IMG/VR virus record: IMGVR_UViG_3300042341_001208
Length of the DNA stretch: 64,000 nucleotides
DNA from: a virus
Lineage: Duplodnaviria > Heunggongvirae > Uroviricota > Caudoviricetes
Reading direction: 5' to 3' (one strand)
Part shown: piece after piece, positions 1 to 64,000 of the stretch
How the letters are laid out: each line of letters begins with the position of its first letter
Position numbering within the stretch: the first letter of the stretch is position 1
The notes under the pieces: model-generated
What the model was told of the DNA's origin: nothing
What the model saw: only the letters and a program-made list of their open reading frames with translations
Databases searched by the model: none
Position numbers and translations under genes: made by a program

Positions 1-105
1 CCTGGGCCAAAACCCAAACCTCAGGCTTTCTACGAGGTTTTCAGAGAAGGTGACAGAGACTCCCCCTCTGAAGAGCCGGCCAAGATTGTATTCAACAACG
101 ATTTA

Positions 106-636
106 ATGACTTCATCTCAGACGTTCACAATTTTACTCAACGATAAAGAGTCTTGGAATGAGCTCTTTAAGCTGCTCTATTTTGCCCAGTTTGAAGGAAA
201 AATATCAGGACCTACTTGGAGGGGATTAAAACACATTATGGAACTCTTCTCTTCGGATTTGGAGTCTTTTTACAAGACCGGAAATCTGGGAATAGTTGGA
301 GTGAAAAAGGATTGCAACCCTTATGGAGGACACTACGAGTCCTCAGTTGATTTTCTGAAGAACCTTCCTTATGGCATCTTTGATGATCTGAAGGCTGGAT
401 TTGTCAAGAAGATGAAAGAAGATCCTGCGGAGATTCAGTATGCAATTTCTCAGTGTCAACTTCCGAAAGGAACAGCAGAGACCGTATTTGGCACAGCTAG
501 ACTCTACCCAGAAAATGAGGTGCTGAACTTCTACAATCTGATGAAGCAAGAAGGTTATGTTCCACCGGCCGGATTTGACGAAGAAACTGGGGAAATTTCA
601 GATATACACAAATCTCTAGGGGACATCGGTCTGTAG
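106..636 (+). CDS. hypothetical protein; C-terminus ends SLGDIGL (shared D-L-x-x-V/I-G-L motif); TAG stop
   Basis: 176-aa ORF with ATG start; first gene of a paralog-rich block; no recognisable catalytic motifs. Confidence 0.45.
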   Translation: MTSSQTFTILLNDKESWNELFKLLYFAQFEGKISGPTWRGLKHIMELFSSDLESFYKTGNLGIVGVKKDCNPYGGHYESSVDFLKNLPYGIFDDLKAGFVKKMKEDPAEIQYAISQCQLPKGTAETVFGTARLYPENEVLNFYNLMKQEGYVPPAGFDEETGEISDIHKSLGDIGL

Positions 637-647
637 CATATAAGGAC

Positions 648-1226
648 ATGAAGCACATAAAACTATTTGAAGACTACTCAGACGAAGATTTAGCAGGACT
701 AATGTCCGATCTAGATGGGGTTGGTCTTATGAATAAAGTAATTGTTAGCTTCGGGGAAAAAATTCCAATTCCTCAAGAGGTGACCCATCCATCTTGGTGG
801 GCAGAGCCTTGGGGGAAATTTGCCATCGTGGAGATTTACACTCCAGAGAAAGGTCCAAAGGCAGAACAACTGGCTTTCGAAAAAATTAAAAAGGGAGACT
901 TCACTCAAGATTTATCGAAATTAGATACTGATGCTTACAAGAACAGAATTTCCAACATTCTGAAGTTTTTTAGTTCGGAGAGAATTCAGAAGGAAGCTCA
1001 AGAATCTCGGGACGTGGTGGAATTCAAAACTCGAATTCACGAAAAGTCGGGACAGATCCTATTTAACGAATGGGAAGGTATAGTCGAGAAATATCTCGAA
1101 GGAAAATCTGAAGATTATGCGAAAGAATTTTTCAACACGCTTTGGAAATCCACCCCCAAATCAGCCAAGCAAGAGATTGCCGGATCCACAGCAATAAAAG
1201 TTTTGCAAACCGAAGTAAATAAATGA
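648..1226 (+). CDS. hypothetical protein, member of MKHIKLFEDYSDE / DLxxVGL paralog family
   Basis: N-terminus MKHIKLFEDYSDEDLAGLMSDLDGVGL is nearly identical to the next gene's; internal GDFTQ motif shared with 1223..1795. Confidence 0.55.
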   Translation: MKHIKLFEDYSDEDLAGLMSDLDGVGLMNKVIVSFGEKIPIPQEVTHPSWWAEPWGKFAIVEIYTPEKGPKAEQLAFEKIKKGDFTQDLSKLDTDAYKNRISNILKFFSSERIQKEAQESRDVVEFKTRIHEKSGQILFNEWEGIVEKYLEGKSEDYAKEFFNTLWKSTPKSAKQEIAGSTAIKVLQTEVNK

Positions 1227-1795
1227 AGCACATAAAACTATTTGAAGACTACTCAGACGAAGAAATCAAGTCCCTCATGGGGGACCTTGCCGAGGTTGGT
1301 CTGGGAAAGAAATGGAGGGTTGTTGGATCAATATCCACAGTTACCCCAGAAGTCAACTACTATAGAAACTGGGAAGAACAAGTCCATGAGGTTTTCATTG
1401 TGGAAGTTGCTGCAGATTCAGAGAAGACGGCATATTTAGAGGCCTTTGAAAAACTTAAATCTGGAGACTTCACTCAGAAACTTTCAGATGAAATGGAAAA
1501 ATGGAATAACGTTCTGAATAAAATTCCAGAGGTGGGAAAAATTCTTTCCAAAGACAACATCATCAAAGCTGCTAATGGAAAGGCAAATCAGCAGCCAATG
1601 GAGAGGAAGGACATTACAGGAAATCCAATCTATGACGGAAAAATTAGATGGGTCATGACTGTTGATCTTGTGGGTCCGACTGAAGAGGCAATTCTAAATA
1701 AGATAAAGTCCATGACAGGAGGTGTTGTTAGCCCAGAGATGGAGGAATTTGTTAACGAAAATGTGGGTTGGAACTTAAGAGCAGAAGAAATATGA
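1223..1795 (+). CDS. hypothetical protein, tandem paralog of 648..1226
   Basis: N-terminus MKHIKLFEDYSDEEIKSLMGDLAEVGL; shares AFEKxKxGDFTQ motif with upstream gene; ATGA start/stop overlap. Confidence 0.55.
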   Translation: MKHIKLFEDYSDEEIKSLMGDLAEVGLGKKWRVVGSISTVTPEVNYYRNWEEQVHEVFIVEVAADSEKTAYLEAFEKLKSGDFTQKLSDEMEKWNNVLNKIPEVGKILSKDNIIKAANGKANQQPMERKDITGNPIYDGKIRWVMTVDLVGPTEEAILNKIKSMTGGVVSPEMEEFVNENVGWNLRAEEI

Positions 1796-1863
1796 GACGC
1801 TTAAAGTCATATAAAATATTCGAGGCTAATAAGCCTACAAGTCTATAACAATCGAAATTTATT

Positions 1864-1873
1864 TACCGTATCT
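1864..1873 (+). promoter_or_regulatory. degenerate copy (TACCGTATCT) of GACCGTATAT promoter-like motif
   Basis: 15 nt upstream of ATG 1888. Confidence 0.25.
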
Positions 1874-1887
1874 TTCTATAACATAAT

Positions 1888-2547
1888 ATGGAAGATCAAG
1901 AATTGTGGGATCTCATGGGAGACCTTGAAGACGTTGGGCTTGGAGATAGTATCACCAAGGCTTATTCGATTACGGGATTTTATGAAGATGGGGAAGAGCA
2001 TCTCGACAACGACATTTTGACTGCTAATATCTTGAATGCTTTTATTGAAGTCAATGAATCAGATGGGGCTGATTTATTTCTTGACAAACTAGACGAGCCA
2101 AAATCTCCTCATATGGACCCTTTAGTTTCCTCCTGGTTTGGTGACAACTACCTTATAATCAAAGGAAACTTCACCAGGGTTAGATCAGTCGAAGAAAGGC
2201 TAAGAAAAGAGTTTGTAATCGAAAAAGAGGTTGAGCTTAAAGACTATAAAAAATTAGAGCTTAGTGGAAGTTCCGGATCTTACGGTGCGACTGGAATTTC
2301 AGGAACTCCTGGAATTTCAGGAACGACTGGATATGCTGGAACTACCACGGTTGTATATTCTTCCCCAGGATTGAGCGGGTCTTGGTCCACCTCAGGAGTA
2401 ACGGTTTCTGTCTCAACTCCAAAGATGATCCAAACTTCTGTCAAGATCGAAATGCCGATCAGGGAGCTAAAAGATCCACCAGAAGATGAGGTTGAGACCT
2501 ACGGACATCCTCTTTGGGAAAAGATTAAAGGTAAACTAGGATTCTAA
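1888..2547 (+). CDS. hypothetical protein with DLMGDLEDVGL motif and a Gly/Ser/Thr-rich low-complexity segment
   Basis: 219-aa ORF; N-terminal LWDLMGDLEDVGLG matches family motif; GSSGSYGATGISGTPGISGTTGYAGTT repeat. Confidence 0.5.
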   Translation: MEDQELWDLMGDLEDVGLGDSITKAYSITGFYEDGEEHLDNDILTANILNAFIEVNESDGADLFLDKLDEPKSPHMDPLVSSWFGDNYLIIKGNFTRVRSVEERLRKEFVIEKEVELKDYKKLELSGSSGSYGATGISGTPGISGTTGYAGTTTVVYSSPGLSGSWSTSGVTVSVSTPKMIQTSVKIEMPIRELKDPPEDEVETYGHPLWEKIKGKLGF

Positions 2548-2556
2548 ACCGTATAT
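2547..2556 (+). promoter_or_regulatory. GACCGTATAT-family promoter-like motif (AACCGTATAT)
   Basis: 4-10 nt upstream of HD gene start (ATG 2561/2567). Confidence 0.4.
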
Positions 2557-2560
2557 TCTA

Positions 2561-3088
2561 ATGAATATGACAACTCAAGAATTTATAAAATTTTGCAAAC
2601 ATCAACACGATGTAGAATGCAACCAAAAGTATGGAAAGATCCATCCTTATTCCTTTCACCTTGATCTAGTAGCTACCCAAGCTAAAAAGTTCGAAGAACT
2701 CCTAGGTGATTTTGATCTAGACCTAGATAAAACAATTATGGCATCATGCTACGGTCACGATCTGATCGAAGATGCCAGAGTTACCTACAACGATATCAAA
2801 GAAATGGTGGGAGAGAAGATCGCAGATATTATCTACTGTTGCACCGAAGAGAAAGGTAAAAACAGAGATCAAAGACACAGTGAGAAGTATTTTGCCGAAC
2901 TGAAAGAAAACGAACTTGCAATCTTCGTTAAACTTTGCGACATCACTGCCAATGTTAAATATTCTCTTTTAACAGACTCTGGAATGTTTAAAAAATACAG
3001 AAAAGAATTTCCTAAAGTTAAAGAACATCTTTACGTAGAGAAATTCAAACCCCTGTTTGACCACCTAGAATCAATCCTTTCAATCTAA
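2561..3088 (+). CDS. HD-domain phosphohydrolase (175 aa)
   Basis: His...HD...D pattern: SFHLDLV, CYGHDLIEDARV, CDITAN; small HD hydrolase fold; promoter motif immediately upstream. Confidence 0.6.
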   Translation: MNMTTQEFIKFCKHQHDVECNQKYGKIHPYSFHLDLVATQAKKFEELLGDFDLDLDKTIMASCYGHDLIEDARVTYNDIKEMVGEKIADIIYCCTEEKGKNRDQRHSEKYFAELKENELAIFVKLCDITANVKYSLLTDSGMFKKYRKEFPKVKEHLYVEKFKPLFDHLESILSI

Positions 3089-3092
3089 TCAT

Positions 3093-3464
3093 ATGAACCA
3101 AGAATTTTTATGGCTATTTATTCTGTTGATCCACTTCTTAGGAGACTTTGGACTTCAGACTCACGATCAAGCAACTAATAAATCCTCTAGTGACAAATGG
3201 CTATTTTACCACGTTGGAGTTTACTCTATCATCTGGTTCCTTGCAACCTGGATTTGGTTCGGAGCTGCAGATAAAGCATTTGCTTTTGCCATCACAACTT
3301 TCGTCTTTCACTTTCTAACAGACTTTGCAACCTCTAGGATAGGTAAGCCTTTCTGGGAGAACAAGGACTTTCACAATGGATTTGTAGTGGTTGGATTCGA
3401 TCAAATTCTACACTACATTCAGCTTTATTTAACTTTTTCCCTTATTTCATCTCAAATGATCTAA
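3093..3464 (+). CDS. small integral membrane protein
   Basis: 123 aa, 3-4 hydrophobic helices (LWLFILLIHFLGDFGL, VGVYSIIWFLATWIWFGA, FAFAITTFVFHFL). Confidence 0.45.
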   Translation: MNQEFLWLFILLIHFLGDFGLQTHDQATNKSSSDKWLFYHVGVYSIIWFLATWIWFGAADKAFAFAITTFVFHFLTDFATSRIGKPFWENKDFHNGFVVVGFDQILHYIQLYLTFSLISSQMI

Positions 3465-3468
3465 CTCT

Positions 3469-3478
3469 GACCGTATAT
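3469..3478 (+). promoter_or_regulatory. GACCGTATAT promoter-like motif
   Basis: ctGACCGTATATtcaataaaataacaat, 28 nt upstream of ATG 3507. Confidence 0.5.
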
Positions 3479-3506
3479 TCAATAAAATAACAATTAAAAA
3501 AATCAA

Positions 3507-4064
3507 ATGGAAACTAAAAAAATCATCAAGTATGCAGTAATGGGCATCATCGGACTTTTTGTATTTGGTATCTTTACCAGCATCATTTCAACCTCAAACC
3601 AAGAGGTGGATTTGAGAAACAGATTCAAACAAAAGATGGACGAGAGAACAGCATTCTACGACAAAATGTGGAAAACTATTTCCCAGAAATCTCAAGTTGC
3701 TCTTCGAAATGACAGCTCATTTGCAAACAACGTGAATGCAATCATGGCAGGAAGAAAGGACGCACAAGGGCTATTTATGAAATGGGTTCAGGAATCAAAT
3801 CCGAATGCGAACTATGAAACCGTATCCTCTTTGTATGCCGATCTAAGCCGAACTATTGAAGGCCAGAGAGATGGATTCTTCATGGAAGAAAAAATGATCC
3901 AGTCGATAGTGCTAGAACATGATAACATCATGGGTAAATTTCCTTCAGGGGTTATTCTTTCAACCTTCATGGGCAGAACTAAGCTAGTCTACAAACCTAT
4001 AACTTCAGATGTTACCGACGAGGTCATCAAGACAGGTAAAGACAACAACACGAAAGTGTTCTAA
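3507..4064 (+). CDS. hypothetical protein with N-terminal transmembrane anchor
   Basis: 185 aa; N-terminal hydrophobic segment AVMGIIGLFVFGIFTSIIS; GACCGTATAT motif 28 nt upstream. Confidence 0.5.
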   Translation: METKKIIKYAVMGIIGLFVFGIFTSIISTSNQEVDLRNRFKQKMDERTAFYDKMWKTISQKSQVALRNDSSFANNVNAIMAGRKDAQGLFMKWVQESNPNANYETVSSLYADLSRTIEGQRDGFFMEEKMIQSIVLEHDNIMGKFPSGVILSTFMGRTKLVYKPITSDVTDEVIKTGKDNNTKVF

Positions 4065-4089
4065 TTCAAGCAAAATTAAAAAAACAGAT

Positions 4090-4917
4090 ATGAAAAAACT
4101 ATTAGTCGTTTTAATGGCACTATTCACAGTCTTAACAGCAAGTGCCAAGTGTGATTTTTCTAAAGTTAAAGTTCAACAATGGAATCAAGGAGTCTATTAT
4201 AAATGGTACACTTCAGGATGGGAAGTAGATTCTTGTAAATCGATGACCTTTCTTCTATTTGATTACCAAACCCAAAAAACCGATACACTATTTAGCTTCA
4301 GGGGTATTGTTGAAATTGCCTTTAATGCACCAGGTTCTTATAAACTTTACATTAAGCTATCTGACAGATGCAATAAATGTGATACCGCGATTTATCGAAT
4401 TGTAGAAATTCAAAGATGGTACCCTAAAGCAATGTATACTGATAAGTTTATTACCTGTGATAGCTTAGTCGGCGAAATGGGAATTATATCTAACATTAAA
4501 GACACCTGCTACAGCTATTATTACACCATATATAGTGGAAATGAGTTAGACGAATTGACTAAGAATGATTGGGGAGCTATGAAAGATCGAGATTTGATCG
4601 ATTATTATTCTTTTTCACTTGATGACATTCGATATTCTTCTTCCAATTCTAGAAGGATTAATTATAAATTCCCCAACGAAGGAAGATTTTTGATGGTAAC
4701 CCAGTACTATAATAAATGTAATAACCAAGATACTTTCTTTCTAAGAAGATATAATATTGACTGCAGTACAACAGGGATTACATCCATCACTAAACAGGAA
4801 CCTAAACTAATAGGTATGTTTGATGTCTTGGGAAGACCGGTTACGTACGTTCGAGAAAATGAACTTGTAATCTACCTCTACAGTGACGGTACATACAAAA
4901 AAATAATTAGGAACTAA
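4090..4917 (+). CDS. secreted Cys-rich hypothetical protein (signal peptide)
   Basis: Start moved to in-frame ATG 4090 (MKKLLVVLMALFTVLTASA signal peptide), so it no longer overlaps 3507..4064; multiple Cys; followed by a strong terminator. Confidence 0.5.
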   Translation: MKKLLVVLMALFTVLTASAKCDFSKVKVQQWNQGVYYKWYTSGWEVDSCKSMTFLLFDYQTQKTDTLFSFRGIVEIAFNAPGSYKLYIKLSDRCNKCDTAIYRIVEIQRWYPKAMYTDKFITCDSLVGEMGIISNIKDTCYSYYYTIYSGNELDELTKNDWGAMKDRDLIDYYSFSLDDIRYSSSNSRRINYKFPNEGRFLMVTQYYNKCNNQDTFFLRRYNIDCSTTGITSITKQEPKLIGMFDVLGRPVTYVRENELVIYLYSDGTYKKIIRN

Positions 4918-4934
4918 ATTTAAATTTAAACTTT

Positions 4935-4964
4935 AAAGGTCGCTAAATTTTAGCGACCTTTTTT
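4935..4964 (+). terminator. rho-independent terminator hairpin
   Basis: Perfect inverted repeat GGTCGCTAAA/TTTAGCGACC (4938-4958) followed by TTTTTT; A-run upstream allows bidirectional function. Confidence 0.75.
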
Positions 4965-4980
4965 GTGTTTATTATTTACT

Positions 4981-4990
4981 GACCGTATAT
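4981..4990 (+). promoter_or_regulatory. GACCGTATAT promoter-like motif
   Basis: ctGACCGTATATttactaaataataaa, 23 nt upstream of ATG 5014, just after terminator 4935-4964. Confidence 0.5.
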
Positions 4991-5013
4991 TTACTAAATA
5001 ATAAATCAAAAAT

Positions 5014-6222
5014 ATGTTAATCTGGCTTTGTCTACTAATTCCTCTCATTGGAGCAATCGTTCTTCTTAAATGGTACAAACACACCCTAGTCTGGTGGGAA
5101 GTTCTAGTCCCTCTAGTTTCCTGCTTCTTCTTTATCCTAATCTTCAAATTCACAGTTGAAAAGATTCAAACCAGCGACACCGAGTATAAAGGTGCTCTCA
5201 TAGTTGAAGCTAGATACTACGAGTACTGGGAAACTTATGTTAGAAAAACCTGTTATAGAACTCATAAAGTAGGGAAGACAACTATTACAACTTCCTATGA
5301 TTGTTCTTATTGCGATCACAATCCGGAACACTGGACGATGATAAATTCTTTGGGACAAGAATTCTCTATTACCAAGGAACACTACGAAAAATTAAGAAAG
5401 CTCTGGAATTCTACCCCTCAATTTTTAGAATTGAACCGTAGTATAAACCACAGCTTCTTTGGATGCGGTAAGGATGGAGATGCATACGTAATCAAATGGA
5501 ATTTAAATCCTTTGACCTCCAGATCTACCACGGAATCAAACACCTACGACAATAGGGTTCAAGCTGCACATTCTGCTTTTGATTTCTTAGAAGTATCTGA
5601 GGAAGATGTAAAAAGATATAAACTATTCGAATATCCAGAAATTAAAGGTTACACCCAAGAGAATGTATTAGGTCTAGATTCTATGCCCTATATTCCAAAA
5701 AGTAAAATTGACACTTTCAAAATTTTAGCTCATTATTTGAATGGAAAGCTAGGTCCAGAAAAACACGCCAGAATTTATTTCCTCTTCTTTGAGGCTAAAG
5801 ATCAGCTAACAGCATCCATGCAAGAGGCTTACTGGGACGGAGGTAATGATAACGAATTGGTTATCTGCATAGGAATAGATCCGAAGACTCAGAACCTAAA
5901 CTGGGTAAAACCCTTCTCCTGGACTCCTAATCGACAAGTGATACCGGAAATCCGAGAGGAGATTATGGAAGTAGGTAAATTTGATCCGGTAGCAATTTCT
6001 AACCGAGTGGAGGGTGTGGTTAGATCCAAATACAAAAGAAAAGACTTTAGAGAATTCTCTTATCTGACAGTAGATCCTCCAGCTTGGTCTATCTGGGTTA
6101 CCGCAATTCTTACCGCAATTATTACCTTCTTATTATCCAGATGGGCGGCAATCAACGATATAGGTAACGATGGAGATATGTCAGGAGACTTTTTTAGCAG
6201 AAAGAGAACTTACAGATGGTAA
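5014..6222 (+). CDS. membrane protein, function unknown
   Basis: 402 aa; N-terminal (LIWLCLLIPLIGAIVLL, VPLVSCFFFILIF) and C-terminal (IWVTAILTAIITFLL) TM helices; promoter motif 23 nt upstream. Confidence 0.5.
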   Translation: MLIWLCLLIPLIGAIVLLKWYKHTLVWWEVLVPLVSCFFFILIFKFTVEKIQTSDTEYKGALIVEARYYEYWETYVRKTCYRTHKVGKTTITTSYDCSYCDHNPEHWTMINSLGQEFSITKEHYEKLRKLWNSTPQFLELNRSINHSFFGCGKDGDAYVIKWNLNPLTSRSTTESNTYDNRVQAAHSAFDFLEVSEEDVKRYKLFEYPEIKGYTQENVLGLDSMPYIPKSKIDTFKILAHYLNGKLGPEKHARIYFLFFEAKDQLTASMQEAYWDGGNDNELVICIGIDPKTQNLNWVKPFSWTPNRQVIPEIREEIMEVGKFDPVAISNRVEGVVRSKYKRKDFREFSYLTVDPPAWSIWVTAILTAIITFLLSRWAAINDIGNDGDMSGDFFSRKRTYRW

Positions 6223-6239
6223 TTAGACTATAATAAGAA

Positions 6240-6830
6240 ATGGCAACAATAAAAGATAAGTGGCACTGGAAATTACAAAGATGGGTTAAACACGATTTAC
6301 CCTATCTGCATCTAGAATTTGCAAGGGGAATTAAAAACCTATGGAGATGGTTTCCTGTCATTTGGAAAGACAGAGATTGGGACGATCACTACATCTTTGA
6401 AATCCTGAAGACCAAGTTGAAGAACCAAGCAGAGTACATCGGAACTAGAAACATTCACACTAGAGCAAAGAGAGATTCTGAGATAATGCTTCTTTGTGCT
6501 AGATTGACGGAAAAGGTTCAGGAAGAATTTTATTCAATGGAATACATGGACTACCACGAGTCAAGATACAATTGGATCGACTCTGAAGATTTTCCAGATT
6601 CCAAACAATTAGAAATAGAGGAAATTTCTGAGAACTATGACGAGTATCTTGCAAAACACAAATTGGCAGTAAAAAGAGTTATCTCTGATCCTAAGCATCA
6701 AATTTTCAAATTGACAGAGGATGACTATAAACAAAGACTAGCGATGAACGTCTCCCATTATAATCACAAAAGAGCAAGAAAAATTCTTTTCGAATTAATG
6801 GAAAGAAATATTGAGGGCTGGTGGGATTGA
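6240..6830 (+). CDS. hypothetical protein
   Basis: 196-aa ORF, Trp-rich N-terminus, no recognisable motif. Confidence 0.45.
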   Translation: MATIKDKWHWKLQRWVKHDLPYLHLEFARGIKNLWRWFPVIWKDRDWDDHYIFEILKTKLKNQAEYIGTRNIHTRAKRDSEIMLLCARLTEKVQEEFYSMEYMDYHESRYNWIDSEDFPDSKQLEIEEISENYDEYLAKHKLAVKRVISDPKHQIFKLTEDDYKQRLAMNVSHYNHKRARKILFELMERNIEGWWD

Positions 6831-7250
6831 GCAGATTTCGTACCCTATATATGATATATAAATTGAATAATATTTACATATCAAGCCAAGAAAAAAACAT
6901 CTACTCATTATATTTAAAAAACAACCTGCACAATTACTAAAAAATTTTATATTGGGATTCTTTCTACATCTATTTTGGATGATGGATATTTAGGATCTGG
7001 AGTAAAATTAACCAGATCTGTTAAGAAATATGGAAAATACAATCACATTAAAGAAATTCTAGAATACTTGAGTGATAGAGAGTCTTTATTATAATAAAAG
7101 AATTATTAGTAAACGAAGATCTAATAAATGATCCATTTTGTATGAATTTAATAGTAGGAGGAAATTTTTCGGGGCTCAATTATCGTAAAGAACACACCGA
7201 AAAAACTAAAAATAAAATTTCTTCTAAATAAAGGGAAAATAGAAAAAATT

Positions 7251-10200
7251 ATGGCTCAAAAGTATTTGAGCAAAGCTTTGGCTTTCGCTTTAACCTTGTT
7301 TGCAACACAAGGAAATCTTCATGCAGCATGCGGGAATCTCACACCGAGTTTCAGTAATGCATCCAACAAAACCTGTGGTATACCTCAGGTAATTACACTT
7401 ACCAATACTTCCACTGGAAACAGTCGAAATGTAGCCACCTACAAGTGGTATGTGGGTACCACACTGCTGAGCACACAAGTTGGCAAATCCACCCAAAAAT
7501 ACACCATCAACACTGCAGGTAGCTATACCTTCAAGTTGGTGGCGATAGATACGGGTAAGGTGGGCTGTAAAGACAGCACAAGCACTACCATTACCATTTC
7601 GGCATCTGTTCCGAGAATTTTGGATGGCAATAGAGTAAATACCTATTCTCCCATTTGGGAAAATTGTATAAGTTCATTGGGGGTTCCTGACACCTTTGGT
7701 ATAAATATCAAACCTCAGGATTCATTGCGAAATTACACCATAGTTTGGGGGGATGGCACCGGTAATTCTACTGGCACTTTACTGCTTAGCAGCCAATCCC
7801 TCTACCATAAGTATAATTCACTAGGACAATTTACTTTATTAATCATCGGAACAAAGGGAAGTTGCACTGATACCCTTCGAGGTGTGGTGTCGAATGAAAG
7901 AAATCCTGTGGCTGGAATTGTGGGTCCACCAACAGGAACCAATGCAGGTTGTGTGCCCATTCGCATGCGTTTTATCAATAACTCTTCCTTAAGCTCACCT
8001 AGCACCACTTTTACCTGGGATTTTGGCAATGGCGAAACCATAGTAAGGGGATTCAATACCCACAAAGACACTTTATTTTATACCTATAAGCGCTTTTTGT
8101 GTAATGGCATCGTGAAACTTACTCAAACCAATAATTGTGGTTCGAGTTTTGCCACCTGGAACCCAATCATGGCTTCCTCTAAGGATACTGCCATTATTGC
8201 GCCGACCAATCCGACCAACTGCGATCTTGCTGTACCTTTTACGTTTAACAATACCTCTCAAAATCGTTTTTGTAGCACGCCAAACAATAAGAAATACCTC
8301 TGGGTTTGGGGCGACGGAACCAATTCTGGTTGGAGTACTTCTTCTGCTTCGCAGTCTAAAACCTACAGCAAGCGCGGTGTGTACCAGGTCTTGCTGATTG
8401 ATTCAAATGGCTGCGGTAAAGATACTGCAAGGTATACCTTGCGTATCGATAGCATGCCTACCATTTCTGCAGGCCCAGCGTCGGCTGCAGGATGCTCACC
8501 TTTGGTGGTAAACTTCAGAGACAACAGCATAAATGCAACTTCTAGAAATTGGGATTTTGGATATGCAACACCAACAAGCAGTGCGCAAAACCCAACCCAT
8601 ACCTATCAAACAGGTGGTACATATAGAGCAGTGCTGACAGTAGCCAACAATTGTGGATCATTAAAAGATACTGTCCTTATTACTGTCAAACAAAAAGTAA
8701 AGGCAAACTTCAATACACCGCTTACTGGCTGTGCTCCATTAACACAGAAATGGACCAATACATCTGTCAAAGGATTGGCAGGAACCCCTACATATTTCTG
8801 GGATTTTGGGGACGGAACAACTTCTACCCAGGTGAATCCTCCAGATAAAACTTACTCTACGTTAGGGACATATACCATTACACTCATTGCTACAGACTCA
8901 TGCGGTAAGGATACCATTAAAAAGACGTTTACCGTCCGTGGTAAGCCCTCTGCTACAATTACTTTGTTATCTTCAAGCCGGTGTGTGGGCAGCACTTTAG
9001 ATATTCGCTTTGTAACCTCACCCGTAAATACAGCTTCAGTTATCTGGGGTGATGGAACCAATGGCAGCAGTTATTTCGGATTGGGTGGTTCAGTTGACCG
9101 CACGGTTTCCAGAAAATACGACAGTCTGCGCACCTACAGATTTGGGGTAGTTATGGTGGATCCAAGCGGTTGCCGAGACACCAATTACCTAAACATTGCA
9201 ATGGATCCAAGGCCTACGATGAACTATACCTACACCACAACCAATGGTTGTGGTCCTTTGGATGTTACATTTACCAATACCAGTGCGCACAATGGAGGGG
9301 GTAACATCAACCAAATGAAGTTCTTATGGAACTTTAGTAATGGTATATTGGCTTACAGCAAAGATACTGCAGCTAGGTTCTTGCCGTTTAAAACAAGAGA
9401 CTCTATTTATCCCGTTAAATTAATTGGAACAAACGCCTTTGGCTGCAGAGATTCCATTACCAAAACGGTTCGAGTTTATCCAAAACCATTGAGTAAATTT
9501 AGTATTAGTGAAAAGGATGGTTGTGCACCTTTGGATATTACTACTACGAACAATTCTACTCCATATGACACGGGTTCTATAAACATAATGAAGTTTATAT
9601 GGGACTTTGGCAACGGCAGGAAAGCGTTTGGTAAAGATACTGCTGCTCGATTCTTAGCCAGTAAAACAAAAGATACTGTGTATACTGTTAGTCTGATATC
9701 TATTTCTGAACATGGTTGCCGAGATACCAGTTCAACCACAGTGCGTATTTATCCAAAACCTAAAGCCTTATTTACCAGAAGTAAAACTGAAGGTTGCAAA
9801 CCACTCGGGGTTACCTATGTCAACCAAAGTGTACCCTACGATACCGGCAATATATCAATAATGAGTTTTGCTTGGGATTTAGGAAATAGAATTACCTCAT
9901 TCGCTACAGAACCTGTGGGTATCTATAATGATGCGATAAACAAAGATACTACTTATAAGGTACGTTTGATTGCCACTAGTGAGCACGGATGCAAGGATAC
10001 TGCAAATTCCACTGTACTGTTACATCCGAATCCGGTGATTAAATTTGATATGAGCCGCACCAATGGCTGCGGTCCATTGCCTGTGAGCTTCTCGAACAAG
10101 AGCATCAACGGCGATGCATTTACTTGGGAGTTTGGCGTATATGGAACTGATACCGCAAAGAGTCCTAGTAAGGTATTCTATGGCCGCGATATTTTTGACT

Positions 10201-12344
10201 CAGTAGTAGTGGTGAAGCTTAGCGCGATGAGCAAATTTGGCTGCTTGAGTGATACGCTAAAAGACGAAGTGACGGTTTTTGGATTACCTATTGCCAACTA
10301 TCTAGTTTCAACAGATACCTTCTGTTTCCCTGACCTGACGCAGTTTTTGAACCAAAGTTTGGCTTCCTACAACTACACTTGGGATTTGGGCGATGGCACT
10401 GTAACAGGAACTACAAACCCCAAACATTTCTTCAAGAAAAGCTCAAGTCCATTTAGTGATACTACCTATTTCATCAAACTTGTTGCTACAAGCCCTTACG
10501 GATGTAAGGACACCGCAAACGGCAGTATGACCGTATTGCCTTACCCTATTCCAAAATTCAGTGTTGACAATCCTGCGGGTTGTGCGTCACACACAGTGAA
10601 GTTCAACAACCAGTCGGTAAACGTGTTGAATTACCTGTGGGTATTTGGAGATGGATATACATCAACCGATGTGAACCCTACCCATACCTTTATAAATACC
10701 GGTGCGAATGATACGGCGTATCAGGTTGTTCTTTATACCTACTCTTTGGATTGTGTAGACTCTACTAGTATTTGGATACCAGTTTACAAGCCCTCGTATT
10801 CATTCTTCAGAACGGACCGGGTAAATCCATGTGATGCTGGATATTTTAAATTCCAGAGCTTTGGCGAAAATGCGCCAATTGTGAAGTACAATTTTGGTGA
10901 TGGTAGCACATCAACTTTTCCCAACCTAACGCATTTATTCCCAACCTCACCTTACACCGATACAAGCTTCATCGTTACACTATACACCACAAGCAATCGC
11001 GGTTGCACAGACAGCTTTAAACGCACAGTTACGCTCCCACAGCGACTTTCTATCGGAATGAAAGACACCAGTTATGCGCTATGTGCTCCGACGGTAATTC
11101 AGTTTACAAACTACACAAGGGGTGCACGCACATATATTTGGGACTTTGGAGATAATGGAGGAAGTTCTCAGAAGAACCCAATTTATGAATACCAAAAACC
11201 GGGCTTATACGCATATAAGTTGTTTGCCTTTGACGCAAATGGGTGTATTGACAGTCAGGTTTCAAACGGCACTGTTCGTGTGGATGTGAGTCCTAAAGCG
11301 GATTTTGACTTTAGTCCTGGTAAAGGCCGCATGCCAAATGACAACCGTATTTTCTTTACTGACAAGAGCCGCAGTGTGATACCACTGACCTATTTCTGGG
11401 ATTTCTCGGATCCAGCGGGTATACCTGCAACGAGTACGATTCAAAATGCAACCCACGATTTTAGCGACTCTGGAGACTATAAAATCTGTTTGACGGTAGA
11501 TAATGGGGGTTGTAAGAATATATTTTGCAATTTTGTACGCATCGATCCGGCATTTCCAACCCCAGATTTCTCGGTGGGTGGGGATTCGGGTTGCCCACCT
11601 CTTACCGTGCAGTTTACCAACCTTTCTGTGAACTCTGACCGCTATATATGGTTCTTTGGTGACGGTGAAAGAAGCGAGGACAAAGACCCAGTCCATACCT
11701 ATAAGTACAGCGGATATTACGACGTGATTTTGATCGCAAAAGGTCCAGGGGGTGAGGGTAAAACGGAGAAGAAGCAGTTCATAAAAGTATTGAATGCACC
11801 ATTCACGTATTTCAATCTCACGCCCTCTATATTGTACCTTCCTGATGCCAAATTCACAACTCGAAACCTGACTACTGGAGCTGTAGGATATCAGTGGAAT
11901 GTGTACAACAGCAGCACTAGAAATCGAGTTGGGAATAGCCTTTTGGTGAATCCCTATTTCCAAGTAAACGATACGGGGCATTATGATGTGGAATTGATTT
12001 CAGTAAGCAGTCAGGTCTGTTATGATACCCTATTGTTGCCCAAGCCCATCTACGTGAATCCACGTGGCATATTGCATGTACCGGATGCCTTCACACCTAC
12101 CAATGATGAACGCAACGATGTGTTTAAACCAAGCGCGATAAACGTGCAAAAGGATTTCTATCTCTTCCAGATCTATAACAGATGGGGTGAAATCGTATTC
12201 GAAACCAAAGACCCCGATGAGGGTTGGGACGGCCGTAAAAAGGGCAAAATATGCCAAAGTGGAGTCTATGTATATAAAATCAATGCAAGACTCTTCAGCG
12301 GGGATGATATTTCAGCGGATGGTGTGGTTCACTTGATTCGATAG
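7251..12344 (+). CDS. giant secreted PKD-repeat protein with T9SS (gliding-motility-type) C-terminal sorting domain
   Basis: Signal peptide MAQKYLSKALAFALTLFATQGNLHAAC; at least 12 PKD-like repeats (GC.PL.V.F.N.S...W.FGDGT...NP.H.Y...G.Y.V.L.A...GC.DT); C-terminus LHVPDAFTPTNDERNDVFKP...YNRWGEIVFET...GWDG...GVYVY matches CHU_C/T9SS type-B CTD; TAG stop. Confidence 0.8.
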   Translation: MAQKYLSKALAFALTLFATQGNLHAACGNLTPSFSNASNKTCGIPQVITLTNTSTGNSRNVATYKWYVGTTLLSTQVGKSTQKYTINTAGSYTFKLVAIDTGKVGCKDSTSTTITISASVPRILDGNRVNTYSPIWENCISSLGVPDTFGINIKPQDSLRNYTIVWGDGTGNSTGTLLLSSQSLYHKYNSLGQFTLLIIGTKGSCTDTLRGVVSNERNPVAGIVGPPTGTNAGCVPIRMRFINNSSLSSPSTTFTWDFGNGETIVRGFNTHKDTLFYTYKRFLCNGIVKLTQTNNCGSSFATWNPIMASSKDTAIIAPTNPTNCDLAVPFTFNNTSQNRFCSTPNNKKYLWVWGDGTNSGWSTSSASQSKTYSKRGVYQVLLIDSNGCGKDTARYTLRIDSMPTISAGPASAAGCSPLVVNFRDNSINATSRNWDFGYATPTSSAQNPTHTYQTGGTYRAVLTVANNCGSLKDTVLITVKQKVKANFNTPLTGCAPLTQKWTNTSVKGLAGTPTYFWDFGDGTTSTQVNPPDKTYSTLGTYTITLIATDSCGKDTIKKTFTVRGKPSATITLLSSSRCVGSTLDIRFVTSPVNTASVIWGDGTNGSSYFGLGGSVDRTVSRKYDSLRTYRFGVVMVDPSGCRDTNYLNIAMDPRPTMNYTYTTTNGCGPLDVTFTNTSAHNGGGNINQMKFLWNFSNGILAYSKDTAARFLPFKTRDSIYPVKLIGTNAFGCRDSITKTVRVYPKPLSKFSISEKDGCAPLDITTTNNSTPYDTGSINIMKFIWDFGNGRKAFGKDTAARFLASKTKDTVYTVSLISISEHGCRDTSSTTVRIYPKPKALFTRSKTEGCKPLGVTYVNQSVPYDTGNISIMSFAWDLGNRITSFATEPVGIYNDAINKDTTYKVRLIATSEHGCKDTANSTVLLHPNPVIKFDMSRTNGCGPLPVSFSNKSINGDAFTWEFGVYGTDTAKSPSKVFYGRDIFDSVVVVKLSAMSKFGCLSDTLKDEVTVFGLPIANYLVSTDTFCFPDLTQFLNQSLASYNYTWDLGDGTVTGTTNPKHFFKKSSSPFSDTTYFIKLVATSPYGCKDTANGSMTVLPYPIPKFSVDNPAGCASHTVKFNNQSVNVLNYLWVFGDGYTSTDVNPTHTFINTGANDTAYQVVLYTYSLDCVDSTSIWIPVYKPSYSFFRTDRVNPCDAGYFKFQSFGENAPIVKYNFGDGSTSTFPNLTHLFPTSPYTDTSFIVTLYTTSNRGCTDSFKRTVTLPQRLSIGMKDTSYALCAPTVIQFTNYTRGARTYIWDFGDNGGSSQKNPIYEYQKPGLYAYKLFAFDANGCIDSQVSNGTVRVDVSPKADFDFSPGKGRMPNDNRIFFTDKSRSVIPLTYFWDFSDPAGIPATSTIQNATHDFSDSGDYKICLTVDNGGCKNIFCNFVRIDPAFPTPDFSVGGDSGCPPLTVQFTNLSVNSDRYIWFFGDGERSEDKDPVHTYKYSGYYDVILIAKGPGGEGKTEKKQFIKVLNAPFTYFNLTPSILYLPDAKFTTRNLTTGAVGYQWNVYNSSTRNRVGNSLLVNPYFQVNDTGHYDVELISVSSQVCYDTLLLPKPIYVNPRGILHVPDAFTPTNDERNDVFKPSAINVQKDFYLFQIYNRWGEIVFETKDPDEGWDGRKKGKICQSGVYVYKINARLFSGDDISADGVVHLIR

Positions 12345-12393
12345 ACTATCTGTGTAACAAGATGGCATAATGAAAATTGTAATAATAAAAATT

Positions 12394-12403
12394 GACCGTA
12401 TAT
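12394..12403 (+). promoter_or_regulatory. GACCGTATAT promoter-like motif
   Basis: 7 nt upstream of ATG 12411. Confidence 0.45.
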
Positions 12404-12410
12404 TTATAAA

Positions 12411-12761
12411 ATGGCAATAAAATACAAAGAGTTTAAAAAGAAATTACAAAACGAACCCCTAACCGAAGAGGAATTAACCATTATTCAGGAGACAGAAGAT
12501 TATATTGACTCTGAAATTCTAAACCAATTTCCGAAGAGCAATTACGGAGAGGTTCTAATTGATTTGACTTATCCGTCTTTTACCTACTCTCATCAAAGAG
12601 GTTCTTTGATGGACTCAAATTCATATAGAAGATCCTTGATGAGATCCGAATTAGAAAAAAGATACAAATCAGCCGGATGGAAGATAGAGGTTAAATTCGA
12701 CGATGGACTGGATGGACCTAATATGTCCGGTCCAGATTATTGGATATTAAAAGGAAAGTAG
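12411..12761 (+). CDS. hypothetical protein
   Basis: 116-aa ORF; promoter motif 7 nt upstream. Confidence 0.45.
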   Translation: MAIKYKEFKKKLQNEPLTEEELTIIQETEDYIDSEILNQFPKSNYGEVLIDLTYPSFTYSHQRGSLMDSNSYRRSLMRSELEKRYKSAGWKIEVKFDDGLDGPNMSGPDYWILKGK

Positions 12762-12771
12762 GACCGTATAT
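12762..12771 (+). promoter_or_regulatory. GACCGTATAT promoter-like motif
   Basis: gGACCGTATATttataaaaataacaatATG, 16 nt upstream of prs start 12788. Confidence 0.5.
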
Positions 12772-12787
12772 TTATAAAAATAACAAT

Positions 12788-13690
12788 ATGTTACAATTAA
12801 ATTTAGCAGACTCAGATAAGTCACAGATCAAATTTAAACCATCTGCATTTCCAGACGGCCAGCAATCAATCACTTTAGCTCTGTCCACAATCTCAGATCT
12901 AGAAATATCTTGCACAATCAAGTCCAGATTAAATTCTTTCAGGGATTTAGAACTCATAGTCTGCGCAGCAGCTGCATTGAGAGAAGCTGGAATGGAAAGA
13001 ATTCACCTTTATATTCCATACTGTCTAGGCGGAAGATCTGACATCAAATTTGAAGAAGGTGGCTTAAACTACATCAAGAGTGTAATTGCACCTATCATCA
13101 ATTTACAAAAATTTACTTCTGTTACCGTCATGGATGCTCACTCGATAGCTCTAGAAAATTGCATTGATAATTTGAAAAAGCTAGACAATTCTTATCTTGC
13201 AAAATGGGCAATCAAGGATCTATCTTCAGAAGGAGGAGATTTCAAATTGGTCTCTCCTGATGCTGGAGCACTAAAGAAAATATTCTCAACAGCTAAATCT
13301 ATCGGATATAAAGGAGAAATAATAGTTGCTGAAAAAGTTAGAGATTTATCTACCGGAAAAATTATTCACACCAAGGTACCTATAAACGTTTATGATGCAG
13401 ATAAAGATTTTATCATTATAGATGATATCTGTGACGGTGGGAGAACATTCATAGAAATCGCCAAGGCTATAGAAGAAATGAGATCTTTAAGTTCAGTGGT
13501 TCATCCAGATAAGCACGGAAAAAATTACCTTATCGTAACTCACGGCATCTTCAGCGCAGGATTTGAAGAACTTAGTAAATATTTTGATAGAATTTATACC
13601 ACCAATTCTATCTCCGAAATAAACGAGTCTGAAAATTACAAAGGTGCTGAATTTGATAAACAATTTGTTAAACAACTAAACGTATTCTAA
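12788..13690 (+). CDS. prs: ribose-phosphate pyrophosphokinase (PRPP synthetase)
   Basis: Start set to ATG 12788 just after the promoter motif; motifs VTVMDAHS, KLVSPDAGALKK, IIIDDICDGGRTF (PRTase-type PRPP loop), LIVTHGIFS. Confidence 0.75.
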   Translation: MLQLNLADSDKSQIKFKPSAFPDGQQSITLALSTISDLEISCTIKSRLNSFRDLELIVCAAAALREAGMERIHLYIPYCLGGRSDIKFEEGGLNYIKSVIAPIINLQKFTSVTVMDAHSIALENCIDNLKKLDNSYLAKWAIKDLSSEGGDFKLVSPDAGALKKIFSTAKSIGYKGEIIVAEKVRDLSTGKIIHTKVPINVYDADKDFIIIDDICDGGRTFIEIAKAIEEMRSLSSVVHPDKHGKNYLIVTHGIFSAGFEELSKYFDRIYTTNSISEINESENYKGAEFDKQFVKQLNVF

Positions 13691-13691
13691 A

Positions 13692-14165
13692 ATGAAAGAA
13701 ACACTAGAATTGAGAATGTATGGATTAGTTCCATATAACTTAAGCCCCATCCAGCAAGGGATCCAATTTGGACACGCAGTTGTTGAGTATGGGTTAACCC
13801 ATTTCGGAGAAAAAAATTACCGGGATTGGGCTAACAATCATAAGACCTTTATCATTCTCAATGGAGGGACTACTAATAATTCCATAGATAAAGAAACAGG
13901 AAATCCAAAAGGAACTTTAAATCAGCATGCGGTAAACCTTAGAGATATGGGGATTCCTTTTTGCACCTTTTATGAGCCTGACTTAGGGGATCAATTAACA
14001 GCAGTAGTTTTTCTAGTAGACGAACATGTCTTCAACAGAGAAAAATATCCGGATCCAAGAGATCCATTTAATCAGGATTGGGCTTGGTCTGAGCATCTTA
14101 GCACAGAAGAACTTTCTAGAGTTTTGCAAATGAGAGACTTTTTAAAACAATTTAGATTAGCATAA
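13692..14165 (+). CDS. PTH2-like (peptidyl-tRNA hydrolase 2 family) protein, divergent
   Basis: LRMYGLVPYNLSPIQQGIQFGHAV and FYEPDLGDQLTAVVFL parallel the KMILVVRNDL...AAQCSHA and DAG..T.l.igP segments of PTH2; paralog of the TAG-containing ORF at 25811. Confidence 0.4.
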   Translation: MKETLELRMYGLVPYNLSPIQQGIQFGHAVVEYGLTHFGEKNYRDWANNHKTFIILNGGTTNNSIDKETGNPKGTLNQHAVNLRDMGIPFCTFYEPDLGDQLTAVVFLVDEHVFNREKYPDPRDPFNQDWAWSEHLSTEELSRVLQMRDFLKQFRLA

Positions 14166-14686
14166 TGGAATCATACTCAGAAATAGAAGGAGATTTAATC
14201 TCATTAGCAAAGCAAGGTAAATTTGAAGTTATCACCCATGGATGTAATTGCAGATCCCAAATGGGAGCAGGGATTGCACCACAAATGGCAAAAGCATTTG
14301 GATGCGATAAATTCGAAATGGAAACTTGGGGTCCAACTATCGAAAAATTAGGCTGCATAGATTATGAAACTGTAGTTCTAGGAGAAAATGCAATCTGGAG
14401 TCTTCTGGATGCTAAAAATAACCGAAACGAACCTGAATTGGCCGTTGTTAATTCTTACACCCAAAACTACTACGGAAAGAATCACTCAGATGGGGTTTCC
14501 AAACCTTTAGACTACGAGGCTTTAACCCTTTGCATGAGGAAGATCAATTCTACCTTTAGAGGCAAACACATAGGAATGCCAAAAATAGGAGCAGGATTAG
14601 CTGGAGGAGATTGGAACAGAATAAAAAAAATCATACAGACCGAATTAAAAGACTGTAAAGTAACTATAGTAATATACAACAAATAA
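14165..14686 (+). CDS. macrodomain protein, TARG1/OARD1/DarG-like (Macro_2 type)
   Basis: GDLISLAKQGKFEVITHGCNCRSQMGAGIAPQMAKAFG matches the GDLF...SLAHCIS.D..MGAGIA..F...FG signature of TARG1-type ADP-ribose hydrolases. Confidence 0.6.
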   Translation: MESYSEIEGDLISLAKQGKFEVITHGCNCRSQMGAGIAPQMAKAFGCDKFEMETWGPTIEKLGCIDYETVVLGENAIWSLLDAKNNRNEPELAVVNSYTQNYYGKNHSDGVSKPLDYEALTLCMRKINSTFRGKHIGMPKIGAGLAGGDWNRIKKIIQTELKDCKVTIVIYNK

Positions 14687-14706
14687 ATTAAATAAAATAA
14701 AATATC

Positions 14707-15066
14707 ATGGACAATCAAATTGATGAAATGACCGGAACCTTGGAAGAAATGAAAGGTGCATTCGTAGGCTCTTTAGTGCGTAACAACAAAAAGATCCGCG
14801 AAGACAGAGCAATCGCAATCGCAGAAGCTGCTCAAATGCTCTACAAAAGAAAAGTTGAGGACACAGAATTAGCTATTAAACAGCTAAAAAGAGAAAGAGA
14901 ATCTATGTTAGACCTTAGTCCAACAACAGCAGATTCTTTGGTAATGGCTTCAGATTTTGACGCAGAAGCTTTCATCCAAAAGGATGTAGAGATCGGTCTC
15001 AAAATTAGAAATTTAGAGATCACTCTAGAAATTGCAAGAACTCGTTACAACCACTTATTTGAATAA
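14707..15066 (+). CDS. coiled-coil hypothetical protein
   Basis: 119 aa, heptad-like charged/hydrophobic pattern. Confidence 0.4.
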   Translation: MDNQIDEMTGTLEEMKGAFVGSLVRNNKKIREDRAIAIAEAAQMLYKRKVEDTELAIKQLKRERESMLDLSPTTADSLVMASDFDAEAFIQKDVEIGLKIRNLEITLEIARTRYNHLFE

Positions 15067-15071
15067 TCCGT

Positions 15072-15953
15072 ATGGGAAATTCAAGTTATTCTACCTATAA
15101 TAGATCCATCAGATCCGAATCTTTTGGCTATCATAGCAAATCAAGAAACGAGATCTTTACCCAAAGTAAAGAGGGTAAAGCTCACGAGCAAATGAGACCT
15201 AAAGGAATCGTCTACAGAGAATGTAGAGATTCCGAGGCTCACCCGAATGCTACCCCGATTCAGCTTTATTTGGACGTTACCGGAAGCATGGGACATATTC
15301 CCCACGAAATGATTAAAGACGGTTTACCAACTTTAATGGGGAATCTAATTCAAAGAGGTGTAGAGGATGCTTCCCTTATGTTTGGAGCTATCGGTGACCA
15401 CGAATGTGACAAATCACCTCTCCAAGTTGGACAGTTTGAATCTGGTGACGAAGAATTGGACATGTGGCTTACCAGAACCTGGCTCGAAGGCGGAGGTGGT
15501 GGAAACGGCGGAGAAAGCTATCCATTAGCTTGGTATTTCGCAGGAAATCACGTTGCAACAGATGCTTGGGAGAAGAGAAACCAAAAAGGATTCGTATTCA
15601 CTATCGGTGATGAGCCTTTCCTTAATTCTCTACCAATGTCTGCAGTAAAGGAAATCATGGGGGATTCAGCATCAGGCCAATCTACTTGGGATGCTACAGT
15701 TCTTCTAGAACAAGCTCAAAAGACAAATCACGTTTTCCATATCTTCTTAGAACATGGTTACAGAAAAGTTGATTCGGCTTGGAAAGAATTAATGGGAGAT
15801 CACCTTATAGTTGCAAAAGACTATAAAGATATCCCGAAAATTATCTCAGAAACAATTTTAACTATTCAAGGGGAAAGAAAACCTTCTGAGAATGCGACCG
15901 TATATTCTAGTAATACTACAGATGAAAAAGACTCTGTAGATATTATCCTATAA
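15072..15953 (+). CDS. von Willebrand factor A (vWA) domain protein
   Basis: MIDAS-like LYLDVTGSMG (DxSxS) then Rossmann-like layout; Gly-rich loop EGGGGGNGGE. Confidence 0.55.
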   Translation: MGNSSYSTYNRSIRSESFGYHSKSRNEIFTQSKEGKAHEQMRPKGIVYRECRDSEAHPNATPIQLYLDVTGSMGHIPHEMIKDGLPTLMGNLIQRGVEDASLMFGAIGDHECDKSPLQVGQFESGDEELDMWLTRTWLEGGGGGNGGESYPLAWYFAGNHVATDAWEKRNQKGFVFTIGDEPFLNSLPMSAVKEIMGDSASGQSTWDATVLLEQAQKTNHVFHIFLEHGYRKVDSAWKELMGDHLIVAKDYKDIPKIISETILTIQGERKPSENATVYSSNTTDEKDSVDIIL

Positions 15954-17011
15954 TGAATACGAGCAAAATAGTAATTGGACTAAACTACGGAGACGAAGGA
16001 AAGGGGTTAACCACCTCTTTCCTCTGTTCCCAATCTAAAAATCCCATCGTTGTTAGATTCAACGGGGGTCACCAAGCAGGTCACACAGTATCCTTCAAAG
16101 GAAAAAGACATGTGTTTTCTAGCTTTGGATCAGGAACACTTCAAAAAGTTCCAACGTACTGGAGCAAATATTGCACATTCTCTCCGACAGCATTTCTAAA
16201 TGAATTAAAATTTCTACTGGATAAATCTTTAAAATTCCCAGGATTTTATCTTGATCCTTTATGTCCAATCACAACACCTTACGATTTATACAGCAACCGA
16301 AAAGATTCCCAGAATGTGAGTCATGGAACAGTCGGGGTAGGATTTGGATCAACTCTTAAAAGACACGAAAACTTTTATAAGCTTTATGCACAGGATATGT
16401 TCTATCCAGAAGTCTTCAAAGCAAAATTAGAAAACATTGCTAAGTATTACGGAATGGAGGATCTCGAAATCGATAACTTTTTAGAAGACGTAACAATTGT
16501 AACTACTATAGTTCAATTGACAAATGAAAAAGTTCTTTTAAATTATTCAGATGCTATATTTGAAGGGGCTCAAGGGGTTCTTTTAGATATGGATTTTGGA
16601 TTTTTTCCAAACGTTACCAGATCTAATACAACATCTAAAAATGCACTGGAAATTTCTCCTCTGCATTCAAACGAAATCTACTACATCACAAGATCTTATT
16701 TAACTAGACACGGAGCTGGATTTCTTCCAGGAGAAAAAGAACTTCCCCTAATTAATAATGAATTGGAGACAAACGTCTCTCATGAATACCAAGGAAATTT
16801 TAGAACAGCAGATTTAGATTTGGATCTTCTAAACTATTCTTTAAAATGTGACTCTCATTTTTCTGAGGGTCAAACCAAAAATCTAGTAATTACCTGCATG
16901 GATCAATATCCAATAGATGTAGAAAAATTGCTAGAAAAATTAGAAATTAAATTCAATAAAGTGTTCGTCTCTTACGGGGATTCACTTGATAAAATACAAC
17001 AATTAAAATGA
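15953..17011 (+). CDS. short adenylosuccinate synthetase homologue (PurA family; PurZ candidate)
   Basis: GDEGKG P-loop (IGLNYGDEGKGL), GGHQAGHTV, EGAQGVLLDMDFGFFPNVTRSNTT, TRHGAGFLPGE; 352 aa, shorter than bacterial PurA (about 430 aa), like archaeal PurA and phage PurZ. Confidence 0.7.
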   Translation: MNTSKIVIGLNYGDEGKGLTTSFLCSQSKNPIVVRFNGGHQAGHTVSFKGKRHVFSSFGSGTLQKVPTYWSKYCTFSPTAFLNELKFLLDKSLKFPGFYLDPLCPITTPYDLYSNRKDSQNVSHGTVGVGFGSTLKRHENFYKLYAQDMFYPEVFKAKLENIAKYYGMEDLEIDNFLEDVTIVTTIVQLTNEKVLLNYSDAIFEGAQGVLLDMDFGFFPNVTRSNTTSKNALEISPLHSNEIYYITRSYLTRHGAGFLPGEKELPLINNELETNVSHEYQGNFRTADLDLDLLNYSLKCDSHFSEGQTKNLVITCMDQYPIDVEKLLEKLEIKFNKVFVSYGDSLDKIQQLK

Positions 17012-17481
17012 AAATAACAGAAAAATATGTCTTCTTTTGGAACGGGATTTATTCTCAGTGGCACAAAGCAAAAATGACAATCGACGGTGTTGAGTATAGC
17101 TCTTGTGAGCAATATATGATGCATCAAAAAGCTATCGTCTTCAGCGACTTTTATATTGCATCTCAGATACTTCTGACAGAGAATCCGAAAGAGCAAAAAG
17201 CACTCGGAAGACAAATTCAAGGGTTTGATAAAAACATTTGGGATTCGGTTTGCTTGAGCATAGTCTATAAAGGAAATCTAGCTAAATTTTCTCAAAATGA
17301 GGATCTAAAATCAGATCTTCTTTCCACCGAGAATAGAATCCTGGTAGAAGCTTCACCCTTGGATCAAATTTGGGGAATTGGAATGGCAGAGGATCATCCA
17401 AATATAGAATCTCCAGAACACTGGAGGGGACTGAACTTGCTTGGATGGGCGTTAAACTTAGTAAAAAAAGAATTAAATTAA
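17008..17481 (+). CDS. NADAR (YbiA/DUF1768) domain protein
   Basis: FFWNGIYSQW...IDGVEYSSCEQYMMHQKA...KALGRQIQ...IWD...KFSQNEDLKSDLLSTENRILVEASPLDQIWGIGM matches NADAR family conserved blocks. Confidence 0.65.
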   Translation: MKITEKYVFFWNGIYSQWHKAKMTIDGVEYSSCEQYMMHQKAIVFSDFYIASQILLTENPKEQKALGRQIQGFDKNIWDSVCLSIVYKGNLAKFSQNEDLKSDLLSTENRILVEASPLDQIWGIGMAEDHPNIESPEHWRGLNLLGWALNLVKKELN

Positions 17482-17721
17482 ATGAAAAGTACAGAATTTG
17501 CATATTGGTTACAAGGGTTCTTCGAACTTAGCGAAACTAACACCTTGTCGGAAAGACAGGTCGAAACTATTAAAAATCATTTGAAGCTGGTTTTCTATCA
17601 TGAGATAGATCCTTCCTATTCTACAGATCCTGTAGTACAGGAAACCATGCAAAAAATTCACGACGGAGAACCTCAAAAGAGAACTCCGAGAAATTCTAAC
17701 CCAAGAACTATAAAATGTTAA
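17482..17721 (+). CDS. hypothetical small protein (tandem paralog A)
   Basis: AYWLQGFFEL...RQVETIKNHLKLVFYHE parallels next gene. Confidence 0.4.
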   Translation: MKSTEFAYWLQGFFELSETNTLSERQVETIKNHLKLVFYHEIDPSYSTDPVVQETMQKIHDGEPQKRTPRNSNPRTIKC

Positions 17722-17984
17722 CCATGGAAGAAACAAGAAATTTTGTTATCTGGCTTGATGGATTTCTAGAAGCTTGCGGGCCAACTCCAACTAAGGAGCA
17801 GGTCGAAAAAATAAAATCCAGGCTGAATGGAATTTTTGAGCATGTTGCAGAAATCCCAGCTAAGGAGAACGAAAAACCGTCTCTAGAGGAATTAGGACAA
17901 GAACATGGATTTAATGTATATCCCGGATTTCCTGGATCAGGATTTCCTTTTAGAGATGAAGGTGGTGGTTTATTAAGATGCTAA
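17715..17984 (+). CDS. hypothetical small protein (tandem paralog B)
   Basis: FVIWLDGFLEAC...KEQVEKIKSRLNGIFEHV parallels the previous gene; Gly/Pro-rich tail. Confidence 0.4.
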   Translation: MLTMEETRNFVIWLDGFLEACGPTPTKEQVEKIKSRLNGIFEHVAEIPAKENEKPSLEELGQEHGFNVYPGFPGSGFPFRDEGGGLLRC

Positions 17985-18329
17985 ATGAGTAGAGTAATTT
18001 ATATAGCTTCTCCTTATTCTAATCCCGACCCTGATGTTACCGAGGAGAACTTTAAAAAAGTCTCGAGGCTTGCGGCTAAGCTTTGCTCAGAGGGTCAGGT
18101 TGCAATTTCCCCTATTACTTATGGTCACACGCTGGTTGGATTTAAACCAATGCCAATTGACTGGCCATTCTGGGAGAATTTTTGTCTTTCCATTCTCCAG
18201 GCTTGTGACGAAATCATAGTTTATAAAATGGAAGGTTGGGATAGATCGAGAGGTGTTGCAGAAGAGGTCGAATTTGCCAGAAGAAAAGGAATCCAGATCA
18301 CGTATATGGAATATGATCCTTCTATCTAA
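17985..18329 (+). CDS. nucleoside 2-deoxyribosyltransferase-like (DUF4406-type) protein
   Basis: VIYIASPYS...GQVAISP...DEIIVYKMEGWDRSRGVAEEVEFARRKG pattern of the Ndt/DNPH1-like flavodoxin-fold family. Confidence 0.45.
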   Translation: MSRVIYIASPYSNPDPDVTEENFKKVSRLAAKLCSEGQVAISPITYGHTLVGFKPMPIDWPFWENFCLSILQACDEIIVYKMEGWDRSRGVAEEVEFARRKGIQITYMEYDPSI

Positions 18330-18337
18330 CCGTATAT
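18328..18337 (+). promoter_or_regulatory. GACCGTATAT-family motif (AACCGTATAT)
   Basis: 17 nt upstream of ATG 18355. Confidence 0.45.
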
Positions 18338-18354
18338 TTAAATAAAATACCTTT

Positions 18355-18798
18355 ATGGAATTAAGAGAATATTTCGAAACAAATCCGGACTCTATCCCTT
18401 ATCTAGAAAGACTAGAAAGTGAATGGGAACAGTATGGAAAGATAATCATCGGATGTGATTATGACGACACAATTTCCCCATGGAAGATGGAGAATTTTAA
18501 TCCAGAAAGGGTTCTAGAAGTTCTAAAGGTTGCTAGAGAAACCGGAGCTTACATCGTAATCTTTACTTCTTGTGACAAAGCAAGATATCCAGAAATCGAA
18601 GACTATTGTAAAAGCATTGGCCTCACAATCGACTCGATCAATAAAAATCCAATCGACTTACCTTACGGTAAAAAAGGTAAAATCTATGCCAACATTTTCC
18701 TGGATGACAGAGGTGGAATGAATGAATCCCTAAACATTCTAGAAATGGCAACGTATAGAATTAGAGGAAAAAGAAGAGTTTTAGGAATCAACGTATAA
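18355..18798 (+). CDS. HAD-superfamily phosphatase-like protein
   Basis: Motif I IIIGCDYDDTI (DxDxT), motif III-like NIFLDDRGG; promoter motif upstream. Confidence 0.45.
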   Translation: MELREYFETNPDSIPYLERLESEWEQYGKIIIGCDYDDTISPWKMENFNPERVLEVLKVARETGAYIVIFTSCDKARYPEIEDYCKSIGLTIDSINKNPIDLPYGKKGKIYANIFLDDRGGMNESLNILEMATYRIRGKRRVLGINV

Positions 18799-18806
18799 TT
18801 AAGAAA

Positions 18807-18971
18807 ATGAAAATGAACCCAAAAGAAAAAGAATTGGAAAATATCCAATCCCAACAAAACCCTTCAAAAGAGGTTAATCCAACCGAGTCTGTAATAATAA
18901 AACAGATCGAGGATGATTTTGAATATCAAGAATATTATTCAGAAAATTCTCCTAATTTCGACGTAGATTAA
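18807..18971 (+). CDS. possible small acidic ORF (54 aa), not in supplied track
   Basis: ATG..TAA ORF MKMNPKEKELENIQSQQNPSKEV... fills the gap before the NAMPT promoter; coding status uncertain. Confidence 0.25.
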   Translation: MKMNPKEKELENIQSQQNPSKEVNPTESVIIKQIEDDFEYQEYYSENSPNFDVD

Positions 18972-18978
18972 TCAGGAG

Positions 18979-18988
18979 GACCGTATAT
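18979..18988 (+). promoter_or_regulatory. GACCGTATAT promoter-like motif
   Basis: gGACCGTATATtcaataaaataataaat, 20 nt upstream of nadV ATG 19009. Confidence 0.5.
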
Positions 18989-19008
18989 TCAATAAAATAA
19001 TAAATATT

Positions 19009-20538
19009 ATGTTTAAATGTAATTCACTATTCTACACAGACGGCTACAAAATTGGCCACAAAAGAATGCTAGCACCAGGAACAACTCGTTTATACGGAAC
19101 CTGGATTCCACGAAGTATTAAACACGCTCCAAAAGGAGTTAAAAAAATCGTATCGTTTGGCCAGCAACTAGCTGTTAAATGGTTACACGATGAATTCGAA
19201 GAAAATTTCTTCAAGCTTCCTTTAGAAGAAGCAATGGAATTCGGAAATGATATGGCAATGTATCTCGGCCTCGAGTATGATGCTTCTCATTTCGAAGCTC
19301 TCCACAAATTAGGTTACTTGCCTATCAAAGTTAAATCTTTACCAGAAGGTATCGAAACTCTTCCAAATGTTCCACACATGACCTTCATTAATACCGTGGA
19401 TGGATTTGCTTGGTTAACCCTTTATTTGGAAACCATCATCTCTTCATTAGCTTGGAAGCCTTCAACATCAGCTACAATCGCTTTACAGTACAAAAGAAAC
19501 CTGATCGAATGGGTAAGAAAAACAGACCCTAAAAACATCTGGTTAGTTCCTTTCCTAGCTCACGACTTCTCGGCTAGAGGTTTGTCTCCTTGGGACATGT
19601 TAGCAAGCGGTTTAGGACACGCTACATCATTCAGAGGTTCAGACACAATAGTTTGTATCCCAGCAGCTCGATACTTCTACAACGAGCCTAAAAACGAGGT
19701 CTGCATCAATTCTGTAAACGCTTCAGAACACTCAGTATCTACCACCAAAATTTTCACAGTCGGCGAACAACAAATGATAGCAGACTGGTTAAGAGAATTC
19801 GACAAAGGTATCCTTTCAATCGTTTCAGACACATTCGATTTATGGACACTAATCACCAAATATTTACCTGCCAACAAAGAGGCTATCATGGCCAGAGACG
19901 GTAAATTGGTTATCAGACCTGACTCAGGAGACCCAGTAGATATTATTTGCGGATTAGAAAATAAAGTTCTTGAGGAAGGAGTGGGATATAAAGAAGAATA
20001 CAAAGAAAGCCCAGAATACAAAGGAGTTATCGAATTACTTTGGGACATCTTCGGAGGTACAATCAACGAAGAAGGTTACAAAGTACTTGATCCTCACATC
20101 GGAGCAATCTACGGGGACTCTATTACCTTGGACAGACAAATCCAAATCTACGAAAGATTAGCAGCTAAAGGATTTGCAACTACCAATATCGTTTTAGGTA
20201 TCGGTTCTTACACCTACCAAATGAACACCAGAGACACCTTAGGCTTCGCAGCTAAAGGAGCATGGTTCGAAGTAGAAGAAAACGGTACTAAAGTAGGCTA
20301 CGACATCTACAAAGATCCTATCACAGACGATGGAACTAAGAAATCCTTAAAAGGACTTATTAGAGTCGATGAAGTTTCAGTAACTTCCGAGGAAACTGGA
20401 ATTACTTATACTAAGTATGAAGTAAAAACCCAATGTACCCCAGAACAAGAAGAAGGAGGCATCTTACAAACCATCTACGAAAATGGTAAATTCTACAATC
20501 AAACTACATTAACTGAAGTTAGATCAAAATTAAACTAA
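19009..20538 (+). CDS. nadV: nicotinamide phosphoribosyltransferase (NAMPT/NadV)
   Basis: LFYTDGYKIGH (TDSYK motif), LPIKVKSLPEGIETLPNVP, HDFSARGLS, FRGSDTI, VSDTFDLW, IRPDSGDPVD, GAIYGDSITLD all parallel NAMPT blocks. Confidence 0.85.
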   Translation: MFKCNSLFYTDGYKIGHKRMLAPGTTRLYGTWIPRSIKHAPKGVKKIVSFGQQLAVKWLHDEFEENFFKLPLEEAMEFGNDMAMYLGLEYDASHFEALHKLGYLPIKVKSLPEGIETLPNVPHMTFINTVDGFAWLTLYLETIISSLAWKPSTSATIALQYKRNLIEWVRKTDPKNIWLVPFLAHDFSARGLSPWDMLASGLGHATSFRGSDTIVCIPAARYFYNEPKNEVCINSVNASEHSVSTTKIFTVGEQQMIADWLREFDKGILSIVSDTFDLWTLITKYLPANKEAIMARDGKLVIRPDSGDPVDIICGLENKVLEEGVGYKEEYKESPEYKGVIELLWDIFGGTINEEGYKVLDPHIGAIYGDSITLDRQIQIYERLAAKGFATTNIVLGIGSYTYQMNTRDTLGFAAKGAWFEVEENGTKVGYDIYKDPITDDGTKKSLKGLIRVDEVSVTSEETGITYTKYEVKTQCTPEQEEGGILQTIYENGKFYNQTTLTEVRSKLN

Positions 20539-20550
20539 AAAAATCGGTAT

Positions 20551-20580
20551 CACCGGGGGGTTTCCCCGGTGACCGTATAT
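20551..20580 (+). promoter_or_regulatory. GC-rich stem-loop (CACCGGGG-ggttt-CCCCGGTG) fused to GACCGTATAT motif
   Basis: Perfect 8-bp hairpin 20551-20571 whose last base is the first base of the motif (20571-20580); 33 nt upstream of ATG 20614; no U tract, so not a canonical terminator. Confidence 0.45.
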
Positions 20581-20613
20581 CACCAAGAACAATTAATCAA
20601 TAAAAAATAAAAA

Positions 20614-22536
20614 ATGACAATCCAATTAGCTTTAAGCTACGCATGGGTATTAATCCCGCTCCTAGCAATTGTGTTTTACAAATTCACATTGCGAGTATTC
20701 TTCGGTATGATCATCATCCCGGAAGACAAAATCGGTCTAGTTACAAAGAAATTCGTTCTCTTTGGTTCTAATAGATCTCTACCAGACGGTAAAATTATCG
20801 CACTTAATGGAGAAGCAGGTTTCCAAGCAGATCCATTAGCTCCTGGTTTGTATTGGTTCTACTGGGTATGGCAGTATTCTGTCGATGAAGCTTCATTAAC
20901 CGTTATCCCACAAGGAAAAATTGGTCTATTATCAGCTAAAGACGGTAATCCACTTCCAACCGGTTCGATTTTAGCCCGTCACGTAGAATGTGATAATTAT
21001 CAGGATACCAGATCTTTCTTAACACAAGGTGGACAAAGAGGTAAACAGGTAGGTTATCTTAACAACGGTGTATATCGTATTAACACTTTCTTATTTGACA
21101 TCTCAGTTACTGAAATCACTTATATCGAAGATGGAATGGTAGGTGTAGTAACAGCTTTAGATGGTATTCCACTAGGTCCAGGTAGCATTGCAGGTAACCA
21201 AATCGAAGGTCACAACAACTTCCAGGACTTTGATAAATTCTTAGGAGCCGGCGGTCAAAGGGGTTTACAGACTCAAGTTATCCAGGCAGGTTCTTACTCA
21301 CTTAACCCTTGGGCAGTAGAGATTGAGAAAAAAGAAATGACTCAAATTCCTATCGGTCACGTTGGGGTAGTAATCTCATTCGTTGGAGAAGAAGGAGTAG
21401 ACACAAGTGGAGAGACCTTCAAACATGGTAATATCGTTAAGAAGGGTCAAAGAGGGGTATGGGCAACACCATTAGATCCAGGTAAATACGCAATCAACCC
21501 TTACACTCAAAAAATCGAGATCGTACCAACCACTAACTTGGTTCTTAACTGGGCAAATGCTCGTAACGAATCTCACAATCTGGACAAGAACTTAAGTACA
21601 ATTACAGTTCGTTCCAAAGACGGTTTTCCATTCAATATCGATGTATCTCAGATCATCCACATACCAGCAAATGAAGCACCCAAGGTAATCGCAAGATTTG
21701 GATCAATGGCTAACCTAGTATCTCAGGTTCTAGAACCAACGATCGGTAACTACTTCCGTAACTCTGCACAAGACTCAGATGTTATTGCTTTCTTGGCAAC
21801 TCGTCAGCAACGTCAAAATGCGGCCAAAGACAATATTTCTAAAGTATTGGATGAATACAACGTTCATGCAGTAGATACACTAATTGGGGATATCGTTCCC
21901 CCTGAATCTCTAATGAAAACCCTAACCGATCGTAAGATTGCACAGGAAGAAGAGATAACATTCGAAACTCAACGTAAAGCCCAAGACCAACGTAAGACTT
22001 TACAGTCAGCTAAAGCTCTAGCAGATATGCAAGGAGAGATGGTAAAAGCACAACAGTCAGTTGAAATTGCACAACGTGAAGCAGAAGCAGCAGTTAAGAA
22101 ATCTGAAGGATCTGCTAAAGCGTTAGAATTAACCGCTGGTGGTAACGCTAAAGCTCTAGAATTAAAAGCTAATGCAGAAGCTAAAGCTAAGAAAGTAATG
22201 GCAGAAGCAGAAGCCCAACAAATCAAATTGACCGGTGAAGCTCAAGCTTTATCTATCGAGGCAATTGGTAAATCAACAGCCGAGTCTTACAGATTACAAG
22301 TAGAAGCAATGGGAGGCGACAACTTTGCTAACTTCAAAATCACTGAAGCAATCGGAGAAAACAAAATCAAAATTATCCCTGAATTCCTAATCGTAGGAGG
22401 TAACGGAGAAGCTAACCCAATGTCAGGACTATTAGGCCTTGAATTACTTAAAAAGTTCCAAGGTAAAGACCAAGACAATTCGGTTAAAACGATCGAGGTT
22501 AAATCAGAGGTTAAAGAAGAACCTAAAAAGAAATAA
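20614..22536 (+). CDS. SPFH/band-7 (flotillin-like) membrane protein with C-terminal coiled coil
   Basis: N-terminal TM (LSYAWVLIPLLAIVFY); SPFH-like core (IHIPANEAPKVIARFGSMANLV...IGDIVPPESLMKTLTDRKIAQEE) then Ala/Glu/Lys-rich coiled coil. Confidence 0.6.
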   Translation: MTIQLALSYAWVLIPLLAIVFYKFTLRVFFGMIIIPEDKIGLVTKKFVLFGSNRSLPDGKIIALNGEAGFQADPLAPGLYWFYWVWQYSVDEASLTVIPQGKIGLLSAKDGNPLPTGSILARHVECDNYQDTRSFLTQGGQRGKQVGYLNNGVYRINTFLFDISVTEITYIEDGMVGVVTALDGIPLGPGSIAGNQIEGHNNFQDFDKFLGAGGQRGLQTQVIQAGSYSLNPWAVEIEKKEMTQIPIGHVGVVISFVGEEGVDTSGETFKHGNIVKKGQRGVWATPLDPGKYAINPYTQKIEIVPTTNLVLNWANARNESHNLDKNLSTITVRSKDGFPFNIDVSQIIHIPANEAPKVIARFGSMANLVSQVLEPTIGNYFRNSAQDSDVIAFLATRQQRQNAAKDNISKVLDEYNVHAVDTLIGDIVPPESLMKTLTDRKIAQEEEITFETQRKAQDQRKTLQSAKALADMQGEMVKAQQSVEIAQREAEAAVKKSEGSAKALELTAGGNAKALELKANAEAKAKKVMAEAEAQQIKLTGEAQALSIEAIGKSTAESYRLQVEAMGGDNFANFKITEAIGENKIKIIPEFLIVGGNGEANPMSGLLGLELLKKFQGKDQDNSVKTIEVKSEVKEEPKKK

Positions 22537-22552
22537 CCAAAGCTAACTAATA

Positions 22553-22583
22553 AAAATCCCAGTAGCAATGCTGGGATTTTTTG
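22553..22583 (+). terminator. rho-independent terminator
   Basis: AAATCCCAG-(tagcaatg)-CTGGGATTT hairpin followed by TTTTT, 17 nt after SPFH stop. Confidence 0.7.
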
Positions 22584-22640
22584 TTGTGAAACATAGGAGG
22601 TAAGACAATCTATAATACTTAAACATTATAAATAAACATT

Positions 22641-23120
22641 ATGGCAAAAGTAATCAAACCAACAGACTCAGATCAAGAAGTAGAATTTTATCCGGCAGTA
22701 TTTTTAGCAGGATCCATCGAAATGGGAAAAGCTGAAGACTGGCAAAAAACAGTTGAGAAAGAATTAGAAAAATTAGACGTTACAATTTTTAATCCTAGAA
22801 GAGATGACTGGGATAGCTCATGGACTCAAGAGCAATCTAATCCACAATTTAATCATCAGGTTAATTGGGAGTTGAACAAATTGGAAAGATGTGATGCCAT
22901 CTTCATGTACTTCTCTCCAGAAACACAATCTCCAATATCTCTACTAGAACTAGGAAGATATTCCACATACGGAAAAATGATTGTTTGTTGTCCTAAAGGA
23001 TTCTGGAGAAAAGGAAACGTAGATATCCTTTGCACCAGAGAAAATATTCCAGTATTTGAGGATCTACAATCTGCTATCGGGGCTTTGAAAACTAGAATCA
23101 ACCAACAAATAATAGATTAA
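22641..23120 (+). CDS. nucleoside 2-deoxyribosyltransferase-like (Nuc_deoxyri_tr2/DNPH1-like) protein
   Basis: AVFLAGSIEMG...W...IFNP...YFSPETQSPISLLELGRYSTYGKMIVCCPKGFWRKGNVDILC matches the family layout. Confidence 0.5.
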   Translation: MAKVIKPTDSDQEVEFYPAVFLAGSIEMGKAEDWQKTVEKELEKLDVTIFNPRRDDWDSSWTQEQSNPQFNHQVNWELNKLERCDAIFMYFSPETQSPISLLELGRYSTYGKMIVCCPKGFWRKGNVDILCTRENIPVFEDLQSAIGALKTRINQQIID

Positions 23121-23161
23121 TAGAATTAAATAATCCTCCTTTGTAAGATCTATTCATTATC

Positions 23162-23171
23162 GACCGTATAT
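23162..23171 (+). promoter_or_regulatory. GACCGTATAT promoter-like motif
   Basis: cGACCGTATATttaataaacaag, 18 nt upstream of ATG 23190. Confidence 0.5.
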
Positions 23172-23189
23172 TTAATAAACAAGAAATAA

Positions 23190-23639
23190 ATGGCAGTAAT
23201 CGGAATTAATTACGAGGGGGGAAATTACCACGACGAGGAAGACAATTTAGTTGAAGATGAGATTATTTACGAATTTGTTTATCTTCACACCTCGGAAAAA
23301 GAAATGATTTTTAACAGTGGAAATTTTCCCAAGGACTGGTATGATGCTAAGAAAGCTTTCATAACTTTACAGGAAGAAAATCCAAATGACCCTAATTATT
23401 TTCATTTATCTGGATCCTCTACATGCGATCATTTTATCATGGATGGTGCAAAATTTGACTCGGCTTACCTGCACGTGGAGGGAGAAACCCCCGTTCTAAA
23501 ATACTGTATTCCGTATGAGCATCCACCTTCAATCGAGACGATGGTCGAAAACAGATCAATTTATGAAGGAGGTTGGGAATTCTTTGTTCCAGAAGGAACT
23601 AAACCAACCTGGGAAGAATTAAAAGAATCATTTAAATAA
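23190..23639 (+). CDS. hypothetical protein
   Basis: 149-aa ORF, promoter motif 18 nt upstream. Confidence 0.45.
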   Translation: MAVIGINYEGGNYHDEEDNLVEDEIIYEFVYLHTSEKEMIFNSGNFPKDWYDAKKAFITLQEENPNDPNYFHLSGSSTCDHFIMDGAKFDSAYLHVEGETPVLKYCIPYEHPPSIETMVENRSIYEGGWEFFVPEGTKPTWEELKESFK

Positions 23640-23648
23640 AAAATCAGC

Positions 23649-24380
23649 ATGTTTAAATTTTATGAAGTTGGAGGAAAAATAAGAGACGAAATTTTAGAAT
23701 TATCTTCTAAAGATGTTGATTATGTAGCAGTTCCGAAAGAAGAATTACTAGATACAGTTGAGAAGGCAGAAGATATGTTCAGCATGTTAGAATCTTTTCT
23801 AAGAGTAGAAAAATTTGAGATCTTCTTGGTAACCCCAGACTGTTTTACAATTAGAGCAAAATTCCCAGCAGGACACAAATACTCAGGGGTTGCAGACTTT
23901 GTAATGGCCAGAAAGGAAATTGGTTATATTCCAGGAACTAGAACCCCAATTGTTAAGCCGGGAACCCTATTTGACGATCTTCAGAGAAGAGATTTTACCC
24001 TAAACGCTTTAGCAAAAGACGAGGACGGAACCATAATCGATTTCTTTGGAGGAATAGAGGATCTAAAGAAAAACCGTTTAAAAACTCCACTAGACTGCAA
24101 AATAACTTTTGATGACGATCCGCTTAGAATTCTTAGGGCCATCAGATTTTGTATAACTAAAGGGTTTTGGATTGGACCCTATATGGACGGGGTAATTCAG
24201 GATTACGACTACGAAGGAAAAATGGGGGTAGTTTCTATGGAGAGAATAAGAGAAGAATTGTTCAAATGTTTCAAACACGATACATTAAAAACCCTCAAAA
24301 CACTTCACGAATACCCAGCCCTAAGAAACTACATTTTTGAAAAAAATACACTTTGGTTAAAACCCACAATGGAGCAATAA
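23649..24380 (+). CDS. tRNA nucleotidyltransferase (CCA-adding enzyme/poly(A) polymerase family) head-neck domain
   Basis: YEVGGKIRDEIL..SKDVDYV (GGxVRD..D.D) and RRDFTLNALAKDEDGTIIDFFGGIEDL...DDPLRILRAIRF are class-II CCA-enzyme signatures; only 243 aa (minimal form). Confidence 0.7.
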   Translation: MFKFYEVGGKIRDEILELSSKDVDYVAVPKEELLDTVEKAEDMFSMLESFLRVEKFEIFLVTPDCFTIRAKFPAGHKYSGVADFVMARKEIGYIPGTRTPIVKPGTLFDDLQRRDFTLNALAKDEDGTIIDFFGGIEDLKKNRLKTPLDCKITFDDDPLRILRAIRFCITKGFWIGPYMDGVIQDYDYEGKMGVVSMERIREELFKCFKHDTLKTLKTLHEYPALRNYIFEKNTLWLKPTMEQ

Positions 24381-24385
24381 AATAT

Positions 24386-25072
24386 ATGATTTACGTATCA
24401 ATAGACATCGAAACTACAGGACTAAATCCTGAAACTTGCCAAATCCTTTCTATAGGAGCAGTTATAGAGGACACTCAAAAACAATTGGCTTTCGAGGAAA
24501 TTCCGAAATTCCATTGCGCAATACTGAAAAATGAAAGGGATATAATCTCCGGTGAGATTTATGCTTTGAATATGAATAGGGATTTGATAGAAAGCATCAC
24601 CTACTATTCTACAGCTAAAGATCAAGATGAAAAGAATGATCTAGTTCATTTTACAGGAATGCAGTTTGTTAGAGAAGAAGATATTGCAGAACATTTTTTC
24701 CAATTCCTTTATCGGAACGGATTCAAGCCAAACGAGTCTGATCTACCCCTGAATAAAAAAATTAAAATAATAAATGGAATATCTTATCCTGTTTTGGATT
24801 CTTCTGTAAAGCCAATCACCATAAATGTAGCTGGGAAAAATTTCTCTGGATTTGATAGAAAATTTCTAGATTTACTTCCTAGATGGAAGCAACTAATCAG
24901 AACAAGAAGTAGAGTTATAGATCCAGGTGTATTGTTTGTAGACTGGGAAAATGATGACGCAGTTCCTTCTTTAGATTCCTGCAAAAAAAGAGCACTAATA
25001 GAAGGAGTGGTTACCCATAATGCTTTAGAGGATGCTTGGGATGTTATTCAAGTCTTAAGAACAAAATACTAA
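24386..25072 (+). CDS. DEDDh 3'-5' exonuclease (DnaQ/RNase T-like)
   Basis: Exo I SIDIETTGL, Exo II-like NFSGFDRKFL, Exo III THNALEDAWD; start placed at in-frame ATG 24386 (track gives 24353, overlapping upstream gene). Confidence 0.6.
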   Translation: MIYVSIDIETTGLNPETCQILSIGAVIEDTQKQLAFEEIPKFHCAILKNERDIISGEIYALNMNRDLIESITYYSTAKDQDEKNDLVHFTGMQFVREEDIAEHFFQFLYRNGFKPNESDLPLNKKIKIINGISYPVLDSSVKPITINVAGKNFSGFDRKFLDLLPRWKQLIRTRSRVIDPGVLFVDWENDDAVPSLDSCKKRALIEGVVTHNALEDAWDVIQVLRTKY

Positions 25073-25656
25073 TGAAAATAATCTATTTAGACATAGACGG
25101 AGTTCTTAATTGTGAAAAAGCATACCGAGATGGATTTTGCAAATATCAAGAATGGCCAGATACCAAAAGGGAGGATGGTAAAAATTACCACCAGACTTTT
25201 TATCCCCCGGCTAAGGACCTTCTAAATAAGCTTATTCTAGAAACAGGTGCTAAGGTTGTTGTCTCTTCTACCTGGAGACATTCGGGTTTAGAATTTATTA
25301 AAAACGTTTGGACTCAAGAGAAAATGGAAGGAGAAATCATAGGGATAACCCCTTCCTTTAGAGGAGACATTGAAGGGTATACAATTCCTAGAGGATGTGA
25401 GATTGAATATCACCTTGAAAAAGAATTAGGATTTCATCACATCAATTGGGACAAAGACACTCAGCAAGAATATATTGACAAATCTAACGTCGATAATTAC
25501 ATTATCATAGACGACGATTCAGATATGTTGTACACGCAAAGAAATCATTTTGTTCATGTCTTACCTTCTCCTAGGAACAAAGAGGGATTTAACGAAAAAT
25601 ATTTTGAAGAAGCACTAAAAAAATTATCAAAAACAGTTATAGATTTGAACTACTGA
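25072..25656 (+). CDS. HAD-superfamily hydrolase (nucleotidase/polynucleotide phosphatase-like)
   Basis: Start at in-frame ATG 25072 (MKIIYLDIDGVLN = DxDGV motif I) overlapping previous stop; track start 25036 adds 12 unlikely residues. Confidence 0.5.
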   Translation: MKIIYLDIDGVLNCEKAYRDGFCKYQEWPDTKREDGKNYHQTFYPPAKDLLNKLILETGAKVVVSSTWRHSGLEFIKNVWTQEKMEGEIIGITPSFRGDIEGYTIPRGCEIEYHLEKELGFHHINWDKDTQQEYIDKSNVDNYIIIDDDSDMLYTQRNHFVHVLPSPRNKEGFNEKYFEEALKKLSKTVIDLNY

Positions 25657-25664
25657 CCGTATAT
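25655..25664 (+). promoter_or_regulatory. GACCGTATAT promoter-like motif driving the tRNA-like gene
   Basis: ctGACCGTATATttaaatgtaac, overlaps TGA stop of upstream gene; 21 nt upstream of tRNA-like 5' end. Confidence 0.5.
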
Positions 25665-25685
25665 TTAAATGTAACAAAAACAAAT

Positions 25686-25769
25686 GCTCTGAGAAATTAA
25701 TTTGACATTGGTAGTCAAGCCAGCTTCTAAACCTGGTTTTTAGGGGTTCGATACCTCTTCAGAGCACCA
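25686..25769 (+). tRNA. tRNA-like gene with CUA anticodon (putative amber suppressor), non-canonical 8-9 nt insert between acceptor and D stems, encoded CCA
   Basis: Acceptor GCTCTGA/TCAGAGC + A + CCA; D arm TTGAC-ATTGGTA-GTCAA (GG present); anticodon arm CCAGC-TTCTAAA-CCTGG (one C-C mismatch), anticodon CTA; T arm AGGGG-TTCGATA-CCTCT; GACCGTATAT motif 21 nt upstream. Confidence 0.45.
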
Positions 25770-25810
25770 AAGATGAAACTTTTAAAACAAAAAGATATAT
25801 AATAAACAAT

Positions 25811-26172
25811 ATGAAATAGATTAACAAATTTCAAGAAACAAAACTGGTAACTATTACCAGATCCGATATCCATCCAGGATATCAAATTCCTCAAACTGCT
25901 CACTCTATCGCAGATTTTGCATACGAGCATCCGGAAGCATTTAAAGAATGGAAAGAGACATCAAACTCTGTCATCTGCTTATCCGTACCATCAGAGGAAA
26001 AACTACTCGACCTTTATTCAAAATTATCAGGACAAACTCCGACGACCAAGTTCTTCGAGCCTGACATCAACCAATGGACTTCTATCTGTTTATACGGAAG
26101 CCCCGAGGTTAGGAAAAAACTTTCACATTTACCATTAGCACTTAAAAAAATCGAAGACTATGTTATAGATTA
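25811..26172 (+). CDS. PTH2-like peptidyl-tRNA hydrolase ORF with in-frame TAG at codon 3 (ATG AAA TAG then 117 sense codons)
   Basis: Downstream of TAG (25817-25819) the frame stays open to TAA 26170-26172 with no ATG/GTG/TTG inside; KLVTITRSDIHPGYQIPQTAHS, EAFKEWKETSNSVICLSVPSEEKLLDLYSKL, FFEPDINQWTSICLYGSPEVRKKLSHLPL align block by block to human PTRH2. Confidence 0.5.
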
Positions 26173-26192
26173 ATAACAAGAAAGAACTACTT

Positions 26193-26744
26193 GTGGCCAT
26201 GAAATCTTGTCCACAAACAGAAACCCAATCTGTTCTAGATCACGGATTTTCTGTTAAGAATTACCTATTCGATCTTCTGGATCATTTAGAAAAAGGAACC
26301 CCTTTGAAGTTCGAATGGAAACTTCCAGAATGGATCTACGAGGAGAAAGAATTTATTCTTAAGACCTTACCCTCAAGACAAACTTTAAAGATATACACGG
26401 TGTTTCACGACTGTGGTAAGCCTCAGTGTTTAACCATCGACGAGGAGGGCAAAAGACACTTCCCTAATCACGCAGAGGCTTCGTACAATACTTTCATCAA
26501 TCTCTTTGATGATAATGCAGCAGCGGACTTAATACGCAGAGATATGGACATTCATTTACTTAAGTCCGAAGGTGTATCTGACTTCTGTAAAAATCCCAAT
26601 GCAATAGCATCTTTAATTACTGGACTTGCAGAGATTCACTCTAACGCTGAAATGTTTGGAGGGATCGAGAGCACTAGCTTTAAGATTAAGTGGAAGTGCA
26701 TCTCCAAGAGAGGAAAACAAATTATTCAAACCATAAAAAAATAA
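26193..26744 (+). CDS. possible HD-domain protein
   Basis: VLDHGF, VFHDCGK, FPNHAEAS, D-rich segment in HD-like order; weak. Confidence 0.35.
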   Translation: MAMKSCPQTETQSVLDHGFSVKNYLFDLLDHLEKGTPLKFEWKLPEWIYEEKEFILKTLPSRQTLKIYTVFHDCGKPQCLTIDEEGKRHFPNHAEASYNTFINLFDDNAAADLIRRDMDIHLLKSEGVSDFCKNPNAIASLITGLAEIHSNAEMFGGIESTSFKIKWKCISKRGKQIIQTIKK

Positions 26745-26748
26745 AAAA

Positions 26749-27378
26749 ATGACAACAAAAGAATTTATCAAAATGCTCCAAGATGCAGATCCTACAGGGG
26801 AATCACACATCAGAATGGAAGGAGGGATCCCGATGTACGCAGAAAGAAAACCAGGTTACTGGGATGGACCTTACAGTTACTTCGACGAGGAGGGAAACTG
26901 GGTGTATAGCACAGGGGCATCTAAAGTAGACATCTACTGCGTAGACAGATATGACTATGTGTCTGATATGTTCAGCACTTATAATATTCCTACTTGGGAA
27001 GAAGTCCTTTCTAAGTTTAAATTTAGCCTGGGGTATTCTATTGAATCTCAAAGAAAAGAAAGAGAAGAGGGTAGTCTGAAGGATGCCAAAGAATCTTATG
27101 AACACTCGGTTGAGATGCATCAAAGATTTAGAAAAGAAGGAGAAGAACTGGCATTATCTAGATCGGAAAAGGGATGGACTTGGTTTCAGAATAAGTTGGT
27201 AGACGACACTTCTCTTAGACCAAACATGCACCACTACTATACCTGGATAGCTCTGGACGAGAATGGAAAGGATCAGGGATCTAATCTTCATAACGTCGAA
27301 GCAGTTTATAAGTCAGGTCTATTTGAAAAACACGACAATGGAGTCAAAAAAGGCTATTACCAATGGATAAAAAAATAA
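26749..27378 (+). CDS. hypothetical protein
   Basis: 209-aa ORF, Trp/Tyr-rich, no motif. Confidence 0.45.
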   Translation: MTTKEFIKMLQDADPTGESHIRMEGGIPMYAERKPGYWDGPYSYFDEEGNWVYSTGASKVDIYCVDRYDYVSDMFSTYNIPTWEEVLSKFKFSLGYSIESQRKEREEGSLKDAKESYEHSVEMHQRFRKEGEELALSRSEKGWTWFQNKLVDDTSLRPNMHHYYTWIALDENGKDQGSNLHNVEAVYKSGLFEKHDNGVKKGYYQWIKK

Positions 27379-27405
27379 CAATAAAAAAAATAACAATAAA
27401 AAATC

Positions 27406-27735
27406 ATGAAAACAATCGAACAAAAAAGAGAAGATGCTATAAAGTATCTAAGACAAACTTCAAAACACTTATTTATGGATAAGAAAGAAACCCTAGTAAG
27501 AGTAGTTGAAATCGGACCAGAGGAATTTGAAAGAGTTACCTTGACTAAAGAGGGAAAAGAAGACAAGAGAAAAATTGGACTCGAACATTTCTTTAAGTAC
27601 TATCCAAATGATCCAAAGAACATTTGCAAAGTAAACCTATTTCCAAAGGATCACGGACTAAAATCAGTCAAGATGAAGCTGCTAAAAAAATACCAGCAGA
27701 TGGAAACAATTCCAGATGCTGACCGTATAATTTAA
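27406..27735 (+). CDS. hypothetical protein
   Basis: 109-aa basic ORF. Confidence 0.4.
   Translation: MKTIEQKREDAIKYLRQTSKHLFMDKKETLVRVVEIGPEEFERVTLTKEGKEDKRKIGLEHFFKYYPNDPKNICKVNLFPKDHGLKSVKMKLLKKYQQMETIPDADRII
27721..27730 (+). promoter_or_regulatory. GACCGTATAA variant promoter-like motif
   Basis: 21 nt upstream of DNA methyltransferase ATG 27752. Confidence 0.4.
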
Positions 27736-27751
27736 TAAGAAAAAAAACTTA

Positions 27752-28693
27752 ATGGCAAAAAAATCAGATAGCGTTTACCAAAACGAAATTACCCCAACAG
27801 AAATTCTAACCACAAGATCAGCCATTCCGGCAGACTATCACACGGATGATTTCACAGAAAATTTTCTAGGAGAAATCTTTGATCTAAAGAGTGGAAAGTA
27901 CTACAGTCAGAATGCTAGATCTAGATACTACCCAAAGCAAGAGGACAAGCATCTTTGTCCAGGTCACTGGCAAGGCTACAGATGGGCAATTCAGAATTTG
28001 ACTGAACCTGGAGATTGGGTTTTTGATCCAACTTGCGGAACTGGAACCACTCTAGTTGAGGCTTATAATCACGGTAGAAATTCAGCAGGAGTTGAATTAG
28101 AATTTCCTAAAATCGCTAGGGCAAACATAGATCACCAAAGAGCTAGAACAGATGTATCTGCAAATCTAATGCAAGGTGATGCTAGAGAAACTGCTAAGAA
28201 TTTGGATTCATTGGGAATTAAAAAAGGTCAACTAAGTCTGGTTATTAACGGAACACCATATCCAAAAATCAGTGGTAAATCTTCGGATGCTCCGGAAAGA
28301 AAGAAACTTGTTAAGAAAGTAGAAGGTGAGGAAGAAGCTCCAGAAATGGTTGATAACACTTTTGATTATCAAAATCCTAACAACATCGGTTTAACAAAAG
28401 GAACTGAATATTGGGGATTGGTTAATTCGATGTATACCCAAGCCATTGAGTATTTAAAACCAGGTGGATATTTCGTTATCTTAATTAAGGACATGATTCA
28501 GAACAAGAAGCCATACCTTTTAAGCAGCATGATTGCCAACGAAGTTCTAGAGAACAATCCTGATGTTGAATACCACGGTTTGTATCTTCACAGACACATT
28601 CCAGAAACAATGTTTATGAGAACTTACCCTAAAATGTATCCGGGTGTTCCAGTTCCTTCTTACCAAGCAGGAATAGTTCTAAGAAAAAAATAA
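27752..28693 (+). CDS. DNA methyltransferase (amino-MTase, N6A/N4C type)
   Basis: SAM motif I VFDPTCGTGTTLVEA followed later by motif IV-like LVINGTPYP ((D/N/S)PPY class); promoter variant GACCGTATAA 22 nt upstream. Confidence 0.65.
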   Translation: MAKKSDSVYQNEITPTEILTTRSAIPADYHTDDFTENFLGEIFDLKSGKYYSQNARSRYYPKQEDKHLCPGHWQGYRWAIQNLTEPGDWVFDPTCGTGTTLVEAYNHGRNSAGVELEFPKIARANIDHQRARTDVSANLMQGDARETAKNLDSLGIKKGQLSLVINGTPYPKISGKSSDAPERKKLVKKVEGEEEAPEMVDNTFDYQNPNNIGLTKGTEYWGLVNSMYTQAIEYLKPGGYFVILIKDMIQNKKPYLLSSMIANEVLENNPDVEYHGLYLHRHIPETMFMRTYPKMYPGVPVPSYQAGIVLRKK

Positions 28694-28712
28694 TTTAAAA
28701 CTAAAACTATGA

Positions 28713-28743
28713 AGCTCTAGATTTTCGGATCTAGAGTTTTTTT
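28713..28743 (+). terminator. rho-independent terminator
   Basis: CTCTAGAT-(tttcgg)-ATCTAGAG hairpin followed by TTTTTTT, 20 nt after methyltransferase stop. Confidence 0.7.
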
Positions 28744-28779
28744 GTGAAATATAAATTCGGATTTAATCTATAACGGGTA

Positions 28780-29739
28780 GTGAAAATTACCGAGCACATT
28801 AAGAAAGGAAAAGAGAATAAAAAGACCCTGTTCTCTTTTGAAATACTTCCCCCTGTAAAAGGACAAGATATAAATTCAATCTACAATGCAATAGATGGAC
28901 TTTTGGAATTTAACCCATCATTTATAGATGTTACTTATCATAGGGAAGAATATGCTTTCAGAAAGAATCCCGATGGATCTCTAGTTAAATATTCAACCAA
29001 GAAGAGACCAGGAACAGTTGCTATCTGCTCGGCAATCCAAAACAAATACAATATAGATTCTGTTCCACATTTGATCTGTGGGGGATTTACTAAAGAGGAA
29101 ACTGAAAATGCCCTTATAGATTTAAATTTTTTAGGAATTGATAATATTCTAGCTCTCCGTGGGGATTCTATTAAAGGGGAATCTTCTTACTTGGCAAATC
29201 CAGAAGGAAATAAAAATTCAGTCGAGCTAATGTCTCAGATAAGGGATCTCAATGGAGGAAAATATCTCCTCGATGGATTTGAAGGGGACAAGTCCGATTT
29301 CTGCTACGGCGGAGCTTGCTACCCGGAAAAATATTCAGAATCTCCAAATATGGAATTTGATATAGAATGGATGAAGAAAAAAGTGGAATTAGGGTCAGAA
29401 TACTTCGTTACTCAGATGTTCTTCGATAATAAAGTCTACTGGAAATTTGTTCAAAAGTGCAGAGAGAATGGAATAGACGTTCCAATTATCCCAGGAATAA
29501 AACCAATCACAGCACAGAGTCAAATTTGGGGTTTACCCAAGATCTTTGGAATTCATCTTCCTTACGAGTTATCAAATGATCTAAGAAAAACCGGAACTAA
29601 TTCCGAAGCTGCTGAGATTGGAATCAAATGGGCTGTTGAGCAGTGCAAAGATCTAATTAGAGGGGGAGCTCCAGTTCTTCATTTCTACACGATGTCAAAA
29701 TCCAAATCAACTGCAGCTATCTGCAAGAAGATTTTCTAA
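28780..29739 (+). CDS. metF: 5,10-methylenetetrahydrofolate reductase (MetF/MTHFR family)
   Basis: LFSFEILPP (FEFFPP), FIDVTYH (VSVTYG), VPHLICG, ILALRGD, CYPEKY, VTQMFFDNKVYWKFVQKCRENGIDVPIIPGIKP, VLHFYTM all parallel E. coli MetF; apparent GTG start. Confidence 0.65.
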   Translation: MKITEHIKKGKENKKTLFSFEILPPVKGQDINSIYNAIDGLLEFNPSFIDVTYHREEYAFRKNPDGSLVKYSTKKRPGTVAICSAIQNKYNIDSVPHLICGGFTKEETENALIDLNFLGIDNILALRGDSIKGESSYLANPEGNKNSVELMSQIRDLNGGKYLLDGFEGDKSDFCYGGACYPEKYSESPNMEFDIEWMKKKVELGSEYFVTQMFFDNKVYWKFVQKCRENGIDVPIIPGIKPITAQSQIWGLPKIFGIHLPYELSNDLRKTGTNSEAAEIGIKWAVEQCKDLIRGGAPVLHFYTMSKSKSTAAICKKIF

Positions 29740-29777
29740 TTCGTTGGATATATAGGGGATAAAAATTACTCCCTTAA

Positions 29778-30890
29778 ATGGCTAAAACGTTATTACCCTT
29801 TGCTCTCTATGAAGAGCTTGAAAAGATAGAATCTTTAAATCCAGATGAAATGAGAAATTTCTTGTCTTCTCTTCAGAAGTATTGTGAATCTACAGGAAAA
29901 GATTTTACTAAAGTTTGTACTGACATTGGACTTGAAGCTCCTTCCTGGGCAGGAAAATTGACCCACAAACAGAATGTATTACTAAACTCCCTTATCTCAA
30001 GGGATTATTACAGTGAAGAAGATGAAGGAACCTCTTGGTCAATAAATCCCGAAACCGAAAGACTTGATGTAATTGGGAAATTTAAAATATCATCTTACAA
30101 TAAAGAGAAATGGGGGGAATTAATAGAAATGGGGATAAAAATTGGTAAGGTAAAAGGTTATTTCGACGTTTCCGATTGTGGCATTGATTCATCAGAGGGA
30201 TTCCCTACTGAAGTAACTGGGGATTTTAATATCAGTGGTAATAAATTAACCAATCTAGTTGGATGTCCCGTAAAAGTAGGGGGTAAATACAAATGTGATA
30301 GAAATAAATTAACCTCTTTAGAAGGAGCACCAGAACTATCAGACAATTTTGATTGCAGCGACAATAGTGGTCTAAGAAACTTAAAAGGAGGACCTAAGGA
30401 AGTAACCTCTATTTATTATGCTAATAGATGTAATCTGGATTCTCTAGAAGGGTTTCCTAGTATAATAAGTCCTTCTATATCCATTTATGTAGACAGTAAT
30501 AATCTTTATACACTAGAGGGTATTCCTCTAAGCCCTGCAATTTCTCCTTATAGAATCAGATGCAACAAGAACCCATTAAAAAGTTCAGTTTTAACAAATG
30601 CTTACAAAGAAGCAGCTAGAACTGGAAGCTGGGCAGTTGGATATCTAAGTATGTTTACCGATCCTGAATTCATCAAAACCGGAAAAGCTCCAAAGGATCC
30701 AATTAGAGAAAAATTATCTCCTGCGAATTTAAAGAAAGAAATTGAAACCAACGGGGAAGCTTTTGTAGTTGGTCTTAAATCAATCTGGAAGGATTTCAGG
30801 GTTCAAAAAATTCTAAAAGGAATTGAAATCCCAGAGGACACCAAAGCAGACGCAGAATTGCTAGCAGATTTAGATGACGTTGGACTTTAA
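29778..30890 (+). CDS. repeat protein (about 22-aa N.LTSLEG.P units), C-terminus ELLADLDDVGL
   Basis: Tandem units GDFNISGNKLTNLVGCPVKVGG / KYKCDRNKLTSLEGAPELSDN / CSDNSGLRNLKGGPKEV / RCNLDSLEGFP; terminal DLxxVGL family motif. Confidence 0.5.
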   Translation: MAKTLLPFALYEELEKIESLNPDEMRNFLSSLQKYCESTGKDFTKVCTDIGLEAPSWAGKLTHKQNVLLNSLISRDYYSEEDEGTSWSINPETERLDVIGKFKISSYNKEKWGELIEMGIKIGKVKGYFDVSDCGIDSSEGFPTEVTGDFNISGNKLTNLVGCPVKVGGKYKCDRNKLTSLEGAPELSDNFDCSDNSGLRNLKGGPKEVTSIYYANRCNLDSLEGFPSIISPSISIYVDSNNLYTLEGIPLSPAISPYRIRCNKNPLKSSVLTNAYKEAARTGSWAVGYLSMFTDPEFIKTGKAPKDPIREKLSPANLKKEIETNGEAFVVGLKSIWKDFRVQKILKGIEIPEDTKADAELLADLDDVGL

Positions 30891-30897
30891 TTAATAA

Positions 30898-31428
30898 ATG
30901 AAGTATCTAGAACTATTCGAAGCATTTAATCCCTCCGGGGATAAATTGGGATTTGGAAAACAAATTCAATCCCATATACAACAATTAGTTGGGAAGAATT
31001 TCGGAACCCCTTATGTGGTTACTTCAGCAGAGGTAACAAGAGCTGAAAGTGAAGGGTTTGCAGATCAAAGCGGACAAGGGGATTTAGTTCTAACTTTCAA
31101 AAAAGAATCTCCGGATGAGCTGGACGAACTTATTTCTGATTTAACCTCTGTAGGATTATCAGAAGAAAGGAAGATAGAATTTGGGTGGGACGTTATTGCT
31201 ACGATGGAAACAGAATCTTCTCCAGACGGAGACCCTCTTTGGGATTTAACCTATAACATCTATACAGACTCCCCCGTAGTTTTTCTACAGTTCCCTGAAA
31301 TATTCAGGGGTGAAGTAAAACACCTCTACGACATGTCTTATGGAGTTGGCAGCGTAATCAAAGGGTTAATAGAGAAAACAATAAATCGTTTAGTATACGA
31401 ATCTAAAATGGGTAATAAGAACAAGTAA
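30898..31428 (+). CDS. hypothetical protein of MKxLELFE / DLxxVGL family
   Basis: N-terminus MKYLELFEAFNPSG; internal ELDELISDLTSVGLSEE. Confidence 0.5.
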   Translation: MKYLELFEAFNPSGDKLGFGKQIQSHIQQLVGKNFGTPYVVTSAEVTRAESEGFADQSGQGDLVLTFKKESPDELDELISDLTSVGLSEERKIEFGWDVIATMETESSPDGDPLWDLTYNIYTDSPVVFLQFPEIFRGEVKHLYDMSYGVGSVIKGLIEKTINRLVYESKMGNKNK

Positions 31429-31433
31429 TACCT

Positions 31434-31769
31434 ATGAATCAAACAGTAAACCTACTTAAGACCGGATCCGAATATATTTTAGCTCTTCCGAGAGGGAAAA
31501 GACTAGAAAAAGGAGATTTTGCAATAGGGGTGTCCAACTCTTATTCAAAGGTTTCTTCTGTTAAAGAAGGGGATTATTTTGATGCTAGAATTTACTATCT
31601 TGAAGATGGTAGCTGTCTAGTAAACCCAATTAAAATTGTGGGATTTGAATCCGATATAGATCCAGAGGTTCTAACAAAAATAAAGGAACTTAAAGAAGTT
31701 CCTTTGTATATCGAGATCGTAGAAAACCAGATCGTTCGTGAATCTGGTAAGATTAAAGTTATTTATTAA
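31434..31769 (+). CDS. hypothetical protein
   Basis: 111-aa ORF; last + gene before strand switch. Confidence 0.4.
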   Translation: MNQTVNLLKTGSEYILALPRGKRLEKGDFAIGVSNSYSKVSSVKEGDYFDARIYYLEDGSCLVNPIKIVGFESDIDPEVLTKIKELKEVPLYIEIVENQIVRESGKIKVIY

Positions 31770-32728
31770 ACAAAGTTTCCTTTGCTGTCCATCGGAACGT
31801 GAATGTATTTACCAAATGGAGGTACGTTGAAATTCTTTCCTTTTTCGCAAATAAACCAGAAAACTCTCTTTACGTAATTGTTAATTCCATAGGAGGATTT
31901 ATCAGGATATTCGGCAAATGAATCTGTCAAGTAAATTACTACAGATGGATTAATTTTCTGCTTCTGAATCCAAGCAAACGGTGGAATAAATCCTTTAGCA
32001 TTACCTCCAGTAGAAGCAATCTTTCCAAAGTCTGGTTTACCACCTTTTTTAACAATATCAATAGAATCTATATCGTCTGAACAGTAGATGATATAGGTTG
32101 TGTCTATATCCATCTTTGTGGAAAGATAAAGAACTTCAGAGATAAAGGTTTTGATTTGTTCCTTAGAAATAGATCCCGAGGTATCTACAGGAAGAACTAA
32201 AGTTCTAAGAGTATCTTTACCTGCTCTCTTTCTTCCGTATAAAATATCACCAGATCCTAAAAATCTTCTATTTGGTAGTGTTTCTTCCCATTTATTCAAG
32301 GCACTATCCATGAACTTTTTAAGTTCTTTTTTCCAGTCAATCTTTGGCTTGGTTGTTCTTAAATCTATCAATAGTCTTCTTCCTTTTTCAGAAAGAGATG
32401 CTCCTGCAGAAGACATAGCTGCTCTTGTTGCATTTTCCCACATCGCGGAAACTTTTGATTTGCTTCCGCCCGATCCCATAGCTTGCTTAGAGGTATAGGA
32501 CTTGGTAGATGTTTTGGGTCCCTGTGATGGATTTCTCTCGTAACCTGGACCTGTTTTTGCATTTGGATCTAATTTAGGGGTTTCCACGTCTTCAGGAGCT
32601 TTTTCTAATTCCTGTGGTGAACTTGTTCCTTCTTTTTTATCCCCAGCTTGAGGTTTCTGTTGCCCTGGTTCTACAGTGTCAACATCTACTATAACGAATT
32701 CTCCTTTTTTAACTTGCATTTTATTCAA
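31766..32728 (-). CDS. vWA-domain protein
   Basis: MIDAS LVLPVDTSGSIS (DxSGS) in C-terminal half; N-terminal region basic/Ser-Pro-rich disordered. Confidence 0.6.
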   Translation of the reverse strand: MNKMQVKKGEFVIVDVDTVEPGQQKPQAGDKKEGTSSPQELEKAPEDVETPKLDPNAKTGPGYERNPSQGPKTSTKSYTSKQAMGSGGSKSKVSAMWENATRAAMSSAGASLSEKGRRLLIDLRTTKPKIDWKKELKKFMDSALNKWEETLPNRRFLGSGDILYGRKRAGKDTLRTLVLPVDTSGSISKEQIKTFISEVLYLSTKMDIDTTYIIYCSDDIDSIDIVKKGGKPDFGKIASTGGNAKGFIPPFAWIQKQKINPSVVIYLTDSFAEYPDKSSYGINNYVKRVFWFICEKGKNFNVPPFGKYIHVPMDSKGNFV

Positions 32729-33746
32729 CTATTATATCTCCGTTAGGAAGAACACTTTTTACTACCCCTATTTTACCTGCGTTGGGACCTACCGTAATTC
32801 TAACTCTTTTACCAACTATGCTCTGCTCTCCTTCTCCTGGTTTGTCTCCTTCTCCTGGTTTGTCTCCCGGTTTTCCCTTCCCCTCTTCTTCACCTGGCAT
32901 ATCCCCTGGTTTATCTCCTGGCATATCCCCTGGTTTATCTCCTGGCATATCCCCCGGTTTATCTCCTGGTTTATCTCCTCCTTCTCCCATTTCTTTTTCT
33001 TCTTCTGCCTGATCGTCTCTAACGTCCTGAACTACAGAATTTTCTGAATCCGGTTCTGATAAATCTTCATCAGAATCAATAACGTGGGTTCCAGATTCCT
33101 CGGATTCACCAGAATCCTCAGTTGCTTTTTTCTGCTGTTCTCTGTCTTCTTTTAGAAGATCGTAAATATCTTCAGCTCTCATACCGACATATTTCTCTTC
33201 GAACAATCCCATTCTGCTTCCATCTGGTTGTTTTGGCCACTCGAATTGTCCAGGAACTACTTCTTCATTTAAGATTGGATTGATTGCGTAATCTGCTGCA
33301 TAGTTCCAAAGTAAAGGATTTCTATTTCCTCTTCTGGTCATGTGATCACCTACACAATGTAGAATCTCGTGGCATAAAACAAATCTGATAGCTGCGTCCG
33401 ATTGGCTTAAAACGAAATCCGGATGATATTGAATGTTTAGACCGTTAGTACACATAGTTGTGTATCTTGGATCAGAACTTCCGTAGATGTTTAATTTTGC
33501 TAGTAGCTGAGCGAAGAATCCTTTCTTAGAATTGATCCATAAAAGATTTCTATTTACTTTTACTCTTGCTTGATTTTCTTTATCAGCATCTCCCTCAAAA
33601 AGTTCGTAACTGTTTTTCTCGACCACATATTGGCCAAATTTTTCAATTACTTTAATTCCTTTAGTAGAATTTCTGTTTGATTCTAGGGTAACATGAAACT
33701 TAGCAAACGAGTCTATGATATCGGTATGTATTTTCTTAAATTCCAT
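32721..33746 (-). CDS. DUF2201-type putative metallopeptidase-like protein with acidic, Pro-rich GD(K/M)P repeats
   Basis: VLCHEILHCVGDHMTRRGNRNPLLWNYAADYAINPIL matches putative-metallopeptidase domain usually partnered with vWA and MoxR ATPases; C-terminal (GDKPGDMP)n repeats. Confidence 0.55.
   Translation of the reverse strand: MEFKKIHTDIIDSFAKFHVTLESNRNSTKGIKVIEKFGQYVVEKNSYELFEGDADKENQARVKVNRNLLWINSKKGFFAQLLAKLNIYGSSDPRYTTMCTNGLNIQYHPDFVLSQSDAAIRFVLCHEILHCVGDHMTRRGNRNPLLWNYAADYAINPILNEEVVPGQFEWPKQPDGSRMGLFEEKYVGMRAEDIYDLLKEDREQQKKATEDSGESEESGTHVIDSDEDLSEPDSENSVVQDVRDDQAEEEKEMGEGGDKPGDKPGDMPGDKPGDMPGDKPGDMPGEEEGKGKPGDKPGEGDKPGEGEQSIVGKRVRITVGPNAGKIGVVKSVLPNGDIIVE
32831..32976 (-). repeat. 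in-frame tandem DNA repeats (18-nt x2, then 24-nt x3 plus partial) encoding GD(K/M)P peptide repeats
   Basis: cttctcctggtttgtctc x2 at 32831-32866; cctggcatatcccctggtttatct x3 at 32893-32964. Confidence 0.8.
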
Positions 33747-33756
33747 TAGCTAGAAA

Positions 33757-35310
33757 TTATACTAAACCTTTATCTTTCATTCCACCTTTTACCATCATTG
33801 CTGCTTCAATTCTAAGCTTTCCTTCCGGTGTATCTTTAATTTTTAGTGTTTCTTCGTTTACTCCAAATTCAGGATATTTTTCTTTGATTCTAGCATAAAC
33901 CCATGATAGGATTTCAAGATTGCTTAAACCTTGGTAGTATTTCATGATATTGAATAGATCCTGATCTGTTGCTTTTCCTCCTGACATTTCTTCAGCTTTT
34001 CTTAAAGCCATTTCAAATACTCCATAAGCTACTGAAGAGAAATCTGCTCCTTTTGAAAGTGGTTTAGCTTTTTCTGGATTCTTAACAATATCTTCCAAAT
34101 CTCTATCTGAAATTCTTCTAATAACATCAAGATAAGCTTTTAATTTACCTGCCGCTGATGGACCGATAGCATCTGAGTAGATGTTGTAGATCGTATCTGT
34201 TGGTAGGTCTCTCCAATTTGTAGCTCCCTCGTCTTCCATTTCATCCTTAAGAGATGCTGCTGCATCTGTCCAAGATCTAGGGGTTGGGAATTTAAGAGTT
34301 GCTTTTTCTGTATCTAAGTAGTGGAATAATTCTGGATTTCTTTCTACGAATCCAACAATTTCTGGTTCGAAATCCCCTGGTTTTGATTTAGCCCATTTAG
34401 ACCAAGATTCAACGTCAGGAACAAAGTTAACGATATTGAATCTGTCTGCCATAGCAAAGTCAAATTCTGCAACTTCTCCAGATCCGCTAACGTCTTCTGG
34501 TCTGTTACCAGCTGCTACGATAACCCATTTATCAGGTAATTGATAAGTTCCAACTCTACCCATTTGAACGAACTGCATGATAGCATTCAAAATATATTTG
34601 TTTGCTCTGTTCATCTCGTCCATGAATATAAATCCACCTTTACCTTCTGGTCCATTGTCCGTAGGTAAAACGATAGGAGGATTTGATCTTGTTATTCCTT
34701 TACCTGCAGAAATTAATCTTCCTTCTTCTCCATATTTAGGTTCTTCAATATCAACAACTTTAGGTATTCCTAAAAAGTCTTCCGGTGACATAAATTGCAA
34801 GTCTAAGTTAAGCATAGGAACTCCGGCTGCTTGAGCTGCTTGACCAACGATTTGGGTTTTTCCTATACCTGGAGCTCCGTAGATGAAGATAGGTTTTGCT
34901 CTACCTCCTCTTTGTTTAGATCTGTAAAGTTTACCTAACATGCTCTTAAGTTCAGTAGCGTCCACGTTTCTAACTGTTTGATCTTCTCCTGTATATTCCA
35001 GAGGAACTTGAGCTTCATCTAGGTCAGATATTAAAGACTCATTGACAGGATTCATCTTTGCAAATTCTGTTCCTTTATATAGATTATTAATCTGAGAAAC
35101 TATATTTCCGTTTGCTGGGTCAAAATAAGTAACTGAAGGTGTTCCTTTTTTTGGACCTGCAGGAATCATTTTGATAATACCATCTTTGATAGCCTTTGCG
35201 ATTCTAGCTATCCATCCACCGGCTTTAGAGAGAAAATCTCCAAATCTTGATTCGTTTGTTGTGCTTCTGTTGTTTACATAATCATCGAAGCTAAATACTC
35301 TTTTTCCCAT
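33757..35310 (-). CDS. AAA+ ATPase, MoxR/AAA_5-like
   Basis: Walker A IYGAPGIGKTQIV, Walker B FIFMDEMNRA, sensor region VIVAAGNRPEDVSG; adjacent to vWA + DUF2201 partners. Confidence 0.7.
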   Translation of the reverse strand: MGKRVFSFDDYVNNRSTTNESRFGDFLSKAGGWIARIAKAIKDGIIKMIPAGPKKGTPSVTYFDPANGNIVSQINNLYKGTEFAKMNPVNESLISDLDEAQVPLEYTGEDQTVRNVDATELKSMLGKLYRSKQRGGRAKPIFIYGAPGIGKTQIVGQAAQAAGVPMLNLDLQFMSPEDFLGIPKVVDIEEPKYGEEGRLISAGKGITRSNPPIVLPTDNGPEGKGGFIFMDEMNRANKYILNAIMQFVQMGRVGTYQLPDKWVIVAAGNRPEDVSGSGEVAEFDFAMADRFNIVNFVPDVESWSKWAKSKPGDFEPEIVGFVERNPELFHYLDTEKATLKFPTPRSWTDAAASLKDEMEDEGATNWRDLPTDTIYNIYSDAIGPSAAGKLKAYLDVIRRISDRDLEDIVKNPEKAKPLSKGADFSSVAYGVFEMALRKAEEMSGGKATDQDLFNIMKYYQGLSNLEILSWVYARIKEKYPEFGVNEETLKIKDTPEGKLRIEAAMMVKGGMKDKGLV

Positions 35311-35372
35311 TTTGGTTTTATTGATTTTTTAATTTTTAATTTGGGATATATATCAACAAACAAAAACGAATT

Positions 35373-35765
35373 ATGAAAAACATTAAATTTTTTGAGGACT
35401 TTAATTCCGAAGTTCCATCCCAAGAAATCCACGAAGGACACGGAGAAATGCAGAACTACATGTTCTTTCAAAATCTTCACACGCTTAAAAATGCAATTGA
35501 AGAATTGATTGAATTAGATCCTGTTAAAGTCGATGGTATTCTTGCAGACGGTCACGGATGGGCTTTAGATCACATTGCTACATCAGTAGATGACGTTGAG
35601 GAGGTTTATCACTTCTTATCTAACTCTATTGAAATGGGACATGAAGGGGAAGAACACGGGGAAGACCACGAAGAAGGTCACGAAGAAATGGGGATGGAAA
35701 TCCAAGTTTCACCAGACGAGGTAGAAGTTGAAACTGAAGACGAAGACGAAGAAGACGAAGACTAA
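35373..35765 (+). CDS. acidic His/Glu-rich small protein (MKNIKFFEDF family N-terminus)
   Basis: N-terminus MKNIKFFEDFNSE; C-terminal HEGEEHGEDHEEGHEE and EDEDEEDED tracts. Confidence 0.45.
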   Translation: MKNIKFFEDFNSEVPSQEIHEGHGEMQNYMFFQNLHTLKNAIEELIELDPVKVDGILADGHGWALDHIATSVDDVEEVYHFLSNSIEMGHEGEEHGEDHEEGHEEMGMEIQVSPDEVEVETEDEDEEDED

Positions 35766-35771
35766 TTAAAA

Positions 35772-36656
35772 ATGCCAGATCAGCCAAGCATACTAGGGGA
35801 TGGAAACATCCAAGTTAAATATGGTCCTGAGATGGAAAATATTTACCCCTTTCTTACCACATTATCTGGTGAGAAAAGGGTTCTCTTTATTACCACTAGC
35901 AATCGTGGTGAATACATTTCAAGCAAGGGAGAAAAACCAAAATCGACTAGACTCGCAGAGCACTTAGCAGATCTTCTAAAAGAAAAAGGAGTAGAGGTAG
36001 TAACAATGGATGCTGCCAAACTTAAAATCTACAATTGTCTTGGATGTGTTAGTGAGCTGAAGGGGAATATGTGTGGATCTCCTAAATCTAAATTAAAGGA
36101 TCCTGAAAAAAATCCCCATGGTCATTTGAAATGCTGGGCCTCTCTGGATCATAAAGACGACGAATTATGGAAAATAGCAAATGAATTGTATAACTCTGAT
36201 GCTGTTATATTCTTTGCTTCCAACAGATGGGGAAATCCAAATGCAATTTATCAAAAATTAATCGAAAGACTTGACTGGATAGAAAGCTCTTATACAACAT
36301 ATAATGGCCAAAATACAGTTAAAAATAAAAAAGCAGGAATGGTTCTGCTAGGCCAAAATTGGAGAGTTCAAGAATCTTTAGAGGTTCAGTATCACGTTTT
36401 GAATTTCTTCGGATTTGAAACACCCGAAGAACTATTTATGGGATGGCAATTCACTAGAGATACAGACGACGAAGAACAAAGATCGTACCAGGAATCTTCA
36501 AGTTCTTTTGAACAATCTTGGGGGATGGAAATTCCAAACAAAGAAGAAACCATTAAAAAAGAAGGTGGTTTGGTTAAAGAATCCACCGAGAGTAAATTTA
36601 CTAACGTCAAGGTTTCAGACTTTAGCAGTTTTATATCTAAATTAAACTGGAAATAA
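35772..36656 (+). CDS. possible flavodoxin-fold NAD(P)H-dependent reductase-like protein
   Basis: KRVLFITTSNRGEYISS then Cys-containing segment resembles FMN-reductase/iron-sulfur flavoprotein N-termini; weak. Confidence 0.3.
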   Translation: MPDQPSILGDGNIQVKYGPEMENIYPFLTTLSGEKRVLFITTSNRGEYISSKGEKPKSTRLAEHLADLLKEKGVEVVTMDAAKLKIYNCLGCVSELKGNMCGSPKSKLKDPEKNPHGHLKCWASLDHKDDELWKIANELYNSDAVIFFASNRWGNPNAIYQKLIERLDWIESSYTTYNGQNTVKNKKAGMVLLGQNWRVQESLEVQYHVLNFFGFETPEELFMGWQFTRDTDDEEQRSYQESSSSFEQSWGMEIPNKEETIKKEGGLVKESTESKFTNVKVSDFSSFISKLNWK

Positions 36657-36857
36657 ATGATCAGAAAAGATACTCATATCTTTAAGGTCAAAGTCGACGG
36701 AAGTGAGGATCCTCACATCATCAAAGACATTTATATTACTGAACCTGGGCATATTCTAGTTTCAGTTTACAACGAAAAAAAGAAGGTGTGTACTAATTAC
36801 ACCGTGTCTAAAATTCAGGAAGTTCTTCCTGACAAAATCAAAATTATTAAGAATTAA
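36657..36857 (+). CDS. small hypothetical ORF (66 aa)
   Basis: ATGA overlap with upstream stop; no motif. Confidence 0.3.
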   Translation: MIRKDTHIFKVKVDGSEDPHIIKDIYITEPGHILVSVYNEKKKVCTNYTVSKIQEVLPDKIKIIKN

Positions 36858-37612
36858 AGATCTGGTAAACCACCAATCTTTTTAGCTCTATTCTTATAGA
36901 GAGTGTAGATTTCTTGTTTCTTGTTAGCAGGAACAATTCCTTTAGCTATTCTATCATTTAAGAATTTGATGATCATTTCTTGAAAAGGTCTTTTTCTAGT
37001 TTTTGCCTCTGCATAGATTCCATGTAGATTAGCATCAACCTCATCTTTTAGTTTATAGTACTTATAATAGTTTTCTGGATTTGATTGGATTTTAATCCTC
37101 TGAGCATAATTTCTCTTCATTGCCTTAGCAGGAATAGTATTCCATCCTCTCTGGGTTAAATGCTCTATCTCATGTCTGATTAAATTTCTCAACTCTGGTG
37201 CAAGTTCTACATAACATTGAGGTTCAGTAGCAGGATTTACAGTAAGTTCAATATAGAGAATTGCTGGGTCCTCGTCTGCATTACCGTCCAGAATAAAAGA
37301 TTCGGTGTATGTAGGAGCTTCGTCCCTTACGATAACCAATTTAACAAAGACGTCAAGATTTGTACCCGGATCTAAATAGTTTCCAACGTCCAAGAATTGC
37401 ATGTCGTCTATTAGAGTTTCAAAACTTGGAACATCGTCTTTTTCGGTGTACCTAATTTTTACTCCTTCATATTCACCATTTGGTGTATTACTATCTTTTA
37501 TGAGTTTCATAGCATCGGCTGAAATTTGACCAACTAATCTGTCATACTTTCCTTCGAAAAGAAAACCCTCAGATTCGGAAATAAAATCAGCAAAAGACTT
37601 AGTGAAACTCAT
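36854..37612 (-). CDS. hypothetical protein
   Basis: 252-aa minus-strand ORF, first of a 3-gene minus block. Confidence 0.45.
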   Translation of the reverse strand: MSFTKSFADFISESEGFLFEGKYDRLVGQISADAMKLIKDSNTPNGEYEGVKIRYTEKDDVPSFETLIDDMQFLDVGNYLDPGTNLDVFVKLVIVRDEAPTYTESFILDGNADEDPAILYIELTVNPATEPQCYVELAPELRNLIRHEIEHLTQRGWNTIPAKAMKRNYAQRIKIQSNPENYYKYYKLKDEVDANLHGIYAEAKTRKRPFQEMIIKFLNDRIAKGIVPANKKQEIYTLYKNRAKKIGGLPDL

Positions 37613-37973
37613 CCAATTTTTTAATTTTAAAAATTAAAGATTCCATGGCTCCCGGATATTTTCCGTTGTCGCTAGATCTCTCTGGATATTCGGTTAAATA
37701 AGGATCTTCTAATTTCACTTTCTTACCTTTATGATTAGAAACGGTTTTATCCTCGTAGTAAAGAAGATCTAAATCCATTAGGGATCCAAGCATTTTATCA
37801 ACTTCAAAATCTTCTTCTTCTAAACCGGTTAGATTTATAAACATTTCTATGGCATATTTCGGATCTATCCAACCCATCCCAGAAGTAACTATATCAATGA
37901 TATTATCTGTAGCGGATTTAGGATCCATAGATTCGTTCAAAAACTCACCATATTCTTTAATATTGATTCCCAT
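37599..37973 (-). CDS. hypothetical protein
   Basis: Start set to internal Met (MGINIKEYGEF) at 37973 so it abuts rather than overlaps the upstream gene. Confidence 0.4.
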   Translation of the reverse strand: MGINIKEYGEFLNESMDPKSATDNIIDIVTSGMGWIDPKYAIEMFINLTGLEEEDFEVDKMLGSLMDLDLLYYEDKTVSNHKGKKVKLEDPYLTEYPERSSDNGKYPGAMESLIFKIKKLDEFH

Positions 37974-37975
37974 TT

Positions 37976-38722
37976 TTATAAAAGTTTTTTTGCTTCTTCG
38001 AAATCTTCTGCAGTTAAATTCCATCCAGCTATTTTTTCTTTGATGAATTTCTTAGCTTCTGGATATGTTGCGTCAGTGTTATCTTTTAAATATGCTAACA
38101 ATTTTTCTCTAATCGCCGGATGAATTCCTTCAGATTCTAAAATTTCTTCCGGAAACTCAAATTCTAAGCTTTCGGTTGTCAATTTAATTTCTGATAAAAT
38201 CTTTTTCAATTCCTCCTGGACTTTTATTTTATCTCTTCTAGATGCTCCTCCTTGACCGATGAAAACATTAAATTCTTCGATCATATCATCGGTTAATTCC
38301 TCATCCAGTTCAACTAATGGTTTTTCTGAATTTTCCCAATCGTCTGTTCCAAATCCTATTTCCATCACCGGAACGTCGTTAGCAGCAGCTTCTATTCCCA
38401 TTGAATCTGGATCTTGGTATTCTTGAGCATCTTCGTCCCAAATCTTGTAATTTTCCTCGAACTCCGGAGAGGTTGAATCAAAATAGAAAATGTAGTTTTT
38501 ACCTGTTTTTTGATCTTTTAATGTTGCAAACTCAAGAAAATCTGTAGATGTTAATTTTAAGTTGTGCTTGGAGGGATTGATTCCTCTAAGATCCTCAACT
38601 TCTCTATAATCATCTTCTCTGTACCCGGGAGGGAGGTTTCCGGATGGAGAGGTAGTTACACCAAATAAGTCTGCCTCGTTATTTTTTAGATGAAATTCAT
38701 CGAAAGATAAAATTTTTGCCAT
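37976..38722 (-). CDS. acidic hypothetical protein
   Basis: 248-aa ORF, Asp/Glu-rich (DDWENSEKPLVELDEELTDDMIEEF). Confidence 0.45.
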   Translation of the reverse strand: MAKILSFDEFHLKNNEADLFGVTTSPSGNLPPGYREDDYREVEDLRGINPSKHNLKLTSTDFLEFATLKDQKTGKNYIFYFDSTSPEFEENYKIWDEDAQEYQDPDSMGIEAAANDVPVMEIGFGTDDWENSEKPLVELDEELTDDMIEEFNVFIGQGGASRRDKIKVQEELKKILSEIKLTTESLEFEFPEEILESEGIHPAIREKLLAYLKDNTDATYPEAKKFIKEKIAGWNLTAEDFEEAKKLL

Positions 38723-38894
38723 TGATTTAAATTAATTTGTTTATATATCCCAGTCACATCAAAATCTTTTGTTTGAAATATTTCAATTATTTTTTAATTT
38801 TAAGAAACTTTTCTATAAAAACCATCTAAAAGAATTACTTATATTCCCTGGAGAAGTATCTATTATTATCTAGGAGCCGCCGTTAAGGTCTCAA

Positions 38895-38924
38895 CAAAAA
38901 ACCCAAACTCGAAAGTCTGGGTTT
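38895..38924 (-). terminator. probable rho-independent terminator for minus-strand gene 38943..39548
   Basis: AACCCAAAC-(tcgaaa)-GTCTGGGTT hairpin (8 of 9 bp) with T-run on minus strand (A-run 38895-38899 on plus). Confidence 0.45.
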
Positions 38925-38942
38925 ACATAAGGTCTATTCTTC

Positions 38943-39548
38943 TTATTTTAAACTTAGAAGGTATTTAGTTTGATCTATCAGACTCAAAATTTCCTGAATT
39001 ATATTAAAGATTTCCGGATCTTTATTTTCATCGAATGCAGAGATACATTCTTCTCTGTAACAAACATCTAAATGAGCTATGAATCTAGGAAGTCCGTCTG
39101 GGGATTCTGGAGAATCGTAGTTATCTAATTTTAATGTTCTTTCCGAATCATTAAAAACGGGTCTACCATATTTTCCCATGATTGATTCTATCAAAGTATC
39201 TGAGATTTCAATAAACTCTTCAAAGAAATTATCTAAAGCTTTGTGCTCGGAATATGAATTGGTCTGCCAATGCAAAAGTTTTGCTTGAGTCATATTTTGA
39301 AGAACCCTACTTGCAACCTGGCTTGTTTTAGAGCTAGGGGTTTGGGTCTTATCTGGAGCTGCACTAGGAGTTTTGGGAATACTAATAGGTTTTAGAGGGA
39401 TAATTTCCGCATCAGTCTCTACCTCCGGACCTTTGGGTTGTTCTGGGTTATATTTTCTTTTACCTGCAGGTTCTATAATTTCACCAAAGGCACTTAGATT
39501 TAATACGTTGTCCGCCATATATTTTTTTTCTTTTTTGTTATATATCAA
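38943..39548 (-). CDS. hypothetical protein
   Basis: 201-aa minus ORF; alternative start at Met11 (39518); Pro/Thr/Ser-rich middle. Confidence 0.45.
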   Translation of the reverse strand: MIYNKKEKKYMADNVLNLSAFGEIIEPAGKRKYNPEQPKGPEVETDAEIIPLKPISIPKTPSAAPDKTQTPSSKTSQVASRVLQNMTQAKLLHWQTNSYSEHKALDNFFEEFIEISDTLIESIMGKYGRPVFNDSERTLKLDNYDSPESPDGLPRFIAHLDVCYREECISAFDENKDPEIFNIIQEILSLIDQTKYLLSLK

Positions 39549-39572
39549 GTACGACCGAAATTTTTTTAAAAA

Positions 39573-39582
39573 TGCCGTATAT
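39573..39582 (+). promoter_or_regulatory. TGCCGTATAT variant promoter-like motif
   Basis: 9 nt upstream of ATG 39592, at the minus-to-plus strand switch. Confidence 0.4.
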
Positions 39583-39591
39583 TAAATAGAA

Positions 39592-40059
39592 ATGGAACAG
39601 ATGTTTGACGAATGGAGAAGTCTAGGTGATCGTAAGAAAATTGATCCTATGAAACACCTAGCAGAATGGACTTTAGTAAATCCTGACTACAAGATTTACA
39701 TTGGTTGTGACTCAAGTAATATGGGTGACAAGACCACGTATGCTACCGTAATTGTTCTACACAAGGAGAATAAAGGTGGACACGTTATCTACAGCAGAAA
39801 GTCGGAGCCCAGAATTAAATCCAGATATGAGAGATTATGGAAAGAAGTTGAACTCAGTGTTTCTGCTGCTCATCTGTTAGAAATGTGGGGATTCGGAAAA
39901 CCGGACTTCATTGATATTGATTTAAACCCAGATCCTAGATACCAATCTAATACTTTACTAGCTTCTGCAGTTGGTATGGTGGAATCACTTGGAATCAAGG
40001 CTAGATGGAAATCTAAATCACCTTGGGCAATTTCTATTGCTGACTCAATTTGCAGATAG
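39592..40059 (+). CDS. hypothetical protein (possible RNase H-like DUF458 fold)
   Basis: IYIGCDSS...TTYATVIVLH pattern; promoter variant TGCCGTATAT 9 nt upstream; weak. Confidence 0.35.
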   Translation: MEQMFDEWRSLGDRKKIDPMKHLAEWTLVNPDYKIYIGCDSSNMGDKTTYATVIVLHKENKGGHVIYSRKSEPRIKSRYERLWKEVELSVSAAHLLEMWGFGKPDFIDIDLNPDPRYQSNTLLASAVGMVESLGIKARWKSKSPWAISIADSICR

Positions 40060-40091
40060 GGGAATATATAGTTTAAATCCATTAAAAAACT

Positions 40092-40352
40092 ATGGAATTA
40101 AACAAACCAGATCTTGATTTTTCCAATCCGCAAGAAGTCTTTAATACTACAGATAGAATAATCACAAATATAAAATCTCTAGAAAAGGAATTAGAAGCTA
40201 TCCAATCTGCTTGTCCTCATCCAGACTACACGGTTAAAAATTTTAACATCCATGGAAATAATAATTTTTCTGTGAAGAAAGTTTGTGATCTGTGTCAAGC
40301 AGATATTGGATACCCAACCCAAGAGGAAGTAAATTCCTGGATTAGATCCTAA
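40092..40352 (+). CDS. small zinc-ribbon protein
   Basis: CPHPDYT ... CDLCQ four-Cys arrangement. Confidence 0.4.
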   Translation: MELNKPDLDFSNPQEVFNTTDRIITNIKSLEKELEAIQSACPHPDYTVKNFNIHGNNNFSVKKVCDLCQADIGYPTQEEVNSWIRS

Positions 40353-40401
40353 TAAAATGAATCATTATGGATCATCTGATCTATAATAAAGAAATATAAT
40401 T

Positions 40402-42531
40402 ATGACTGAAAACAATATAATTGGAGAGAACTTATTGGGAGATATCTTATACACTCCTCCTAAAATTTCAATGGGACCTATCGATGACGATGATATTGAT
40501 GATGTTCCAAGCTACAAATCTAATCCAACCTCTTCAACCACTCCTGCCCTAGATTCTTTTAGCAGGGATTTAACAGCTCTAGCTGCAAAGGGAGAACTTG
40601 ATCCAATTGTAGGAAGAGATTCTGAGATCGAAAGAGTTTCTCAAATTCTAGGTCGTAGGAAAAAGAACAATCCAGTTCTAATAGGGGAACCCGGGGTTGG
40701 TAAATCAGCAATTGCCGAAGGACTAGCACTTAGAATTTTCCAAAGAAAGGTTTCTAGAAATCTACTAAATAAGAGAGTAGTTAGTTTGGATATGGGTCTA
40801 ATTGTTGCCGGAACTAAATACAGGGGTCAGTTTGAAGAGAGAATGAAGTCCATTATGGATGAGCTAAGAAAAAATCCAGATGTAATTATTTTCATCGATG
40901 AATTGCACACTCTAGTTGGTGCCGGTGGTTCATCAGGATCTTTGGATGCTTCTAACATGGTAAAACCTGCACTAGCAAGAGGGGAATTTCAATGTGTTGG
41001 AGCAACAACTCTAAATGAATATAGACAGTATATCGAGAAAGACGGAGCACTAGAAAGAAGATTTCAAAAAGTTATCATTGAAGCTCCAACTGCAGACGAG
41101 ACAATTATAATTCTAAACAATATCAAGGCTAAGTACGAGGATCATCATAATGTTCAATACACTGACGATGCTATCATCAATTGTGTTAAGTTAACAGAAA
41201 GATACATTACCGACAGAAACTTCCCAGACAAAGCTCTAGATGCTTTAGACGAAGCGGGTAGCAGATCTCAATTAACCCAAGTTAAGGTTCCTGATGCATT
41301 GGTTAATTTAGAGAAGAATCTAGAGAAAACTACAGAGGAGAAAAAGAAGTGTGTTACCAAACAGGACTATGAAGGAGCTGCCAAATATAGAGATCTGGAA
41401 AGAAAGATTAAAGCTGGCATCGAATCGGAAACTAAAGCCTGGGAGCAAAAGCTAAAAGAGAAGAAGAAAATCGTAGACGGTGAAAAAGTTGCTGAAGTAG
41501 TTTCTTTGATGACTGGGATTCCTCTACAAAAGATCAGTCAGGACGAAAACGAAAGACTTGCTAAAATGGCTGAAGCTTTAAGAGATAGAGTTATTGGACA
41601 AAATGAAGCAGTTGAAAAAATATCAAAGGCAATTTTAAGAAATAGAATCGGTTTAAAAGACCCAAATCGTCCAATCGGATCATTTGTTTTTCTAGGACCT
41701 ACCGGAGTTGGTAAAACCCAATTGGCTAAGGAATTGGCTAAAATGGTATTCGGTGATGCCGATGCAATGATTAGAGTTGATATGTCCGAGTACATGGAGA
41801 AATTCAATTCAACCAAATTGATTGGAGCTCCTCCAGGATATGTTGGACACGAAGATGGTGGTCAATTAACAGAGAAAGTTAGAAGAAAGCCATATTCAGT
41901 AGTTCTATTTGACGAGATTGAAAAGGCCCATCCGGATATTTTCAACTCTCTATTACAAATTCTAGACGAGGGTATGATTACCGATGGATTAGGAAGAAAG
42001 ATTAATTTTAAAAATTGTTTAATCATCTTGACTTCTAACGTTGGTCAAAGAAAGGCTGCCGAATTTGGAGGAGGTGTAGGATTCAAATCTTTAGATAAGA
42101 GCAATGTGGAAAAAGAATCAAAGATCACGATCAGAAAAGAATTGGAAAAAACTTTCTCTCCGGAATTTCTAAACAGAATAGATGAAATTATAAACTTTAA
42201 TTCTCTAACTCAAGATGATCTAATTAAGATTATAGACGTTGAAATTAAAAAGATGACTCCGAGATTTGAAGATCTAGGGTTTAAATTAGTCATCTCTAAG
42301 GATCTAAAAGAAAAGATAGCAGAAAGAGGATATGACCCCAAATTTGGAGCAAGACCTCTGAAAAGACTTCTTCAAAAATATATCGAAGACACTATTGCAG
42401 AGCTCTTTATCCAAAAGAAAGTTGAATCAGGTTCTAAGATTACTCTATCCCTAGATTCTTCCAAAGATGCTGAGATCGAACCCCCAGTAAAGGTAAGAAT
42501 CACAAATCCAAAAAAGGGCTCAGAAGAGTAA
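40402..42531 (+). CDS. Clp/Hsp100 family AAA+ ATPase (ClpC-like, two nucleotide-binding domains, UVR-like middle motif, no N-domain)
   Basis: D1: GRDSEIERVSQILGRRKKNNPVLIGEPGVGKSAIAEGLA, IIFIDELHTLVGAG; UVR-like CVTKQDYEGAAKYRDLE; D2: GSFVFLGPTGVGKT, VVLFDEIEKAHPD, GARPLKR sensor. Confidence 0.8.
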   Translation: MTENNIIGENLLGDILYTPPKISMGPIDDDDIDDVPSYKSNPTSSTTPALDSFSRDLTALAAKGELDPIVGRDSEIERVSQILGRRKKNNPVLIGEPGVGKSAIAEGLALRIFQRKVSRNLLNKRVVSLDMGLIVAGTKYRGQFEERMKSIMDELRKNPDVIIFIDELHTLVGAGGSSGSLDASNMVKPALARGEFQCVGATTLNEYRQYIEKDGALERRFQKVIIEAPTADETIIILNNIKAKYEDHHNVQYTDDAIINCVKLTERYITDRNFPDKALDALDEAGSRSQLTQVKVPDALVNLEKNLEKTTEEKKKCVTKQDYEGAAKYRDLERKIKAGIESETKAWEQKLKEKKKIVDGEKVAEVVSLMTGIPLQKISQDENERLAKMAEALRDRVIGQNEAVEKISKAILRNRIGLKDPNRPIGSFVFLGPTGVGKTQLAKELAKMVFGDADAMIRVDMSEYMEKFNSTKLIGAPPGYVGHEDGGQLTEKVRRKPYSVVLFDEIEKAHPDIFNSLLQILDEGMITDGLGRKINFKNCLIILTSNVGQRKAAEFGGGVGFKSLDKSNVEKESKITIRKELEKTFSPEFLNRIDEIINFNSLTQDDLIKIIDVEIKKMTPRFEDLGFKLVISKDLKEKIAERGYDPKFGARPLKRLLQKYIEDTIAELFIQKKVESGSKITLSLDSSKDAEIEPPVKVRITNPKKGSEE

Positions 42532-42541
42532 TATATAGAGC

Positions 42542-42736
42542 ATGATTTTTATAGATTTAAAGAAGGAGAAATCTCTGGATTCAGCTTTAAAGAAGCTAAA
42601 AAATAAATTTTCTGAACGTAAGACAAAAGACGAACTTAACGAGAGAAGAGAATTCACCAAACCATCTGTGAGAAGAAGAAATCAAATAAGAGACGCAAAG
42701 TATAGGCAATCTATCCGTACGTCCGAGATAAATTAA
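42542..42736 (+). CDS. rpsU: ribosomal protein bS21 homologue
   Basis: 64 aa, basic; LDSALKKLKNKFSERKTKDELNERREFTKPSVRRRNQ parallels bS21 (ALRRFKR...RRREFYEKPT..RKR). Confidence 0.55.
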   Translation: MIFIDLKKEKSLDSALKKLKNKFSERKTKDELNERREFTKPSVRRRNQIRDAKYRQSIRTSEIN

Positions 42737-42738
42737 AT

Positions 42739-43605
42739 TTGAAAAATATAATTCTATATGAGGAATTTTCCGACGGATTGAACCGTTTGAGATCGATTTT
42801 CGAATCTCTAGAATCAAATCCTATTGCTAACATAGAGGTTTATAACCGAAATATGGAAGCATCCTATCCGGATAAATTATTCTTTTTAGATATTATAAAT
42901 CCGGATGTTATCGTAGATTTTGGGTGTGCAGACGGAACGATCCTTTCCAAGATGAAGGAGAAAAATCCAGATGTTAAATTGATAGGATACGATCTTAGTA
43001 AAGCTATGCTTGCTAAAGCAAGAGCTAAACTAGGACCAGACGTTTTATTAACCGATTCTTGGAGTGAGGTTCAATCTGAATTGGAATCTTATGATAAACC
43101 AGCTCTTGTATTATCTTCGGTAATTCACGAAGTTTATTCTTATTCTCATCCTAAAGAAGTTAAAAAATTCTGGGAGGATAGAGTATTTGGTGGAGACTTT
43201 AAATGGATAGTAATCAGAGACATGATTCCTTCTGTTGAAATGAGTAGAAAAGAAGCATCCGAATTCCAGGACGATGTTGACAAAGTTAAATCTGCGGCAG
43301 ATCCAAAATACTTAAAGTCTTACGAAGAAAAGTGGGATGATATTGGAAGCAGCTATAAATTCTTAGCTCACTTTTTACTAAAATATAAATTCACAGATAA
43401 CTGGACTAGAGAAGTAGCAGAAAACTATCTTCCTCTTTCTCTTGAAACTCTATACAAGAAAATACCTCCGGGATATGAAATTATTTTTGAAGATAATTTT
43501 GTTCTTCCCTATCTAAAAAAAGAAGTCAAAAAGGACTTCGATGTAGACATTAAGCACACTACACATGCTAAAATGATTATAGAAAATAAAAATTTTGAAA
43601 AATGA
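42739..43605 (+). CDS. class I SAM-dependent methyltransferase (MKNIILYEEF family N-terminus)
   Basis: Motif I VIVDFGCADGTILSKM; acidic motif II-like region. Confidence 0.5.
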   Translation: MKNIILYEEFSDGLNRLRSIFESLESNPIANIEVYNRNMEASYPDKLFFLDIINPDVIVDFGCADGTILSKMKEKNPDVKLIGYDLSKAMLAKARAKLGPDVLLTDSWSEVQSELESYDKPALVLSSVIHEVYSYSHPKEVKKFWEDRVFGGDFKWIVIRDMIPSVEMSRKEASEFQDDVDKVKSAADPKYLKSYEEKWDDIGSSYKFLAHFLLKYKFTDNWTREVAENYLPLSLETLYKKIPPGYEIIFEDNFVLPYLKKEVKKDFDVDIKHTTHAKMIIENKNFEK

Positions 43606-43901
43606 AAAATCTAGCACTCTATGAATCTTTCACCGAATCTTTAAACGAATCAAGAACAAGAAAGAATCTAATGCACGAACTTCTTAACATTCCAGAAGAT
43701 AAAAAAATCTCTGACATTTATAAGAGCGGTAAGAAATTAGCAGAAGAATTGGTTGCAGCAATCAAGAAGAGCAACATAGTTCCAGAAAAAGAGGTTCAGA
43801 AAAAAGCTACCTCGATGCTAGCCTTTGTTGGTAACTGGCCTAATGATCCTAAGAATTCCGTTTTTGATGTTGCTCTGAGACACGTCAAATCTCTCTTTTA
43901 A
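43602..43901 (+). CDS. hypothetical protein (MKNLALYESF N-terminus)
   Basis: 99 aa; N-terminus shares the MKN..LYE.F leader. Confidence 0.4.
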   Translation: MKNLALYESFTESLNESRTRKNLMHELLNIPEDKKISDIYKSGKKLAEELVAAIKKSNIVPEKEVQKKATSMLAFVGNWPNDPKNSVFDVALRHVKSLF

Positions 43902-43936
43902 GAAACTTATCTTTCTTTTCCTGGTATAAATCAAAT

Positions 43937-44692
43937 ATGATCAAAGATTCAGACATAGTTTTTGTTACCCCTTCTTTATCCACTAAATGGATAAATTATC
44001 AACAGAGTATATTAAAATCAAATTTTCCTGAAAGTTCCTTCATTGTCGTCGACGGAAGAGGGGGATGGCCAAAGTCCTGGTTTCTTTGGATAAATGAGGT
44101 TAAGAAAACAAATCAAAAATGGTATATCCATATCGATGAAGATTGCTTCATCGAAAATAAATCTGAAGTAATTAAACTCCTTGAAAAAATGGAAATGGAA
44201 GATATTGGGATTTCTGCTATTTCTGAAGCATATTGTCATTTCAGAGGAAACAATCCAGTAGCTTTCAACTCTTTCTTTTTGGCTGGTAGGGTTGAAGATT
44301 TGCAGCATGTCAATTTAGATATTAAAAATATCGATTTCAAATACGATGGACAAAATTGGAAGAATTCTTTAGGAATTCATTTTAAGAAAGAATATTTGGA
44401 TGATTTCATATATCCTCACGATAAAATCTGGCCTCATGATAATATAGAATCTGAATGCGAACCTTTTTATCTTTTCTGCTGGCTGATGAAGGAGAACAAA
44501 ATAAAAATTCATTATCTTTACCCTTACTTTGATTCCAGATTTAAGTCAACCAATCCAAGGATTGAGAAAGATTCTCCTGACATAGCAATTCACATGTGGT
44601 ACACTAGATTGTGCGACAGTCCTATGGACGTACACGGTCTTCCTAATAATGAAAGATATCGTAGATTGGAAGATTACCTTAATTCTAAATAA
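43937..44692 (+). CDS. hypothetical protein at edge of glycan island
   Basis: 251-aa ORF, Trp/His-rich, no clear motif. Confidence 0.4.
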   Translation: MIKDSDIVFVTPSLSTKWINYQQSILKSNFPESSFIVVDGRGGWPKSWFLWINEVKKTNQKWYIHIDEDCFIENKSEVIKLLEKMEMEDIGISAISEAYCHFRGNNPVAFNSFFLAGRVEDLQHVNLDIKNIDFKYDGQNWKNSLGIHFKKEYLDDFIYPHDKIWPHDNIESECEPFYLFCWLMKENKIKIHYLYPYFDSRFKSTNPRIEKDSPDIAIHMWYTRLCDSPMDVHGLPNNERYRRLEDYLNSK

Positions 44693-44729
44693 ATTCTAAA
44701 TAAATTTGGATCTTTGATACATATTTTAT

Positions 44730-44951
44730 ATGCCAAAGAAAAAAATTAAGGAGGGGGAACTTTCTAGAAGAGAGCAAATGCTCATGAAAGAAAATGCTAT
44801 CATCAAAGGAAAATTAGGATTTGCCCTTGGTGTATTGGAAACTGTTCAAATCTTAACTAGAAACGTAAGTCCTGAAATACTAGAGAAAAATCTGGAGCAT
44901 CTGAGATTGACAATCCCGAGATCTCTAGAGGACCTTAGATCTGGTCTTTAA
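44730..44951 (+). CDS. small hypothetical protein
   Basis: 73-aa ORF with basic N-terminus. Confidence 0.3.
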   Translation: MPKKKIKEGELSRREQMLMKENAIIKGKLGFALGVLETVQILTRNVSPEILEKNLEHLRLTIPRSLEDLRSGL

Positions 44952-45505
44952 TCAACTTTAATCAGTTTAATTGTAGCACCTTTATATCCCTCTGCTTCTT
45001 TAGCAAGAGTTAAATTTTCTTGGCTATCATCAAAGAAAGTCAAATGCTTAAATCCTAAATCAATTAAATCTTTTATTGCTTCCTTTTTTCTATCTGCAAT
45101 GGTTCCTTTATAACCATACTGAGGATCACTTATAGCAATTACAAGTTGTGGATGTATGTCAATCCCATTTTCTAAAAAGAAGTCCCTCACGAGCTTGCTA
45201 GAGCTTCTAGCAGTCACAATAGCAACAGGGATTCCTCTCTTATAGTAGCTTTTGAGCTTGTTAAATATCTCATGGATAAATCTTCCCTGTCTTAGAATTT
45301 CAGGGTTTAGAAAATCCCCAAAATCCAGAACGTGCTTAGATGGTTTAGATTCGAATGTGTTGAATTCCTGAGGGGTTAAGGACTTGATAATTTTCCCGGT
45401 TTTTCTGTCTACAATTTTTATCTTTGCATCAGTTCTGACAATAGTATCATCTAAATCAAAAATAACTAATCTGTTACCGGTATCTATTCCTTTAATTTCT
45501 ATCAC
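44948..45505 (-). CDS. HAD-superfamily phosphatase
   Basis: Motif I LVIFDLDDTIV (DxDxT); later KGIPVAIVTARS and FFDDS motifs. Confidence 0.55.
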   Translation of the reverse strand: MIEIKGIDTGNRLVIFDLDDTIVRTDAKIKIVDRKTGKIIKSLTPQEFNTFESKPSKHVLDFGDFLNPEILRQGRFIHEIFNKLKSYYKRGIPVAIVTARSSSKLVRDFFLENGIDIHPQLVIAISDPQYGYKGTIADRKKEAIKDLIDLGFKHLTFFDDSQENLTLAKEAEGYKGATIKLIKVD

Positions 45506-45533
45506 TCTTTGGGATAATTTCCCTTATATATTT

Positions 45534-46202
45534 TTAAATTTTAACTTTTACGATTCTAGTTTTATCTGAGATCTTCCTTTCTTCTAAGATTTCATATTTT
45601 AGAGTTGTTAATCCATCCGAATTTATTTTTTCCATCGCATTTTTTTGCCCTTCAGGGGAGCTAAATGAGAAATATTTTTTAAGATTCTCGTCATATAAAT
45701 CTTTGACAATATTTCTTTCGTGAGCTAACGATCTATATCTTCCATTTTTCCTAGATGTTGGGATCCCATTTAAAATGCATCTCAACATAACGTCGTCATC
45801 CTCTGCTCCCCACCCCCAGTAATCGTTAGAATATCCATTTGCCTTGATAAAGGAATGCTTATCGAAAATGGTAACCCCTCCGAAATACTTATGGTAAGGG
45901 AGTTTGTATCCAAATTGCTCCGCTTCAGCTGCTAAATGGGTTGGATTCGGGGTATAAGTATAATCCGATGTTATTGGTAACATATCAACGTCATGGAAAC
46001 AATAGTAATCTGCAGAAGGTGATTCAAGTGCTCCGACGTTTAATAATTTTCCTCTGTTGAAAGGTTTATCGTCCTGTTCAACAATTACAATCTCGTAATC
46101 CAAATCCCTTAAGAATTCTGAATTCTCCATATGGGGAACAAATTTTTTTAAATGTTCTTCTCTGTCCCTATATGGAACTATGATAGATAATTTTTTAGAC
46201 AT
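45534..46202 (-). CDS. beta-1,4-galactosyltransferase-like glycosyltransferase (GT7-type)
   Basis: FNRGKLLNVGA, DVDMLP and WGWGAEDDD reproduce the three hallmark B4GALT motifs (FNRAKLLNVGF, DVDLIP, WGWGGEDDD). Confidence 0.7.
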   Translation of the reverse strand: MSKKLSIIVPYRDREEHLKKFVPHMENSEFLRDLDYEIVIVEQDDKPFNRGKLLNVGALESPSADYYCFHDVDMLPITSDYTYTPNPTHLAAEAEQFGYKLPYHKYFGGVTIFDKHSFIKANGYSNDYWGWGAEDDDVMLRCILNGIPTSRKNGRYRSLAHERNIVKDLYDENLKKYFSFSSPEGQKNAMEKINSDGLTTLKYEILEERKISDKTRIVKVKI

Positions 46203-46279
46203 CAGATATTTTAGTTCATACTTTTGTTAAAGTTTCCGAAACATTATTCTTCTTCCCCGGTATAATTTTAAATTATTCT

Positions 46280-47128
46280 ATGATTTATTTTAGAAGCATC
46301 GGCTACATGGGAAGGCTTGGAAATCAGATGTTCCAGCTTGCTTCAACAGTAGGAATAGCAAAAGAAAGAGGATTTGGTGCCGGAATTCCTATTGAGAATT
46401 GCACCAGAAAAATTGGAAGCGGACCAATTGACGTTAAAACCGGATTACAGACGAATGTTAAGTGCGATCTTTTAGATTGTTTCAATATCCCGTCAAAATA
46501 TTTAATTCCGTTCAGTGAGGTAAAACCTCAGTACATTTACTACGAGGGGGATTTTAAATTCAATCCTCAGGTTCTATCTTTGGAACCATATACAGATTTA
46601 TCTGGATACTTTCAAACCGAGGAATATTTTAAAAAATATAGGGAAGAAATTCTAGAAATCTTTACTTTTAAAAAAGAAGATGAAGAAGAAGCAAGAAATT
46701 TTCTATTAGAGAAGGTTCATTCTCTATCATCAAATAAGAATGTAATTTCTATTCACGTAAGAAGGGGGGATTATACGCTATATCCAAACCATCATCCGGT
46801 TTGTTCCGATGACTATTATAAATCTGCAATTGAAAAATTCGATCTAAAAAATTCTGTGTTTCTAGTTTTTTCTGACGATATCGAATGGTGCAAGAAAAAA
46901 TTTGAAGGAGACAGTTTTATATTTTCAGAAACTAACAATCCATATGTGGATCTTGCAATTATGACAATGTGTGACCATCACATTATTGCAAACTCTTCTT
47001 TTAGCTGGTGGGGTGCCTGGTTAAATAGATCTAAGGACAAGAGAGTTATAGCTCCTTCCAGATGGTTTGGTCCTTCTTTACCTAAAGACACGAGTGACAT
47101 ATATTGCGAGGGATGGGAAATAATATGA
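46280..47128 (+). CDS. alpha-1,2-fucosyltransferase-like glycosyltransferase (GT11)
   Basis: GRLGNQMFQLAS N-terminal motif and ANSSFSWWGAWL C-terminal motif of GT11. Confidence 0.7.
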   Translation: MIYFRSIGYMGRLGNQMFQLASTVGIAKERGFGAGIPIENCTRKIGSGPIDVKTGLQTNVKCDLLDCFNIPSKYLIPFSEVKPQYIYYEGDFKFNPQVLSLEPYTDLSGYFQTEEYFKKYREEILEIFTFKKEDEEEARNFLLEKVHSLSSNKNVISIHVRRGDYTLYPNHHPVCSDDYYKSAIEKFDLKNSVFLVFSDDIEWCKKKFEGDSFIFSETNNPYVDLAIMTMCDHHIIANSSFSWWGAWLNRSKDKRVIAPSRWFGPSLPKDTSDIYCEGWEII

Positions 47129-47883
47129 GCAACAACTTCTTTTCCATAACGATAAACACCTTTAATCACGAGAATTGGATAGAGGGATGTCTATACAGCT
47201 GTTTAAACCAGGATTATGATAACTTTGAAGTTATCGTTATAGACGACATTTCAACCGATAAGACTTTTGAGATATGCTCCAGGATACAAAAAGAATTTCC
47301 AGGAAAATTAAGAGCTATAAGAAATGAGAATAAAATATTCTCGCAGGTCCGAAATATTCTAGAGCTCACTCTTCTTTCTAAGGAAAATTCTATAGTGGTT
47401 TCTGTCGATGGGGATGATTGTTTAAAAAACAACCAGGTTCTAAAAAAACTAAATGAGGTCTATAATTCCGGAGAAGTCTGGATGACCTATGGAAGATATG
47501 AAGAATATCCTTATAACGACGTTTCTGGAAGTTATTATGCTTACCCAGATCATATAATACAAGGAAATTTATTTAGGGAATACAGATGGATGGCTTCTCA
47601 TCTAAGAACTTATAGAAGAGAATTGTTTTTGAAAATCAAGGAAGAGGACTTTAAATTACCCGATGGTGAATGGCTTGACGTAACAGGGGATCAGGCATTT
47701 ATGCTTCCAATGTTGGAGATGTCAAAAGAGAGAAGCAGATTTATTCCTGATATTCTTTATGTTTATAACGTAGCTAATCCCACAAGGGACGGAGCAACTA
47801 AAGTTCATAGACAAGAAGAGGTAGCAAGATACATTAGATCAAAAGAAAAATACACCAGATTAGAAACATTAAATGAAAGATAA
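47125..47883 (+). CDS. family 2 glycosyltransferase
   Basis: Start at ATG 47125 overlapping upstream stop; FSITINTFNHENWIEGCLYSCLNQDYDNFEVIVIDDISTD (GT-A, DxD). Confidence 0.6.
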   Translation: MSNNFFSITINTFNHENWIEGCLYSCLNQDYDNFEVIVIDDISTDKTFEICSRIQKEFPGKLRAIRNENKIFSQVRNILELTLLSKENSIVVSVDGDDCLKNNQVLKKLNEVYNSGEVWMTYGRYEEYPYNDVSGSYYAYPDHIIQGNLFREYRWMASHLRTYRRELFLKIKEEDFKLPDGEWLDVTGDQAFMLPMLEMSKERSRFIPDILYVYNVANPTRDGATKVHRQEEVARYIRSKEKYTRLETLNER

Positions 47884-48568
47884 ATTTTTTATGGCTATTC
47901 TTTCTCATAAGGGAAGTAAGCACAGGGATGAACAAAAAAAACATCTCCTAGAAACAAACAACGGTGATATTATATTCTATTATTTTATAGGAGATTTAAA
48001 TCTAGACTCGGAATATAAAGTAGACGAAGAGAACAAAATAGTCTATCTAAAAGTTCCTGATAACTACGAATCTCTTCCCTTAAAAACACAAGCAGCTGTT
48101 TCTTTTGTGAATGAAAATTATTCCGACTCGATTAAAGGAATGATAAAAACAGACGATGATATAGAACTGGATATCGAAAAGATTTATTCTTGCCTTTCTA
48201 TTCACGGAGATAAAGATTATTTTGGAATAGTTACACAGATAACTAACCCTGAAAACGTATCGACCTGGCACATGGGAAAATGTGAATCCGCAGAGATGAA
48301 TAGAACCCCAGTAAGAGTTCCTCTTTGTACCTATTGTGGTGGTGGAGGATATTACTTAAGTAAAGAATCTATCTCTAAAATTTCCCAATCAAAGGAAAAA
48401 TATTCCACCATGGTATTTGAAGACGCAGCTACCGGATACGTTTTAAATTCATTTGGAATCTATCCAACGTTTATTCACATGGGACAGAATGGATTCGATT
48501 GGCCTAATATGGTACCTCCTTCTCCTCCAGAATCTAAGGTTCAAGTCAATCCAATGTTAATAAGATAA
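47873..48568 (+). CDS. putative glycosyltransferase (GT31/fringe-like DDD motif)
   Basis: IKTDDDIELD and downstream Cys/Gly-rich GGGGYYLSKES segment typical of galactosyltransferase-like GT-A enzymes; weak. Confidence 0.4.
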   Translation: MKDKFFMAILSHKGSKHRDEQKKHLLETNNGDIIFYYFIGDLNLDSEYKVDEENKIVYLKVPDNYESLPLKTQAAVSFVNENYSDSIKGMIKTDDDIELDIEKIYSCLSIHGDKDYFGIVTQITNPENVSTWHMGKCESAEMNRTPVRVPLCTYCGGGGYYLSKESISKISQSKEKYSTMVFEDAATGYVLNSFGIYPTFIHMGQNGFDWPNMVPPSPPESKVQVNPMLIR

Positions 48569-48569
48569 G

Positions 48570-49253
48570 ATGATATCAATTTGTATACCTTGTTACGAGA
48601 TGCACGGGAGAGGAAAGGATTTTCTAGACTTTAATTTGGAAAAAATTAAAGAACAGACCTATCAAGACTTTGAAGTTGTAATTTCAGACCACAGCCAAAA
48701 CGAGGAGATTAAATCTGTATGCGAGAAATATTCATCATTGGGTATGGATGTTAAATATTTTAAAAACGAAAATAATAGGGGGAATTCCTCTAGTAATATT
48801 AATAATGCAATTTCTAATTCTACTGGTGAAATAATTAAAATTATTTTCCAGGACGATTTTCTATATCACATTAATTCTCTAAAAGAAATAAGAGATTCTT
48901 TTTCTTCTAATGATATAGACTGGCTGGTAACAGCTTCTTGTCACACTACAGATGGAATTAACTTCGAGAGATTTTATTATCCAAGATATACAGAAGACAT
49001 TATGACGGGGAATAATTTAATAAGCTCTCCGAGTGTTTTAAGTTTTAAAAATACCGGAGATGTTTGGTTTGACTCAAATTTAATCTGGCTAATGGACTGC
49101 GATATGTACAAAAGACTCTATATGAGATATGGGGATCCTTTCTATTTAAATCGAATTAATGTTGTTAACAGAACTTGGGAAGGTCAGTATAATAATCACA
49201 TCCCTTGGGAAAGAAAAAAATGGGAAATAGAATACGGGAGACATAAATACTAA
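48570..49253 (+). CDS. family 2 glycosyltransferase
   Basis: ISICIPCYEMHGRG...EQTYQDFEVVISDHSQ ... FQDDFL (DxD-like). Confidence 0.55.
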   Translation: MISICIPCYEMHGRGKDFLDFNLEKIKEQTYQDFEVVISDHSQNEEIKSVCEKYSSLGMDVKYFKNENNRGNSSSNINNAISNSTGEIIKIIFQDDFLYHINSLKEIRDSFSSNDIDWLVTASCHTTDGINFERFYYPRYTEDIMTGNNLISSPSVLSFKNTGDVWFDSNLIWLMDCDMYKRLYMRYGDPFYLNRINVVNRTWEGQYNNHIPWERKKWEIEYGRHKY

Positions 49254-49269
49254 TAATATATAAAATAAA

Positions 49270-49833
49270 ATGAATAATTTAGAACAAATTTACCTTAATA
49301 AATGCGCTACTGCATTAGACATCAACGAGCATTTACCTACTTTAAGGAGATACACAGAAGAATGCGACGTTGTTATCGAAATGGGGGTTAGAAGCATAGT
49401 TTCAACCTGGGCTTTTTTACTAGGGCAGCCAAAAAAATTAATCTCTGTGGACATCGTTCATCCTAAAACTTATATCAATCATGACCCGTCTGGATGCAAT
49501 TTAGATTTGGTTTATGAAATTGCAGAAGAGAGAGAAATTGAATTTGAATTTATAGAGTCAGATACCTTAAAAATGGATCCCATTGAATGTGATTTTTTAT
49601 TCATCGATACCCTTCATGATTACGATCAACTAAAGGAAGAATTAAGAATCCATTCGCCTTCTGTTAAAAAATACATAGGCCTTCACGATACAGAAACTTT
49701 TGCAATCAAAGGAGAAACCCCAGGAAAAGAAGGAATCTGGAGAGCAGTGGAGGAATTCCTATCTGAAGGAGAATGGAGAATTGGAGAAAGGTTTACAAAC
49801 AATAACGGACTTACTATTCTATCTAGGATTTAA
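49270..49833 (+). CDS. putative class I methyltransferase-fold protein (sugar O-methyltransferase/CmcI-like)
   Basis: VIEMGVRSIVSTW and FLFIDTLHDYDQL blocks resemble TylF/CmcI-type methyltransferases; weak. Confidence 0.35.
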   Translation: MNNLEQIYLNKCATALDINEHLPTLRRYTEECDVVIEMGVRSIVSTWAFLLGQPKKLISVDIVHPKTYINHDPSGCNLDLVYEIAEEREIEFEFIESDTLKMDPIECDFLFIDTLHDYDQLKEELRIHSPSVKKYIGLHDTETFAIKGETPGKEGIWRAVEEFLSEGEWRIGERFTNNNGLTILSRI

Positions 49834-49855
49834 TGAACAACCCCCGAAATAAGAT

Positions 49856-50521
49856 ATGCTTAAACTAGAAAACGTAACTCTCATAGCTTTAACAAGCGTT
49901 AGAATCCCTCAGACAATAAAAGCTCTGGAATATAGTTGCAGGGGAATCCAATTTGGAGATGTTAAATTAGCTTCCGATATAAAACCAGAAAATTTACCTG
50001 CTTTCATAAAACATGAGTATACCGAAAGAAGTTCAAATATTGATGAGTGGAATTATAATATAATTTATAATCTATCCAAACATATAGAAACAGATTATGC
50101 AATTCTCATTCACGATGATGGTTTTATAGTAAATCCGGAATCTTGGAGGAATGAATTTTTAGAATATGATTACATAGGAGCTCCTTGGGCTTTACCTTCA
50201 GATGATTATTCGTACCGTGATATAAATGGAGAAATCGTTCGCCAGGGAAATAGTGTTTCTCTAAGAAGTAAAAAATTAATAGATATTCCAAATAAATTAA
50301 ATCTGGAATGGAAGTCTTTCTATGGATTTACAAATGAAGACGGATTTATATGTGCGCATTATAGGCATAGGTATATAGAAGAAGGATGTAAATTTGCAGA
50401 CATTGATGTTGCCAAATACTTCTCACACGAAACAATGATACCAGAAATAGAAGGAATAAAACCATTTGCATTTCATAGACACTTTGGTACCAATTCGATT
50501 TACCCTAATTATGGAAGATAA
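49856..50521 (+). CDS. hypothetical protein (glycan-locus associated)
   Basis: 221-aa ORF; HDDGFIVNPESW segment; no firm motif. Confidence 0.4.
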   Translation: MLKLENVTLIALTSVRIPQTIKALEYSCRGIQFGDVKLASDIKPENLPAFIKHEYTERSSNIDEWNYNIIYNLSKHIETDYAILIHDDGFIVNPESWRNEFLEYDYIGAPWALPSDDYSYRDINGEIVRQGNSVSLRSKKLIDIPNKLNLEWKSFYGFTNEDGFICAHYRHRYIEEGCKFADIDVAKYFSHETMIPEIEGIKPFAFHRHFGTNSIYPNYGR

Positions 50522-51200
50522 AGAATTGGTGATATCCGCTTATGATAAACCAATCGATTGGTTGTCGTTAATTGATGATAATGTTAAAAAAACAATTTAT
50601 CGAAAGGGAAATGCACTCCCATTGTCTAGTGGTGAAATTTTAATTGAACCAAATATTGGCAGATGCGTACATAGTTTTTTCAATCATATTAAAAATAATT
50701 ATTACAATTTATCCGATTATACATTTTTTGCTCAGGATTACCCATTTGATCATTGGGAAGATTTAATCTATGTTGTTAATGGTAATATTGAAACCTTTAT
50801 AAATCGTTCAGCATTGAATATTGGTGGGTATTATGGATATCACTTTAATACTATTAAGGTTCCCTCAGAAAGAGGGGGGGTAATGCACACGATGCATCCG
50901 TCACAGCATCACGGGAAAGGTAATGTAATCTCCTGTTATAGCAACGGGATGCCTCATGACCACAATCCAAATATCAACGTTGATGTGTACTGGGATTTAT
51001 TATTTGATGAACCCAGGCCAAATATGTATGAATTCATACCAGGGGGTCATTTCGGAATATCCAAAGAACATGTTCATTTAAGATCCCTTGATTTTTATAT
51101 AAAAGTGACTTCTTTATTGGAAGAAAACGAAACAGCCCCGTGGTTAATTGAAAGACTTGAATGCTACATATTTAATTCAAAATACAAGACAAAATTATGA
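50511..51200 (+). CDS. hypothetical protein
   Basis: Start set to ATG 50511 (MEDKEL...) rather than track 50466; His-rich (MHTMHPSQHHGKG). Confidence 0.4.
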   Translation: MEDKELVISAYDKPIDWLSLIDDNVKKTIYRKGNALPLSSGEILIEPNIGRCVHSFFNHIKNNYYNLSDYTFFAQDYPFDHWEDLIYVVNGNIETFINRSALNIGGYYGYHFNTIKVPSERGGVMHTMHPSQHHGKGNVISCYSNGMPHDHNPNINVDVYWDLLFDEPRPNMYEFIPGGHFGISKEHVHLRSLDFYIKVTSLLEENETAPWLIERLECYIFNSKYKTKL

Positions 51201-52057
51201 GTAAAGTACAAATAATTTCTATTTTTGATAAACATGAAGATTTTATTAAATTACAATATGAGAGTATTGTAAATCACGTTGAAGGAGATTATGAATACAT
51301 TATTTTTAATAATGCTTCTGATGAATTGCAAGCAATTCAAAATAAAAAAATGTGTGAAGAATTAGATATCAAATGTATTAGAATTCAAGTTAACTACAAC
51401 TTAGACCCATCAAATATTGCTGGGGCTGCTCTTAACGAAGCTTTTAGTTATTTTTCAGAAGAATCAGTTTTTAAAATTGATTCTGATATGTTTTTTATTT
51501 CAAATATTAACCTGACTGAACTTTTTGAATCTTCAGACCTGATATACATACCAAATTATGTTCTGGGCTTGGAAATCATGTGGAGTGGTGTTTTTGGGAT
51601 AAATATGAAAAAAATTGATATCTCATTAAATTTTAAGCCAAGCGTTATACCACAAACAGACACGTTTGACCAGTCATCATTATTGACAAAAAATAACAAA
51701 TATATTAAAAAAATATTTAAACTATATTCTATTCAAAATATAACGGATAATGTTGTTATTTCTTCTTTAAATAATGATTGTGGAATCTATATAAAGGACA
51801 ATGAAATAATATTCAACGAAAAGCCAGAATATTATTCAGATAAAGAAACCTTGGTAAATTTAAATGATAAAATTTTGGGGATTTTAAATATTATGAAATT
51901 ATATGAATTTCCAGTACCATACAATGTAGATATGATTGAAATTAACGGGGTTAATTTCATGTTTCATTTTAAATCCTCTAATTGGTGTCCCTGGTATACA
52001 GACCAATATGTTACACTAAAAAAAGACTCCTTAATAAAATACTTAAAAAATAATTAA
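51197..52057 (+). CDS. hypothetical protein
   Basis: 286-aa Asn/Ile-rich ORF with ATGA overlap. Confidence 0.4.
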   Translation: MSKVQIISIFDKHEDFIKLQYESIVNHVEGDYEYIIFNNASDELQAIQNKKMCEELDIKCIRIQVNYNLDPSNIAGAALNEAFSYFSEESVFKIDSDMFFISNINLTELFESSDLIYIPNYVLGLEIMWSGVFGINMKKIDISLNFKPSVIPQTDTFDQSSLLTKNNKYIKKIFKLYSIQNITDNVVISSLNNDCGIYIKDNEIIFNEKPEYYSDKETLVNLNDKILGILNIMKLYEFPVPYNVDMIEINGVNFMFHFKSSNWCPWYTDQYVTLKKDSLIKYLKNN

Positions 52058-52873
52058 ATGAAGAAAAAAATAGCATTGGTGACAATGGCAAAAGATGAAG
52101 ACTTGTATATTCAAGAGTGGATCGATTATCATTTGAAATTAGGATTTGATAGTATATTCATCTATCAAAACAATTGGAGATTTAATAGTGAAGACTTGGA
52201 TGAAAGAGTTCATCTTTTAGAGTGGGATATAGATTCCCCAGGTGATATGGATAACACCCCATGGTTATCAAATAGAATTGCTATGGCTTACACTCATTTT
52301 GGAAAAACATATCACGATCAATTTGAATGGGCTGCTTTTATTGATGTCGACGGGTTTCTGGTATTGAAGCAAACGAACGATGTCAAAGAGTTTATTGCTA
52401 AATTTGACAACGTTCCCCAAAGACAAGTTGTAATCAATCTAGCACAATTTGGTGATAATGGTCATACCGAGTTTGATCCGAACAACGCAAGTGTATTGGA
52501 AAGATTTACTAAAAGATGGGGTAAACCTTATACTCACACCTACTATCATGTTGGACCAATATGCAAATTACACGAAAACTTTGATAAGCATGGGGTTCAT
52601 ATGGTACACGATGAAGAATGGATTGATGTAGATGGTGTAGTAGGCATAGGTACTTCAACTATTTTGAATTGCTCAAGAAAGGTATCATACGATACAGCAC
52701 AACTAAACCACTATTATACAAAGACTCTACCAGAATGGCTTAATAAATGTAATAGAACTCGTCCAGAGGGTGATCAGTATAGGAGTACGATTGAAGGTTT
52801 TTTTGAACACAACCACAACGATGTAGAAGACTTTCATGCTTTAAACTTTTTTAGAAATCAACAAACTTTGTAG
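52058..52873 (+). CDS. GT92 (DUF23)-like glycosyltransferase
   Basis: LVTMAKDEDLYIQEWIDYHLKLGFDSIFIYQNNW matches GT92 motif (EWIEYH..lGvdhfyiYdn); later DVDGF. Confidence 0.5.
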   Translation: MKKKIALVTMAKDEDLYIQEWIDYHLKLGFDSIFIYQNNWRFNSEDLDERVHLLEWDIDSPGDMDNTPWLSNRIAMAYTHFGKTYHDQFEWAAFIDVDGFLVLKQTNDVKEFIAKFDNVPQRQVVINLAQFGDNGHTEFDPNNASVLERFTKRWGKPYTHTYYHVGPICKLHENFDKHGVHMVHDEEWIDVDGVVGIGTSTILNCSRKVSYDTAQLNHYYTKTLPEWLNKCNRTRPEGDQYRSTIEGFFEHNHNDVEDFHALNFFRNQQTL

Positions 52874-52876
52874 ATT

Positions 52877-53617
52877 ATGGATATTATAAATACAAATTTG
52901 AATGTGCAAAAGATTAGTGATCCGTATGATATATGGATTATTGATAATTTTTTAAAAGAACATACTTTGAAAGGTATTAAAGATGCATGGCCATCTTATG
53001 AAAATGATGCTTGGTATGTTGGACACCCTGAAATAGACGGTAAAAAGAATATATTAGAACAGGGTATGCTAGGAATTAGTAAAGTAGGGGAAATGCCTGA
53101 ATTCATTAGCAATGTTATGAGTTATATCCACACAAAAGAGTTTACAGAAAGGATATCTAACCTTTTAAATTTACAAAACCTATTTCCAGATGAGCATATG
53201 AGATGGTCAGGTATGAGAACAATGCTTCCAAATTCATTCCAATTGATTCATAGTGATGCTAGAAAATCACCTAATTCAGGAATGCGTAAAGAGGTAACTT
53301 GTTTATTGTATCTGAATGAGAACTATAATAAAGAAAATGATGGCGGTTGTTTAGAAGTCTGGTCCGATGATATGTCAACTTGTATGCATGAAATTGAACC
53401 TATCTCAAATAGGTTTGTTGCTTTTTTAAACAGCGATACTTCCTACCATGGTGTACCAACTGTAAAATCAGAAAGAAAGTTAATTACATTCTCTATTTTA
53501 GCAAATGATAGTTCTACCGATCGATATAAAGCTCTATTCGTTGCAAGACCTACCGATTCTGTTGAAGTTGGAATCGAAGGTGTTAAAAGGTCACAAATAA
53601 AAGATATTAAAAAATAA
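52877..53617 (+). CDS. 2OG-Fe(II) oxygenase, prolyl 4-hydroxylase-like
   Basis: HSDA (HxD), RKEVTCLLYLNENYNKENDGGCLEVW (R..T.L.YLN...GGE..F) and YHGVPTVKSERK (distal His + basic 2OG ligand). Confidence 0.55.
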   Translation: MDIINTNLNVQKISDPYDIWIIDNFLKEHTLKGIKDAWPSYENDAWYVGHPEIDGKKNILEQGMLGISKVGEMPEFISNVMSYIHTKEFTERISNLLNLQNLFPDEHMRWSGMRTMLPNSFQLIHSDARKSPNSGMRKEVTCLLYLNENYNKENDGGCLEVWSDDMSTCMHEIEPISNRFVAFLNSDTSYHGVPTVKSERKLITFSILANDSSTDRYKALFVARPTDSVEVGIEGVKRSQIKDIKK

Positions 53618-53621
53618 AAAT

Positions 53622-54767
53622 ATGGAAGTAAAAAATTATCCTATATTCAAGGTTCATGTCGATGTAGATGGAGCTTTAGAAAATTTAAAAACGGTATTAA
53701 CTAGTGGTTTTTTGAATGAAGGTGAGTGCGTAACACAATTTACCGATTTTTTAAATAATTATCTAAACCATAAAAATGTAGTTTTATTAAATAGCTGTAC
53801 ATCAGCACTTACGTTAGCATTAAAATTGGCTGGGGTTTCTCCTAATGATGAAGTTATTACGACGTCGATGACGTGTGTTGCTACTGTCACCCCAATATCT
53901 AATTTAGCAGCAAAAGTAGTTTGGTGTGATATTGATTACAAAACAGGAAACATAGACCCGTTGAAGATAGAGTCATTAATCACCAAAAAAACCAAAGCTA
54001 TTCTGTGTGTGAATTGGGCTGGTATTCCGTGTGATTTGGAAATGCTACAAGCAATCTGCAAAAAACATGGCATCAAACTTATACAAGATGCAGCACATTC
54101 CTTTGGCGCAAAGTATAATGGAGAGTCCATATGCCACTATGCAGACTATACTTGTTTTAGTTTTCAAGCTATTAAGCATATAACTACCGGGGATGGAGGA
54201 GCTTTGATCTGCAAATCTGAACAGGATTTTGAAAGGGCTAAAAAATTAAAATGGTTTGGTATTGATAGAGATGCTACTAAAAATGAAAAGGGTGAGTGGA
54301 AAGGTCAGAGATGGGAAGTAAATATATTGGAAGCTGGATATAAGTTTCATATGAATAACGTATCGGCTGCTATTGGATTGTCCCAAATTCCCCATATTGA
54401 TAACATAATACAATCTCACATCGATAATGCAAATATTTATGATAATTTATTTAAAGACAATCCACACATAAAACCTTTAAAAATTAATAAAAATACACAA
54501 CCGACATATTGGGTATACACTGTAATACTGGATGAAAGTATTAATCGTAATGATGTTTTAGAAAAAATGAACAAACAAGGCATAGCTGCAGGGTTAGTAC
54601 ATATTCCATGTGATGGATATCAGTGTTTTGAAGATAGTAAAACAGACCTACCACATACAAAGTATTTTTACGAGCATCAGCTATCTCTTCCGTGTGGGTG
54701 GTGGTTAAATTCAGAAGATATTAATTTCATAACCAATACACTAATTAAAATTCTACACAATGAATAA
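53622..54767 (+). CDS. DegT/DnrJ/EryC1/StrS-family sugar aminotransferase (PLP-dependent)
   Basis: Conserved Lys motif CFSFQAIKHITTGDGGAL (SF..K....GEGG) and fold-type I layout. Confidence 0.75.
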   Translation: MEVKNYPIFKVHVDVDGALENLKTVLTSGFLNEGECVTQFTDFLNNYLNHKNVVLLNSCTSALTLALKLAGVSPNDEVITTSMTCVATVTPISNLAAKVVWCDIDYKTGNIDPLKIESLITKKTKAILCVNWAGIPCDLEMLQAICKKHGIKLIQDAAHSFGAKYNGESICHYADYTCFSFQAIKHITTGDGGALICKSEQDFERAKKLKWFGIDRDATKNEKGEWKGQRWEVNILEAGYKFHMNNVSAAIGLSQIPHIDNIIQSHIDNANIYDNLFKDNPHIKPLKINKNTQPTYWVYTVILDESINRNDVLEKMNKQGIAAGLVHIPCDGYQCFEDSKTDLPHTKYFYEHQLSLPCGWWLNSEDINFITNTLIKILHNE

Positions 54768-55629
54768 CATTCACAGTACTTCATTCATAGATCCATATAT
54801 TCAGCTCGGAAAATTTAATCACGTTGGGAAAAATGTACAAATCAAGTACCTTGACGAAAATAACAAGCCATCCGTTGTAATCGGAGATAATAACATTATC
54901 AACGATAATACAAGAATCTTAATAGGGGAAAATCCACTGAGTATAGGAGATTGGAATGTTTTTCATAACGACATGCTAGTTATGGTTGGTAAAAAGATTG
55001 ACATTGGTCATAATTGTTGGTTCGGTCAAAATACAATTTTAGATGGATCCGGAGGACTTTCTATAGCTAACGGGGTTAGAGTTGGAATGTATTCTCAAAT
55101 ATGGACACACGTTGCTAGCGGTGAATTAATAGAGGGATGCTTATTGTTTGGAGACAGTAAGACAAACATCGAAGACGATGTTTGGTTAGTTGGAAGCTGT
55201 ACAGTTTCTCCAGGGGTTTGTTTAAGAAAAAAATCAGTTTTTTTAATAGGATCCATAGTAACAAAGGACTCGGAAATCGAAAAGGTATACTCAGGAACAC
55301 CAGCCACTATTAATGATAAAATAAAAGCTTGGAAAGAGATCTATCCTGTTGATAAATTAAAAATGCTACTTGAATGGAGTGAGATTTTTTGTATCGGTAA
55401 AAAATACGAAATTGACAATCAAATCGAATCGGGATACTTTACCGTCAAATCTACCGAAGATAAAGAGATGTTAATTTTTTTTATCAATGGGGGATTTTCG
55501 ATACCAAACGAATATGTTGTCAGTTTATTTAATGTATTGGACAAGACACTTACCAAAAAAAATAGTCTCTTAGAAAGAACATTTTATAAATCTATTTATA
55601 ATAATAAAGCTAGATTTCGTATCATATAA
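54760..55629 (+). CDS. hexapeptide-repeat (left-handed beta-helix) sugar N-acetyltransferase
   Basis: Repeated [LIV]G..... hexads: IDIGHNCWFGQNTILDGSGGLSIANGVRVGMYSQIWTH. Confidence 0.6.
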   Translation: MNNIHSTSFIDPYIQLGKFNHVGKNVQIKYLDENNKPSVVIGDNNIINDNTRILIGENPLSIGDWNVFHNDMLVMVGKKIDIGHNCWFGQNTILDGSGGLSIANGVRVGMYSQIWTHVASGELIEGCLLFGDSKTNIEDDVWLVGSCTVSPGVCLRKKSVFLIGSIVTKDSEIEKVYSGTPATINDKIKAWKEIYPVDKLKMLLEWSEIFCIGKKYEIDNQIESGYFTVKSTEDKEMLIFFINGGFSIPNEYVVSLFNVLDKTLTKKNSLLERTFYKSIYNNKARFRII

Positions 55630-55641
55630 AAATAAAAAATC

Positions 55642-56601
55642 ATGAAAAATAAAAAAATACTCCTAATAGGAGGAAGCGGAGCTCTTGGAAAAACTCTAAT
55701 AGGGCTCTATCAAAACGTGAATCAAATCAAAGTATTGAGTAGGGACGAACACAAACAAGTCAATTTAATATCTTCAGATTGGGTAAACAAAGAAAACGTT
55801 AGTTTTATGATCGGAGACGTTAAGGATAAAGATTGTATCCTAAACGCTATAGAAGATTATAGACCAGATATAATCATAAACGCAGCTGCGTTGAAGCACG
55901 TTCCTGTGTGTGAAATAAACCCATACGAATCGGTTAACGTGAATATAATTGGGCATCAAAACTTGTTAGAGGCTGTGAGACGTAGTAAGCATACTATAGA
56001 GACTTTGATTTATGTATCATCTGATAAAGCGTGTAAACCGGTAAACATCTACGGAATGTGTAAAGCAATCTCTGAAAGATTGTATATTGAATTTGCAAAA
56101 AAACAAACGGATATAAAAGTTTGCTTAGTTCGATATGGAAACGTTTTGGAATCTACAGGTTCTGTTATTCCATACTTTAAGCAGCTATTAAAAGATGGAG
56201 TAACAGAACTACCCATCACAGATTTACGTATGACAAGATTTTTATTAACACTGGAATCAGCAGCTAAGCTAATAGAATGGGCATACTACAGTCCCATATC
56301 ACACGGTAAGATAGCAATACCTAAAGTACAATCATTTAAGATAATAGATATCGCAAATGCTTTAATATCAGAATATCATCCAAATTCAGACATTAAATTG
56401 AAAGTTGTAGGAATACGAAAAGGTGAAAAATTACACGAGGAAATGATATCTTCCGAAGAGTGGTTGCGTACTGAAGATCACGAAAACTATCTTATTACAG
56501 ATGAAATAATTAGAGAAGAGGGGATTTCTTATAATTCCTATGACAGTGTGATGCACGAAGAGAAAGTTCATGATTTCTTAAAGCTTTGCGGTGTGATCTA
56601 A
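55642..56601 (+). CDS. UDP-HexNAc 4,6-dehydratase-like SDR (PseB/FlaA1/CapD-type)
   Basis: Rossmann ILLIGGSGALGKTL; YVSSDKACKPVNIYGMCKAISE reproduces S.DKA..P.N.YG.TK catalytic block (YxxxK). Confidence 0.65.
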   Translation: MKNKKILLIGGSGALGKTLIGLYQNVNQIKVLSRDEHKQVNLISSDWVNKENVSFMIGDVKDKDCILNAIEDYRPDIIINAAALKHVPVCEINPYESVNVNIIGHQNLLEAVRRSKHTIETLIYVSSDKACKPVNIYGMCKAISERLYIEFAKKQTDIKVCLVRYGNVLESTGSVIPYFKQLLKDGVTELPITDLRMTRFLLTLESAAKLIEWAYYSPISHGKIAIPKVQSFKIIDIANALISEYHPNSDIKLKVVGIRKGEKLHEEMISSEEWLRTEDHENYLITDEIIREEGISYNSYDSVMHEEKVHDFLKLCGVI

Positions 56602-56673
56602 TAATATAATGGGAGTAACAGAAATATACAACGGACAAAGATCAAGTAATTTACTAAGGAAAAATAGGATCTT

Positions 56674-57585
56674 ATGATAACAACAAATTTAACAGGTAAC
56701 TTAGGAAATCACATGTGGCAATATGCTGTATGTAGAGCCATATCCGAAAAACTTGGATATGAATGGGGGATAAATCCTTCTCCCTCGCATGACTATCACA
56801 ATGGGATGAACCAAATGTATTTTATGGATGTGGATTTTGGGAAATTTCCAGAAGGTGAATTTGTAGACTTTCATGAAAAATGGACAACATATAGACACAT
56901 AGATGATGTCAATATCACTTTTTTAGATCCTAGAGTTTATCAGATTCCAGATGGGACTCGAATGATAGGAGATAATGGAGCATTGGGAGGAATTTATCAA
57001 TGTGAAGATTATTTGATAGAAAGGAAGGAAGAGATATTAAAATGGTTCAGCATCAGGAACGAATACAAGAATAAGTTTGATTTGGAGATGGAAAAAATGG
57101 GAATTGTTCTTGATGAAAATACCTGTGTTATAAATTTCAGAGGTGGAGAATATAGGGGCCTTAGTAATGTAATTCTAAGAAGAGAATATTGGAGGGACTC
57201 TATAAATCATATGCTTTCTCTAAATCCTCAAATGAAATTCGTAATTGTCACAGACGATCCGGGATGCGCTTCCTCGTTTATGCCATTTGACATTCCGACT
57301 GTACACGGAGAGATTGGATTAGATTTTTATACAGTTAATCAATCAAAATGGGTAATTTTATCCAACTCTACTTTTGGATGGTGGGCAGGATGGTTAAACA
57401 CCAGGGCAGAAAAAATCATAGCTCCAAAATATTGGGCAAGACACAATGTTAGTGATGGGTACTGGGCAACTGGGGAATCTTATACCAGAGGATTCACATA
57501 TCTTGATAGAGAAGGATCTCTATCTGACTACGAAACTTGTAAAAAAGAAGCTTTAGATTACTATAAATTAAAAAATATTATATGA
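56674..57585 (+). CDS. alpha-1,2-fucosyltransferase-like glycosyltransferase (GT11), second copy
   Basis: GNLGNHMWQYAVC and SNSTFGWWAGWL GT11 motifs. Confidence 0.65.
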   Translation: MITTNLTGNLGNHMWQYAVCRAISEKLGYEWGINPSPSHDYHNGMNQMYFMDVDFGKFPEGEFVDFHEKWTTYRHIDDVNITFLDPRVYQIPDGTRMIGDNGALGGIYQCEDYLIERKEEILKWFSIRNEYKNKFDLEMEKMGIVLDENTCVINFRGGEYRGLSNVILRREYWRDSINHMLSLNPQMKFVIVTDDPGCASSFMPFDIPTVHGEIGLDFYTVNQSKWVILSNSTFGWWAGWLNTRAEKIIAPKYWARHNVSDGYWATGESYTRGFTYLDREGSLSDYETCKKEALDYYKLKNII

Positions 57586-58445
57586 GAATTTTTGACGGAT
57601 TTTGTTTCTTTAACGAGCTTGACATACTAGAAATTAGATTAAATACCCTGGATCCCCATGTTGATTATTTTATAATAGTAGAATCCTCCGTAACACACAC
57701 TGGAAATCCTAAACCCTATTATTTTGAAGAAAATAAAGAAAGATTCAAAAAATTTCTACCAAAAATCATACATTTGAAAATAGAAGATACCCCTAATAAT
57801 TTCACTGATCTGGGAGAAGATTTATTAGGTTCTGATTTTGATTCTCTAGAAGTTAATAGGATAAGTGGATTTATAAAAAATCAAAGTTGTTTTAATATAA
57901 ACCACGAGATTCATTATGGGAGGGATTTTTACCAAAAAGAATGTGTCAGAAGAGGATTTGAGTTCTGCGAAGACGATGATATTATAATTTTTTCAGATTG
58001 CGACGAAATTCCAAATCCTGAAATTCTAAAATCTTTAAAGACCTTTTATAACCCAGATTTGTTCTATGATTTTTTACAGACTACTTATTATTATTATTTA
58101 AATGTTCTCAAGGAAAAAAACTGGAGAGGATCTTCTATGGGGTCTTTTAAAAGATTAAAGGAATTTTCTCTTAATCAATTAAGGGCTCAGAAAAATCAAG
58201 AAATTGAAAATGGAGGATGGCATTTTAGTTTTATGGGAGGTCCAGAAAAAGTAAGAACTAAGATAACATCCTATTCCGCTCAGGAAATGCTAAATGCAAA
58301 TGTATTACAATCTATAGAGAACAATATAAATAATAATATAGATCCTTTCTTTCGAAGTACTCTTTCGACAGTGTGGATAGATTCATCATACCCTTCATAT
58401 ATTACCGAAAATCTACCTAAATTTAATCACATGATAAAAAAATAA
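57582..58445 (+). CDS. GT17-like glycosyltransferase (MGAT3 family fold)
   Basis: FDGFCFFNELDILEIRLNTLDPHVDYFIIVESSVTHTGNPKP matches the GT17 N-terminal signature (D.F.F..ELD.LE.RL..L...VD.FvivES..T..G.PK). Confidence 0.6.
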   Translation: MRIFDGFCFFNELDILEIRLNTLDPHVDYFIIVESSVTHTGNPKPYYFEENKERFKKFLPKIIHLKIEDTPNNFTDLGEDLLGSDFDSLEVNRISGFIKNQSCFNINHEIHYGRDFYQKECVRRGFEFCEDDDIIIFSDCDEIPNPEILKSLKTFYNPDLFYDFLQTTYYYYLNVLKEKNWRGSSMGSFKRLKEFSLNQLRAQKNQEIENGGWHFSFMGGPEKVRTKITSYSAQEMLNANVLQSIENNINNNIDPFFRSTLSTVWIDSSYPSYITENLPKFNHMIKK

Positions 58446-58504
58446 TAATTTCCTGAAATTATTCCTGAAATTTTATCTAAGATAATCTATACAAATTCAA
58501 AAAA

Positions 58505-59791
58505 ATGATAAACCAAGAAAGTATTAAAAGTCTGGTGGGAAATCACGTTTCCCCCTACATATACAACTCCAAAGAGTTCAAGCCCGGAAAAACCCCCATC
58601 TATTATTCAGGTCCATATTGGGACAATAGAGAAGCAGAAGCAGCTATAGACTCTTTGCTTAATGGAAGATGGATAACAGCAGGGGAAAAAGTCTTTTTGT
58701 TTGAAAGAAAGTTCAGCAAAAGATTTAATGTACAGCATTCTCACATGGTAAATTCAGGCAGTTCTGCAAATCTTGTTATGATAACTGCTTTGAAGACTAG
58801 ATTTGGCTGGGAAGACGATGACGAAATTATAGTTTCCCCAGTTGGATTTCCAACAACCATTTCTGTTTTGCACCAGAATAGATTAAAACCTGTATTTGTT
58901 GATATCGAATGGGAAACCTTAAATTTTGATGTCAGCAGAATCGAGGAAAAAATCACTCCAAAAACAAAGGGAATTTTCGTTTCTCCTGTTCTGGGTAATC
59001 CTCCAGACATGGATGAAATTCTAAGAATTGCAGAGAAACATAATCTTAAAATTATAGGCGACAATTGTGATTCTTTAGGAAGTAAGTGGGATGGAAAATA
59101 CCTAAATGAATACTATGTTGCTTTCTCAAATTCTTTCTACCCGGCACACCATATTTCTACTGGAGAAGGTGGAATGATCTGCACAAATGACGAGGAAATT
59201 AAAAAGCTTCTTGTTAGTATTTCATGGTGGGGCAGAGACTGCTATTGTGTTGGATCTGCTAATCTACTTTCTTGTGGGACTTGTGGAAAGAGATTTGACA
59301 ACTGGTTAGAATCTTATGACGGAATTGTGGATCACAAATATGTCTTTTCTAATATGGGATACAATCTAAAGCCTTTAGATCTTCAAGGTGCTATAGGACA
59401 AGTTCAACTTGAGAAGATAGACGAAATAGAAGAAAACAGGAAAAAATCTAAGAGCCGAATAGAAGAAATTTTCATCTCCAATATTAAGGGGATAAAACCG
59501 GTTCAAACTCATGCAAAATCAGATGTTTGTTGGTTCGGTACCCCGTTTATTTGCGAAGAAGAAGGACTAAAACACAGACTTGTTGATTACTTAGAAGCCA
59601 ATAAAATTCAAACCAGAAATTATTTTGCTGGTAATATTTTACTTCATCCTGGTTACAAATTCCTAGATGATTTTAATAACTACCCAGAGGCAAATAAAGT
59701 TCTTGATAAGGTTTTCTTCATAGGAGCAGCTCCCCACTATACAGAGGTAGTTTTCGATTACATTGAAGAGGTTGTTAAAAATTTTAAATGA
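58505..59791 (+). CDS. PMP/PLP-dependent sugar 3-dehydratase (DdhC/AscC/ColD-like) with Cys cluster
   Basis: DegT fold but active-site motif FYPAHHISTGEGG has His in place of Lys as in E1/ColD dehydratases; CYCVGSANLLSCGTCG Cys cluster as in [2Fe-2S] E1. Confidence 0.6.
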   Translation: MINQESIKSLVGNHVSPYIYNSKEFKPGKTPIYYSGPYWDNREAEAAIDSLLNGRWITAGEKVFLFERKFSKRFNVQHSHMVNSGSSANLVMITALKTRFGWEDDDEIIVSPVGFPTTISVLHQNRLKPVFVDIEWETLNFDVSRIEEKITPKTKGIFVSPVLGNPPDMDEILRIAEKHNLKIIGDNCDSLGSKWDGKYLNEYYVAFSNSFYPAHHISTGEGGMICTNDEEIKKLLVSISWWGRDCYCVGSANLLSCGTCGKRFDNWLESYDGIVDHKYVFSNMGYNLKPLDLQGAIGQVQLEKIDEIEENRKKSKSRIEEIFISNIKGIKPVQTHAKSDVCWFGTPFICEEEGLKHRLVDYLEANKIQTRNYFAGNILLHPGYKFLDDFNNYPEANKVLDKVFFIGAAPHYTEVVFDYIEEVVKNFK

Positions 59792-60486
59792 GAGTAGTTA
59801 TTCTAGGCGATGGTCTATTGGGAAGCTATCTAAGAGATAAAACCCAATGGGATTTTATAAGCAGGAAAAAAGACGGAATCGATTTTTCTAATCTAGATTC
59901 ATATTCTTCTAAATTGGAAGAATATGATGTTGTTGTTAATTGTATTGCAAATACCGACACTTATTCAGAAGATAGGAATTTGCATTGGGAAATCAACTAC
60001 GAAGGCGTTGCAAATTTAATTGATTTTTGCAACTCTTCAAATAAAAAAATAATTCATATCTCTACAGATTATATCTATACCTTTTCAAAAGATAACGCTT
60101 CAGAAAATGACGTTCCTGTCCATTCCAGAAATTGGTATGGATACACTAAATTACTTGGAGAGGGGTACGTTTTATTGAGATCTAAAAATTATCTAGTCAT
60201 AAGGACTACACAGAAAAAAACCCCATTTACTTATCCAAAGGCATACATAAATCAAGTAGGAAATTTTGACTATGTTGATAAGATAGGAGATTTGATAATA
60301 AGACTGATAGAATCTGGTGCTACTGGAATTTATAATGTGGGGACAGATAAAAAGTCTATGTACGATCTAGCTCTACAGACAAACGATAAAGTAGTTGCAA
60401 CTATGGATTTATTTGATCCAACGACACCAATTAATCTAACCATGGATTTATCGAAAATGAATAAATTCCTAGATGATGGTATATAA
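59788..60486 (+). CDS. short NAD(P)-dependent sugar reductase/epimerase-like protein (RmlD-like)
   Basis: N-terminal Rossmann MRVVILGDGLLGSYL; 232 aa, shorter than RmlD. Confidence 0.4.
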   Translation: MRVVILGDGLLGSYLRDKTQWDFISRKKDGIDFSNLDSYSSKLEEYDVVVNCIANTDTYSEDRNLHWEINYEGVANLIDFCNSSNKKIIHISTDYIYTFSKDNASENDVPVHSRNWYGYTKLLGEGYVLLRSKNYLVIRTTQKKTPFTYPKAYINQVGNFDYVDKIGDLIIRLIESGATGIYNVGTDKKSMYDLALQTNDKVVATMDLFDPTTPINLTMDLSKMNKFLDDGI

Positions 60487-60489
60487 TAA

Positions 60490-60574
60490 GGAGAGGTGGC
60501 AGAGCGGTCTAATGCGGCAGTCTTGAAAACTGTTGAAGGTCACACTTCCGGGGGTTCGAATCCCTCCCTCTCCG
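60490..60574 (+). tRNA. tRNA-Ser (anticodon UGA)
   Basis: Acceptor GGAGAGG/CCTCTCC, anticodon arm GCAGT-CTTGAAA-ACTGT (anticodon TGA), long variable arm GAAGGTCACACTTCC, T loop TTCGAAT; 85 nt without CCA; starts 4 nt after upstream stop. Confidence 0.85.
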
Positions 60575-60590
60575 CTCTTTAAAAACTAAT

Positions 60591-60620
60591 ATAGGATCCG
60601 TAACTGGATCCTATTTCTGT
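60591..60620 (+). terminator. stem-loop after tRNA-Ser (possible terminator/processing signal)
   Basis: Perfect 9-bp inverted repeat ATAGGATCC-(gtaact)-GGATCCTAT then TTCTGTG (weak U tract). Confidence 0.35.
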
Positions 60621-60846
60621 GTAATCTGATACCTTATAAATTCAAATTGAACTAAGCAGCAAAGAGATTATCAATCCATAGCAAGATATTAGAGGATTGA
60701 TCCTTTTCTTTGCATTTTATTTTCGAGTGATATATAAATCAAATTAAGAAATTTAAAATAAATGAAGGAAAAGTTTTTAATTTTTTAAGAATCGAAAATC
60801 GATATATAAGGAAGATATATAGTAAAAATATAAAAATAAAATCAAC

Positions 60847-62955
60847 ATGAGAAAAGTATACGACTTCTCCACATTCAACTTCATTTACGAAGCAGAAGCT
60901 GCAGCAGCTCCAAAAGCAGAAGCAGCTCCGGCAGCAGCAGGAGCACCAGCTGCAACAGAGGCTAGTAAACTTTATGACAAGACGTTAGGTCTTATCATAA
61001 CCACAGCTTTAAATTCTTACAGTTCAGAATTATCATTTCCTAGTAAACCTTATGATCAGAATATAGATGCTGACATTGCATCTGTAAAAGCTGTAGGAGC
61101 GACAGAAAAACCAGCAGCTCTGGTAAAGATCATGGAAAAAGTTAAAGCTGCTTCAGCAGATAACACTTTAGAAGGAGCAAAAGAAGCAGTAGATGCTTGG
61201 GTTGCTGCAGGAACAAAAGCAACTGAAGCTCTTAGCAAAATGATTGATCAGTATAAAGACAAGCCAGAAGAGCTTAAACACATTAACGATTTTGTTAATG
61301 CCCGCCTTGATGCTTACTTGAAAGGGATTCAAGATTCATCTAAGGCTAATACTCTTAAGGGAGCTTTAACTAAACTAGCAAATGAATCTAATTCCTATGA
61401 AGGATCTGATTTTATTTTCGAAGGAATTCTAGAAGGAAAAAAAGGAATGATCGGGGATATCTCTAAACAGATAACTCTAGTTAATGCTAAGCTTGCATCC
61501 CTTTTACAAACTCCAGGAATGGAAGCTGATGTTAAGAGACTTCAAAGCGAAGTAACTAAAATCTCAGCAGATATGGGAGCTCTTTTAGCGAAGAAGAATA
61601 GCGAAATTAGTAAAGACGATATCAAAAAAGCGGCGGCAAGACTTGCAGAAATACCAACTGAAGCAGATCAAGCAGCAGAAAAAATGCTTAAGCAAGATAC
61701 TACTAATAAAGAAGCAGCAGCAATCCTAGTTCAAGCATTAGGTTTAGTTGATGAAGCTAAAGATAAAGAAGTTGTTTATCTCGGTAAAAAAGAAGAAGCT
61801 TTACAAAAAGAAAAAGCAGCATCCTTCGTCAAATACGATAAAGATAAAGCTGGTGAAGCTAATCCTAAAGTTATGGAATTCCAAAAGCTTGTAATGGACA
61901 AATTTAAGGACGTTAAAGGAATTTCAGGTCTTTCTCAATTCAAAAATATGGGAACGTCTGGTAAATTTGGTCCAGCTACTGCATCAATGGTAAAAATTCT
62001 AAAAGATGGTTACGGACTTAAAGATTCAGATTCTTCTGATATTACAGGTGAACTTTTTGCAGAGCTAAAGAAAAATGAAGAAATCAAAGAATCTAGAATA
62101 CTTACTTTTGAAGGATTTGCAGGAATTAACGAAGGATTTAACGTTGAAGCAGCAACTAAATCTGCTTCTAAAAATACTTCAGGTGGAGGAAGTAAAAGTG
62201 GGGGAAGTAAAAGCGGAGGAAAATTTCTATACAAGAAAGGAGACACTGGTAACGTTGTTGTTGCGATCAATAGAATAGTAGGTCAAAAAGAAGACGAAAA
62301 GAAATACACAGATGATACTGTAGCAAGAGTTAAGGAATTCCAAAAACTTAATAGATTCAACGTGGACGGGATTGTAGGGGAAGATACTTTAATAGGACTT
62401 TACGACACTAGAGGTGAGTCAAAAAAACAAACTAAATTAAATGATGCAAAAGCTGTAAGAGGACCATGGTCTTATAAGATATTAGCGGATCTTCTAAAAG
62501 AAGTTTATACAGAAACTAAAGGTAAAGCTAAAGAAGAAGGAACCTTGACAGATGAAGATATATTAGGGGAAACTTCAGGACTATCTTCCTTTATTAATAC
62601 TATACTTCCAGCAGCTAAGTATGCAGCATTTCTAGGAATTGCAGGAATACCGGCAGCTGTATTAGGAACTTCCATAGACGCTCTTAAAGATAGAAGAAAC
62701 GGAGTTAAAGGAGTAGTAGACGCTCTTGATGGGTTTGTAAAAGAATCTGATCTTGCTTATGTTTTAACTATTGTTAAAGCTCTATCTGGTAAGAAAATGA
62801 AGGATGGAACTTCTGCAATTGAAAGATTTAAGAAGTTATATAAAATGGACGAAGGAGAAGATCTAAGAGAAGACGTTGAAAGCGTAGGAACCAAAACTAT
62901 GTCAGTTAAAGGAGATCTTATTAAAGAGGAAATTCTTAAATTGTTAGGAAAATAA
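60847..62955 (+). CDS. large protein with two peptidoglycan-binding (PG_binding_1-like) repeats and Ala-rich N-terminus
   Basis: ANPKVMEFQKLVMDKF...GKFGPATASMVKILKDGYGL and TDDTVARVKEFQKLNRFNVDGIVGEDTLIGLY match the PG-binding helical repeat; low-complexity AEAAAAPKAEAAPAAAGAPAA and GGGSKSGGSKSGG. Confidence 0.6.
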   Translation: MRKVYDFSTFNFIYEAEAAAAPKAEAAPAAAGAPAATEASKLYDKTLGLIITTALNSYSSELSFPSKPYDQNIDADIASVKAVGATEKPAALVKIMEKVKAASADNTLEGAKEAVDAWVAAGTKATEALSKMIDQYKDKPEELKHINDFVNARLDAYLKGIQDSSKANTLKGALTKLANESNSYEGSDFIFEGILEGKKGMIGDISKQITLVNAKLASLLQTPGMEADVKRLQSEVTKISADMGALLAKKNSEISKDDIKKAAARLAEIPTEADQAAEKMLKQDTTNKEAAAILVQALGLVDEAKDKEVVYLGKKEEALQKEKAASFVKYDKDKAGEANPKVMEFQKLVMDKFKDVKGISGLSQFKNMGTSGKFGPATASMVKILKDGYGLKDSDSSDITGELFAELKKNEEIKESRILTFEGFAGINEGFNVEAATKSASKNTSGGGSKSGGSKSGGKFLYKKGDTGNVVVAINRIVGQKEDEKKYTDDTVARVKEFQKLNRFNVDGIVGEDTLIGLYDTRGESKKQTKLNDAKAVRGPWSYKILADLLKEVYTETKGKAKEEGTLTDEDILGETSGLSSFINTILPAAKYAAFLGIAGIPAAVLGTSIDALKDRRNGVKGVVDALDGFVKESDLAYVLTIVKALSGKKMKDGTSAIERFKKLYKMDEGEDLREDVESVGTKTMSVKGDLIKEEILKLLGK

Positions 62956-62962
62956 AACCTCG

Positions 62963-63496
62963 ATGGGAAGACTTCTAAACATACAAGATTTTAAATCTTT
63001 CCATTTAATGGAAACAGAAAAGAGTCCCCTGAGTGGGACTTTTTCTGTTAACGAAGACGTAGTTCCAAGTCCGGTTAAAAAAGGTAAGGAAGAATCCTAC
63101 AGAAGCATAGCATATAAGCTTTCTGAAATTTTTGGCCTATATGGATTTTTCTTCGCTCAAAAACCTGGATTCATGAAGCCAGACCAATGGAAAAAATACA
63201 CTTCAGATATAGTAAAAATTACGGATCCAACTGAAAAGTGGAAAAAAATAATAGACACAGTATCTGAATTTCAAAATAAAGTTTCCTCTCCTGAGATCCT
63301 CCCTTCAAAAGGAGAATTTGGACATCTAGGACAATATAGTTACGAACAGGAAACATCTCAGCTTCCTACAGCAGCTAAATTGTTAAAGAATGCACATGAT
63401 GCGATTTTCAAAACTTTCAATCCAGAAGAGCAGAAAAAATCAATAACAATTTTAAATAGTATCATATCAGGTACTAAAGCATTAAGTCTCGAATAA
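62963..63496 (+). CDS. hypothetical protein
   Basis: 177-aa ORF. Confidence 0.45.
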   Translation: MGRLLNIQDFKSFHLMETEKSPLSGTFSVNEDVVPSPVKKGKEESYRSIAYKLSEIFGLYGFFFAQKPGFMKPDQWKKYTSDIVKITDPTEKWKKIIDTVSEFQNKVSSPEILPSKGEFGHLGQYSYEQETSQLPTAAKLLKNAHDAIFKTFNPEEQKKSITILNSIISGTKALSLE

Positions 63497-63500
63497 AAAA

Positions 63501-64000
63501 ATGGGGAAAAACGTATATCATATAACAGAGAAAGATCAGTATATGCCACCATCTTCTATGGATTTAATAACCATAGCAGACGCAATAGGGACAAGGCTGA
63601 TGAATGTTTACAATGAAATTGAAAATATCAAAGTTGCATATCCACAGGATTCTTCTAAATATACATCTTTTATAGATTCTTCCATCTTACCTCTTAATGA
63701 CAAGATAAAGTCCATTATTCAAACAGAAATACCAAAACTAGAAACTGTATCTGTTTCTAAATACAGAGGAGACACTTCTGCATATAAAGATCTTGGATAT
63801 TTGGTTAATACCGTAAAAGATAAAGCAACTCTAGATCTTCTTTTAAAATTAAAGGAATTTGAGAAAGAAGTATCTGAGATTGAAAAAAAATCCGAAGGGA
63901 TTAAAGCTTCTGTTAATTCAGCATATCAGGCATCCGATGCTACTAAATCTTACGAAGATGCAGTAAAAGCTATTATAGATAAGGTTAGAGCTGGCATCGA
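63501..64000 (+). CDS. hypothetical protein, 3'-truncated by window end
   Basis: ATG 63501 opens a frame that runs through the end of the window (MGKNVYHITEKDQYMPPSS...). Confidence 0.4.
   Translation, partial: MGKNVYHITEKDQYMPPSSMDLITIADAIGTRLMNVYNEIENIKVAYPQDSSKYTSFIDSSILPLNDKIKSIIQTEIPKLETVSVSKYRGDTSAYKDLGYLVNTVKDKATLDLLLKLKEFEKEVSEIEKKSEGIKASVNSAYQASDATKSYEDAVKAIIDKVRAGI

Follow-up and report, generated by a model that had tools for sequence, protein, structure and literature searches.

The 64,000-nucleotide window analysed here carries several proteins that have little in common beyond nearly identical first residues, which raises the question of what such a shared N-terminus does. A first-pass annotation had quoted six of these N-termini, together with a second, acidic box, and had proposed either capsid-targeting or ejection leaders or docking peptides. 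All six are present where it had placed them, and the motif sharing is real and broader than first noted. About 12 unrelated late proteins of this ~390-kb uncultivated Bacteroidota phage share a 13-residue N-terminal tag. On the sequence evidence, this leader, MK[HYN][IL]x[LF][FY]E.[FY]xx(E), is probably a T4-type capsid-targeting signal.

Six window proteins open with MK[HYN][IL]x[LF][FY]E.[FY]. The leader MKHIKLFEDYSDE occurs twice, at 648..686 (+) on a 192-aa protein (gene 648..1226; 31 bits with a position matrix) and at 1223..1261 (+) on its 190-aa paralog (gene 1223..1795). The others are MKYLELFEAFNPS at 30898..30936 (+; gene 30898..31428), MKNIKFFEDFNSE at 35373..35411 (+), MKNIILYEEFSDG at 42739..42777 (+), which begins with TTG, and MKNLALYESFTES at 43602..43640 (+) on a basic 99-aa protein. 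The earlier descriptions of 42739 as a SAM-dependent methyltransferase and of 35373 as an acidic His/Glu-rich protein (130 aa, pI 4.1, poly-acidic tail) proved correct.

Looser versions are found on six further window proteins, the majority encoded on the minus strand. A shifted leader, MGKRVFSFDDYVNN (MGKRVFSFDDY), lies at 35269..35310 (-) on a MoxR-type AAA+ ATPase (gene 33757..35310). Variant MSFTKSFADFISE, with I-S-E at residues 11-13, lies at 37574..37612 (-) on a 252-aa HEIEH-motif protein (gene 36854(-)), and variant MAKILSFDEFHLK at 38684..38722 (-; gene 37976..38722). Variant MGINIKEYGEFLNE, ending L-N-E, lies at 37932..37973 (-) when counted from an internal Met (MGINIKEYGEF) of ORF 37599..38024, whose counterpart in a 391-kb relative is annotated at 124 aa. 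A weak variant at 60847..60891 (+), MRKVYDFSTFNFIYE (I-Y-E then A; p 3e-3), opens a 702-aa protein starting MRKVYDFSTFNF, in which an Ala/Pro linker follows the leader and which has a peptidoglycan-binding, endolysin-like region. The weak variant MGRLLNIQDFKSFHLME at 62963..63013 (+; p 0.02), on a protein starting MGRLLNIQDFKSF, is an uncertain member. The first-pass annotation had missed 33757(-), 37599(-), 60847 and 62963.

The N-terminal placement of the motif far exceeds chance. A search of 80 ORFs (20,312 aa) for its core, [FY][EDG][EDSA][FY], finds 14 copies, 8 of which begin at residue 7 or 8 of a protein; 2000 residue shuffles average 0.08 and never exceed 2. With a position matrix (PSSM) trained on relatives, only 1 of 16,072 internal 13-mers outscores the canonical six, and genes 36854(-) and 37976(-) reach p ~4e-4.

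All-against-all BLASTP found only two paralog groups among the ~16 carriers, so the leader sits on unrelated proteins; recognisable folds include methyltransferase, MoxR ATPase, 2H phosphoesterase, ATP-grasp and LRR. The earlier statement that the rest of each protein differs holds only in part: 648 and 1223 are paralogs (42% identity over 117 aa), with 1888 as a weak third. Synonymous codons at leader positions roughly match background usage, indicating that selection works on the peptide, and amino acids are kept or swapped for similar ones (F/Y, E/D, I/L). The leader is acidic and amphipathic without a hydrophobic stretch, and has no Sec, Tat, lipoprotein or T9SS export signal; the CHU_C sorting domain is confined to a separate 1697-aa protein. 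As modelled, the leader is a detachable peptide outside the folded domain. In the AF2 model of protein 648, residues 1-11 are unstructured and a low-confidence helix (residues 12-25) lies outside the domain, with pLDDT 45-57 for residues 1-28 versus >90 for the domain. For protein 30898, pLDDT is <50 for residues 1-15.

Among 108 proteins from the window and its flanks, the second motif, D[LI]xx[VI]G[LIMH], has 8 occurrences, against a shuffle mean of 0.40 (maximum 3), and was found at each place where it had been reported. With one exception, it lies no more than 27 residues from the N-terminus or at the exact C-terminus, and in the window it is terminal in at least five unrelated families. 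DLAGLMSDLDGVGL adjoins the leader of 648 at 687..728 (+), EIKSLMGDLAEVGL follows that of 1223 at 1262..1303 (+), and MEDQELWDLMGDLEDVGL, at 1888..1941 (+), forms the extreme N-terminus of gene 1888..2547 without a leader. The box was also correctly noted at the C-termini of genes preceding leader genes, as IHKSLGDIGL at 604..633 (+) and DAELLADLDDVGL at 30849..30887 (+). However, 106..636 covers only the 3' portion of a 270-aa gene whose start lies before the window, and the LRR-like 370-aa protein of 29778..30890 belongs to a family with two upstream full-length paralogs (L001:8264-9091 and L001:6469-7377), both bearing a leader and a C-terminal VGL box. In a 400-kb relative, the ortholog of the 270-aa gene has the leader MKHLKPYSLFEA and ends DLSDIGL. 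Ferritin/Dps-like genes lie near VGL-box genes.

The exception in placement is DELDELISDLTSVGL at 31114..31158 (+), residues 73-87 of protein 30898. This internal box, invariant among 12 homologs, is probably exposed, since it is the sole internal segment with pLDDT <50, such values being otherwise restricted to the leader and the extreme C-terminus. In the 648 box, D21, L22, G26 and L27 are likewise invariant among 12 homologs. The box-type terminal peptide of LR756500, a complete relative of 462 kb, is NADDFGFF. The VGL/FGFF motif, an acidic amphipathic helix that closes with hydrophobic-Gly-hydrophobic, is a terminal peptide specific to a lineage and accompanies the leader. It might, at a guess, bind the scaffold or the inner shell, since tails of a similar kind end the clade's portal proteins.

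A scan of IMG/VR with one degenerate DNA version of the leader gave at least 137 matches at at least 119 loci. Among the matches listed, nearly all lie at ORF starts with diverse sequences downstream; enrichment extends to the unconstrained positions K5, [IV]11, N12 and E13, and past residue 13 conservation ceases. Run against 596 Gb of prokaryote genomes, this pattern gave 70 matches, only 16 of them at ORF starts; those that most resemble the leader are on MAG contigs, and one of these matches an IMG/VR phage gene. As judged from these scans, the leader is virus-specific, common in viral metagenome contigs and all but missing from prokaryote genomes. No description of its consensus was found in the searchable literature, in agreement with the earlier suggestion that the code is undescribed for this phage group.

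In LR756500, ~30-35 of 687 ORFs carry the leader, a number that by analogy is within the range of giant-phage head-protein sets, that of SPN3US being put at ~50 proteins (PMC7411985). One 40-kb stretch of LR745206 (L133) has a leader variant on ~17 of 62 ORFs; this implies many species to package and counts against capsid targeting. The leader appears to be gained in a modular fashion, as suggested by a LigT-like enzyme that lacks it in Maribacter phage Molly, bears it in contigs of the IMG/VR leader scan and, in a huge-phage homolog (LR745206), has no more than a loose N-terminal variant. For the MoxR ATPase, alignments to homologs from N4-like phages and phage G begin only at residue 94-142. 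The leader is kept across phages whose capsid proteins are only ~33-60% identical; in Tenacibaculum PTm1 and others, the closest cultured capsid relatives (~33% capsid identity), none was seen in the 50 kb examined, and the search turned up no cultured carrier.

Expression signals connect the leader genes with virion genes. The ten GATATATA boxes in the window are all intergenic, and eight immediately precede a leader gene, a box gene or an operon of such genes; examples are 29747..29754 (+), upstream of 29778, 38742-38749, by gene 37976..38722, and three at 60729-60821, 5' of gene 60847. A palindromic GATATATATC at 35345..35354 separates the divergent leader genes 33757(-) and 35373(+). Among the 137 listed IMG/VR leader genes, 22 have the GATATATA box 12-40 nt upstream, versus ~0.5 expected. 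In LR756500, it stands ahead of the genes for the tail sheath (phrog_34521, E 3e-129), tube, portal, protease, capsid and baseplate wedge, which marks it as a probable late promoter. The leader genes would accordingly be expressed late, with the head genes, as far as timing can be read from a shared promoter-like box.

The head module of the relatives is of the T4 type. LR756500 encodes Portal_T4 (E 2e-70), Peptidase_S77 of the gp21 family (42.6 bits, cutoff 27) and Gp23 (E 8e-34) proteins. Two IMG/VR contigs carry both an LR756500-type capsid gene and MKHIKLFE genes, and in one locus (L149) leader genes lie between the protease and capsid genes, the position of T4 scaffold gene 22. No portal, protease or capsid gene of the window phage itself was found within the 84 kb read, and its link to this head module runs through relatives with only ~39% UvsX identity, plus the shared motifs. 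The clade's capsid protein starts M..QLINEAEV..TWAPVIEE; T4 gp22 starts MLKEQLIAEA, and gp23 contains FLTEAEIGG (PMC8442874, PMC5694885).

An [ILV]-x-E ending at residue 13 is found in 41% of 118 leader proteins of relatives, against 1.4% in the background, and in 18 of 28 leaders of LR756500. In the window, only 2-3 of 12 leaders end this way (36854(-), 37599(-) and 60847), and other endings are S-D-E, N-S-E, S-D-G, T-E-S and NPS. Cleavage after VGL, as the first-pass annotation had envisaged, finds no support, the box being a terminal peptide in its own right; to judge from the motif, the likely cut is after the Glu of the leader.

The capsid targeting sequence (CTS) of T4 IPI-III is MKTYQEFIAE, with cleavage after it (Mullaney and Black 1996, cited in PMC8442874 and PMC5694885). 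Short propeptides also occur on Alt, gp22, gp24, gp67 and gp68, and the gp21 prohead protease removes them all. In both systems, N-terminal peptides of 10-20 residues are common to unrelated proteins, with M-K at the start, a hydrophobic residue at position 4 and an aromatic one at 7, which is Phe in MKTYQEFIAE and in the consensus MKHIKLFE. Many relatives' leaders end in E-F-[IL]-x-E, a gp21-type cleavage motif, at a 3-residue offset. Variable tandem gene arrays, apparently late expression, and Portal_T4, Peptidase_S77 and Gp23 genes in leader-bearing relatives extend the parallel. In contrast to T4, the leader here is three residues longer, has its own consensus (MKHIKLFE[ED]F[IV]NE) and occurs on tens of genes per genome, including those for MoxR ATPase, methyltransferase and ATP-grasp enzymes; it is accompanied in some lineages by a second terminal box, and the protease is fused to the scaffold. 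At 10 residues, the T4 sequence offers too little length for the likeness to establish homology.

In the phiKZ-like giants (phiKZ, 201phi2-1, SPN3US), a gp21-related protease cleaves the long N-terminal propeptides of head and ejection proteins at [SAG]-x-E (PMC5694885). These phages resemble the present ones as giants with many internal head proteins and a protease cutting after Glu; some window leaders end S-D-E, and the SPN3US paralogs gp53 and gp54 have identical N-termini at 34% overall identity (PMC5694885), just as is seen for 648 and 1223. However, their propeptides are mostly >100 residues long without a common short consensus, and they form another phage lineage without the Portal_T4 and Gp23 sequence families.

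For the VGL box, other parallels come into view. Encapsulin cargo-loading peptides are short and terminal, usually C-terminal and sometimes N-terminal, with a G-S-L core, and tether unrelated cargo inside an HK97-fold shell. The box, with the consensus [DE]Lxx[LM]xDLxx[VI]G[LH], is likewise a short terminal peptide but lacks the G-S-L core, and the ferritin-like proteins lack the box. Pfam and PHROG scans of box genes gave no encapsulin match, and neighbour gene tables showed no encapsulin family and thus no shell gene. The C-terminal tails of herpesvirus and P22 scaffolding proteins, which bind the major capsid protein, are also amphipathic helices, in assemblin-type protease systems, and the box may similarly be an interior anchor; there is no sequence relation, and the tail here is on many different proteins.

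A different role for both motifs would be a docking code, in which the leader binds the acidic VGL/FGFF tail of another protein, often the product of a neighbouring gene, to form head-to-tail complexes or arrays as in docking domains or polymorphic effector cassettes, without requiring a capsid interior. The motifs co-occur far above chance (12 of 14 LR756500 proteins ending NADDFG[FL] carry the leader), two window genes ending VGL/IGL each precede a leader gene at a spacing of 7 or 11 nt, and both peptides are predicted to be flexible and exposed. A constant N-terminal module with variable bodies in tandem arrays, as in polymorphic cassettes, is indeed found (8 genes in L013, for example); no polymorphic toxin or immunity domains were recognised, in a look for immunity genes that was not systematic. 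Docking is nevertheless unlikely, although the VGL box might still serve it. Among the matches listed for the leader-scan loci, 247 of 254 leader proteins of relatives lack the box, so that the leader must be able to function on its own. The two motifs share a single stretch of 27 residues in 648, 1223 and the L013 array, and both are acidic, which disfavours mutual binding. The [ILV]-x-E ending and the link to a T4-type head module are also left unexplained, as they are if the leader, the acidic tail or both are degrons or adaptor motifs for the ClpA/B-like ATPase (40402..42531) or MoxR-VWA, timing the unfolding, activation or removal of a late protein set. Such tags usually are short terminal peptides, the 709-aa Clp-type ATPase and a MoxR/DUF2201/VWA trio share the same 12-kb neighbourhood, and ClpA is among the most widely shared gene families in related aquatic phages (PMC12619734). 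However, the MoxR ATPase itself bears a leader variant, the leader is without precedent as a Clp tag, and leader genes lie inside the head module, making an AAA+ tag highly improbable.

The peptide might instead have no role, its 5' coding sequence providing a favourable, A/U-rich translation start with Lys as second codon that spread among genes by recombination in hosts lacking Shine-Dalgarno pairing. Upstream regions are rich in A and have no Shine-Dalgarno sequence, regional leader frequencies can be very high, as in L133, and huge phages are believed to redirect translation initiation (PMC7162821). The first 41 nt of genes 648 and 1223 are the same despite 42% protein identity, a sign of gene conversion. 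Yet synonymous codons are about as variable as elsewhere in the genes, whereas the encoded residues stay the same or similar, conservation ends sharply at Glu13, and the leader is missing from structural, replication and metabolic genes, including the abundant late capsid and sheath genes most likely to profit; an expression cassette is thus distinctly unlikely. Nor is it credible, beyond a very slight chance, that the shared termini are functionless leftovers of tandem duplication in fast-evolving families. Duplication, which the first-pass annotation had named as a refutation, accounts for part of the sharing, in two paralog families (648/1223/1888 and the LRR-like 29778/L001:8264/L001:6469) and in paralog arrays in L013 and L133. 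The unrelated folds of the carriers contradict it as a full account, homologs outside the clade lack the leader, and the leader persists across the divergent capsid lineages described above.

Capsid targeting, as first proposed, is favoured by the late-type promoters, the T4-type head module, the [ILV]-x-E motif of relatives' leaders, the position of the leader outside the folded domain and the restriction to viruses, with part of the motif sharing owed to tandem paralogy. The LRR-like and PKD-type proteins could equally be external parts of the virion, which speaks against it, as do the few [ILV]-x-E endings in the window, the indirect link of its phage to the head module and the leaderless 50 kb of the cultured capsid relatives. 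The window would come from a ~390-400-kb member of the T4-related assemblage of huge phages that infect Bacteroidota (Mahaphage-like). Late in infection, unrelated leader proteins would be made alongside structural proteins, the packaged set comprising the MoxR ATPase, the methyltransferase, LRR-like proteins, acidic small proteins and the peptidoglycan-binding 702-aa protein. The flexible 13-residue leader may bind the scaffolding core, in this clade a fusion of gp21-type protease and scaffold, so that its carriers enter the prohead. The S77 prohead protease would then probably clip the leader after Glu, at [ILV]-x-E (residues 11-13) in most relatives and at L-F-E8 or x-x-E13 in the window. 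Once mature, the proteins would remain inside the head until they are delivered to the cell along with the DNA. Through its resemblance to the T4 capsid-loading signal, the leader thus probably marks proteins for packing and for injection together with the phage DNA.

All six of the N-termini that the first-pass annotation quoted as near-identical leaders are present in the window sequence. The core [FY][EDG][EDSA][FY] occurs 14 times in the 80 window ORFs, and 8 of these occurrences lie at residue 7 or 8, where a shuffle control gave a mean of 0.08 and a maximum of 2. With a position matrix built from relatives, the six canonical leaders outscore all but 1 of 16,072 internal 13-mers, and the minus-strand genes starting at 36854 and 37976 reach p ~4e-4. 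Register-shifted leaders are found on the MoxR ATPase 33757(-) (MGKRVFSFDDY), on 37599(-), counted there from an internal Met that gene callers likewise choose, and, in weak versions, on 60847 and 62963. In Pfam and PHROG scans, the small proteins that bear the motifs gave informative families only for the methyltransferase, the MoxR/VWA genes, a Dps-like protein and an endolysin-like region. One leader-bearing protein (35373-35765, 130 aa) has a helical middle followed by a poly-acidic tail (..VETEDEDEEDED), a layout reminiscent of gp67, a prohead core protein of T4 (MEGLIEA..., followed by a poly-Asp/Glu tail).

The 64-kb window (36% G+C, densely coding, chiefly on the plus strand) belongs to metagenomic contigs as long as 97.6 kb, and orthologs 93% (for 30898) and 64% identical lie on relatives' contigs of 391,244 bp (3300071517|Ga0620987_00179) and 399,968 bp (Ga0620987_00175), which places the phage genome at about 390-400 kb. 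Compared at the DNA level with 50,697 phage records, it matches one alone, an uncultured phage of 642 kb. Just past its downstream edge lie UvsX-like and DnaB-like genes, whose best matches (~39% identity) are in Lak phages and in uncultured huge phages of 462-735 kb (LR756500-504 and LR745206), the Mahaphage type of assembly. Bacteroidetes are the predicted hosts of those huge phages (PMC7162821). A Bacteroidota host fits the A-rich start regions, which lack a Shine-Dalgarno sequence, and a 1697-aa protein (7251-12344) whose N-terminus is signal-peptide-like and which contains PKD repeats and a CHU_C domain, a type IX secretion sorting signal. This protein, with a promoter-like GATATATA box upstream, could be a virion surface protein or be exported via the host T9SS.

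Scanning IMG/VR with one degenerate DNA version of the leader yields at least 137 matches in at least 119 loci. Among the matches listed, nearly all lie at ORF starts; the contigs measure 4-640 kb and have 20-43% G+C, and the downstream sequences vary. Positions left free by the pattern are also enriched among them (K5 in 98/119, E13 in 61/119, also [IV]11 and N12), and conservation ends after residue 13, giving the unit MKHIKLFE[ED]F[IV]NE. In the complete 462-kb relative LR756500, assembled from ten segments, about 30-35 of 687 crude ORFs begin MK[YF]I.EYE[ED]F[IL].E, and in a 40-kb stretch of LR745206 a variant, MK[HY]LKK[FY]NES, stands on ~17 of 62 ORFs, many of them paralogs. In 596 Gb of genomes from bacteria and archaea the pattern gave 70 matches, only 16 of them at plausible ORF starts; of these 16, the most leader-like are on MAG contigs, and one matches an IMG/VR phage gene. 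Several contigs binned as bacterial MAGs, including CAIWBA010000291.1 (L232, 254 kb, 'Bacteroidetes MAG') and others in loci L226-L293, hold canonical leader genes of the IMG/VR phage type and are probably mis-binned huge-phage contigs. A search of INPHARED for a cultured carrier with a 42-nt consensus leader matched uncultured huge phages only. The leader is absent from the 50 kb read of Maribacter phage Molly, from 50 kb around the head genes of Tenacibaculum phage PTm1, and from the regions examined in cultured capsid relatives (~33% identity). The core strings KLFEEF, KLFEDF, KLYEEF and KLYEDF have no exact occurrence in the searchable literature, and the motif goes unmentioned in the huge-phage papers examined.

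Duplication of whole genes, which the first-pass annotation had set against sharing by unrelated proteins, holds for a minority of carriers and fails for the others. All-against-all BLASTP of the carriers recovers two families only: 648 and 1223 (42% identity) with 1888 as a weak member, and the LRR-like proteins 29778, L001:8264 and L001:6469 (L001 being a fetched locus). Similarity among the remaining carriers is limited to the motifs. Window carriers include distinct folds, a SAM methyltransferase and a MoxR AAA+ ATPase, to which relatives add a 2H phosphoesterase and an ATP-grasp enzyme, and in other phage groups the ATPase and the phosphoesterase have homologs that lack the leader; duplication can therefore cover only that minority. 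The paralogs 648 and 1223 share their first 41 nt exactly (648-688 and 1223-1263), although the proteins are only 42% identical; the leader may have undergone gene conversion or recombination. A 400-kb relative (L012) has one leader-bearing gene where the window has an LRR-like gene and a leaderless gene, as though a cassette had been inserted between leader and body.

An explanation at the RNA level is disfavoured by codon analysis. Synonymous codons at leader positions roughly follow background (AAA 82% versus 77%, GAA 87% versus 80%) and residue replacements are chemically conservative (F/Y, E/D, I/L), so constraint acts on the peptide. Leader composition likewise speaks against an export signal, which is rejected. 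Both leader and acidic box are nearly invariant among homologs. AF2 models protein 648 with a mean pLDDT of 84.9 and gives residues 1-28 scores of 45-57, with the leader lacking structure and the box a weak helix, and a folded domain begins at residue 30; a Foldseek search of this confident model against the PDB gave no match (best E 2.6). In the model of protein 30898, only three segments drop below pLDDT 50: the leader, residues 74-87 (the internal box) and the C-terminal end.

The leader genes also share a putative promoter. Every one of the window's 10 GATATATA boxes is intergenic (3.7 would be expected at any position), and most stand immediately upstream of leader or box genes or of their operons; one, a palindrome, separates two divergent leader genes. 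Boxes of the form GATATATA(A), at 6853, 25794, 29747, 35345/35347, 38742, 39539, 60729, 60801 and 60814, and in the fetched loci L011, L012, L013 and L053, lie 12-45 nt upstream of start codons. Among the IMG/VR matches listed, 22 of 137 leader genes have GATATATA 12-40 nt upstream (~0.5 expected). In LR756500 the box precedes the genes for tail sheath (phrog_34521, E 3e-129), tail tube, portal, protease, major capsid protein and a baseplate wedge protein. From this shared box we infer that GATATATA is the huge-phage clade's late promoter, with a role like that of TATAAATA in T4, and that leader genes are late genes; as their companion, the box would serve as a late-promoter marker for the clade. 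The box at 25794 falls within 535 bp (25657-26192) that hold no convincing ORF and gave no tRNA or Rfam match. LR756500 also carries three near-identical 54-aa helix-turn-helix genes (MEDFKLLKLS.VCKEFNVTRQTLYNWKEKG; 367386-367550, 382764-382928 and 429749-429913), each behind a GATATATA box, which may be a repeated mobile or regulatory unit.

The head module of the relatives is of T4 type. LR756500 encodes a Portal_T4 portal (E 2e-70), a Gp23-type capsid protein (E 8e-34) and, after the portal, a 632-aa protein with a Peptidase_S77 domain (T4 gp21 family; 42.6 bits, cutoff 27) that continues into a long C-terminal part, as does the PTm1 gene whose annotation combines scaffold and protease. Relatives of this capsid family number more than 591 in IMG/VR and, at E <=1e-100, 3129 in the protein database, and two IMG/VR contigs hold this capsid gene together with MKHIKLFE genes. 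Locus L149 has three leader genes between protease and capsid gene, the position of T4 scaffold gene 22, and three more after the capsid gene. A search with the clade capsid protein for head genes of the window lineage placed none of the 120 listed of the 3129 relatives on its 391-400-kb contigs.

T4 gp21 cuts after [LI]-x-E, at Glu65 in gp23. Among the matches listed, [ILV]-x-E ends at residue 13 in 41% of 118 clade leader proteins against 1.4% at other positions, and it does so in 18 of 28 in LR756500. By this motif the leader seems to end like a gp21 substrate in most relatives, and in only 2-3 of 12 leaders in the window. The clade capsid protein begins M..QLINEAEV..TWAPVIEEATG, which parallels ELLNKWKPLLEGEG of T4 gp23, and the protease-scaffold starts ..KKLLILER, compared with PQLLIETW in T4 gp21. 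The T4 record gives MLKEQLIAEA for gp22, MEGLIEA for gp67, MAKINELLRES for gp24 and FLTEAEIGG for gp23. In T4, internal proteins start with MKTYQEFIAE, a targeting sequence that gp21 removes (PMC8442874; PMC5694885), and this is the closest known system to the clade leader MKHIKLFEEFINE. A second, more distant parallel is offered by the propeptides of phiKZ/SPN3US, where diverged paralogs have identical N-termini (PMC5694885), as do 648 and 1223.

On balance, the leader is probably a T4-type capsid-targeting propeptide within a T4-related head assembly, extended to tens of cargo proteins per genome. We favour this reading because the motif, its modularity, its flexibility, its virus specificity, the promoter link and the relatives' head module are all observed. 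The leader would bind the scaffolding core and be cleaved, and its proteins would be retained in the head and later ejected. Against this stand the very high local density of leader genes in some relatives, the absence of the leader from the regions examined in cultured capsid relatives, and the scarcity of [ILV]-x-E endings among the window's own leaders; a rival explanation is a docking code formed by leader and box.

The box, D[LI]xx[VI]G[LIMH], is itself non-random, with 8 occurrences in 108 proteins of window and flanks against 0.40 expected (maximum 3 in shuffles), 7 of them at a protein end. It follows the leader immediately in 648 and 1223, forms the extreme N-terminus of 1888 and L001:2140, and supplies the final residues of 29778, L001:6469 and L001:8264; a variant, SLGDIGL, is the C-terminus of the gene whose 3' part is ORF 106..636. 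It is an acidic amphipathic helix with a hydrophobic-Gly-hydrophobic end, nearly always at a protein terminus. Cleavage after VGL, an option raised by the first-pass annotation, is rejected because the box itself forms exact C-termini of several proteins and stays invariant in homologs. Cleavage of the leader after Glu13, if it occurs, would leave 648 and 1223 starting with the box. Mimicry of an SSB tail or a sliding-clamp-binding tail is hard to square with copies of the box that are N-terminal or internal. In LR756500, 14 proteins end in [IL]xNADDFG[FL][FLI](DN)* and 12 of them bear the leader too, so leader and terminal box clearly belong together there. Among the matches listed from leader-scan loci, only 7 of 254 other leader proteins have a C-terminal box, which points to a lineage-specific addition.

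In T4-like heads the portal C-terminus faces the capsid interior. Clade portal proteins, read from portal genes adjoining the capsid gene in loci L143-L222 (for example L147:5669-7363, L149:3613-5295 and L156:6373-8034), nearly all end in acidic tails with a hydrophobic-Gly-hydrophobic end (DEDPLAGLG, EDIPGLEL, GEIDLGL, DDLGLGGLGI), and these tails resemble the VGL box, or its LR756500 counterpart FGFF, of cargo-like proteins. The box may therefore share the portal's partner, and that partner may be the scaffold or inner shell, a lead drawn from these tail sequences. More tentatively, the leader, joined by the terminal box in some lineages, could be a sequence-readable cargo code of a very large uncultivated clade of Bacteroidota huge phages, with two-signal loading. 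Under such a code, the capsid would be loaded in advance with tens of proteins per genome that are injected along with the DNA, among them the MoxR ATPase, the methyltransferase, the 2H phosphoesterase and the ATP-grasp protein, and the box would be a second signal that copies the portal's C-terminal tail and docks on scaffold or shell. Loading of this kind would be intermediate between the T4 targeting sequence and the cargo peptides of encapsulins.

A conserved trio (window 31766-35310 (-); LR756500 200318-203494) comprises a MoxR-type ATPase, a DUF2201_N metallopeptidase-like protein (HEILH) and a DUF2201/VWA protein; the member with a leader variant is the ATPase in the window and the fused DUF2201 protein in LR756500. 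The PHROG label 'HNH endonuclease' on the trio families looks like a misnomer. Two Dps/ferritin-like proteins (38943-39548 (-) and L001:7425-8036), both encoded behind GATATATA boxes, have N-terminal extensions of 60-70 residues (MADNVLNLSAFGEIIE.. and MATLKEFLTMRENME..) and may be further cargo with degenerate leaders. Elsewhere in the window, a 16-kb island (44700-60500) of glycosyltransferases, aminotransferases, epimerases and a 2OG-Fe(II) oxygenase ends at a tRNA-Ser(TGA) gene (60490-60575) and may be a phage-encoded glycan or sugar-modification pathway.

Relative to the known systems, what is new here is the consensus, a much larger client set, a clade for which no cultured carrier was found, the fused protease-scaffold and the companion terminal box. 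Few genes of Bacteroidota huge phages have an assigned function. Should the leader mark capsid cargo, metagenomic sequence could show directly which proteins are packaged and injected by thousands of phages, and candidate host-takeover and anti-defence proteins would be singled out. The T4 targeting sequence is in present use for loading foreign proteins, and the leader would provide a ready tag for loading them into such capsids. If this reading is true, the T4 mode of filling the head with accessory proteins would be old and greatly expanded in very large capsids.

Follow-up and report, generated by a model that had tools for sequence, protein, structure and literature searches.

What does a short sequence do when it recurs, nearly unchanged and on one strand only, directly before gene after gene of a phage? 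In the window, the whole 64,000-nt stretch of DNA analysed here, GACCGTATAT occurs in nine exact copies, all on the + strand (positions 3469, 4981, 12394, 12762, 15896, 18979, 20571, 23162 and 25655), compared with 0.07 expected from shuffled sequences; none of 100 shuffles reached nine. The original prediction had named eight of these copies, all of which were confirmed, and had overlooked the one at 15896. Its five variants (1864, 2547, 18328, 27721 and 39573) are likewise all present, and with a degenerate copy added at 18789, exact copies and variants together amount to about 15 sites.

The copies are also concentrated before starts. Each of the 13 + strand matches to CGTATA[AT]T is followed, 11-54 nt downstream, by a start codon or a tRNA-like gene, just as had been claimed for the motif, against a baseline of 6.5% of + strand positions falling within 60 nt upstream of a + strand start. 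The 8-mer CGTATATT was found 11 times, exclusively on the + strand, compared with 1.5 expected. Between the 12-mer and the ATG lie 2-45 nt, rather than the 5-35 nt first proposed. The aligned window sites share conserved information over about 12 nt only, after which an A-rich stretch begins; the literal TTTAAATAAAATAA was found at 18328 only, the other leaders being A-rich yet variable. Nor is the motif confined to the 1.8-39.6 kb first described: it recurs just past the right end of the window, where about 6.7 kb of the same phage, serving as a held-out check, contain two further sites, both directly before genes.

Genes behind the motif

From left to right on the + strand, the weak variant TACCGTATCTTT (1864-1875) lies 24 nt before the ATG at 1888, and its box, TATCTTT, is the same as in the relative L017 and in the Tenacibaculum phage pT24. 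Variant AACCGTATATTC (2547-2558) overlaps the stop codon of 1888-2547, 14 nt before an ATG at 2561 and 20 nt before another at 2567. Core sites follow as GACCGTATATTC (3469-3480), before a gene (3507-4064, phrog_1383) matching a family named 'virion structural protein', and as GACCGTATATTT (4981-4992), before gene 5014-6222. At the core site 12394-12405, the ATG at 12411 is placed at +17, so that a transcript with no leader or almost none is predicted. The site at 12762-12773 precedes a PRPP synthase gene (12788-13690), while that at 15896-15907 is located in the 3' end of ORF 15072-15953, 57 nt before a PurA-like gene (15953-17011).

Further downstream, core sites precede a NAMPT gene (site 18979-18990, gene 19009-20538; site and leader are conserved in the close relative L119), an SPFH gene (GACCGTATATCA at 20571-20582, gene 20614-22536) and gene 23190-23639, which is followed by a CCA-adding enzyme operon (site 23162-23173). 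Variant GACCGTATAATT (27721-27732) falls in the 3' end of ORF 27406-27735 and precedes a methyltransferase gene (27752-28693), and variant TGCCGTATATTA (39573-39584) precedes an RNaseH-like gene (39592-40059).

The remaining core site (25655-25666) overlaps the stop codon of 25072-25656 and lies 31 nt before a tRNA-like gene on the same strand (25686-25769). This gene is the 'suppressor-like tRNA' of the original prediction. Its acceptor stem is perfect and followed by ACCA, its T arm is canonical and its anticodon-like loop reads TT-CTA-AA; the acceptor/D linker, at 9 nt, is atypical. The gene received no default ARAGORN call and fell below the Rfam gathering score (16.9 bits). Placement of the motif before a non-coding gene argues for a role in transcription rather than translation.

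Comparison with the Bacteroidota promoter

Promoters of the Bacteroidota primary sigma consist of TTTG (-33) and TAnnTTTG (-7) (PMC6847099; PMC9723704). The -7 box spans -12 to -5, with a nearly invariant G at -5, and leaders average 24-33 nt (PMC6847099, PMC9723704); the -33 element is weak in Flavobacterium (PMC6847099). The resemblance to the -7 element suggested earlier holds: across the 11 core sites, TATATT(T/C) supplies T-12, A-11, no G at -10 or -9, T-8, T-7 and T-6, with TATATTT fitting -12 to -6, and the relatives agree. Departures are TATAATT at 27721, TATATCA at 20571 and a C at -6 at 3469, 15896 and 18979. A-rich leaders and compatible start-codon distances add to the likeness.

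Three features set the window sites apart from this promoter and count against equating the two. The G at -5 is absent from all 11 core sites, mostly replaced by A. No conserved column of TTTG appears about 19-21 nt upstream of the box, the only -33-like exceptions being TTTG at 20 nt (4981) and TTG at 19 nt (12394). Finally, invariant GC-rich GACCG occupies -17 to -13, a region (around -18) in which the published promoters of Flavobacterium johnsoniae are rich in A and T (PMC6847099), and this upholds the claim that GACCG is not a host feature.

CGTA, which the motif contains, is also carried by the sigma-W promoters of B. subtilis. An ECF-sigma promoter with a CGT -10 box has been described as motif SM6 of F. 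psychrophilum (PMC9723704). We rejected this class, since CGTA is common to both but no AAC-type -35 lies 16-17 nt upstream, and the relatives have TTTGG.

Promoters of relatives and of phage pT24

Six relatives (L005, L007, L016, L047, L064 and L132) carry TTGG-N17-CGTAYATT with a spacing that is invariant in 24 of 24 sites. This arrangement equals TTTG-N20-TAnnTTT, the host -33/-7 geometry, although here too the G at -5 is missing. Orthologous NAMPT and PRPP synthase genes have a motif-type promoter in both window and relatives: the PRPP synthase orthologue of L005, L007 and L047 carries TTGG-N17-CGTAYATT, and NAMPT has a promoter at the orthologous place in many relatives, reading TTTG-N19-TATCTTTA or TATCTTTG in others. 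Most genes behind the motif in relatives are ORFs of 50-150 aa without a homologue in the window. In the cultured, T4-like jumbo phage pT24, TATATTTG occurs 16 times compared with 7.3 expected, and of the 13 copies on the + strand, 12 precede an annotated gene by no more than 75 nt, tRNA-Sup being one of these genes; TATATTTG is the canonical host box, with the G at -5 present. Because the relatives have the same core at a fixed 17 nt from TTGG before orthologous genes, and pT24 has TATATTTG, we conclude that the motif is probably a stereotyped phage version of the host promoter core in a large uncultured Bacteroidota phage.

These comparisons bear on two other readings. The motif might be an RNA-level signal, one that marks where polycistronic transcripts are processed or that enhances their translation: every copy is on the coding strand close to a start codon, and Bacteroidota lack Shine-Dalgarno sequences, making other leader signals conceivable (PMC6847099). 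Such a signal seems very improbable to us, given the copy before the tRNA-like gene, a distance to the ATG that varies from 14 to 57 nt with no conserved structure, and, in relatives, a second element exactly 17 nt upstream and often inside the preceding gene, a DNA-level, sigma-type geometry. Alternatively, a phage or host DNA-binding regulator could bind GACCGTATAT as an operator and co-switch ordinary promoters. Conservation is indeed far stricter than a sigma box normally needs, and the L005/L007 element is nearly palindromic (CGTAYATTTACG), but the window element has no dyad symmetry, the bases common across lineages are the -7 box plus CG only, and no other conserved promoter-like element lies near the sites to be controlled; we regard an operator as improbable.

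Under the promoter reading, TATATT(T/C) would be a -7 box of the Bacteroidota type (T-12 A-11 H H T-8 T-7 T-6). Initiation would be expected about 17 nt downstream of the motif's first G, leaving leaders that are A-rich, 0-40 nt long and free of a Shine-Dalgarno sequence, the type used by Bacteroidota ribosomes. Two details fit less well: at a median of about 14 nt, the leaders so predicted are short, and the start predicted at 2547 falls 3 nt inside the first ATG. The promoters would drive auxiliary and nucleotide/NAD-metabolism genes plus the tRNA-like gene, targets that make action early or mid infection probable; gene 3507-4064, with its 'virion structural protein' family, fits an early class poorly. 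In the window lineage, the -33 element of relatives appears to have been lost and GACCG gained, and GACCG may take the role of an 'extended -10' contact, freeing the promoter from its dependence on -33. In sigma-70 extended -10 (TGn) promoters, TRTGn lies upstream of the -10. The likeness consists in extra bases at -17 to -13 upstream of a -10-like box, with -35/-33 lost; the window has GACCG instead of TRTGn, however, and a contact by region 3 of Bacteroidota sigma-A is hypothetical.

The reader of the motif

The original prediction took the motif for a phage-specific promoter class read by a modified host polymerase or a phage sigma-like factor. A transcription signal built on a -7 box is what we also find; as to the reader, the comparisons point first to a host sigma-A-type one. 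Most likely, host RNA polymerase with its primary sigma reads the motif, possibly aided by a phage protein. With regard to a phage-encoded RNA polymerase (T7, N4 or phiKZ type), no polymerase domain turned up in the scans of window proteins, the sequence available being about 71 kb of the genome. The bipartite TTGG-N17 arrangement in the relatives favours a reader of sigma type.

It is nevertheless possible, and we put it forward tentatively, that the sites are phage-specific (middle-type) promoters at which a modified host polymerase recognises GACCG plus the -7-like box; the modification might be a phage sigma-like factor, or a T4 AsiA/MotA-like sigma-appropriation pair that makes the -33 contact dispensable. 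All sites combine the lack of G-5 and of a fixed -33 with five invariant GC-rich bases at -17 to -13, which sets them apart from host promoters (PMC6847099), and the upstream element varies by lineage over one core, being TTGG in L005, L007, L016 and L047, AAGGAATAA at two L027 sites and GAC in the window. Against this, the closest CGTAYATT-core relatives keep a canonical TTTG-type -33 at host spacing, pT24 has a canonical host box at equivalent places, and PHROGs and Pfam scans recognised no sigma-, AsiA- or MotA-like protein among the window proteins. Neither a sigma nor a polymerase gene was found in the approximately 71 kb examined, which is part of a much larger genome. The stronger claim, that GACCG and the loss of -33 and G-5 define a class unusable by unmodified host polymerase and read by a phage sigma-like or sigma-appropriating factor, is doubtful in our judgement.

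A further point in favour of phage-specific control is that the phage uses more than one signal. All 14 copies of [AG]ATATATA lie between genes, in the orientation of the gene that follows, and they mark other genes than the GACCG motif does, which agrees with the expectation of at least two regulatory classes and suggests a second, promoter-like class. T4 late promoters (gp55) read TATAAATA, and [AG]ATATATA resembles them as a single AT-rich box without an upstream element. Several promoter classes are also found with the middle (MotA/AsiA) and late promoters of T4 (PMC2988021), and the relatives are T4-like jumbo phages (pT24). Unlike T4 middle promoters, the window motif has no MotA-box-like element at -30, and no homologues of gp55, gp33, MotA or AsiA were identified in the available sequence (about 71 kb).

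Stem-loops and gene cassettes

Two of the approximately 15 window sites adjoin a stem-loop. An intrinsic-terminator-like hairpin with a T run (4935-4961, + strand) has its TTTG tail 20 nt upstream of the TA of the 4981 site. A GC hairpin of 9+3 pairs (20545-20575; -21.2 kcal/mol, z -3.3) holds the entire GACCG of the 20571 site in its 3' arm, and the A run upstream of it is a T run on the - strand. The hairpin fused to the motif had thus been described correctly, but instead of a dedicated attenuator it is, from our analysis, better read as a terminator-type stem-loop overlapping a promoter, as in the PeSLs (promoter-early stem-loops) of T4-type phages. Several sites in L005, L007, L016 and L132 also adjoin stem-loops, located between TTGG and CGTA as in PeSLs (PMC2839356).

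In one case, a gene has been gained or lost through a crossover that falls within the repeat. The SIS/phosphoheptose-isomerase-like gene (18355-18798, + strand) has a motif copy on each side, AACCGTATATTT (18328-18339) before its start as the left boundary and degenerate CAACGTATAATT (18789-18800), which precedes the ATG at 18807, as the right, and it is missing from L119. There, positions 1-183 correspond to 18166-18347 of the window and positions 164-1116 to 18790-19745, so that the overlap falls on the motif. Since roughly 20 nt are the same from one intergenic site to the next, they may also provide the homology for recombination events by which cassettes are inserted or deleted. That the motif is a recombination or mobile-element repeat only, with no role in expression, is extremely unlikely: this single indel speaks for it, but conservation does not extend beyond 12 nt, a longer repeat unit and terminal inverted repeats being absent, all copies point the same way as the gene that directly follows them, and the core is the promoter box of relatives including a cultured phage.

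Among the closest known systems are the PeSLs (Arbiol et al. 2010, PMC2839356; Comeau et al. 2014, PMC4122927). Shared with them are a near-identical unit repeated between genes of a variable genome region, here as there a host-sigma promoter that is specific to the lineage and separates non-essential genes; at some sites, stem-loops of a G run and a C run that lie over the promoter boxes or between them (L007 and L016; window 20545-20575); a terminator-promoter unit (window 4935-4992); and a cassette gained or lost with its junction in the repeat (L119 versus window). PeSLs, however, use sigma-70 boxes (-35/-10) rather than the Bacteroidota type (-33/-7) and span about 100 bp rather than about 12 nt plus an A-rich leader. 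Unlike PeSLs, the window sites lack a Shine-Dalgarno sequence, and few have a stem-loop. PeSLs are further defined by experimental features, namely promoter and terminator activity and excised mini-circles.

Discussion

A repeated promoter of its own is normal for a big phage; the details here are unusual. Hardly any work has been done on the promoters of phages that infect Bacteroidota, and the primary sigma of the phylum reads unusual signals. Together, TATATTTG in pT24, TTGG-N17-CGTAYATT in several relatives and GACCGTATATTT without -33 in the window form a natural series whose interchangeable bases suggest how an upstream extension might replace -33 and G-5. If a phage factor is needed to read the motif, this would point to a new sigma-redirecting mechanism, to our knowledge the first such system described for Bacteroidota phages, and a T4-like multi-class programme on the unusual Bacteroidota sigma. 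The motif also offers a ready guide to the transcription units of an uncultured jumbo phage, and its sites are compact candidate promoters for genetic tools in Flavobacteriia. Finally, it provides a first sequence-level hint that in the jumbo phages of Bacteroidota promoter repeats may drive the shuffling of cassettes, a role which PeSLs have in T4-type coliphages.

A stereotyped motif ahead of genes of a large Bacteroidota phage

The 10-mer GACCGTATAT occurs nine times in the window, always on the + strand, against 0.07 copies expected from dinucleotide-preserving shuffles. Eight of the nine were the exact sites listed in the original prediction, and the ninth, at 15896, had been overlooked. 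Copies with one mismatch occur at 18328 and 27721, looser variants at 1864, 2547 and 39573, and we added a degenerate copy at 18789. The core CGTATATT is found 11 times versus 1.5 expected, exclusively on the + strand. CGTATA[AT]T has 13 + strand copies, every one of them 11-54 nt ahead of a start codon or a tRNA-like gene; for comparison, 6.5% of + strand positions fall ≤60 nt upstream of a + start. Information content is limited to ~12 nt; an A-rich but otherwise variable stretch comes next, and the aligned window sites have no conserved column upstream of the 12-nt motif. As a held-out test we used contig L143, which is identical to the window across their overlap and runs ~6.7 kb beyond its right end, revealing two more sites (AACCGTATATTA at 5965 and GACCGTATATTT at 6441), each with a gene directly after it. 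Two ORFs at 3507-4064 and 4009-4917 overlap by 56 nt, where a frameshift or wrong start is possible; despite lying behind a site of this motif, the first has its match in a PHROG family called 'virion structural protein'.

The site at 25655 lies 31 nt ahead of the tRNA-like gene (25686-25769, +). In this gene the 7-bp acceptor stem is perfect, with ACCA, the T arm is canonical, and the loop reads TT-CTA-AA. The proposed suppressor-like identity holds for the loop, which resembles that of an amber suppressor, but the linker between acceptor and D stems is 9 nt and tRNA callers miss the gene: default ARAGORN made no call at these coordinates and the Rfam score (16.9 bits) was below threshold. 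Stop codons in the window are mostly TAA (61, with 10 TGA and 5 TAG), and no in-frame TAG recoding was evident there.

The window, with a coding share of 93%, is part of a large uncultured phage with a Bacteroidota host. Its proteins include a PKD/CHU_C protein of 1697 aa with a type IX secretion signal, together with NAMPT, PRPP synthase, a PurA-like enzyme, a CCA-adding enzyme and a Lon-like protease. Relatives at the protein level are jumbo phages, namely the 635-kb uncultured LR745206, RsoM2USA, XacN1, GAP32 and the T4-like Tenacibaculum phage pT24, and IMG/VR relatives linked by NAMPT include contigs up to 373 kb. Phage records contained no megablast match to a 25-kb query, and the metagenome scan for nucleotide-level relatives returned the 1.8-kb contig L119 alone. 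Several metagenomes contain the same phage at 99.9-100% identity, and samples with it include JGI 3300044637, 3300042863 and 3300043469 as well as SRR27335588 and SRR27426700; six contigs with the same NAMPT (L057-L062) are this close to the window and thus provide no test of selective constraint. The PKD/CHU_C gene is preceded by a 420-nt non-coding gap (6831-7250), larger than any other in the first 40 kb outside the tRNA-like region. The gene itself is richer in G+C (0.42-0.44 versus ~0.36), which suggests acquisition from a host.

Related phages carry repeats with host promoter geometry

The exact sequence GACCGTATATTYAATAAA had only two single, unrelated matches in the IMG/VR scan, and GACCGTATAT was carried by none of the NAMPT-linked relatives; the exact form is therefore lineage-specific. 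Five relatives (L005, L006, L007, L016 and L047) nevertheless have their own stereotyped repeat ahead of start codons, as do two contigs from the metagenome scan (L064 and L132). This repeat reads TTGG-N17-(T)CGTA[CT]ATT(T/C)A, with the 17-nt spacing from TTGG to CGTA constant in 24 of 24 sites. In L007 the CGTA-ATT core occurs 12 times over 21 kb, exclusively on the + strand and each time followed by an ATG. Rewritten as TTTG-N20-TAnnTTT, it has the -33/-7 geometry of the Bacteroidota primary sigma factor, bearing out the predicted likeness to the host -7 element. In another relative, L027, the CGTATATTTAC core at 9937 and 19708 has AAGGAATAA 18 nt upstream in place of TTGG, so that lineages differ in what accompanies the box on its upstream side.

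Two genes shared with the window, NAMPT and PRPP synthase, bear the relatives' promoter, and both have the GACCG motif in the window; ahead of NAMPT, other relatives carry TTTG-N19-TATCTTTA, TATCTTTG or similar. In pT24 the canonical box TATATTTG is enriched (16 copies versus 7.3 expected), with 12 of 13 + strand copies within 75 nt ahead of annotated genes. One of its copies lies 24 nt before an annotated tRNA-Sup, paralleling the window site ahead of the tRNA-like gene, and this tRNA-Sup is located ~2.7 kb upstream of the homologue of window gene 26199-26744. The promoter interpretation of the motif is well supported by these comparisons. Because of the -33/-7 repeats of relatives, the orthologous NAMPT and PRPP synthase sites and the pT24 box, the motif is best read as this lineage's form of a promoter common to the family and based on the host -7 box.

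Alignment of the motif with host promoters

The promoter box of Flavobacterium johnsoniae, based on transcription start sites, comprises T-12, A-11, T-8, T-7, T-6 and G-5, with G excluded at -10 and -9, a weak -33 element, AT-rich tracts at -18 and -28 and a mean leader of 33 nt (PMC6847099). In F. psychrophilum the median leader is 24 nt and 5.5% of mRNAs are leaderless (PMC9723704). If T-12 corresponds to the sixth motif base, GACCG would occupy -17 to -13 and transcription would start at motif start + 17, giving predicted leaders of 0-40 nt (median ~14 nt), from a leaderless gene at 12411 to 40 nt at 15953. What had been described as an A/T-rich spacer does contain an A-rich stretch, but it is read here as a leader without a Shine-Dalgarno sequence, as is typical of the phylum (PMC6847099).

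The motif also departs from host promoters. As predicted, the GACCG extension is unlike the host, placing five invariant GC-rich bases where host promoters are AT-rich. G at -5 is found in no window site and in no relative with CGTAYATT, and no fixed -33 element exists across window sites, with TTTG at 20 nt for 4981 and TTG at 19 nt for 12394 only. The window and its closest motif-bearing relatives have in common CG at -14/-13 plus the box; relative to them, the window gained GAC and lost TTGG. Extended -10 promoters of sigma-70 offer a model for such an upstream extension, and we infer that the GC-rich bases may compensate for the missing -33 element and G-5.

These same departures leave room for a phage-specific reader of the motif, which we regard as a tentative possibility. 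None of the window proteins scanned against PHROGs and Pfam was recognised as a polymerase or as sigma-like, AsiA-like or MotA-like, the available sequence being ~71 kb of a genome that probably spans several hundred kb. Three further readings, in which the motif serves a DNA-binding regulator as its operator, acts as a signal in RNA processing or translation, or is a pure recombination repeat, are each unlikely because one site precedes the tRNA-like gene, the bipartite geometry in relatives is rigid, and there is neither a longer repeat unit nor a conserved structure.

Other candidates were rejected. An ECF-sigma reading of the CGT box was ruled out by the missing AAC -35 element, and a scan for E. 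coli-type sigma-70 promoters was unenriched (57 versus 53 and 44 versus 58 expected), that consensus not being relevant to this host. A diaminopurine (Z) genome altering promoter recognition was likewise dismissed: the PurA-like protein matches bacterial PurA structures with no chain named PurZ returned, and a PDB search likened the HD protein to small alarmone hydrolases with no chain named DatZ returned. The window contains a short (352-aa) adenylosuccinate-synthetase-like gene at 15953-17011, whose PHROG family has a PurZ-like name, and an HD phosphohydrolase gene at 2561-3088.

A second promoter-like box

The original prediction of at least two regulatory classes gained support from a second promoter-like box, [AG]ATATATA, with 14 copies over both strands, all 14 intergenic and in the same orientation as the next gene (GATATATA alone, 10 copies versus 3.7 expected). 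Copies are located at 6853, 25794, 29747, 35345, 40063, 42530, 49255, 60729, 60801 and 60814 on the + strand and at 45532, 39546, 38749 and 35354 on the - strand. Most lie 4-36 nt ahead of an ATG, with those at 6853, 25794 and 60729 being 80-400 nt upstream. The box precedes minus-strand genes, several genes at ~35-42 kb and a 702-aa gene at 60847, and one copy is far upstream of the giant secretion-signal gene. Another copy, at L143 8443 (-), precedes a minus-strand gene in the held-out 6.7 kb, and AATATATA is directly ahead of several ATGs in the 635-kb relative LR745206 (L056). Its logic, one AT-rich box without an upstream element, recalls T4 late promoters.

We did not call TCTATAA as a third box; it is too unspecific, with 6 of 14 + strand copies intergenic, and is common within genes too. 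TCTATAA(T/C) at 1842, 1875, 22609, 28767 and 40380 (+) lies 10-30 nt ahead of starts without either main box, and may represent chance or a weak third box.

Stem-loops and a gene indel at the probable promoter repeats

Stem-loops accompany two of the ~15 window sites and several sites in relatives. A hairpin at 20545-20575 (-21.2 kcal/mol, z -3.3) includes the whole GACCG of site 20571 in its 3' arm; an A run flanks it 5', which makes it look like a terminator of opposite-strand transcription, and a T run is missing on the + strand. At 4935-4961 a + strand hairpin of canonical terminator type has as its tail the TTTG ahead of site 4981, and in L005, L007, L016 and L132, GGGG/CCCC-type hairpins fall exactly between TTGG and CGTA. 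PeSLs, the promoter/stem-loop cassettes of T4-type phages, combine stereotyped early promoters with stem-loops that mostly separate the -35 and -10 boxes or cover the -10 box; ORFans are flanked by PeSLs, through which modules are shuffled (PMC2839356, PMC4122927). The stem-loops at the two window sites and between the boxes of relatives resemble this arrangement. The hairpin fused to the motif does exist, but a PeSL-type stem-loop is a better view of it than the attenuator first suggested.

The closest relative found, L119 (NAMPT identity, 91%), lacks one gene that the window has in this region. L119 1-183 aligns with window 18166-18347 and L119 164-1116 with window 18790-19745, skipping 18348-18789, so that L119 is without the SIS-domain (phosphoheptose-isomerase-like) gene which the window has at 18355-18798. 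The 20-nt overlap of the two alignments coincides with the motif: the window gene is bounded by AACCGTATATTT (18328) and CAACGTATAATT (18789), while L119 has one hybrid copy. A 442-nt segment is therefore present or absent between ~92%-identical phages, with its junction inside the promoter repeat. The NAMPT promoter and leader are identical in L119 and the window, while nearby positions differ. The nucleotide match ends at L119 1116, within NAMPT (residue 263 of 509), and the contig continues over 1117-1804; the gene may carry an insertion there, or the contig may be a chimera.

In the literature we found no direct counterpart among studies of promoter motifs in phages of Bacteroidota. The motif would represent stereotyped phage promoters doubling as recombination cassettes, here in a Bacteroidota form with a GC-rich, -33-independent extension.

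Follow-up and report, generated by a model that had tools for sequence, protein, structure and literature searches.

Capture of a host gene for a predicted type B T9SS-exported adhesin by a freshwater jumbo phage

[quoted passage not shown] A near-identical chromosomal allele together with defined junctions demonstrates the capture, so that 'a gene captured from the host', listed as one option in the earlier note, is now the established origin. Our fuller account, which we hold to be probable, is that the captured gene encodes a surface adhesin and that the infected cell exports and displays the phage copy. The combination of signals suggests that infected cells may thereby be made to display a phage-encoded coat protein.

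The captured gene and its chromosomal source

The window, by which we mean the whole stretch of DNA analysed here, comprises 64 kb of a phage genome of at least 127 kb, and its viral context is confirmed. It contains many phage-only PHROG families and no bacterial housekeeping gene in the 64 kb. The isolated Tenacibaculum jumbo phages PTm1/pT24, Lak phages and IMG/VR contigs of 219-434 kb have conserved counterparts of genes neighbouring the target; a megablast of 25 kb against GenBank phages returned no match.

The open reading frame (7251..12344, + strand) encodes 1697 aa, and both its coordinates and its length stand as first noted. It comprises a putative signal peptide (approximately aa 1-26), 18 tandem PKD-like domains (aa 42-1596) and the sorting domain (aa 1609-1697; 12075..12341, + strand). 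Two Pfam profiles for the repeats scored above cutoff, PKD_4 (PF18911) with 306.6 bits over 10 stretches and PKD (PF00801) with 150.9 bits in tandem repeats; the count of 18 comes from a self-built profile and renders the 'at least 12' repeats of the earlier note conservative. Profile search also supports the proposal that the last ~90 residues form a T9SS type B CTD: CHU_C (PF13585) scored 56.6 bits against a cutoff of 27 over aa 1609-1679, and NCBIfam TIGR04131 (T9SS type B; cutoff 35) gave 44 bits with the whole protein and 49.9 bits when only the last 100 aa were queried. The type A profile TIGR04183 scored under its cutoff. The CTD reaches the final residue of the protein, and alignment shows that it has kept all of the conserved family blocks (PxAFTPxxDxxNDxF, NRWGExxF, GWDG, GVYVY and GxVxLxR).

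By inspection, the N-terminus MAQKYLSKALAFALTLFATQGNLHA|AC resembles a Sec signal peptide: its n-region contains K4 and K8, the hydrophobic core is 10 residues long, and the candidate cleavage site reads LHA|A. This segment is conserved across all orthologues. The lipobox region reads L-H-A-A-C against the consensus [LVI][ASTVI][GAS]C; its -3 His departs from the canonical lipobox, and among orthologues the Cys after the signal peptide is conserved and the -3 position is variable (H, Q, I, Y, R). These features do not establish the 'lipoprotein-like' signal peptide of the earlier note. No PHROG family matched the protein. The earlier idea of a cargo destined for T9SS export is thus upheld to the extent that a phage-borne protein appears to bear both Sec and T9SS signals.

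The source of the gene is a chromosomal locus. A blastn alignment with a Flavobacteriales MAG, in chromosomal context, gave 96.3% identity with 188 mismatches and 0 gaps over exactly 7232-12359, and the flanks are unrelated. The captured segment (7232..12359, + strand) thus consists of the coding sequence, preceded by ~19 nt of flank on the 5' side and followed by 15 nt on the 3' side. Base-by-base alignment of the junctions revealed that host homology starts 7 nt before the old ATG (7232 vs 7239) and stops 15 nt past the stop codon, and that the host promoter and the host terminator hairpin are absent from the captured segment. The former host start codon (7239..7241, + strand), ATG in all bacterial alleles, is now ATA. 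The original start having been lost, a new ATG at 7251, four codons 3' of it and derived from a host ACG, restored translation.

Full-length bacterial orthologues (41-97% identity) occupy one syntenic chromosomal locus, in the order IleRS, DksA/TraR, LspA, Der, RlmN, target orthologue, epimerase, UDP-glucose dehydrogenase, DegT. Transfer in the opposite direction, from phage to bacterium, is ruled out because this synteny is conserved across orthologues down to 41% identity. The phage copy is set apart from all seven bacterial alleles by 166 fixed differences. It has a GC content of 43.2% and a GC3 of 41.8%, the remainder of the window having 35.5% GC; the figure of 33 percent previously given for its DNA was wrong, and the composition of the phage copy, as a check on transfer, is donor-like in GC and GC3. 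The donor lineage carries other T9SS cargo, a Por_Secre_tail esterase being encoded in the same locus as the target orthologue.

The suggestion that the gene pins the host phylum can now be refined to a specific freshwater Flavobacteriales lineage. A 5.1-kb gene so close in DNA to the allele that a co-occurring Flavobacteriales population carries on its chromosome provides an unusually firm host for an uncultured jumbo phage. It also allows the capture of a large host gene to be documented base by base, from the bare coding sequence and the junction in a decaying, putative homing-endonuclease gene to the loss and repair of the start codon and a region-specific relaxation of constraint.

The insertion site and the predicted route to the cell surface

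The gene was acquired by illegitimate recombination within a hypervariable accessory region, where it took the place of the 3' half of a putative homing-endonuclease gene. What is left of that gene is a probable GIY-YIG-like pseudogene remnant (6890..7231, + strand) in three frame segments with several stops, which accounts for only about the protein's N-terminal half and stops at the capture junction. Its translation, as a hand-stitched query, matches phrog_314 'homing endonuclease' (E=1.4e-9), and an intact 224-aa homologue (L134:18327-19001; 42% identity, E=4e-13) carries HYIY...KYYIG motifs. The Pfam profile SegE_GIY-YIG scored 22.9 bits on this homologue, just below the cutoff of 25, and Pfam gave no GIY-YIG match on the hand-stitched remnant. 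The same stretch had been described as a 420-nt AT-rich leader lacking the common promoter motif and indicating separate, possibly late, regulation. That description has to be replaced: the stretch appears to be a truncated, frameshifted endonuclease pseudogene with no sign of late timing and no Rfam match, and a motif scan places a one-mismatch copy of the gene-start motif, ACCCTATAT, at its 5' end (6842..6850, + strand). This copy presumably once marked the start of the decayed endonuclease gene and may be a residual candidate promoter for the captured one.

To judge from the gene content of relatives, the insertion slot is a hypervariable accessory region with contents that differ from phage to phage. 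Directly upstream of the target lies a 196-aa phage ORF with no assigned function (6240..6830, + strand). Relatives recruited through this protein have the slot filled by other small genes, those recruited through a 402-aa neighbour share only two upstream genes with the window, and no 'empty site' was found in either set or among contigs encoding the exact 196-aa protein. At least 14 contigs, drawn from different samples, encode the exact target protein between identical flanks, and the gene is fixed in this near-clonal population (0-2 SNPs in 5.6 kb), being present on every contig with the exact 196-aa neighbour. It was found in no sampled related phage, and hence is not a conserved part of the biology of this phage group; a search of IMG/VR yielded no full-length relative, with matches limited to single PKD domains. 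A genuine phage genome, a variable region and a T9SS CTD, the three marks of phage-encoded T9SS cargo, are therefore all present.

The gene arrived without promoter or terminator and would most simply depend for its transcription on read-through from phage gene-start motifs that lie upstream of it. The exact motif has 11 copies on the + strand, all in the first 26 kb, and 25 matches with one mismatch allowed against 9.3 expected. The nearest exact upstream copy for read-through into the captured gene, (G)ACCGTATAT, stands at 4982..4990 (+ strand) upstream of gene 5014; another exact copy at 12395..12403 (+ strand) serves the next phage gene, a 116-aa ORF starting at 12411, native phage sequence having resumed after the insert. 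No gene-start motif occurs within 380 nt upstream of the target gene, which counts against our account. Between 6500 and 7250 no + strand terminator-like site was found, and a sigma-70 promoter scan gave no enrichment over shuffles.

Once translated, the protein would be exported through the host Sec machinery and its CTD recognised by the host T9SS. The PorP/SprF-type shuttle that handles the host's own adhesin would also serve the phage copy, which would end up on the surface of the infected cell. The benefit may be that the adhesive coat of the infected cell is maintained, boosted or subtly altered over a long jumbo-phage cycle, and altered binding could conceivably underlie the amino acid replacements in PKD domains 7-12 described below.

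Among those ORFs of the window that were scanned, none resembled a PorP/SprF shuttle gene, which again counts against our account, and none is adjacent to the target in the phage, where the 116-aa ORF follows, or in the host locus, where an opposite-strand epimerase gene follows. We assume a distal host shuttle, by analogy with the orphan adhesins of Flavobacterium johnsoniae. According to published work (PMC12618676), type B shuttles are in short supply and act stoichiometrically, and secretion of a substrate made in excess requires additional shuttle; hence efficient display of the phage copy is not guaranteed. Because each type B substrate needs a specific, limiting shuttle, type B export is mechanistically distinct, and the phage copy would have to compete with host adhesins. 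Such competition is a testable way in which surface remodelling or exclusion could come about.

Selection on the phage copy and alternative readings

Polarised substitutions on the phage branch number 36-38 nonsynonymous and 45-46 synonymous (omega ~0.24), far below the neutral expectation (p=1.5e-10); those on the bacterial branch number 7-10 and 42-49, respectively, and the phage-branch ratio is higher (p ~5e-4). Selection on the phage branch is thus purifying but relaxed 4-5 fold relative to the bacterial branch. The earlier claim that the gene is 'under evident selection' holds as far as purifying selection is concerned, on these counts. The argument advanced for it, an intact frame in AT-rich DNA, fails because the gene keeps donor-like GC.

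Replacements are not spread evenly. PKD domains 7-12 (aa 636-1113; 9156..10589, + strand) contain 21 of the 36 polarised nonsynonymous changes (p=2.5e-4) and 28 of the 45 fixed phage-private replacements, and synonymous changes show no such concentration (15 of 45, p=0.51). A mosaic or recombinant origin of the cluster can be rejected for the phage branch, since synonymous changes are not enriched in the central region. Omega there is ~0.4 and not above 1. The export signals, signal peptide and CTD, are largely spared, the CTD differing from host alleles by two replacements only (N1656D and M1667I).

An alternative that we regard as unlikely is that the gene is a non-functional passenger: a host coding sequence taken by accident during break repair in or near the homing-endonuclease gene, which hitch-hiked to fixation in a near-clonal population and is starting to decay. 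The elevated phage-branch omega, the destroyed host start codon, the lack of its own promoter, terminator or shuttle gene, its uniqueness to this phage among relatives and the near-clonality of the population all accord with this. The phage copy has accumulated no indel or stop codon over 5.1 kb. Neutral simulation with 104-124 substitutions leaves such a frame intact with P=0.02-0.04; if the donor was an unsampled sister lineage, so that only ~40 changes followed capture, the probability of an intact ORF is ~0.29, a result that weighs against our account, and very recent capture followed by drift is not strictly incompatible with the data. Against a passenger, however, stand an omega well under 1, the absence of indels, the compensating in-frame ATG four codons downstream, the nearly untouched signal peptide and CTD beside a central cluster of replacements with no matching synonymous excess, the retention of 5 kb of dead weight on every contig seen, and the recurrence of type B cargo in phages. 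A displayed, functional adhesin is our preferred reading.

A functional product might instead serve superinfection exclusion or receptor replacement, the phage variant with its altered PKD domains 7-12 outcompeting a receptor-competent host adhesin for the limiting shuttle and so blocking later phages; the receptor would be the host adhesin or else the T9SS/gliding surface layer. The concentration of replacements in a subset of passenger domains, with the shuttle-binding CTD conserved, would suit this proposal, as would the limiting, stoichiometric nature of type B shuttles (PMC12618676). A part in superinfection or competition was proposed for phage T9SS cargo by Bellas et al. (PMC7468147), and Flavobacterium phage resistance reportedly maps to gliding-motility and T9SS genes (PMC9804748). 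However, a receptor role of this adhesin for any phage is presumed, the central-region omega does not exceed 1, a McDonald-Kreitman-type test for adaptive change was non-significant (p=0.83; phage branch only, p=0.13), and surface turnover may be too slow within one infection cycle. We consider this specific role improbable.

That the PKD array forms a capsid decoration or fibre is more doubtful still, and we hold it to be very improbable. PKD/Ig-like domains are common on phage virions (Fraser et al. 2006, cited in PMC6949934), and the nearby genes include 3507-4064, a match to phrog_1383 'virion structural protein', and 5014-6222. Yet the protein shares 97% identity with a host protein predicted to be secreted and keeps the putative Sec signal peptide and the T9SS CTD that virion Ig-like/PKD decoration domains lack despite their similar Ig-fold repeats; virions assemble in the cytoplasm, from which a Sec substrate departs; and the gene has no PHROG match and is missing from related phages that retain the neighbouring structural-type genes. 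An artefact, whether a chimeric assembly or a bacterial contig mistaken for phage, can practically be dismissed: some contigs with the gene were binned into bacterial MAGs and the IMG/VR subset searched lacks the phage contig itself, but identical junctions recur in at least 14 independent assemblies (JGI and SRA), junction-specific mutations and the 166 fixed differences separate the phage copy from all seven bacterial alleles, and the 64 kb hold no bacterial housekeeping gene.

Type B cargo among known systems

Phage T9SS cargo of type A is already known; what is new here is a type B case with an unusually clear origin. In Cryophage, T9SS cargo genes occupy variable ('flexible') regions, and a hijack of the host T9SS was proposed (Bellas et al. 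2020, Nat Commun, PMC7468147). The likeness lies in phage proteins with a T9SS sorting domain, encoded in a variable genome region and putatively located on or outside the infected cell. The Cryophage proteins, however, are enzymes and a PA14 protein with type A CTDs, which use the PorV shuttle, whereas the window encodes a giant 18-PKD adhesin bearing a CTD of type B that would need a specific PorP/SprF-type shuttle, and its bacterial donor allele and capture junctions are identified. T9SS sorting-domain proteins near crAss-like BACON genes in Bacteroidota phages (de Jonge et al. 2019, PMC6949934) bear sorting domains as in the window but were reported without origin or mechanism.

Among bacterial proteins, the F. 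johnsoniae orphan adhesins Fjoh_1123/1720/4934 (shuttle Fjoh_1677) and SprB/SprF follow a plan of signal peptide, repeat-rich passenger and TIGR04131 CTD (PMC12618676, PMC9143113) that the window's protein, with its putative signal peptide, appears to share. The host orthologue of the target is likewise a predicted surface adhesin and, not being adjacent to an sprF-like gene, counts as an 'orphan'; the window's adhesin differs in being phage-encoded.

Type B CTD cargo appears, from its sequence signatures, to be a recurrent class in phages. Our scan of IMG/VR gave 285 type B CTD matches, and 47 of the 49 complete ORFs sampled have signal-peptide-like N-termini; families of ~188, 442, 818 and 1511 aa occur. 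The huge phages LR745206 and LR756502 carry multiple copies of CHU_C genes, with no PorP/SprF-like gene found beside them. Their proteins include one of 1670 aa in LR756502 (13 SprB repeats, PKD and CHU_C) and one of 832 aa in LR745206 (Ig_7, PKD and CHU_C). All of these resemble the window's protein in being phage-borne, with a putative signal peptide, a terminal type B CTD and no adjacent PorP/SprF gene, but their passengers are unrelated and they look like established phage families conserved on many viral contigs; the window's gene, by contrast, has a host chromosomal gene as its source and is a recent xenologue of it. Type B cargo is apparently common in viral contigs, yet it is essentially undiscussed in the literature searched, which yielded nothing relevant on phage CHU_C domains or phage CTDs of type B.

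It is possible, rather than probable, that type B T9SS cargo is a systematic feature of giant Bacteroidota phages and serves to re-dress the infected cell's surface, through scarce PorP/SprF shuttles and possibly the gliding-adhesin track. The window would then capture this process at its origin, with a fresh adhesin in a cargo slot beside the 196-aa gene, a repaired start codon and central binding domains diverging under phage-specific selection. On some jumbo-phage contigs, homologues of the 196-aa ORF do adjoin genes for other cargo with a type B CTD; a general linkage was rejected by the reciprocal test, in which none of 40 closer-relative neighbourhoods had such cargo.

The classical phage moron is an autonomous insert with its own promoter and terminator. 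The captured gene resembles one as an extra gene between conserved phage genes that is missing from relatives, but it has neither element and therefore fails the defining moron feature. Host-derived auxiliary phage genes such as cyanophage psbA are under purifying selection and plausibly sustain a host function during infection. The window's gene, too, is a phage copy of a host gene under purifying selection; psbA-type genes, however, encode metabolic enzymes, whereas here a predicted structural surface adhesin, which would need two host export machines, has evolved under relaxed constraint.

Origin of the captured adhesin gene

The open reading frame lies exactly where the earlier note had placed it (7251-12344, + strand, 1697 aa). 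Against Pfam, the protein scores 306.6 bits for PKD_4 in 10 stretches and 150.9 bits for PKD, and a profile made from its own repeats resolves 18 tandem PKD-like units, one every ~90 residues (aa 42-1596), where at least 12 had been counted. The C-terminal type IX secretion system (T9SS) sorting domain (CTD) comes straight after the last unit, matching CHU_C with 56.6 bits (aa 1609-1679; cutoff 27) and the NCBIfam type B model TIGR04131 with 44 bits (cutoff 35). Confined to the last 100 residues, the latter gives 49.9 bits; the NCBIfam type A model scores under its cutoff on the protein. In an alignment with type B CTDs from a range of bacteria and phages, the CTD keeps all conserved blocks. 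The N-terminus, MAQKYLSKALAFALTLFATQGNLHA followed by AC, has by inspection the layout of a Sec signal peptide; the lipoprotein-like character once proposed for it is not established, as the lipobox is non-canonical. The reading frame has 43% GC (GC3 42%) and the rest of the window 35.5%, so the figure of 33 percent previously quoted is inapplicable to the gene.

The context of the gene is viral. Dozens of window ORFs match phage-only PHROG families, including a virion structural protein family (3507-4064), phage tRNA nucleotidyltransferase, NAMPT, PRPP synthetase, PurZ-like adenylosuccinate synthetase, ClpB-like ATPase, HNH endonucleases and, at 160-200 bits, a number of families without known function, and no bacterial housekeeping genes occur across the 64-kb window. 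Homologues of the 402-aa neighbour (5014-6222) are found in isolated jumbo phages of Tenacibaculum (PTm1, PTm5 and pT24), in Lak phages of Prevotella and in Bacillus phage G; jointly with a 185-aa gene, this neighbour is conserved on IMG/VR viral contigs as long as 219-434 kb, where identity is 54-82%. The longest contig bearing the window sequence is 126.8 kb.

In a search space of 5.8 billion proteins, full-length orthologues (about 1690-1760 aa) form a deep series from 97% down to ~41% identity. Every orthologue context inspected is one conserved bacterial chromosomal locus, in one case placed on a 1.47-Mb contig, with the order IleRS, DksA/TraR, LspA, Der GTPase, RlmN and the PKD/CHU_C gene, followed on the opposite strand by epimerase, UDP-glucose dehydrogenase and DegT; the direction of transfer was thus from bacterium to phage. 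The closest genome record, the Flavobacteriales MAG JBEIRK010000018.1, shares this synteny and matches the window only over 7232-12359 (96.3% DNA identity, 188 mismatches, no gap), with unrelated flanks. The gene is a captured host gene, an option the earlier note had raised; where that note saw the host phylum pinned, this uncultured jumbo phage can now be linked to its host precisely. Seven bacterial alleles cluster tightly (0-11 aa and <=29 nt apart), and the phage copy stands ~183 nt and 49-51 aa from each. Since the JGI/SRA sample-series identifiers of these alleles interleave with those yielding the phage, donor lineage and phage probably share an ecosystem. Chimeric assembly is ruled out, and fixation in the phage population established, because the exact phage protein occurs with identical flanks on at least 14 contigs of separate assemblies and all contigs with the exact 196-aa neighbour (6240-6830) carry the gene too.

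At four bacterial loci (L001, L002, L004, L006) the adhesin gene has O-antigen-type sugar genes next to it (epimerase, UDP-glucose dehydrogenase, DegT), and in the donor lineage an esterase bearing a type A T9SS tail is encoded a few genes upstream. Many bacterial records call the gene with an upstream extension, at 1751 aa; the additional 54 codons appear to result from placing the start codon too far upstream.

Capture junctions and transcription

Homology begins 7 nt ahead of the host start codon (7232 versus 7239). The host ATG has become ATA in the phage (7239-7241), and the phage ATG at 7251 derives from a host ACG four codons downstream; four substitutions fall within 20 nt at this junction, against a gene-wide rate of 3.7%. 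Homology ends 15 nt past the stop codon, and in the junction alignment the host terminator hairpin is absent from the phage copy. As a coding sequence with neither promoter nor terminator, the insert therefore differs from a classical moron. The 420 nt upstream, formerly described as an AT-rich leader, are three stop-broken frame segments corresponding to a homing endonuclease's N-terminal half. Their stitched translation matches phrog_314 (E=1.4e-9), and an intact homologue of 224 aa, showing HYIY...KYYIG motifs, is present on a related jumbo-phage contig (42% identity, E=4e-13). On this homologue Pfam SegE_GIY-YIG reaches 22.9 bits, under the cutoff of 25, and Pfam gives no match on the remnant itself, whose GIY-YIG-like class is tentative. 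The remnant stops exactly at the capture junction; its 3' half is nowhere downstream, so the insert took its place. We infer that a nuclease-induced break initiated the event, of which the junctions preserve a base-level record for a large host gene. Elsewhere, on the - strand (31766-33746), two adjacent ORFs that overlap correspond to different parts of one HNH homing-endonuclease family (phrog_1314), the C-terminal part at 31766-32728 and the N-terminal part at 32721-33746. The gene has apparently been split or frameshifted, which would make it the window's second homing endonuclease in decay.

A gene-start motif, (G)ACCGTATAT, precedes many start codons of the window by 4-47 nt. With one mismatch allowed, 25 matches are found versus 9.3 expected. 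All 11 exact + strand copies lie in the first 26 kb; the other 38 kb have none, which suggests that the first block forms a distinct transcriptional class. As had been observed, the motif is missing near the adhesin start (none within 380 nt of 7251). A one-mismatch copy (6842-6850, +) occupies the position expected for the start signal of the endonuclease gene, and exact + strand copies lie at 4982 (upstream operon) and 12395 (next gene). Within 6500-7250 there is no + strand terminator-like site. Read-through transcription is the simplest expectation; the separate, possibly late regulation suggested previously loses its leader, and late timing is without any sign.

Constraint and possible export

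Against the allele of the closest MAG, the phage copy has dS=0.122, dN=0.0138 and dN/dS=0.11. Polarised with a 91% orthologue as outgroup, the phage branch carries 38 nonsynonymous to 46 synonymous substitutions (omega ~0.24) versus 10 to 49 on the bacterial branch (~0.06; Fisher p=5.6e-4); with the seven bacterial alleles the counts are 36 to 45 versus 7 to 42 (p=4.6e-4). The excess is specifically nonsynonymous, since synonymous change is symmetric between the branches. There has been purifying selection along the branch to the phage copy (p=1.5e-10 versus neutrality), and selection since capture has been relaxed or partly redirected, so that the 'evident selection' of the earlier note holds in a weaker form than on the bacterial branch. 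A very recent capture followed by drift is a conceivable alternative: if only ~40 changes arose in the phage, the donor being an unsampled sister lineage, neutral simulation leaves the frame intact with P=0.29. With 104-124 substitutions, the same simulation gives P=0.02-0.04 for no stop and expects 75-89 replacements versus ~43 observed.

Of 36 phage-branch replacements, 21 fall in PKD domains 7-12 (aa 636-1113, 28% of the length; p=2.5e-4). A mosaic origin of this cluster is unlikely because synonymous changes show no such concentration (p=0.51). Omega in the region is ~0.4, not >1, and a McDonald-Kreitman-type test is not significant. The CTD has only two replacements and the signal-peptide core none.

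With the gene's origin and boundaries, its fixation among these phages, the intactness of its export signals and a relaxed but real constraint in place, a route to the surface may be proposed. Phage signals would drive transcription, the adhesin would leave the cytoplasm by Sec export, the host T9SS would recognise it, and a host PorP/SprF-type shuttle would anchor it at the cell surface. Type B substrates require cognate shuttles, which are scarce and used stoichiometrically; one shuttle can serve several 'orphan' substrates, and an overproduced substrate goes unsecreted unless extra shuttle is supplied (PMC12618676; PMC9143113). By its locus context the host adhesin gene is such an orphan, and no PorP/SprF-like shuttle gene was found among the window ORFs scanned; hence the phage copy, whose CTD differs from that of the host at two positions, would have to compete with the host copy for the same shuttle, possibly along with other orphan adhesins. 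Such competition could result in adhesive-coat maintenance or in host-adhesin displacement, either being plausible. Overall, what the earlier note observed holds, and its interpretation is supported in part.

Type B cargo in other phages and further genes of the window

Three variable Cryophage genes carry type A sorting domains, for which hijacking of the host system was proposed (Bellas et al. 2020; PMC7468147), and T9SS sorting-domain proteins occur in crAss-like phages (de Jonge et al. 2019; PMC6949934). The literature searched yielded no paper that treats type B (CHU_C) domains of phages. Unlike the Cryophage cargo, the present protein is type B, with a giant adhesin passenger and a traceable donor. 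A single degenerate pattern and a CTD profile yielded 285 confirmed type B matches in IMG/VR, in families recurring at about 188, 442, 730-830 and 1511 aa (loci L230-L309) and on contigs some of which reach 295 kb. The N-terminus was signal-peptide-like in 47 of 49 complete ORFs sampled, and the CTD terminal in 43 of 50. The 188-aa family consists of little beyond a signal peptide, a single small domain and the CTD. Among GenBank phage records, type B CTDs are confined to one faecal fragment and two uncultured huge phages, LR745206 and LR756502, each with several copies; no cultured phage has any. Whereas the recurring families look like established phage genes, the adhesin gene is a recent xenologue of a gene on the host chromosome. 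Along with the host link and the base-level capture record, its main value is that it points to phage type B T9SS cargo as a class that is widespread and, in the literature searched, undiscussed.

The two huge phages (~640 kb; LR756502 512035-525324, LR745206 9172-22044) have 3-8 CHU_C matching places per genome. One CHU_C protein of 1670 aa holds 13 SprB repeats; SpoVR-like, glutamate-synthase-like and rhomboid genes adjoin, and neither genome has a PorP/SprF gene beside the cargo. Homologues of the 196-aa ORF adjoin unrelated signal-peptide and type B CTD genes on several other jumbo-phage contigs (L245-L247 at 2738-6291, L282/L288/L296, L269, L285). On L245, a 290-kb contig, the arrangement is the same as here: the 196-aa gene, a gap of ~440 nt and an 818-aa cargo gene. 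None of 40 neighbourhoods of closer homologues has a CTD gene nearby; in some lineages the site may be a hotspot for cargo, or the association may be a coincidence. ClpB-like homologues (57% identity) lie within a few kb of type B CTD genes at the IMG/VR loci L250, L289, L293, L295 and L300; the window's own ClpB-like double-AAA ATPase (40402-42531) matches phrog_4871 with 798 bits.

Other auxiliary genes are a methylenetetrahydrofolate reductase (28780-29739; 222 bits) and an SPFH/Band-7 protein (20614-22536). An NAD-salvage/ADP-ribose-related set (12740-20538), of a kind typical of large phages, comprises PRPP synthetase, a phrog_335 'phosphatase' that we take to be macro-like (14165-14686), NADAR (17008-17481), a nucleoside 2-deoxyribosyltransferase-like ORF (17985-18329) and NAMPT (19009-20538). 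An adenylosuccinate-synthetase homologue matching the PurZ-type phrog_1211 (15953-17011) and an HD-type phosphohydrolase (phrog_990; 2561-3088) together hint that the genome may contain 2-aminoadenine (Z). A run of ~17 ORFs on one strand, each of 220-430 aa and at only 30-34% GC (42739-60486), with two DegT-type aminotransferases (53622-54767, 58505-59791) and with ORFs resembling methyltransferases and, weakly, glycosyltransferases, looks like a phage-borne sugar/glycan modification cluster; a tRNA-Ser (anticodon TGA, 60490-60575) separates it from a 702-aa ORF with a peptidoglycan-binding domain. Finally, the ORFs at 648-1226 and 1223-1795 (192 and 190 aa), identical over their first 41 nt (648-688, 1223-1263), are probably tandem paralogues.
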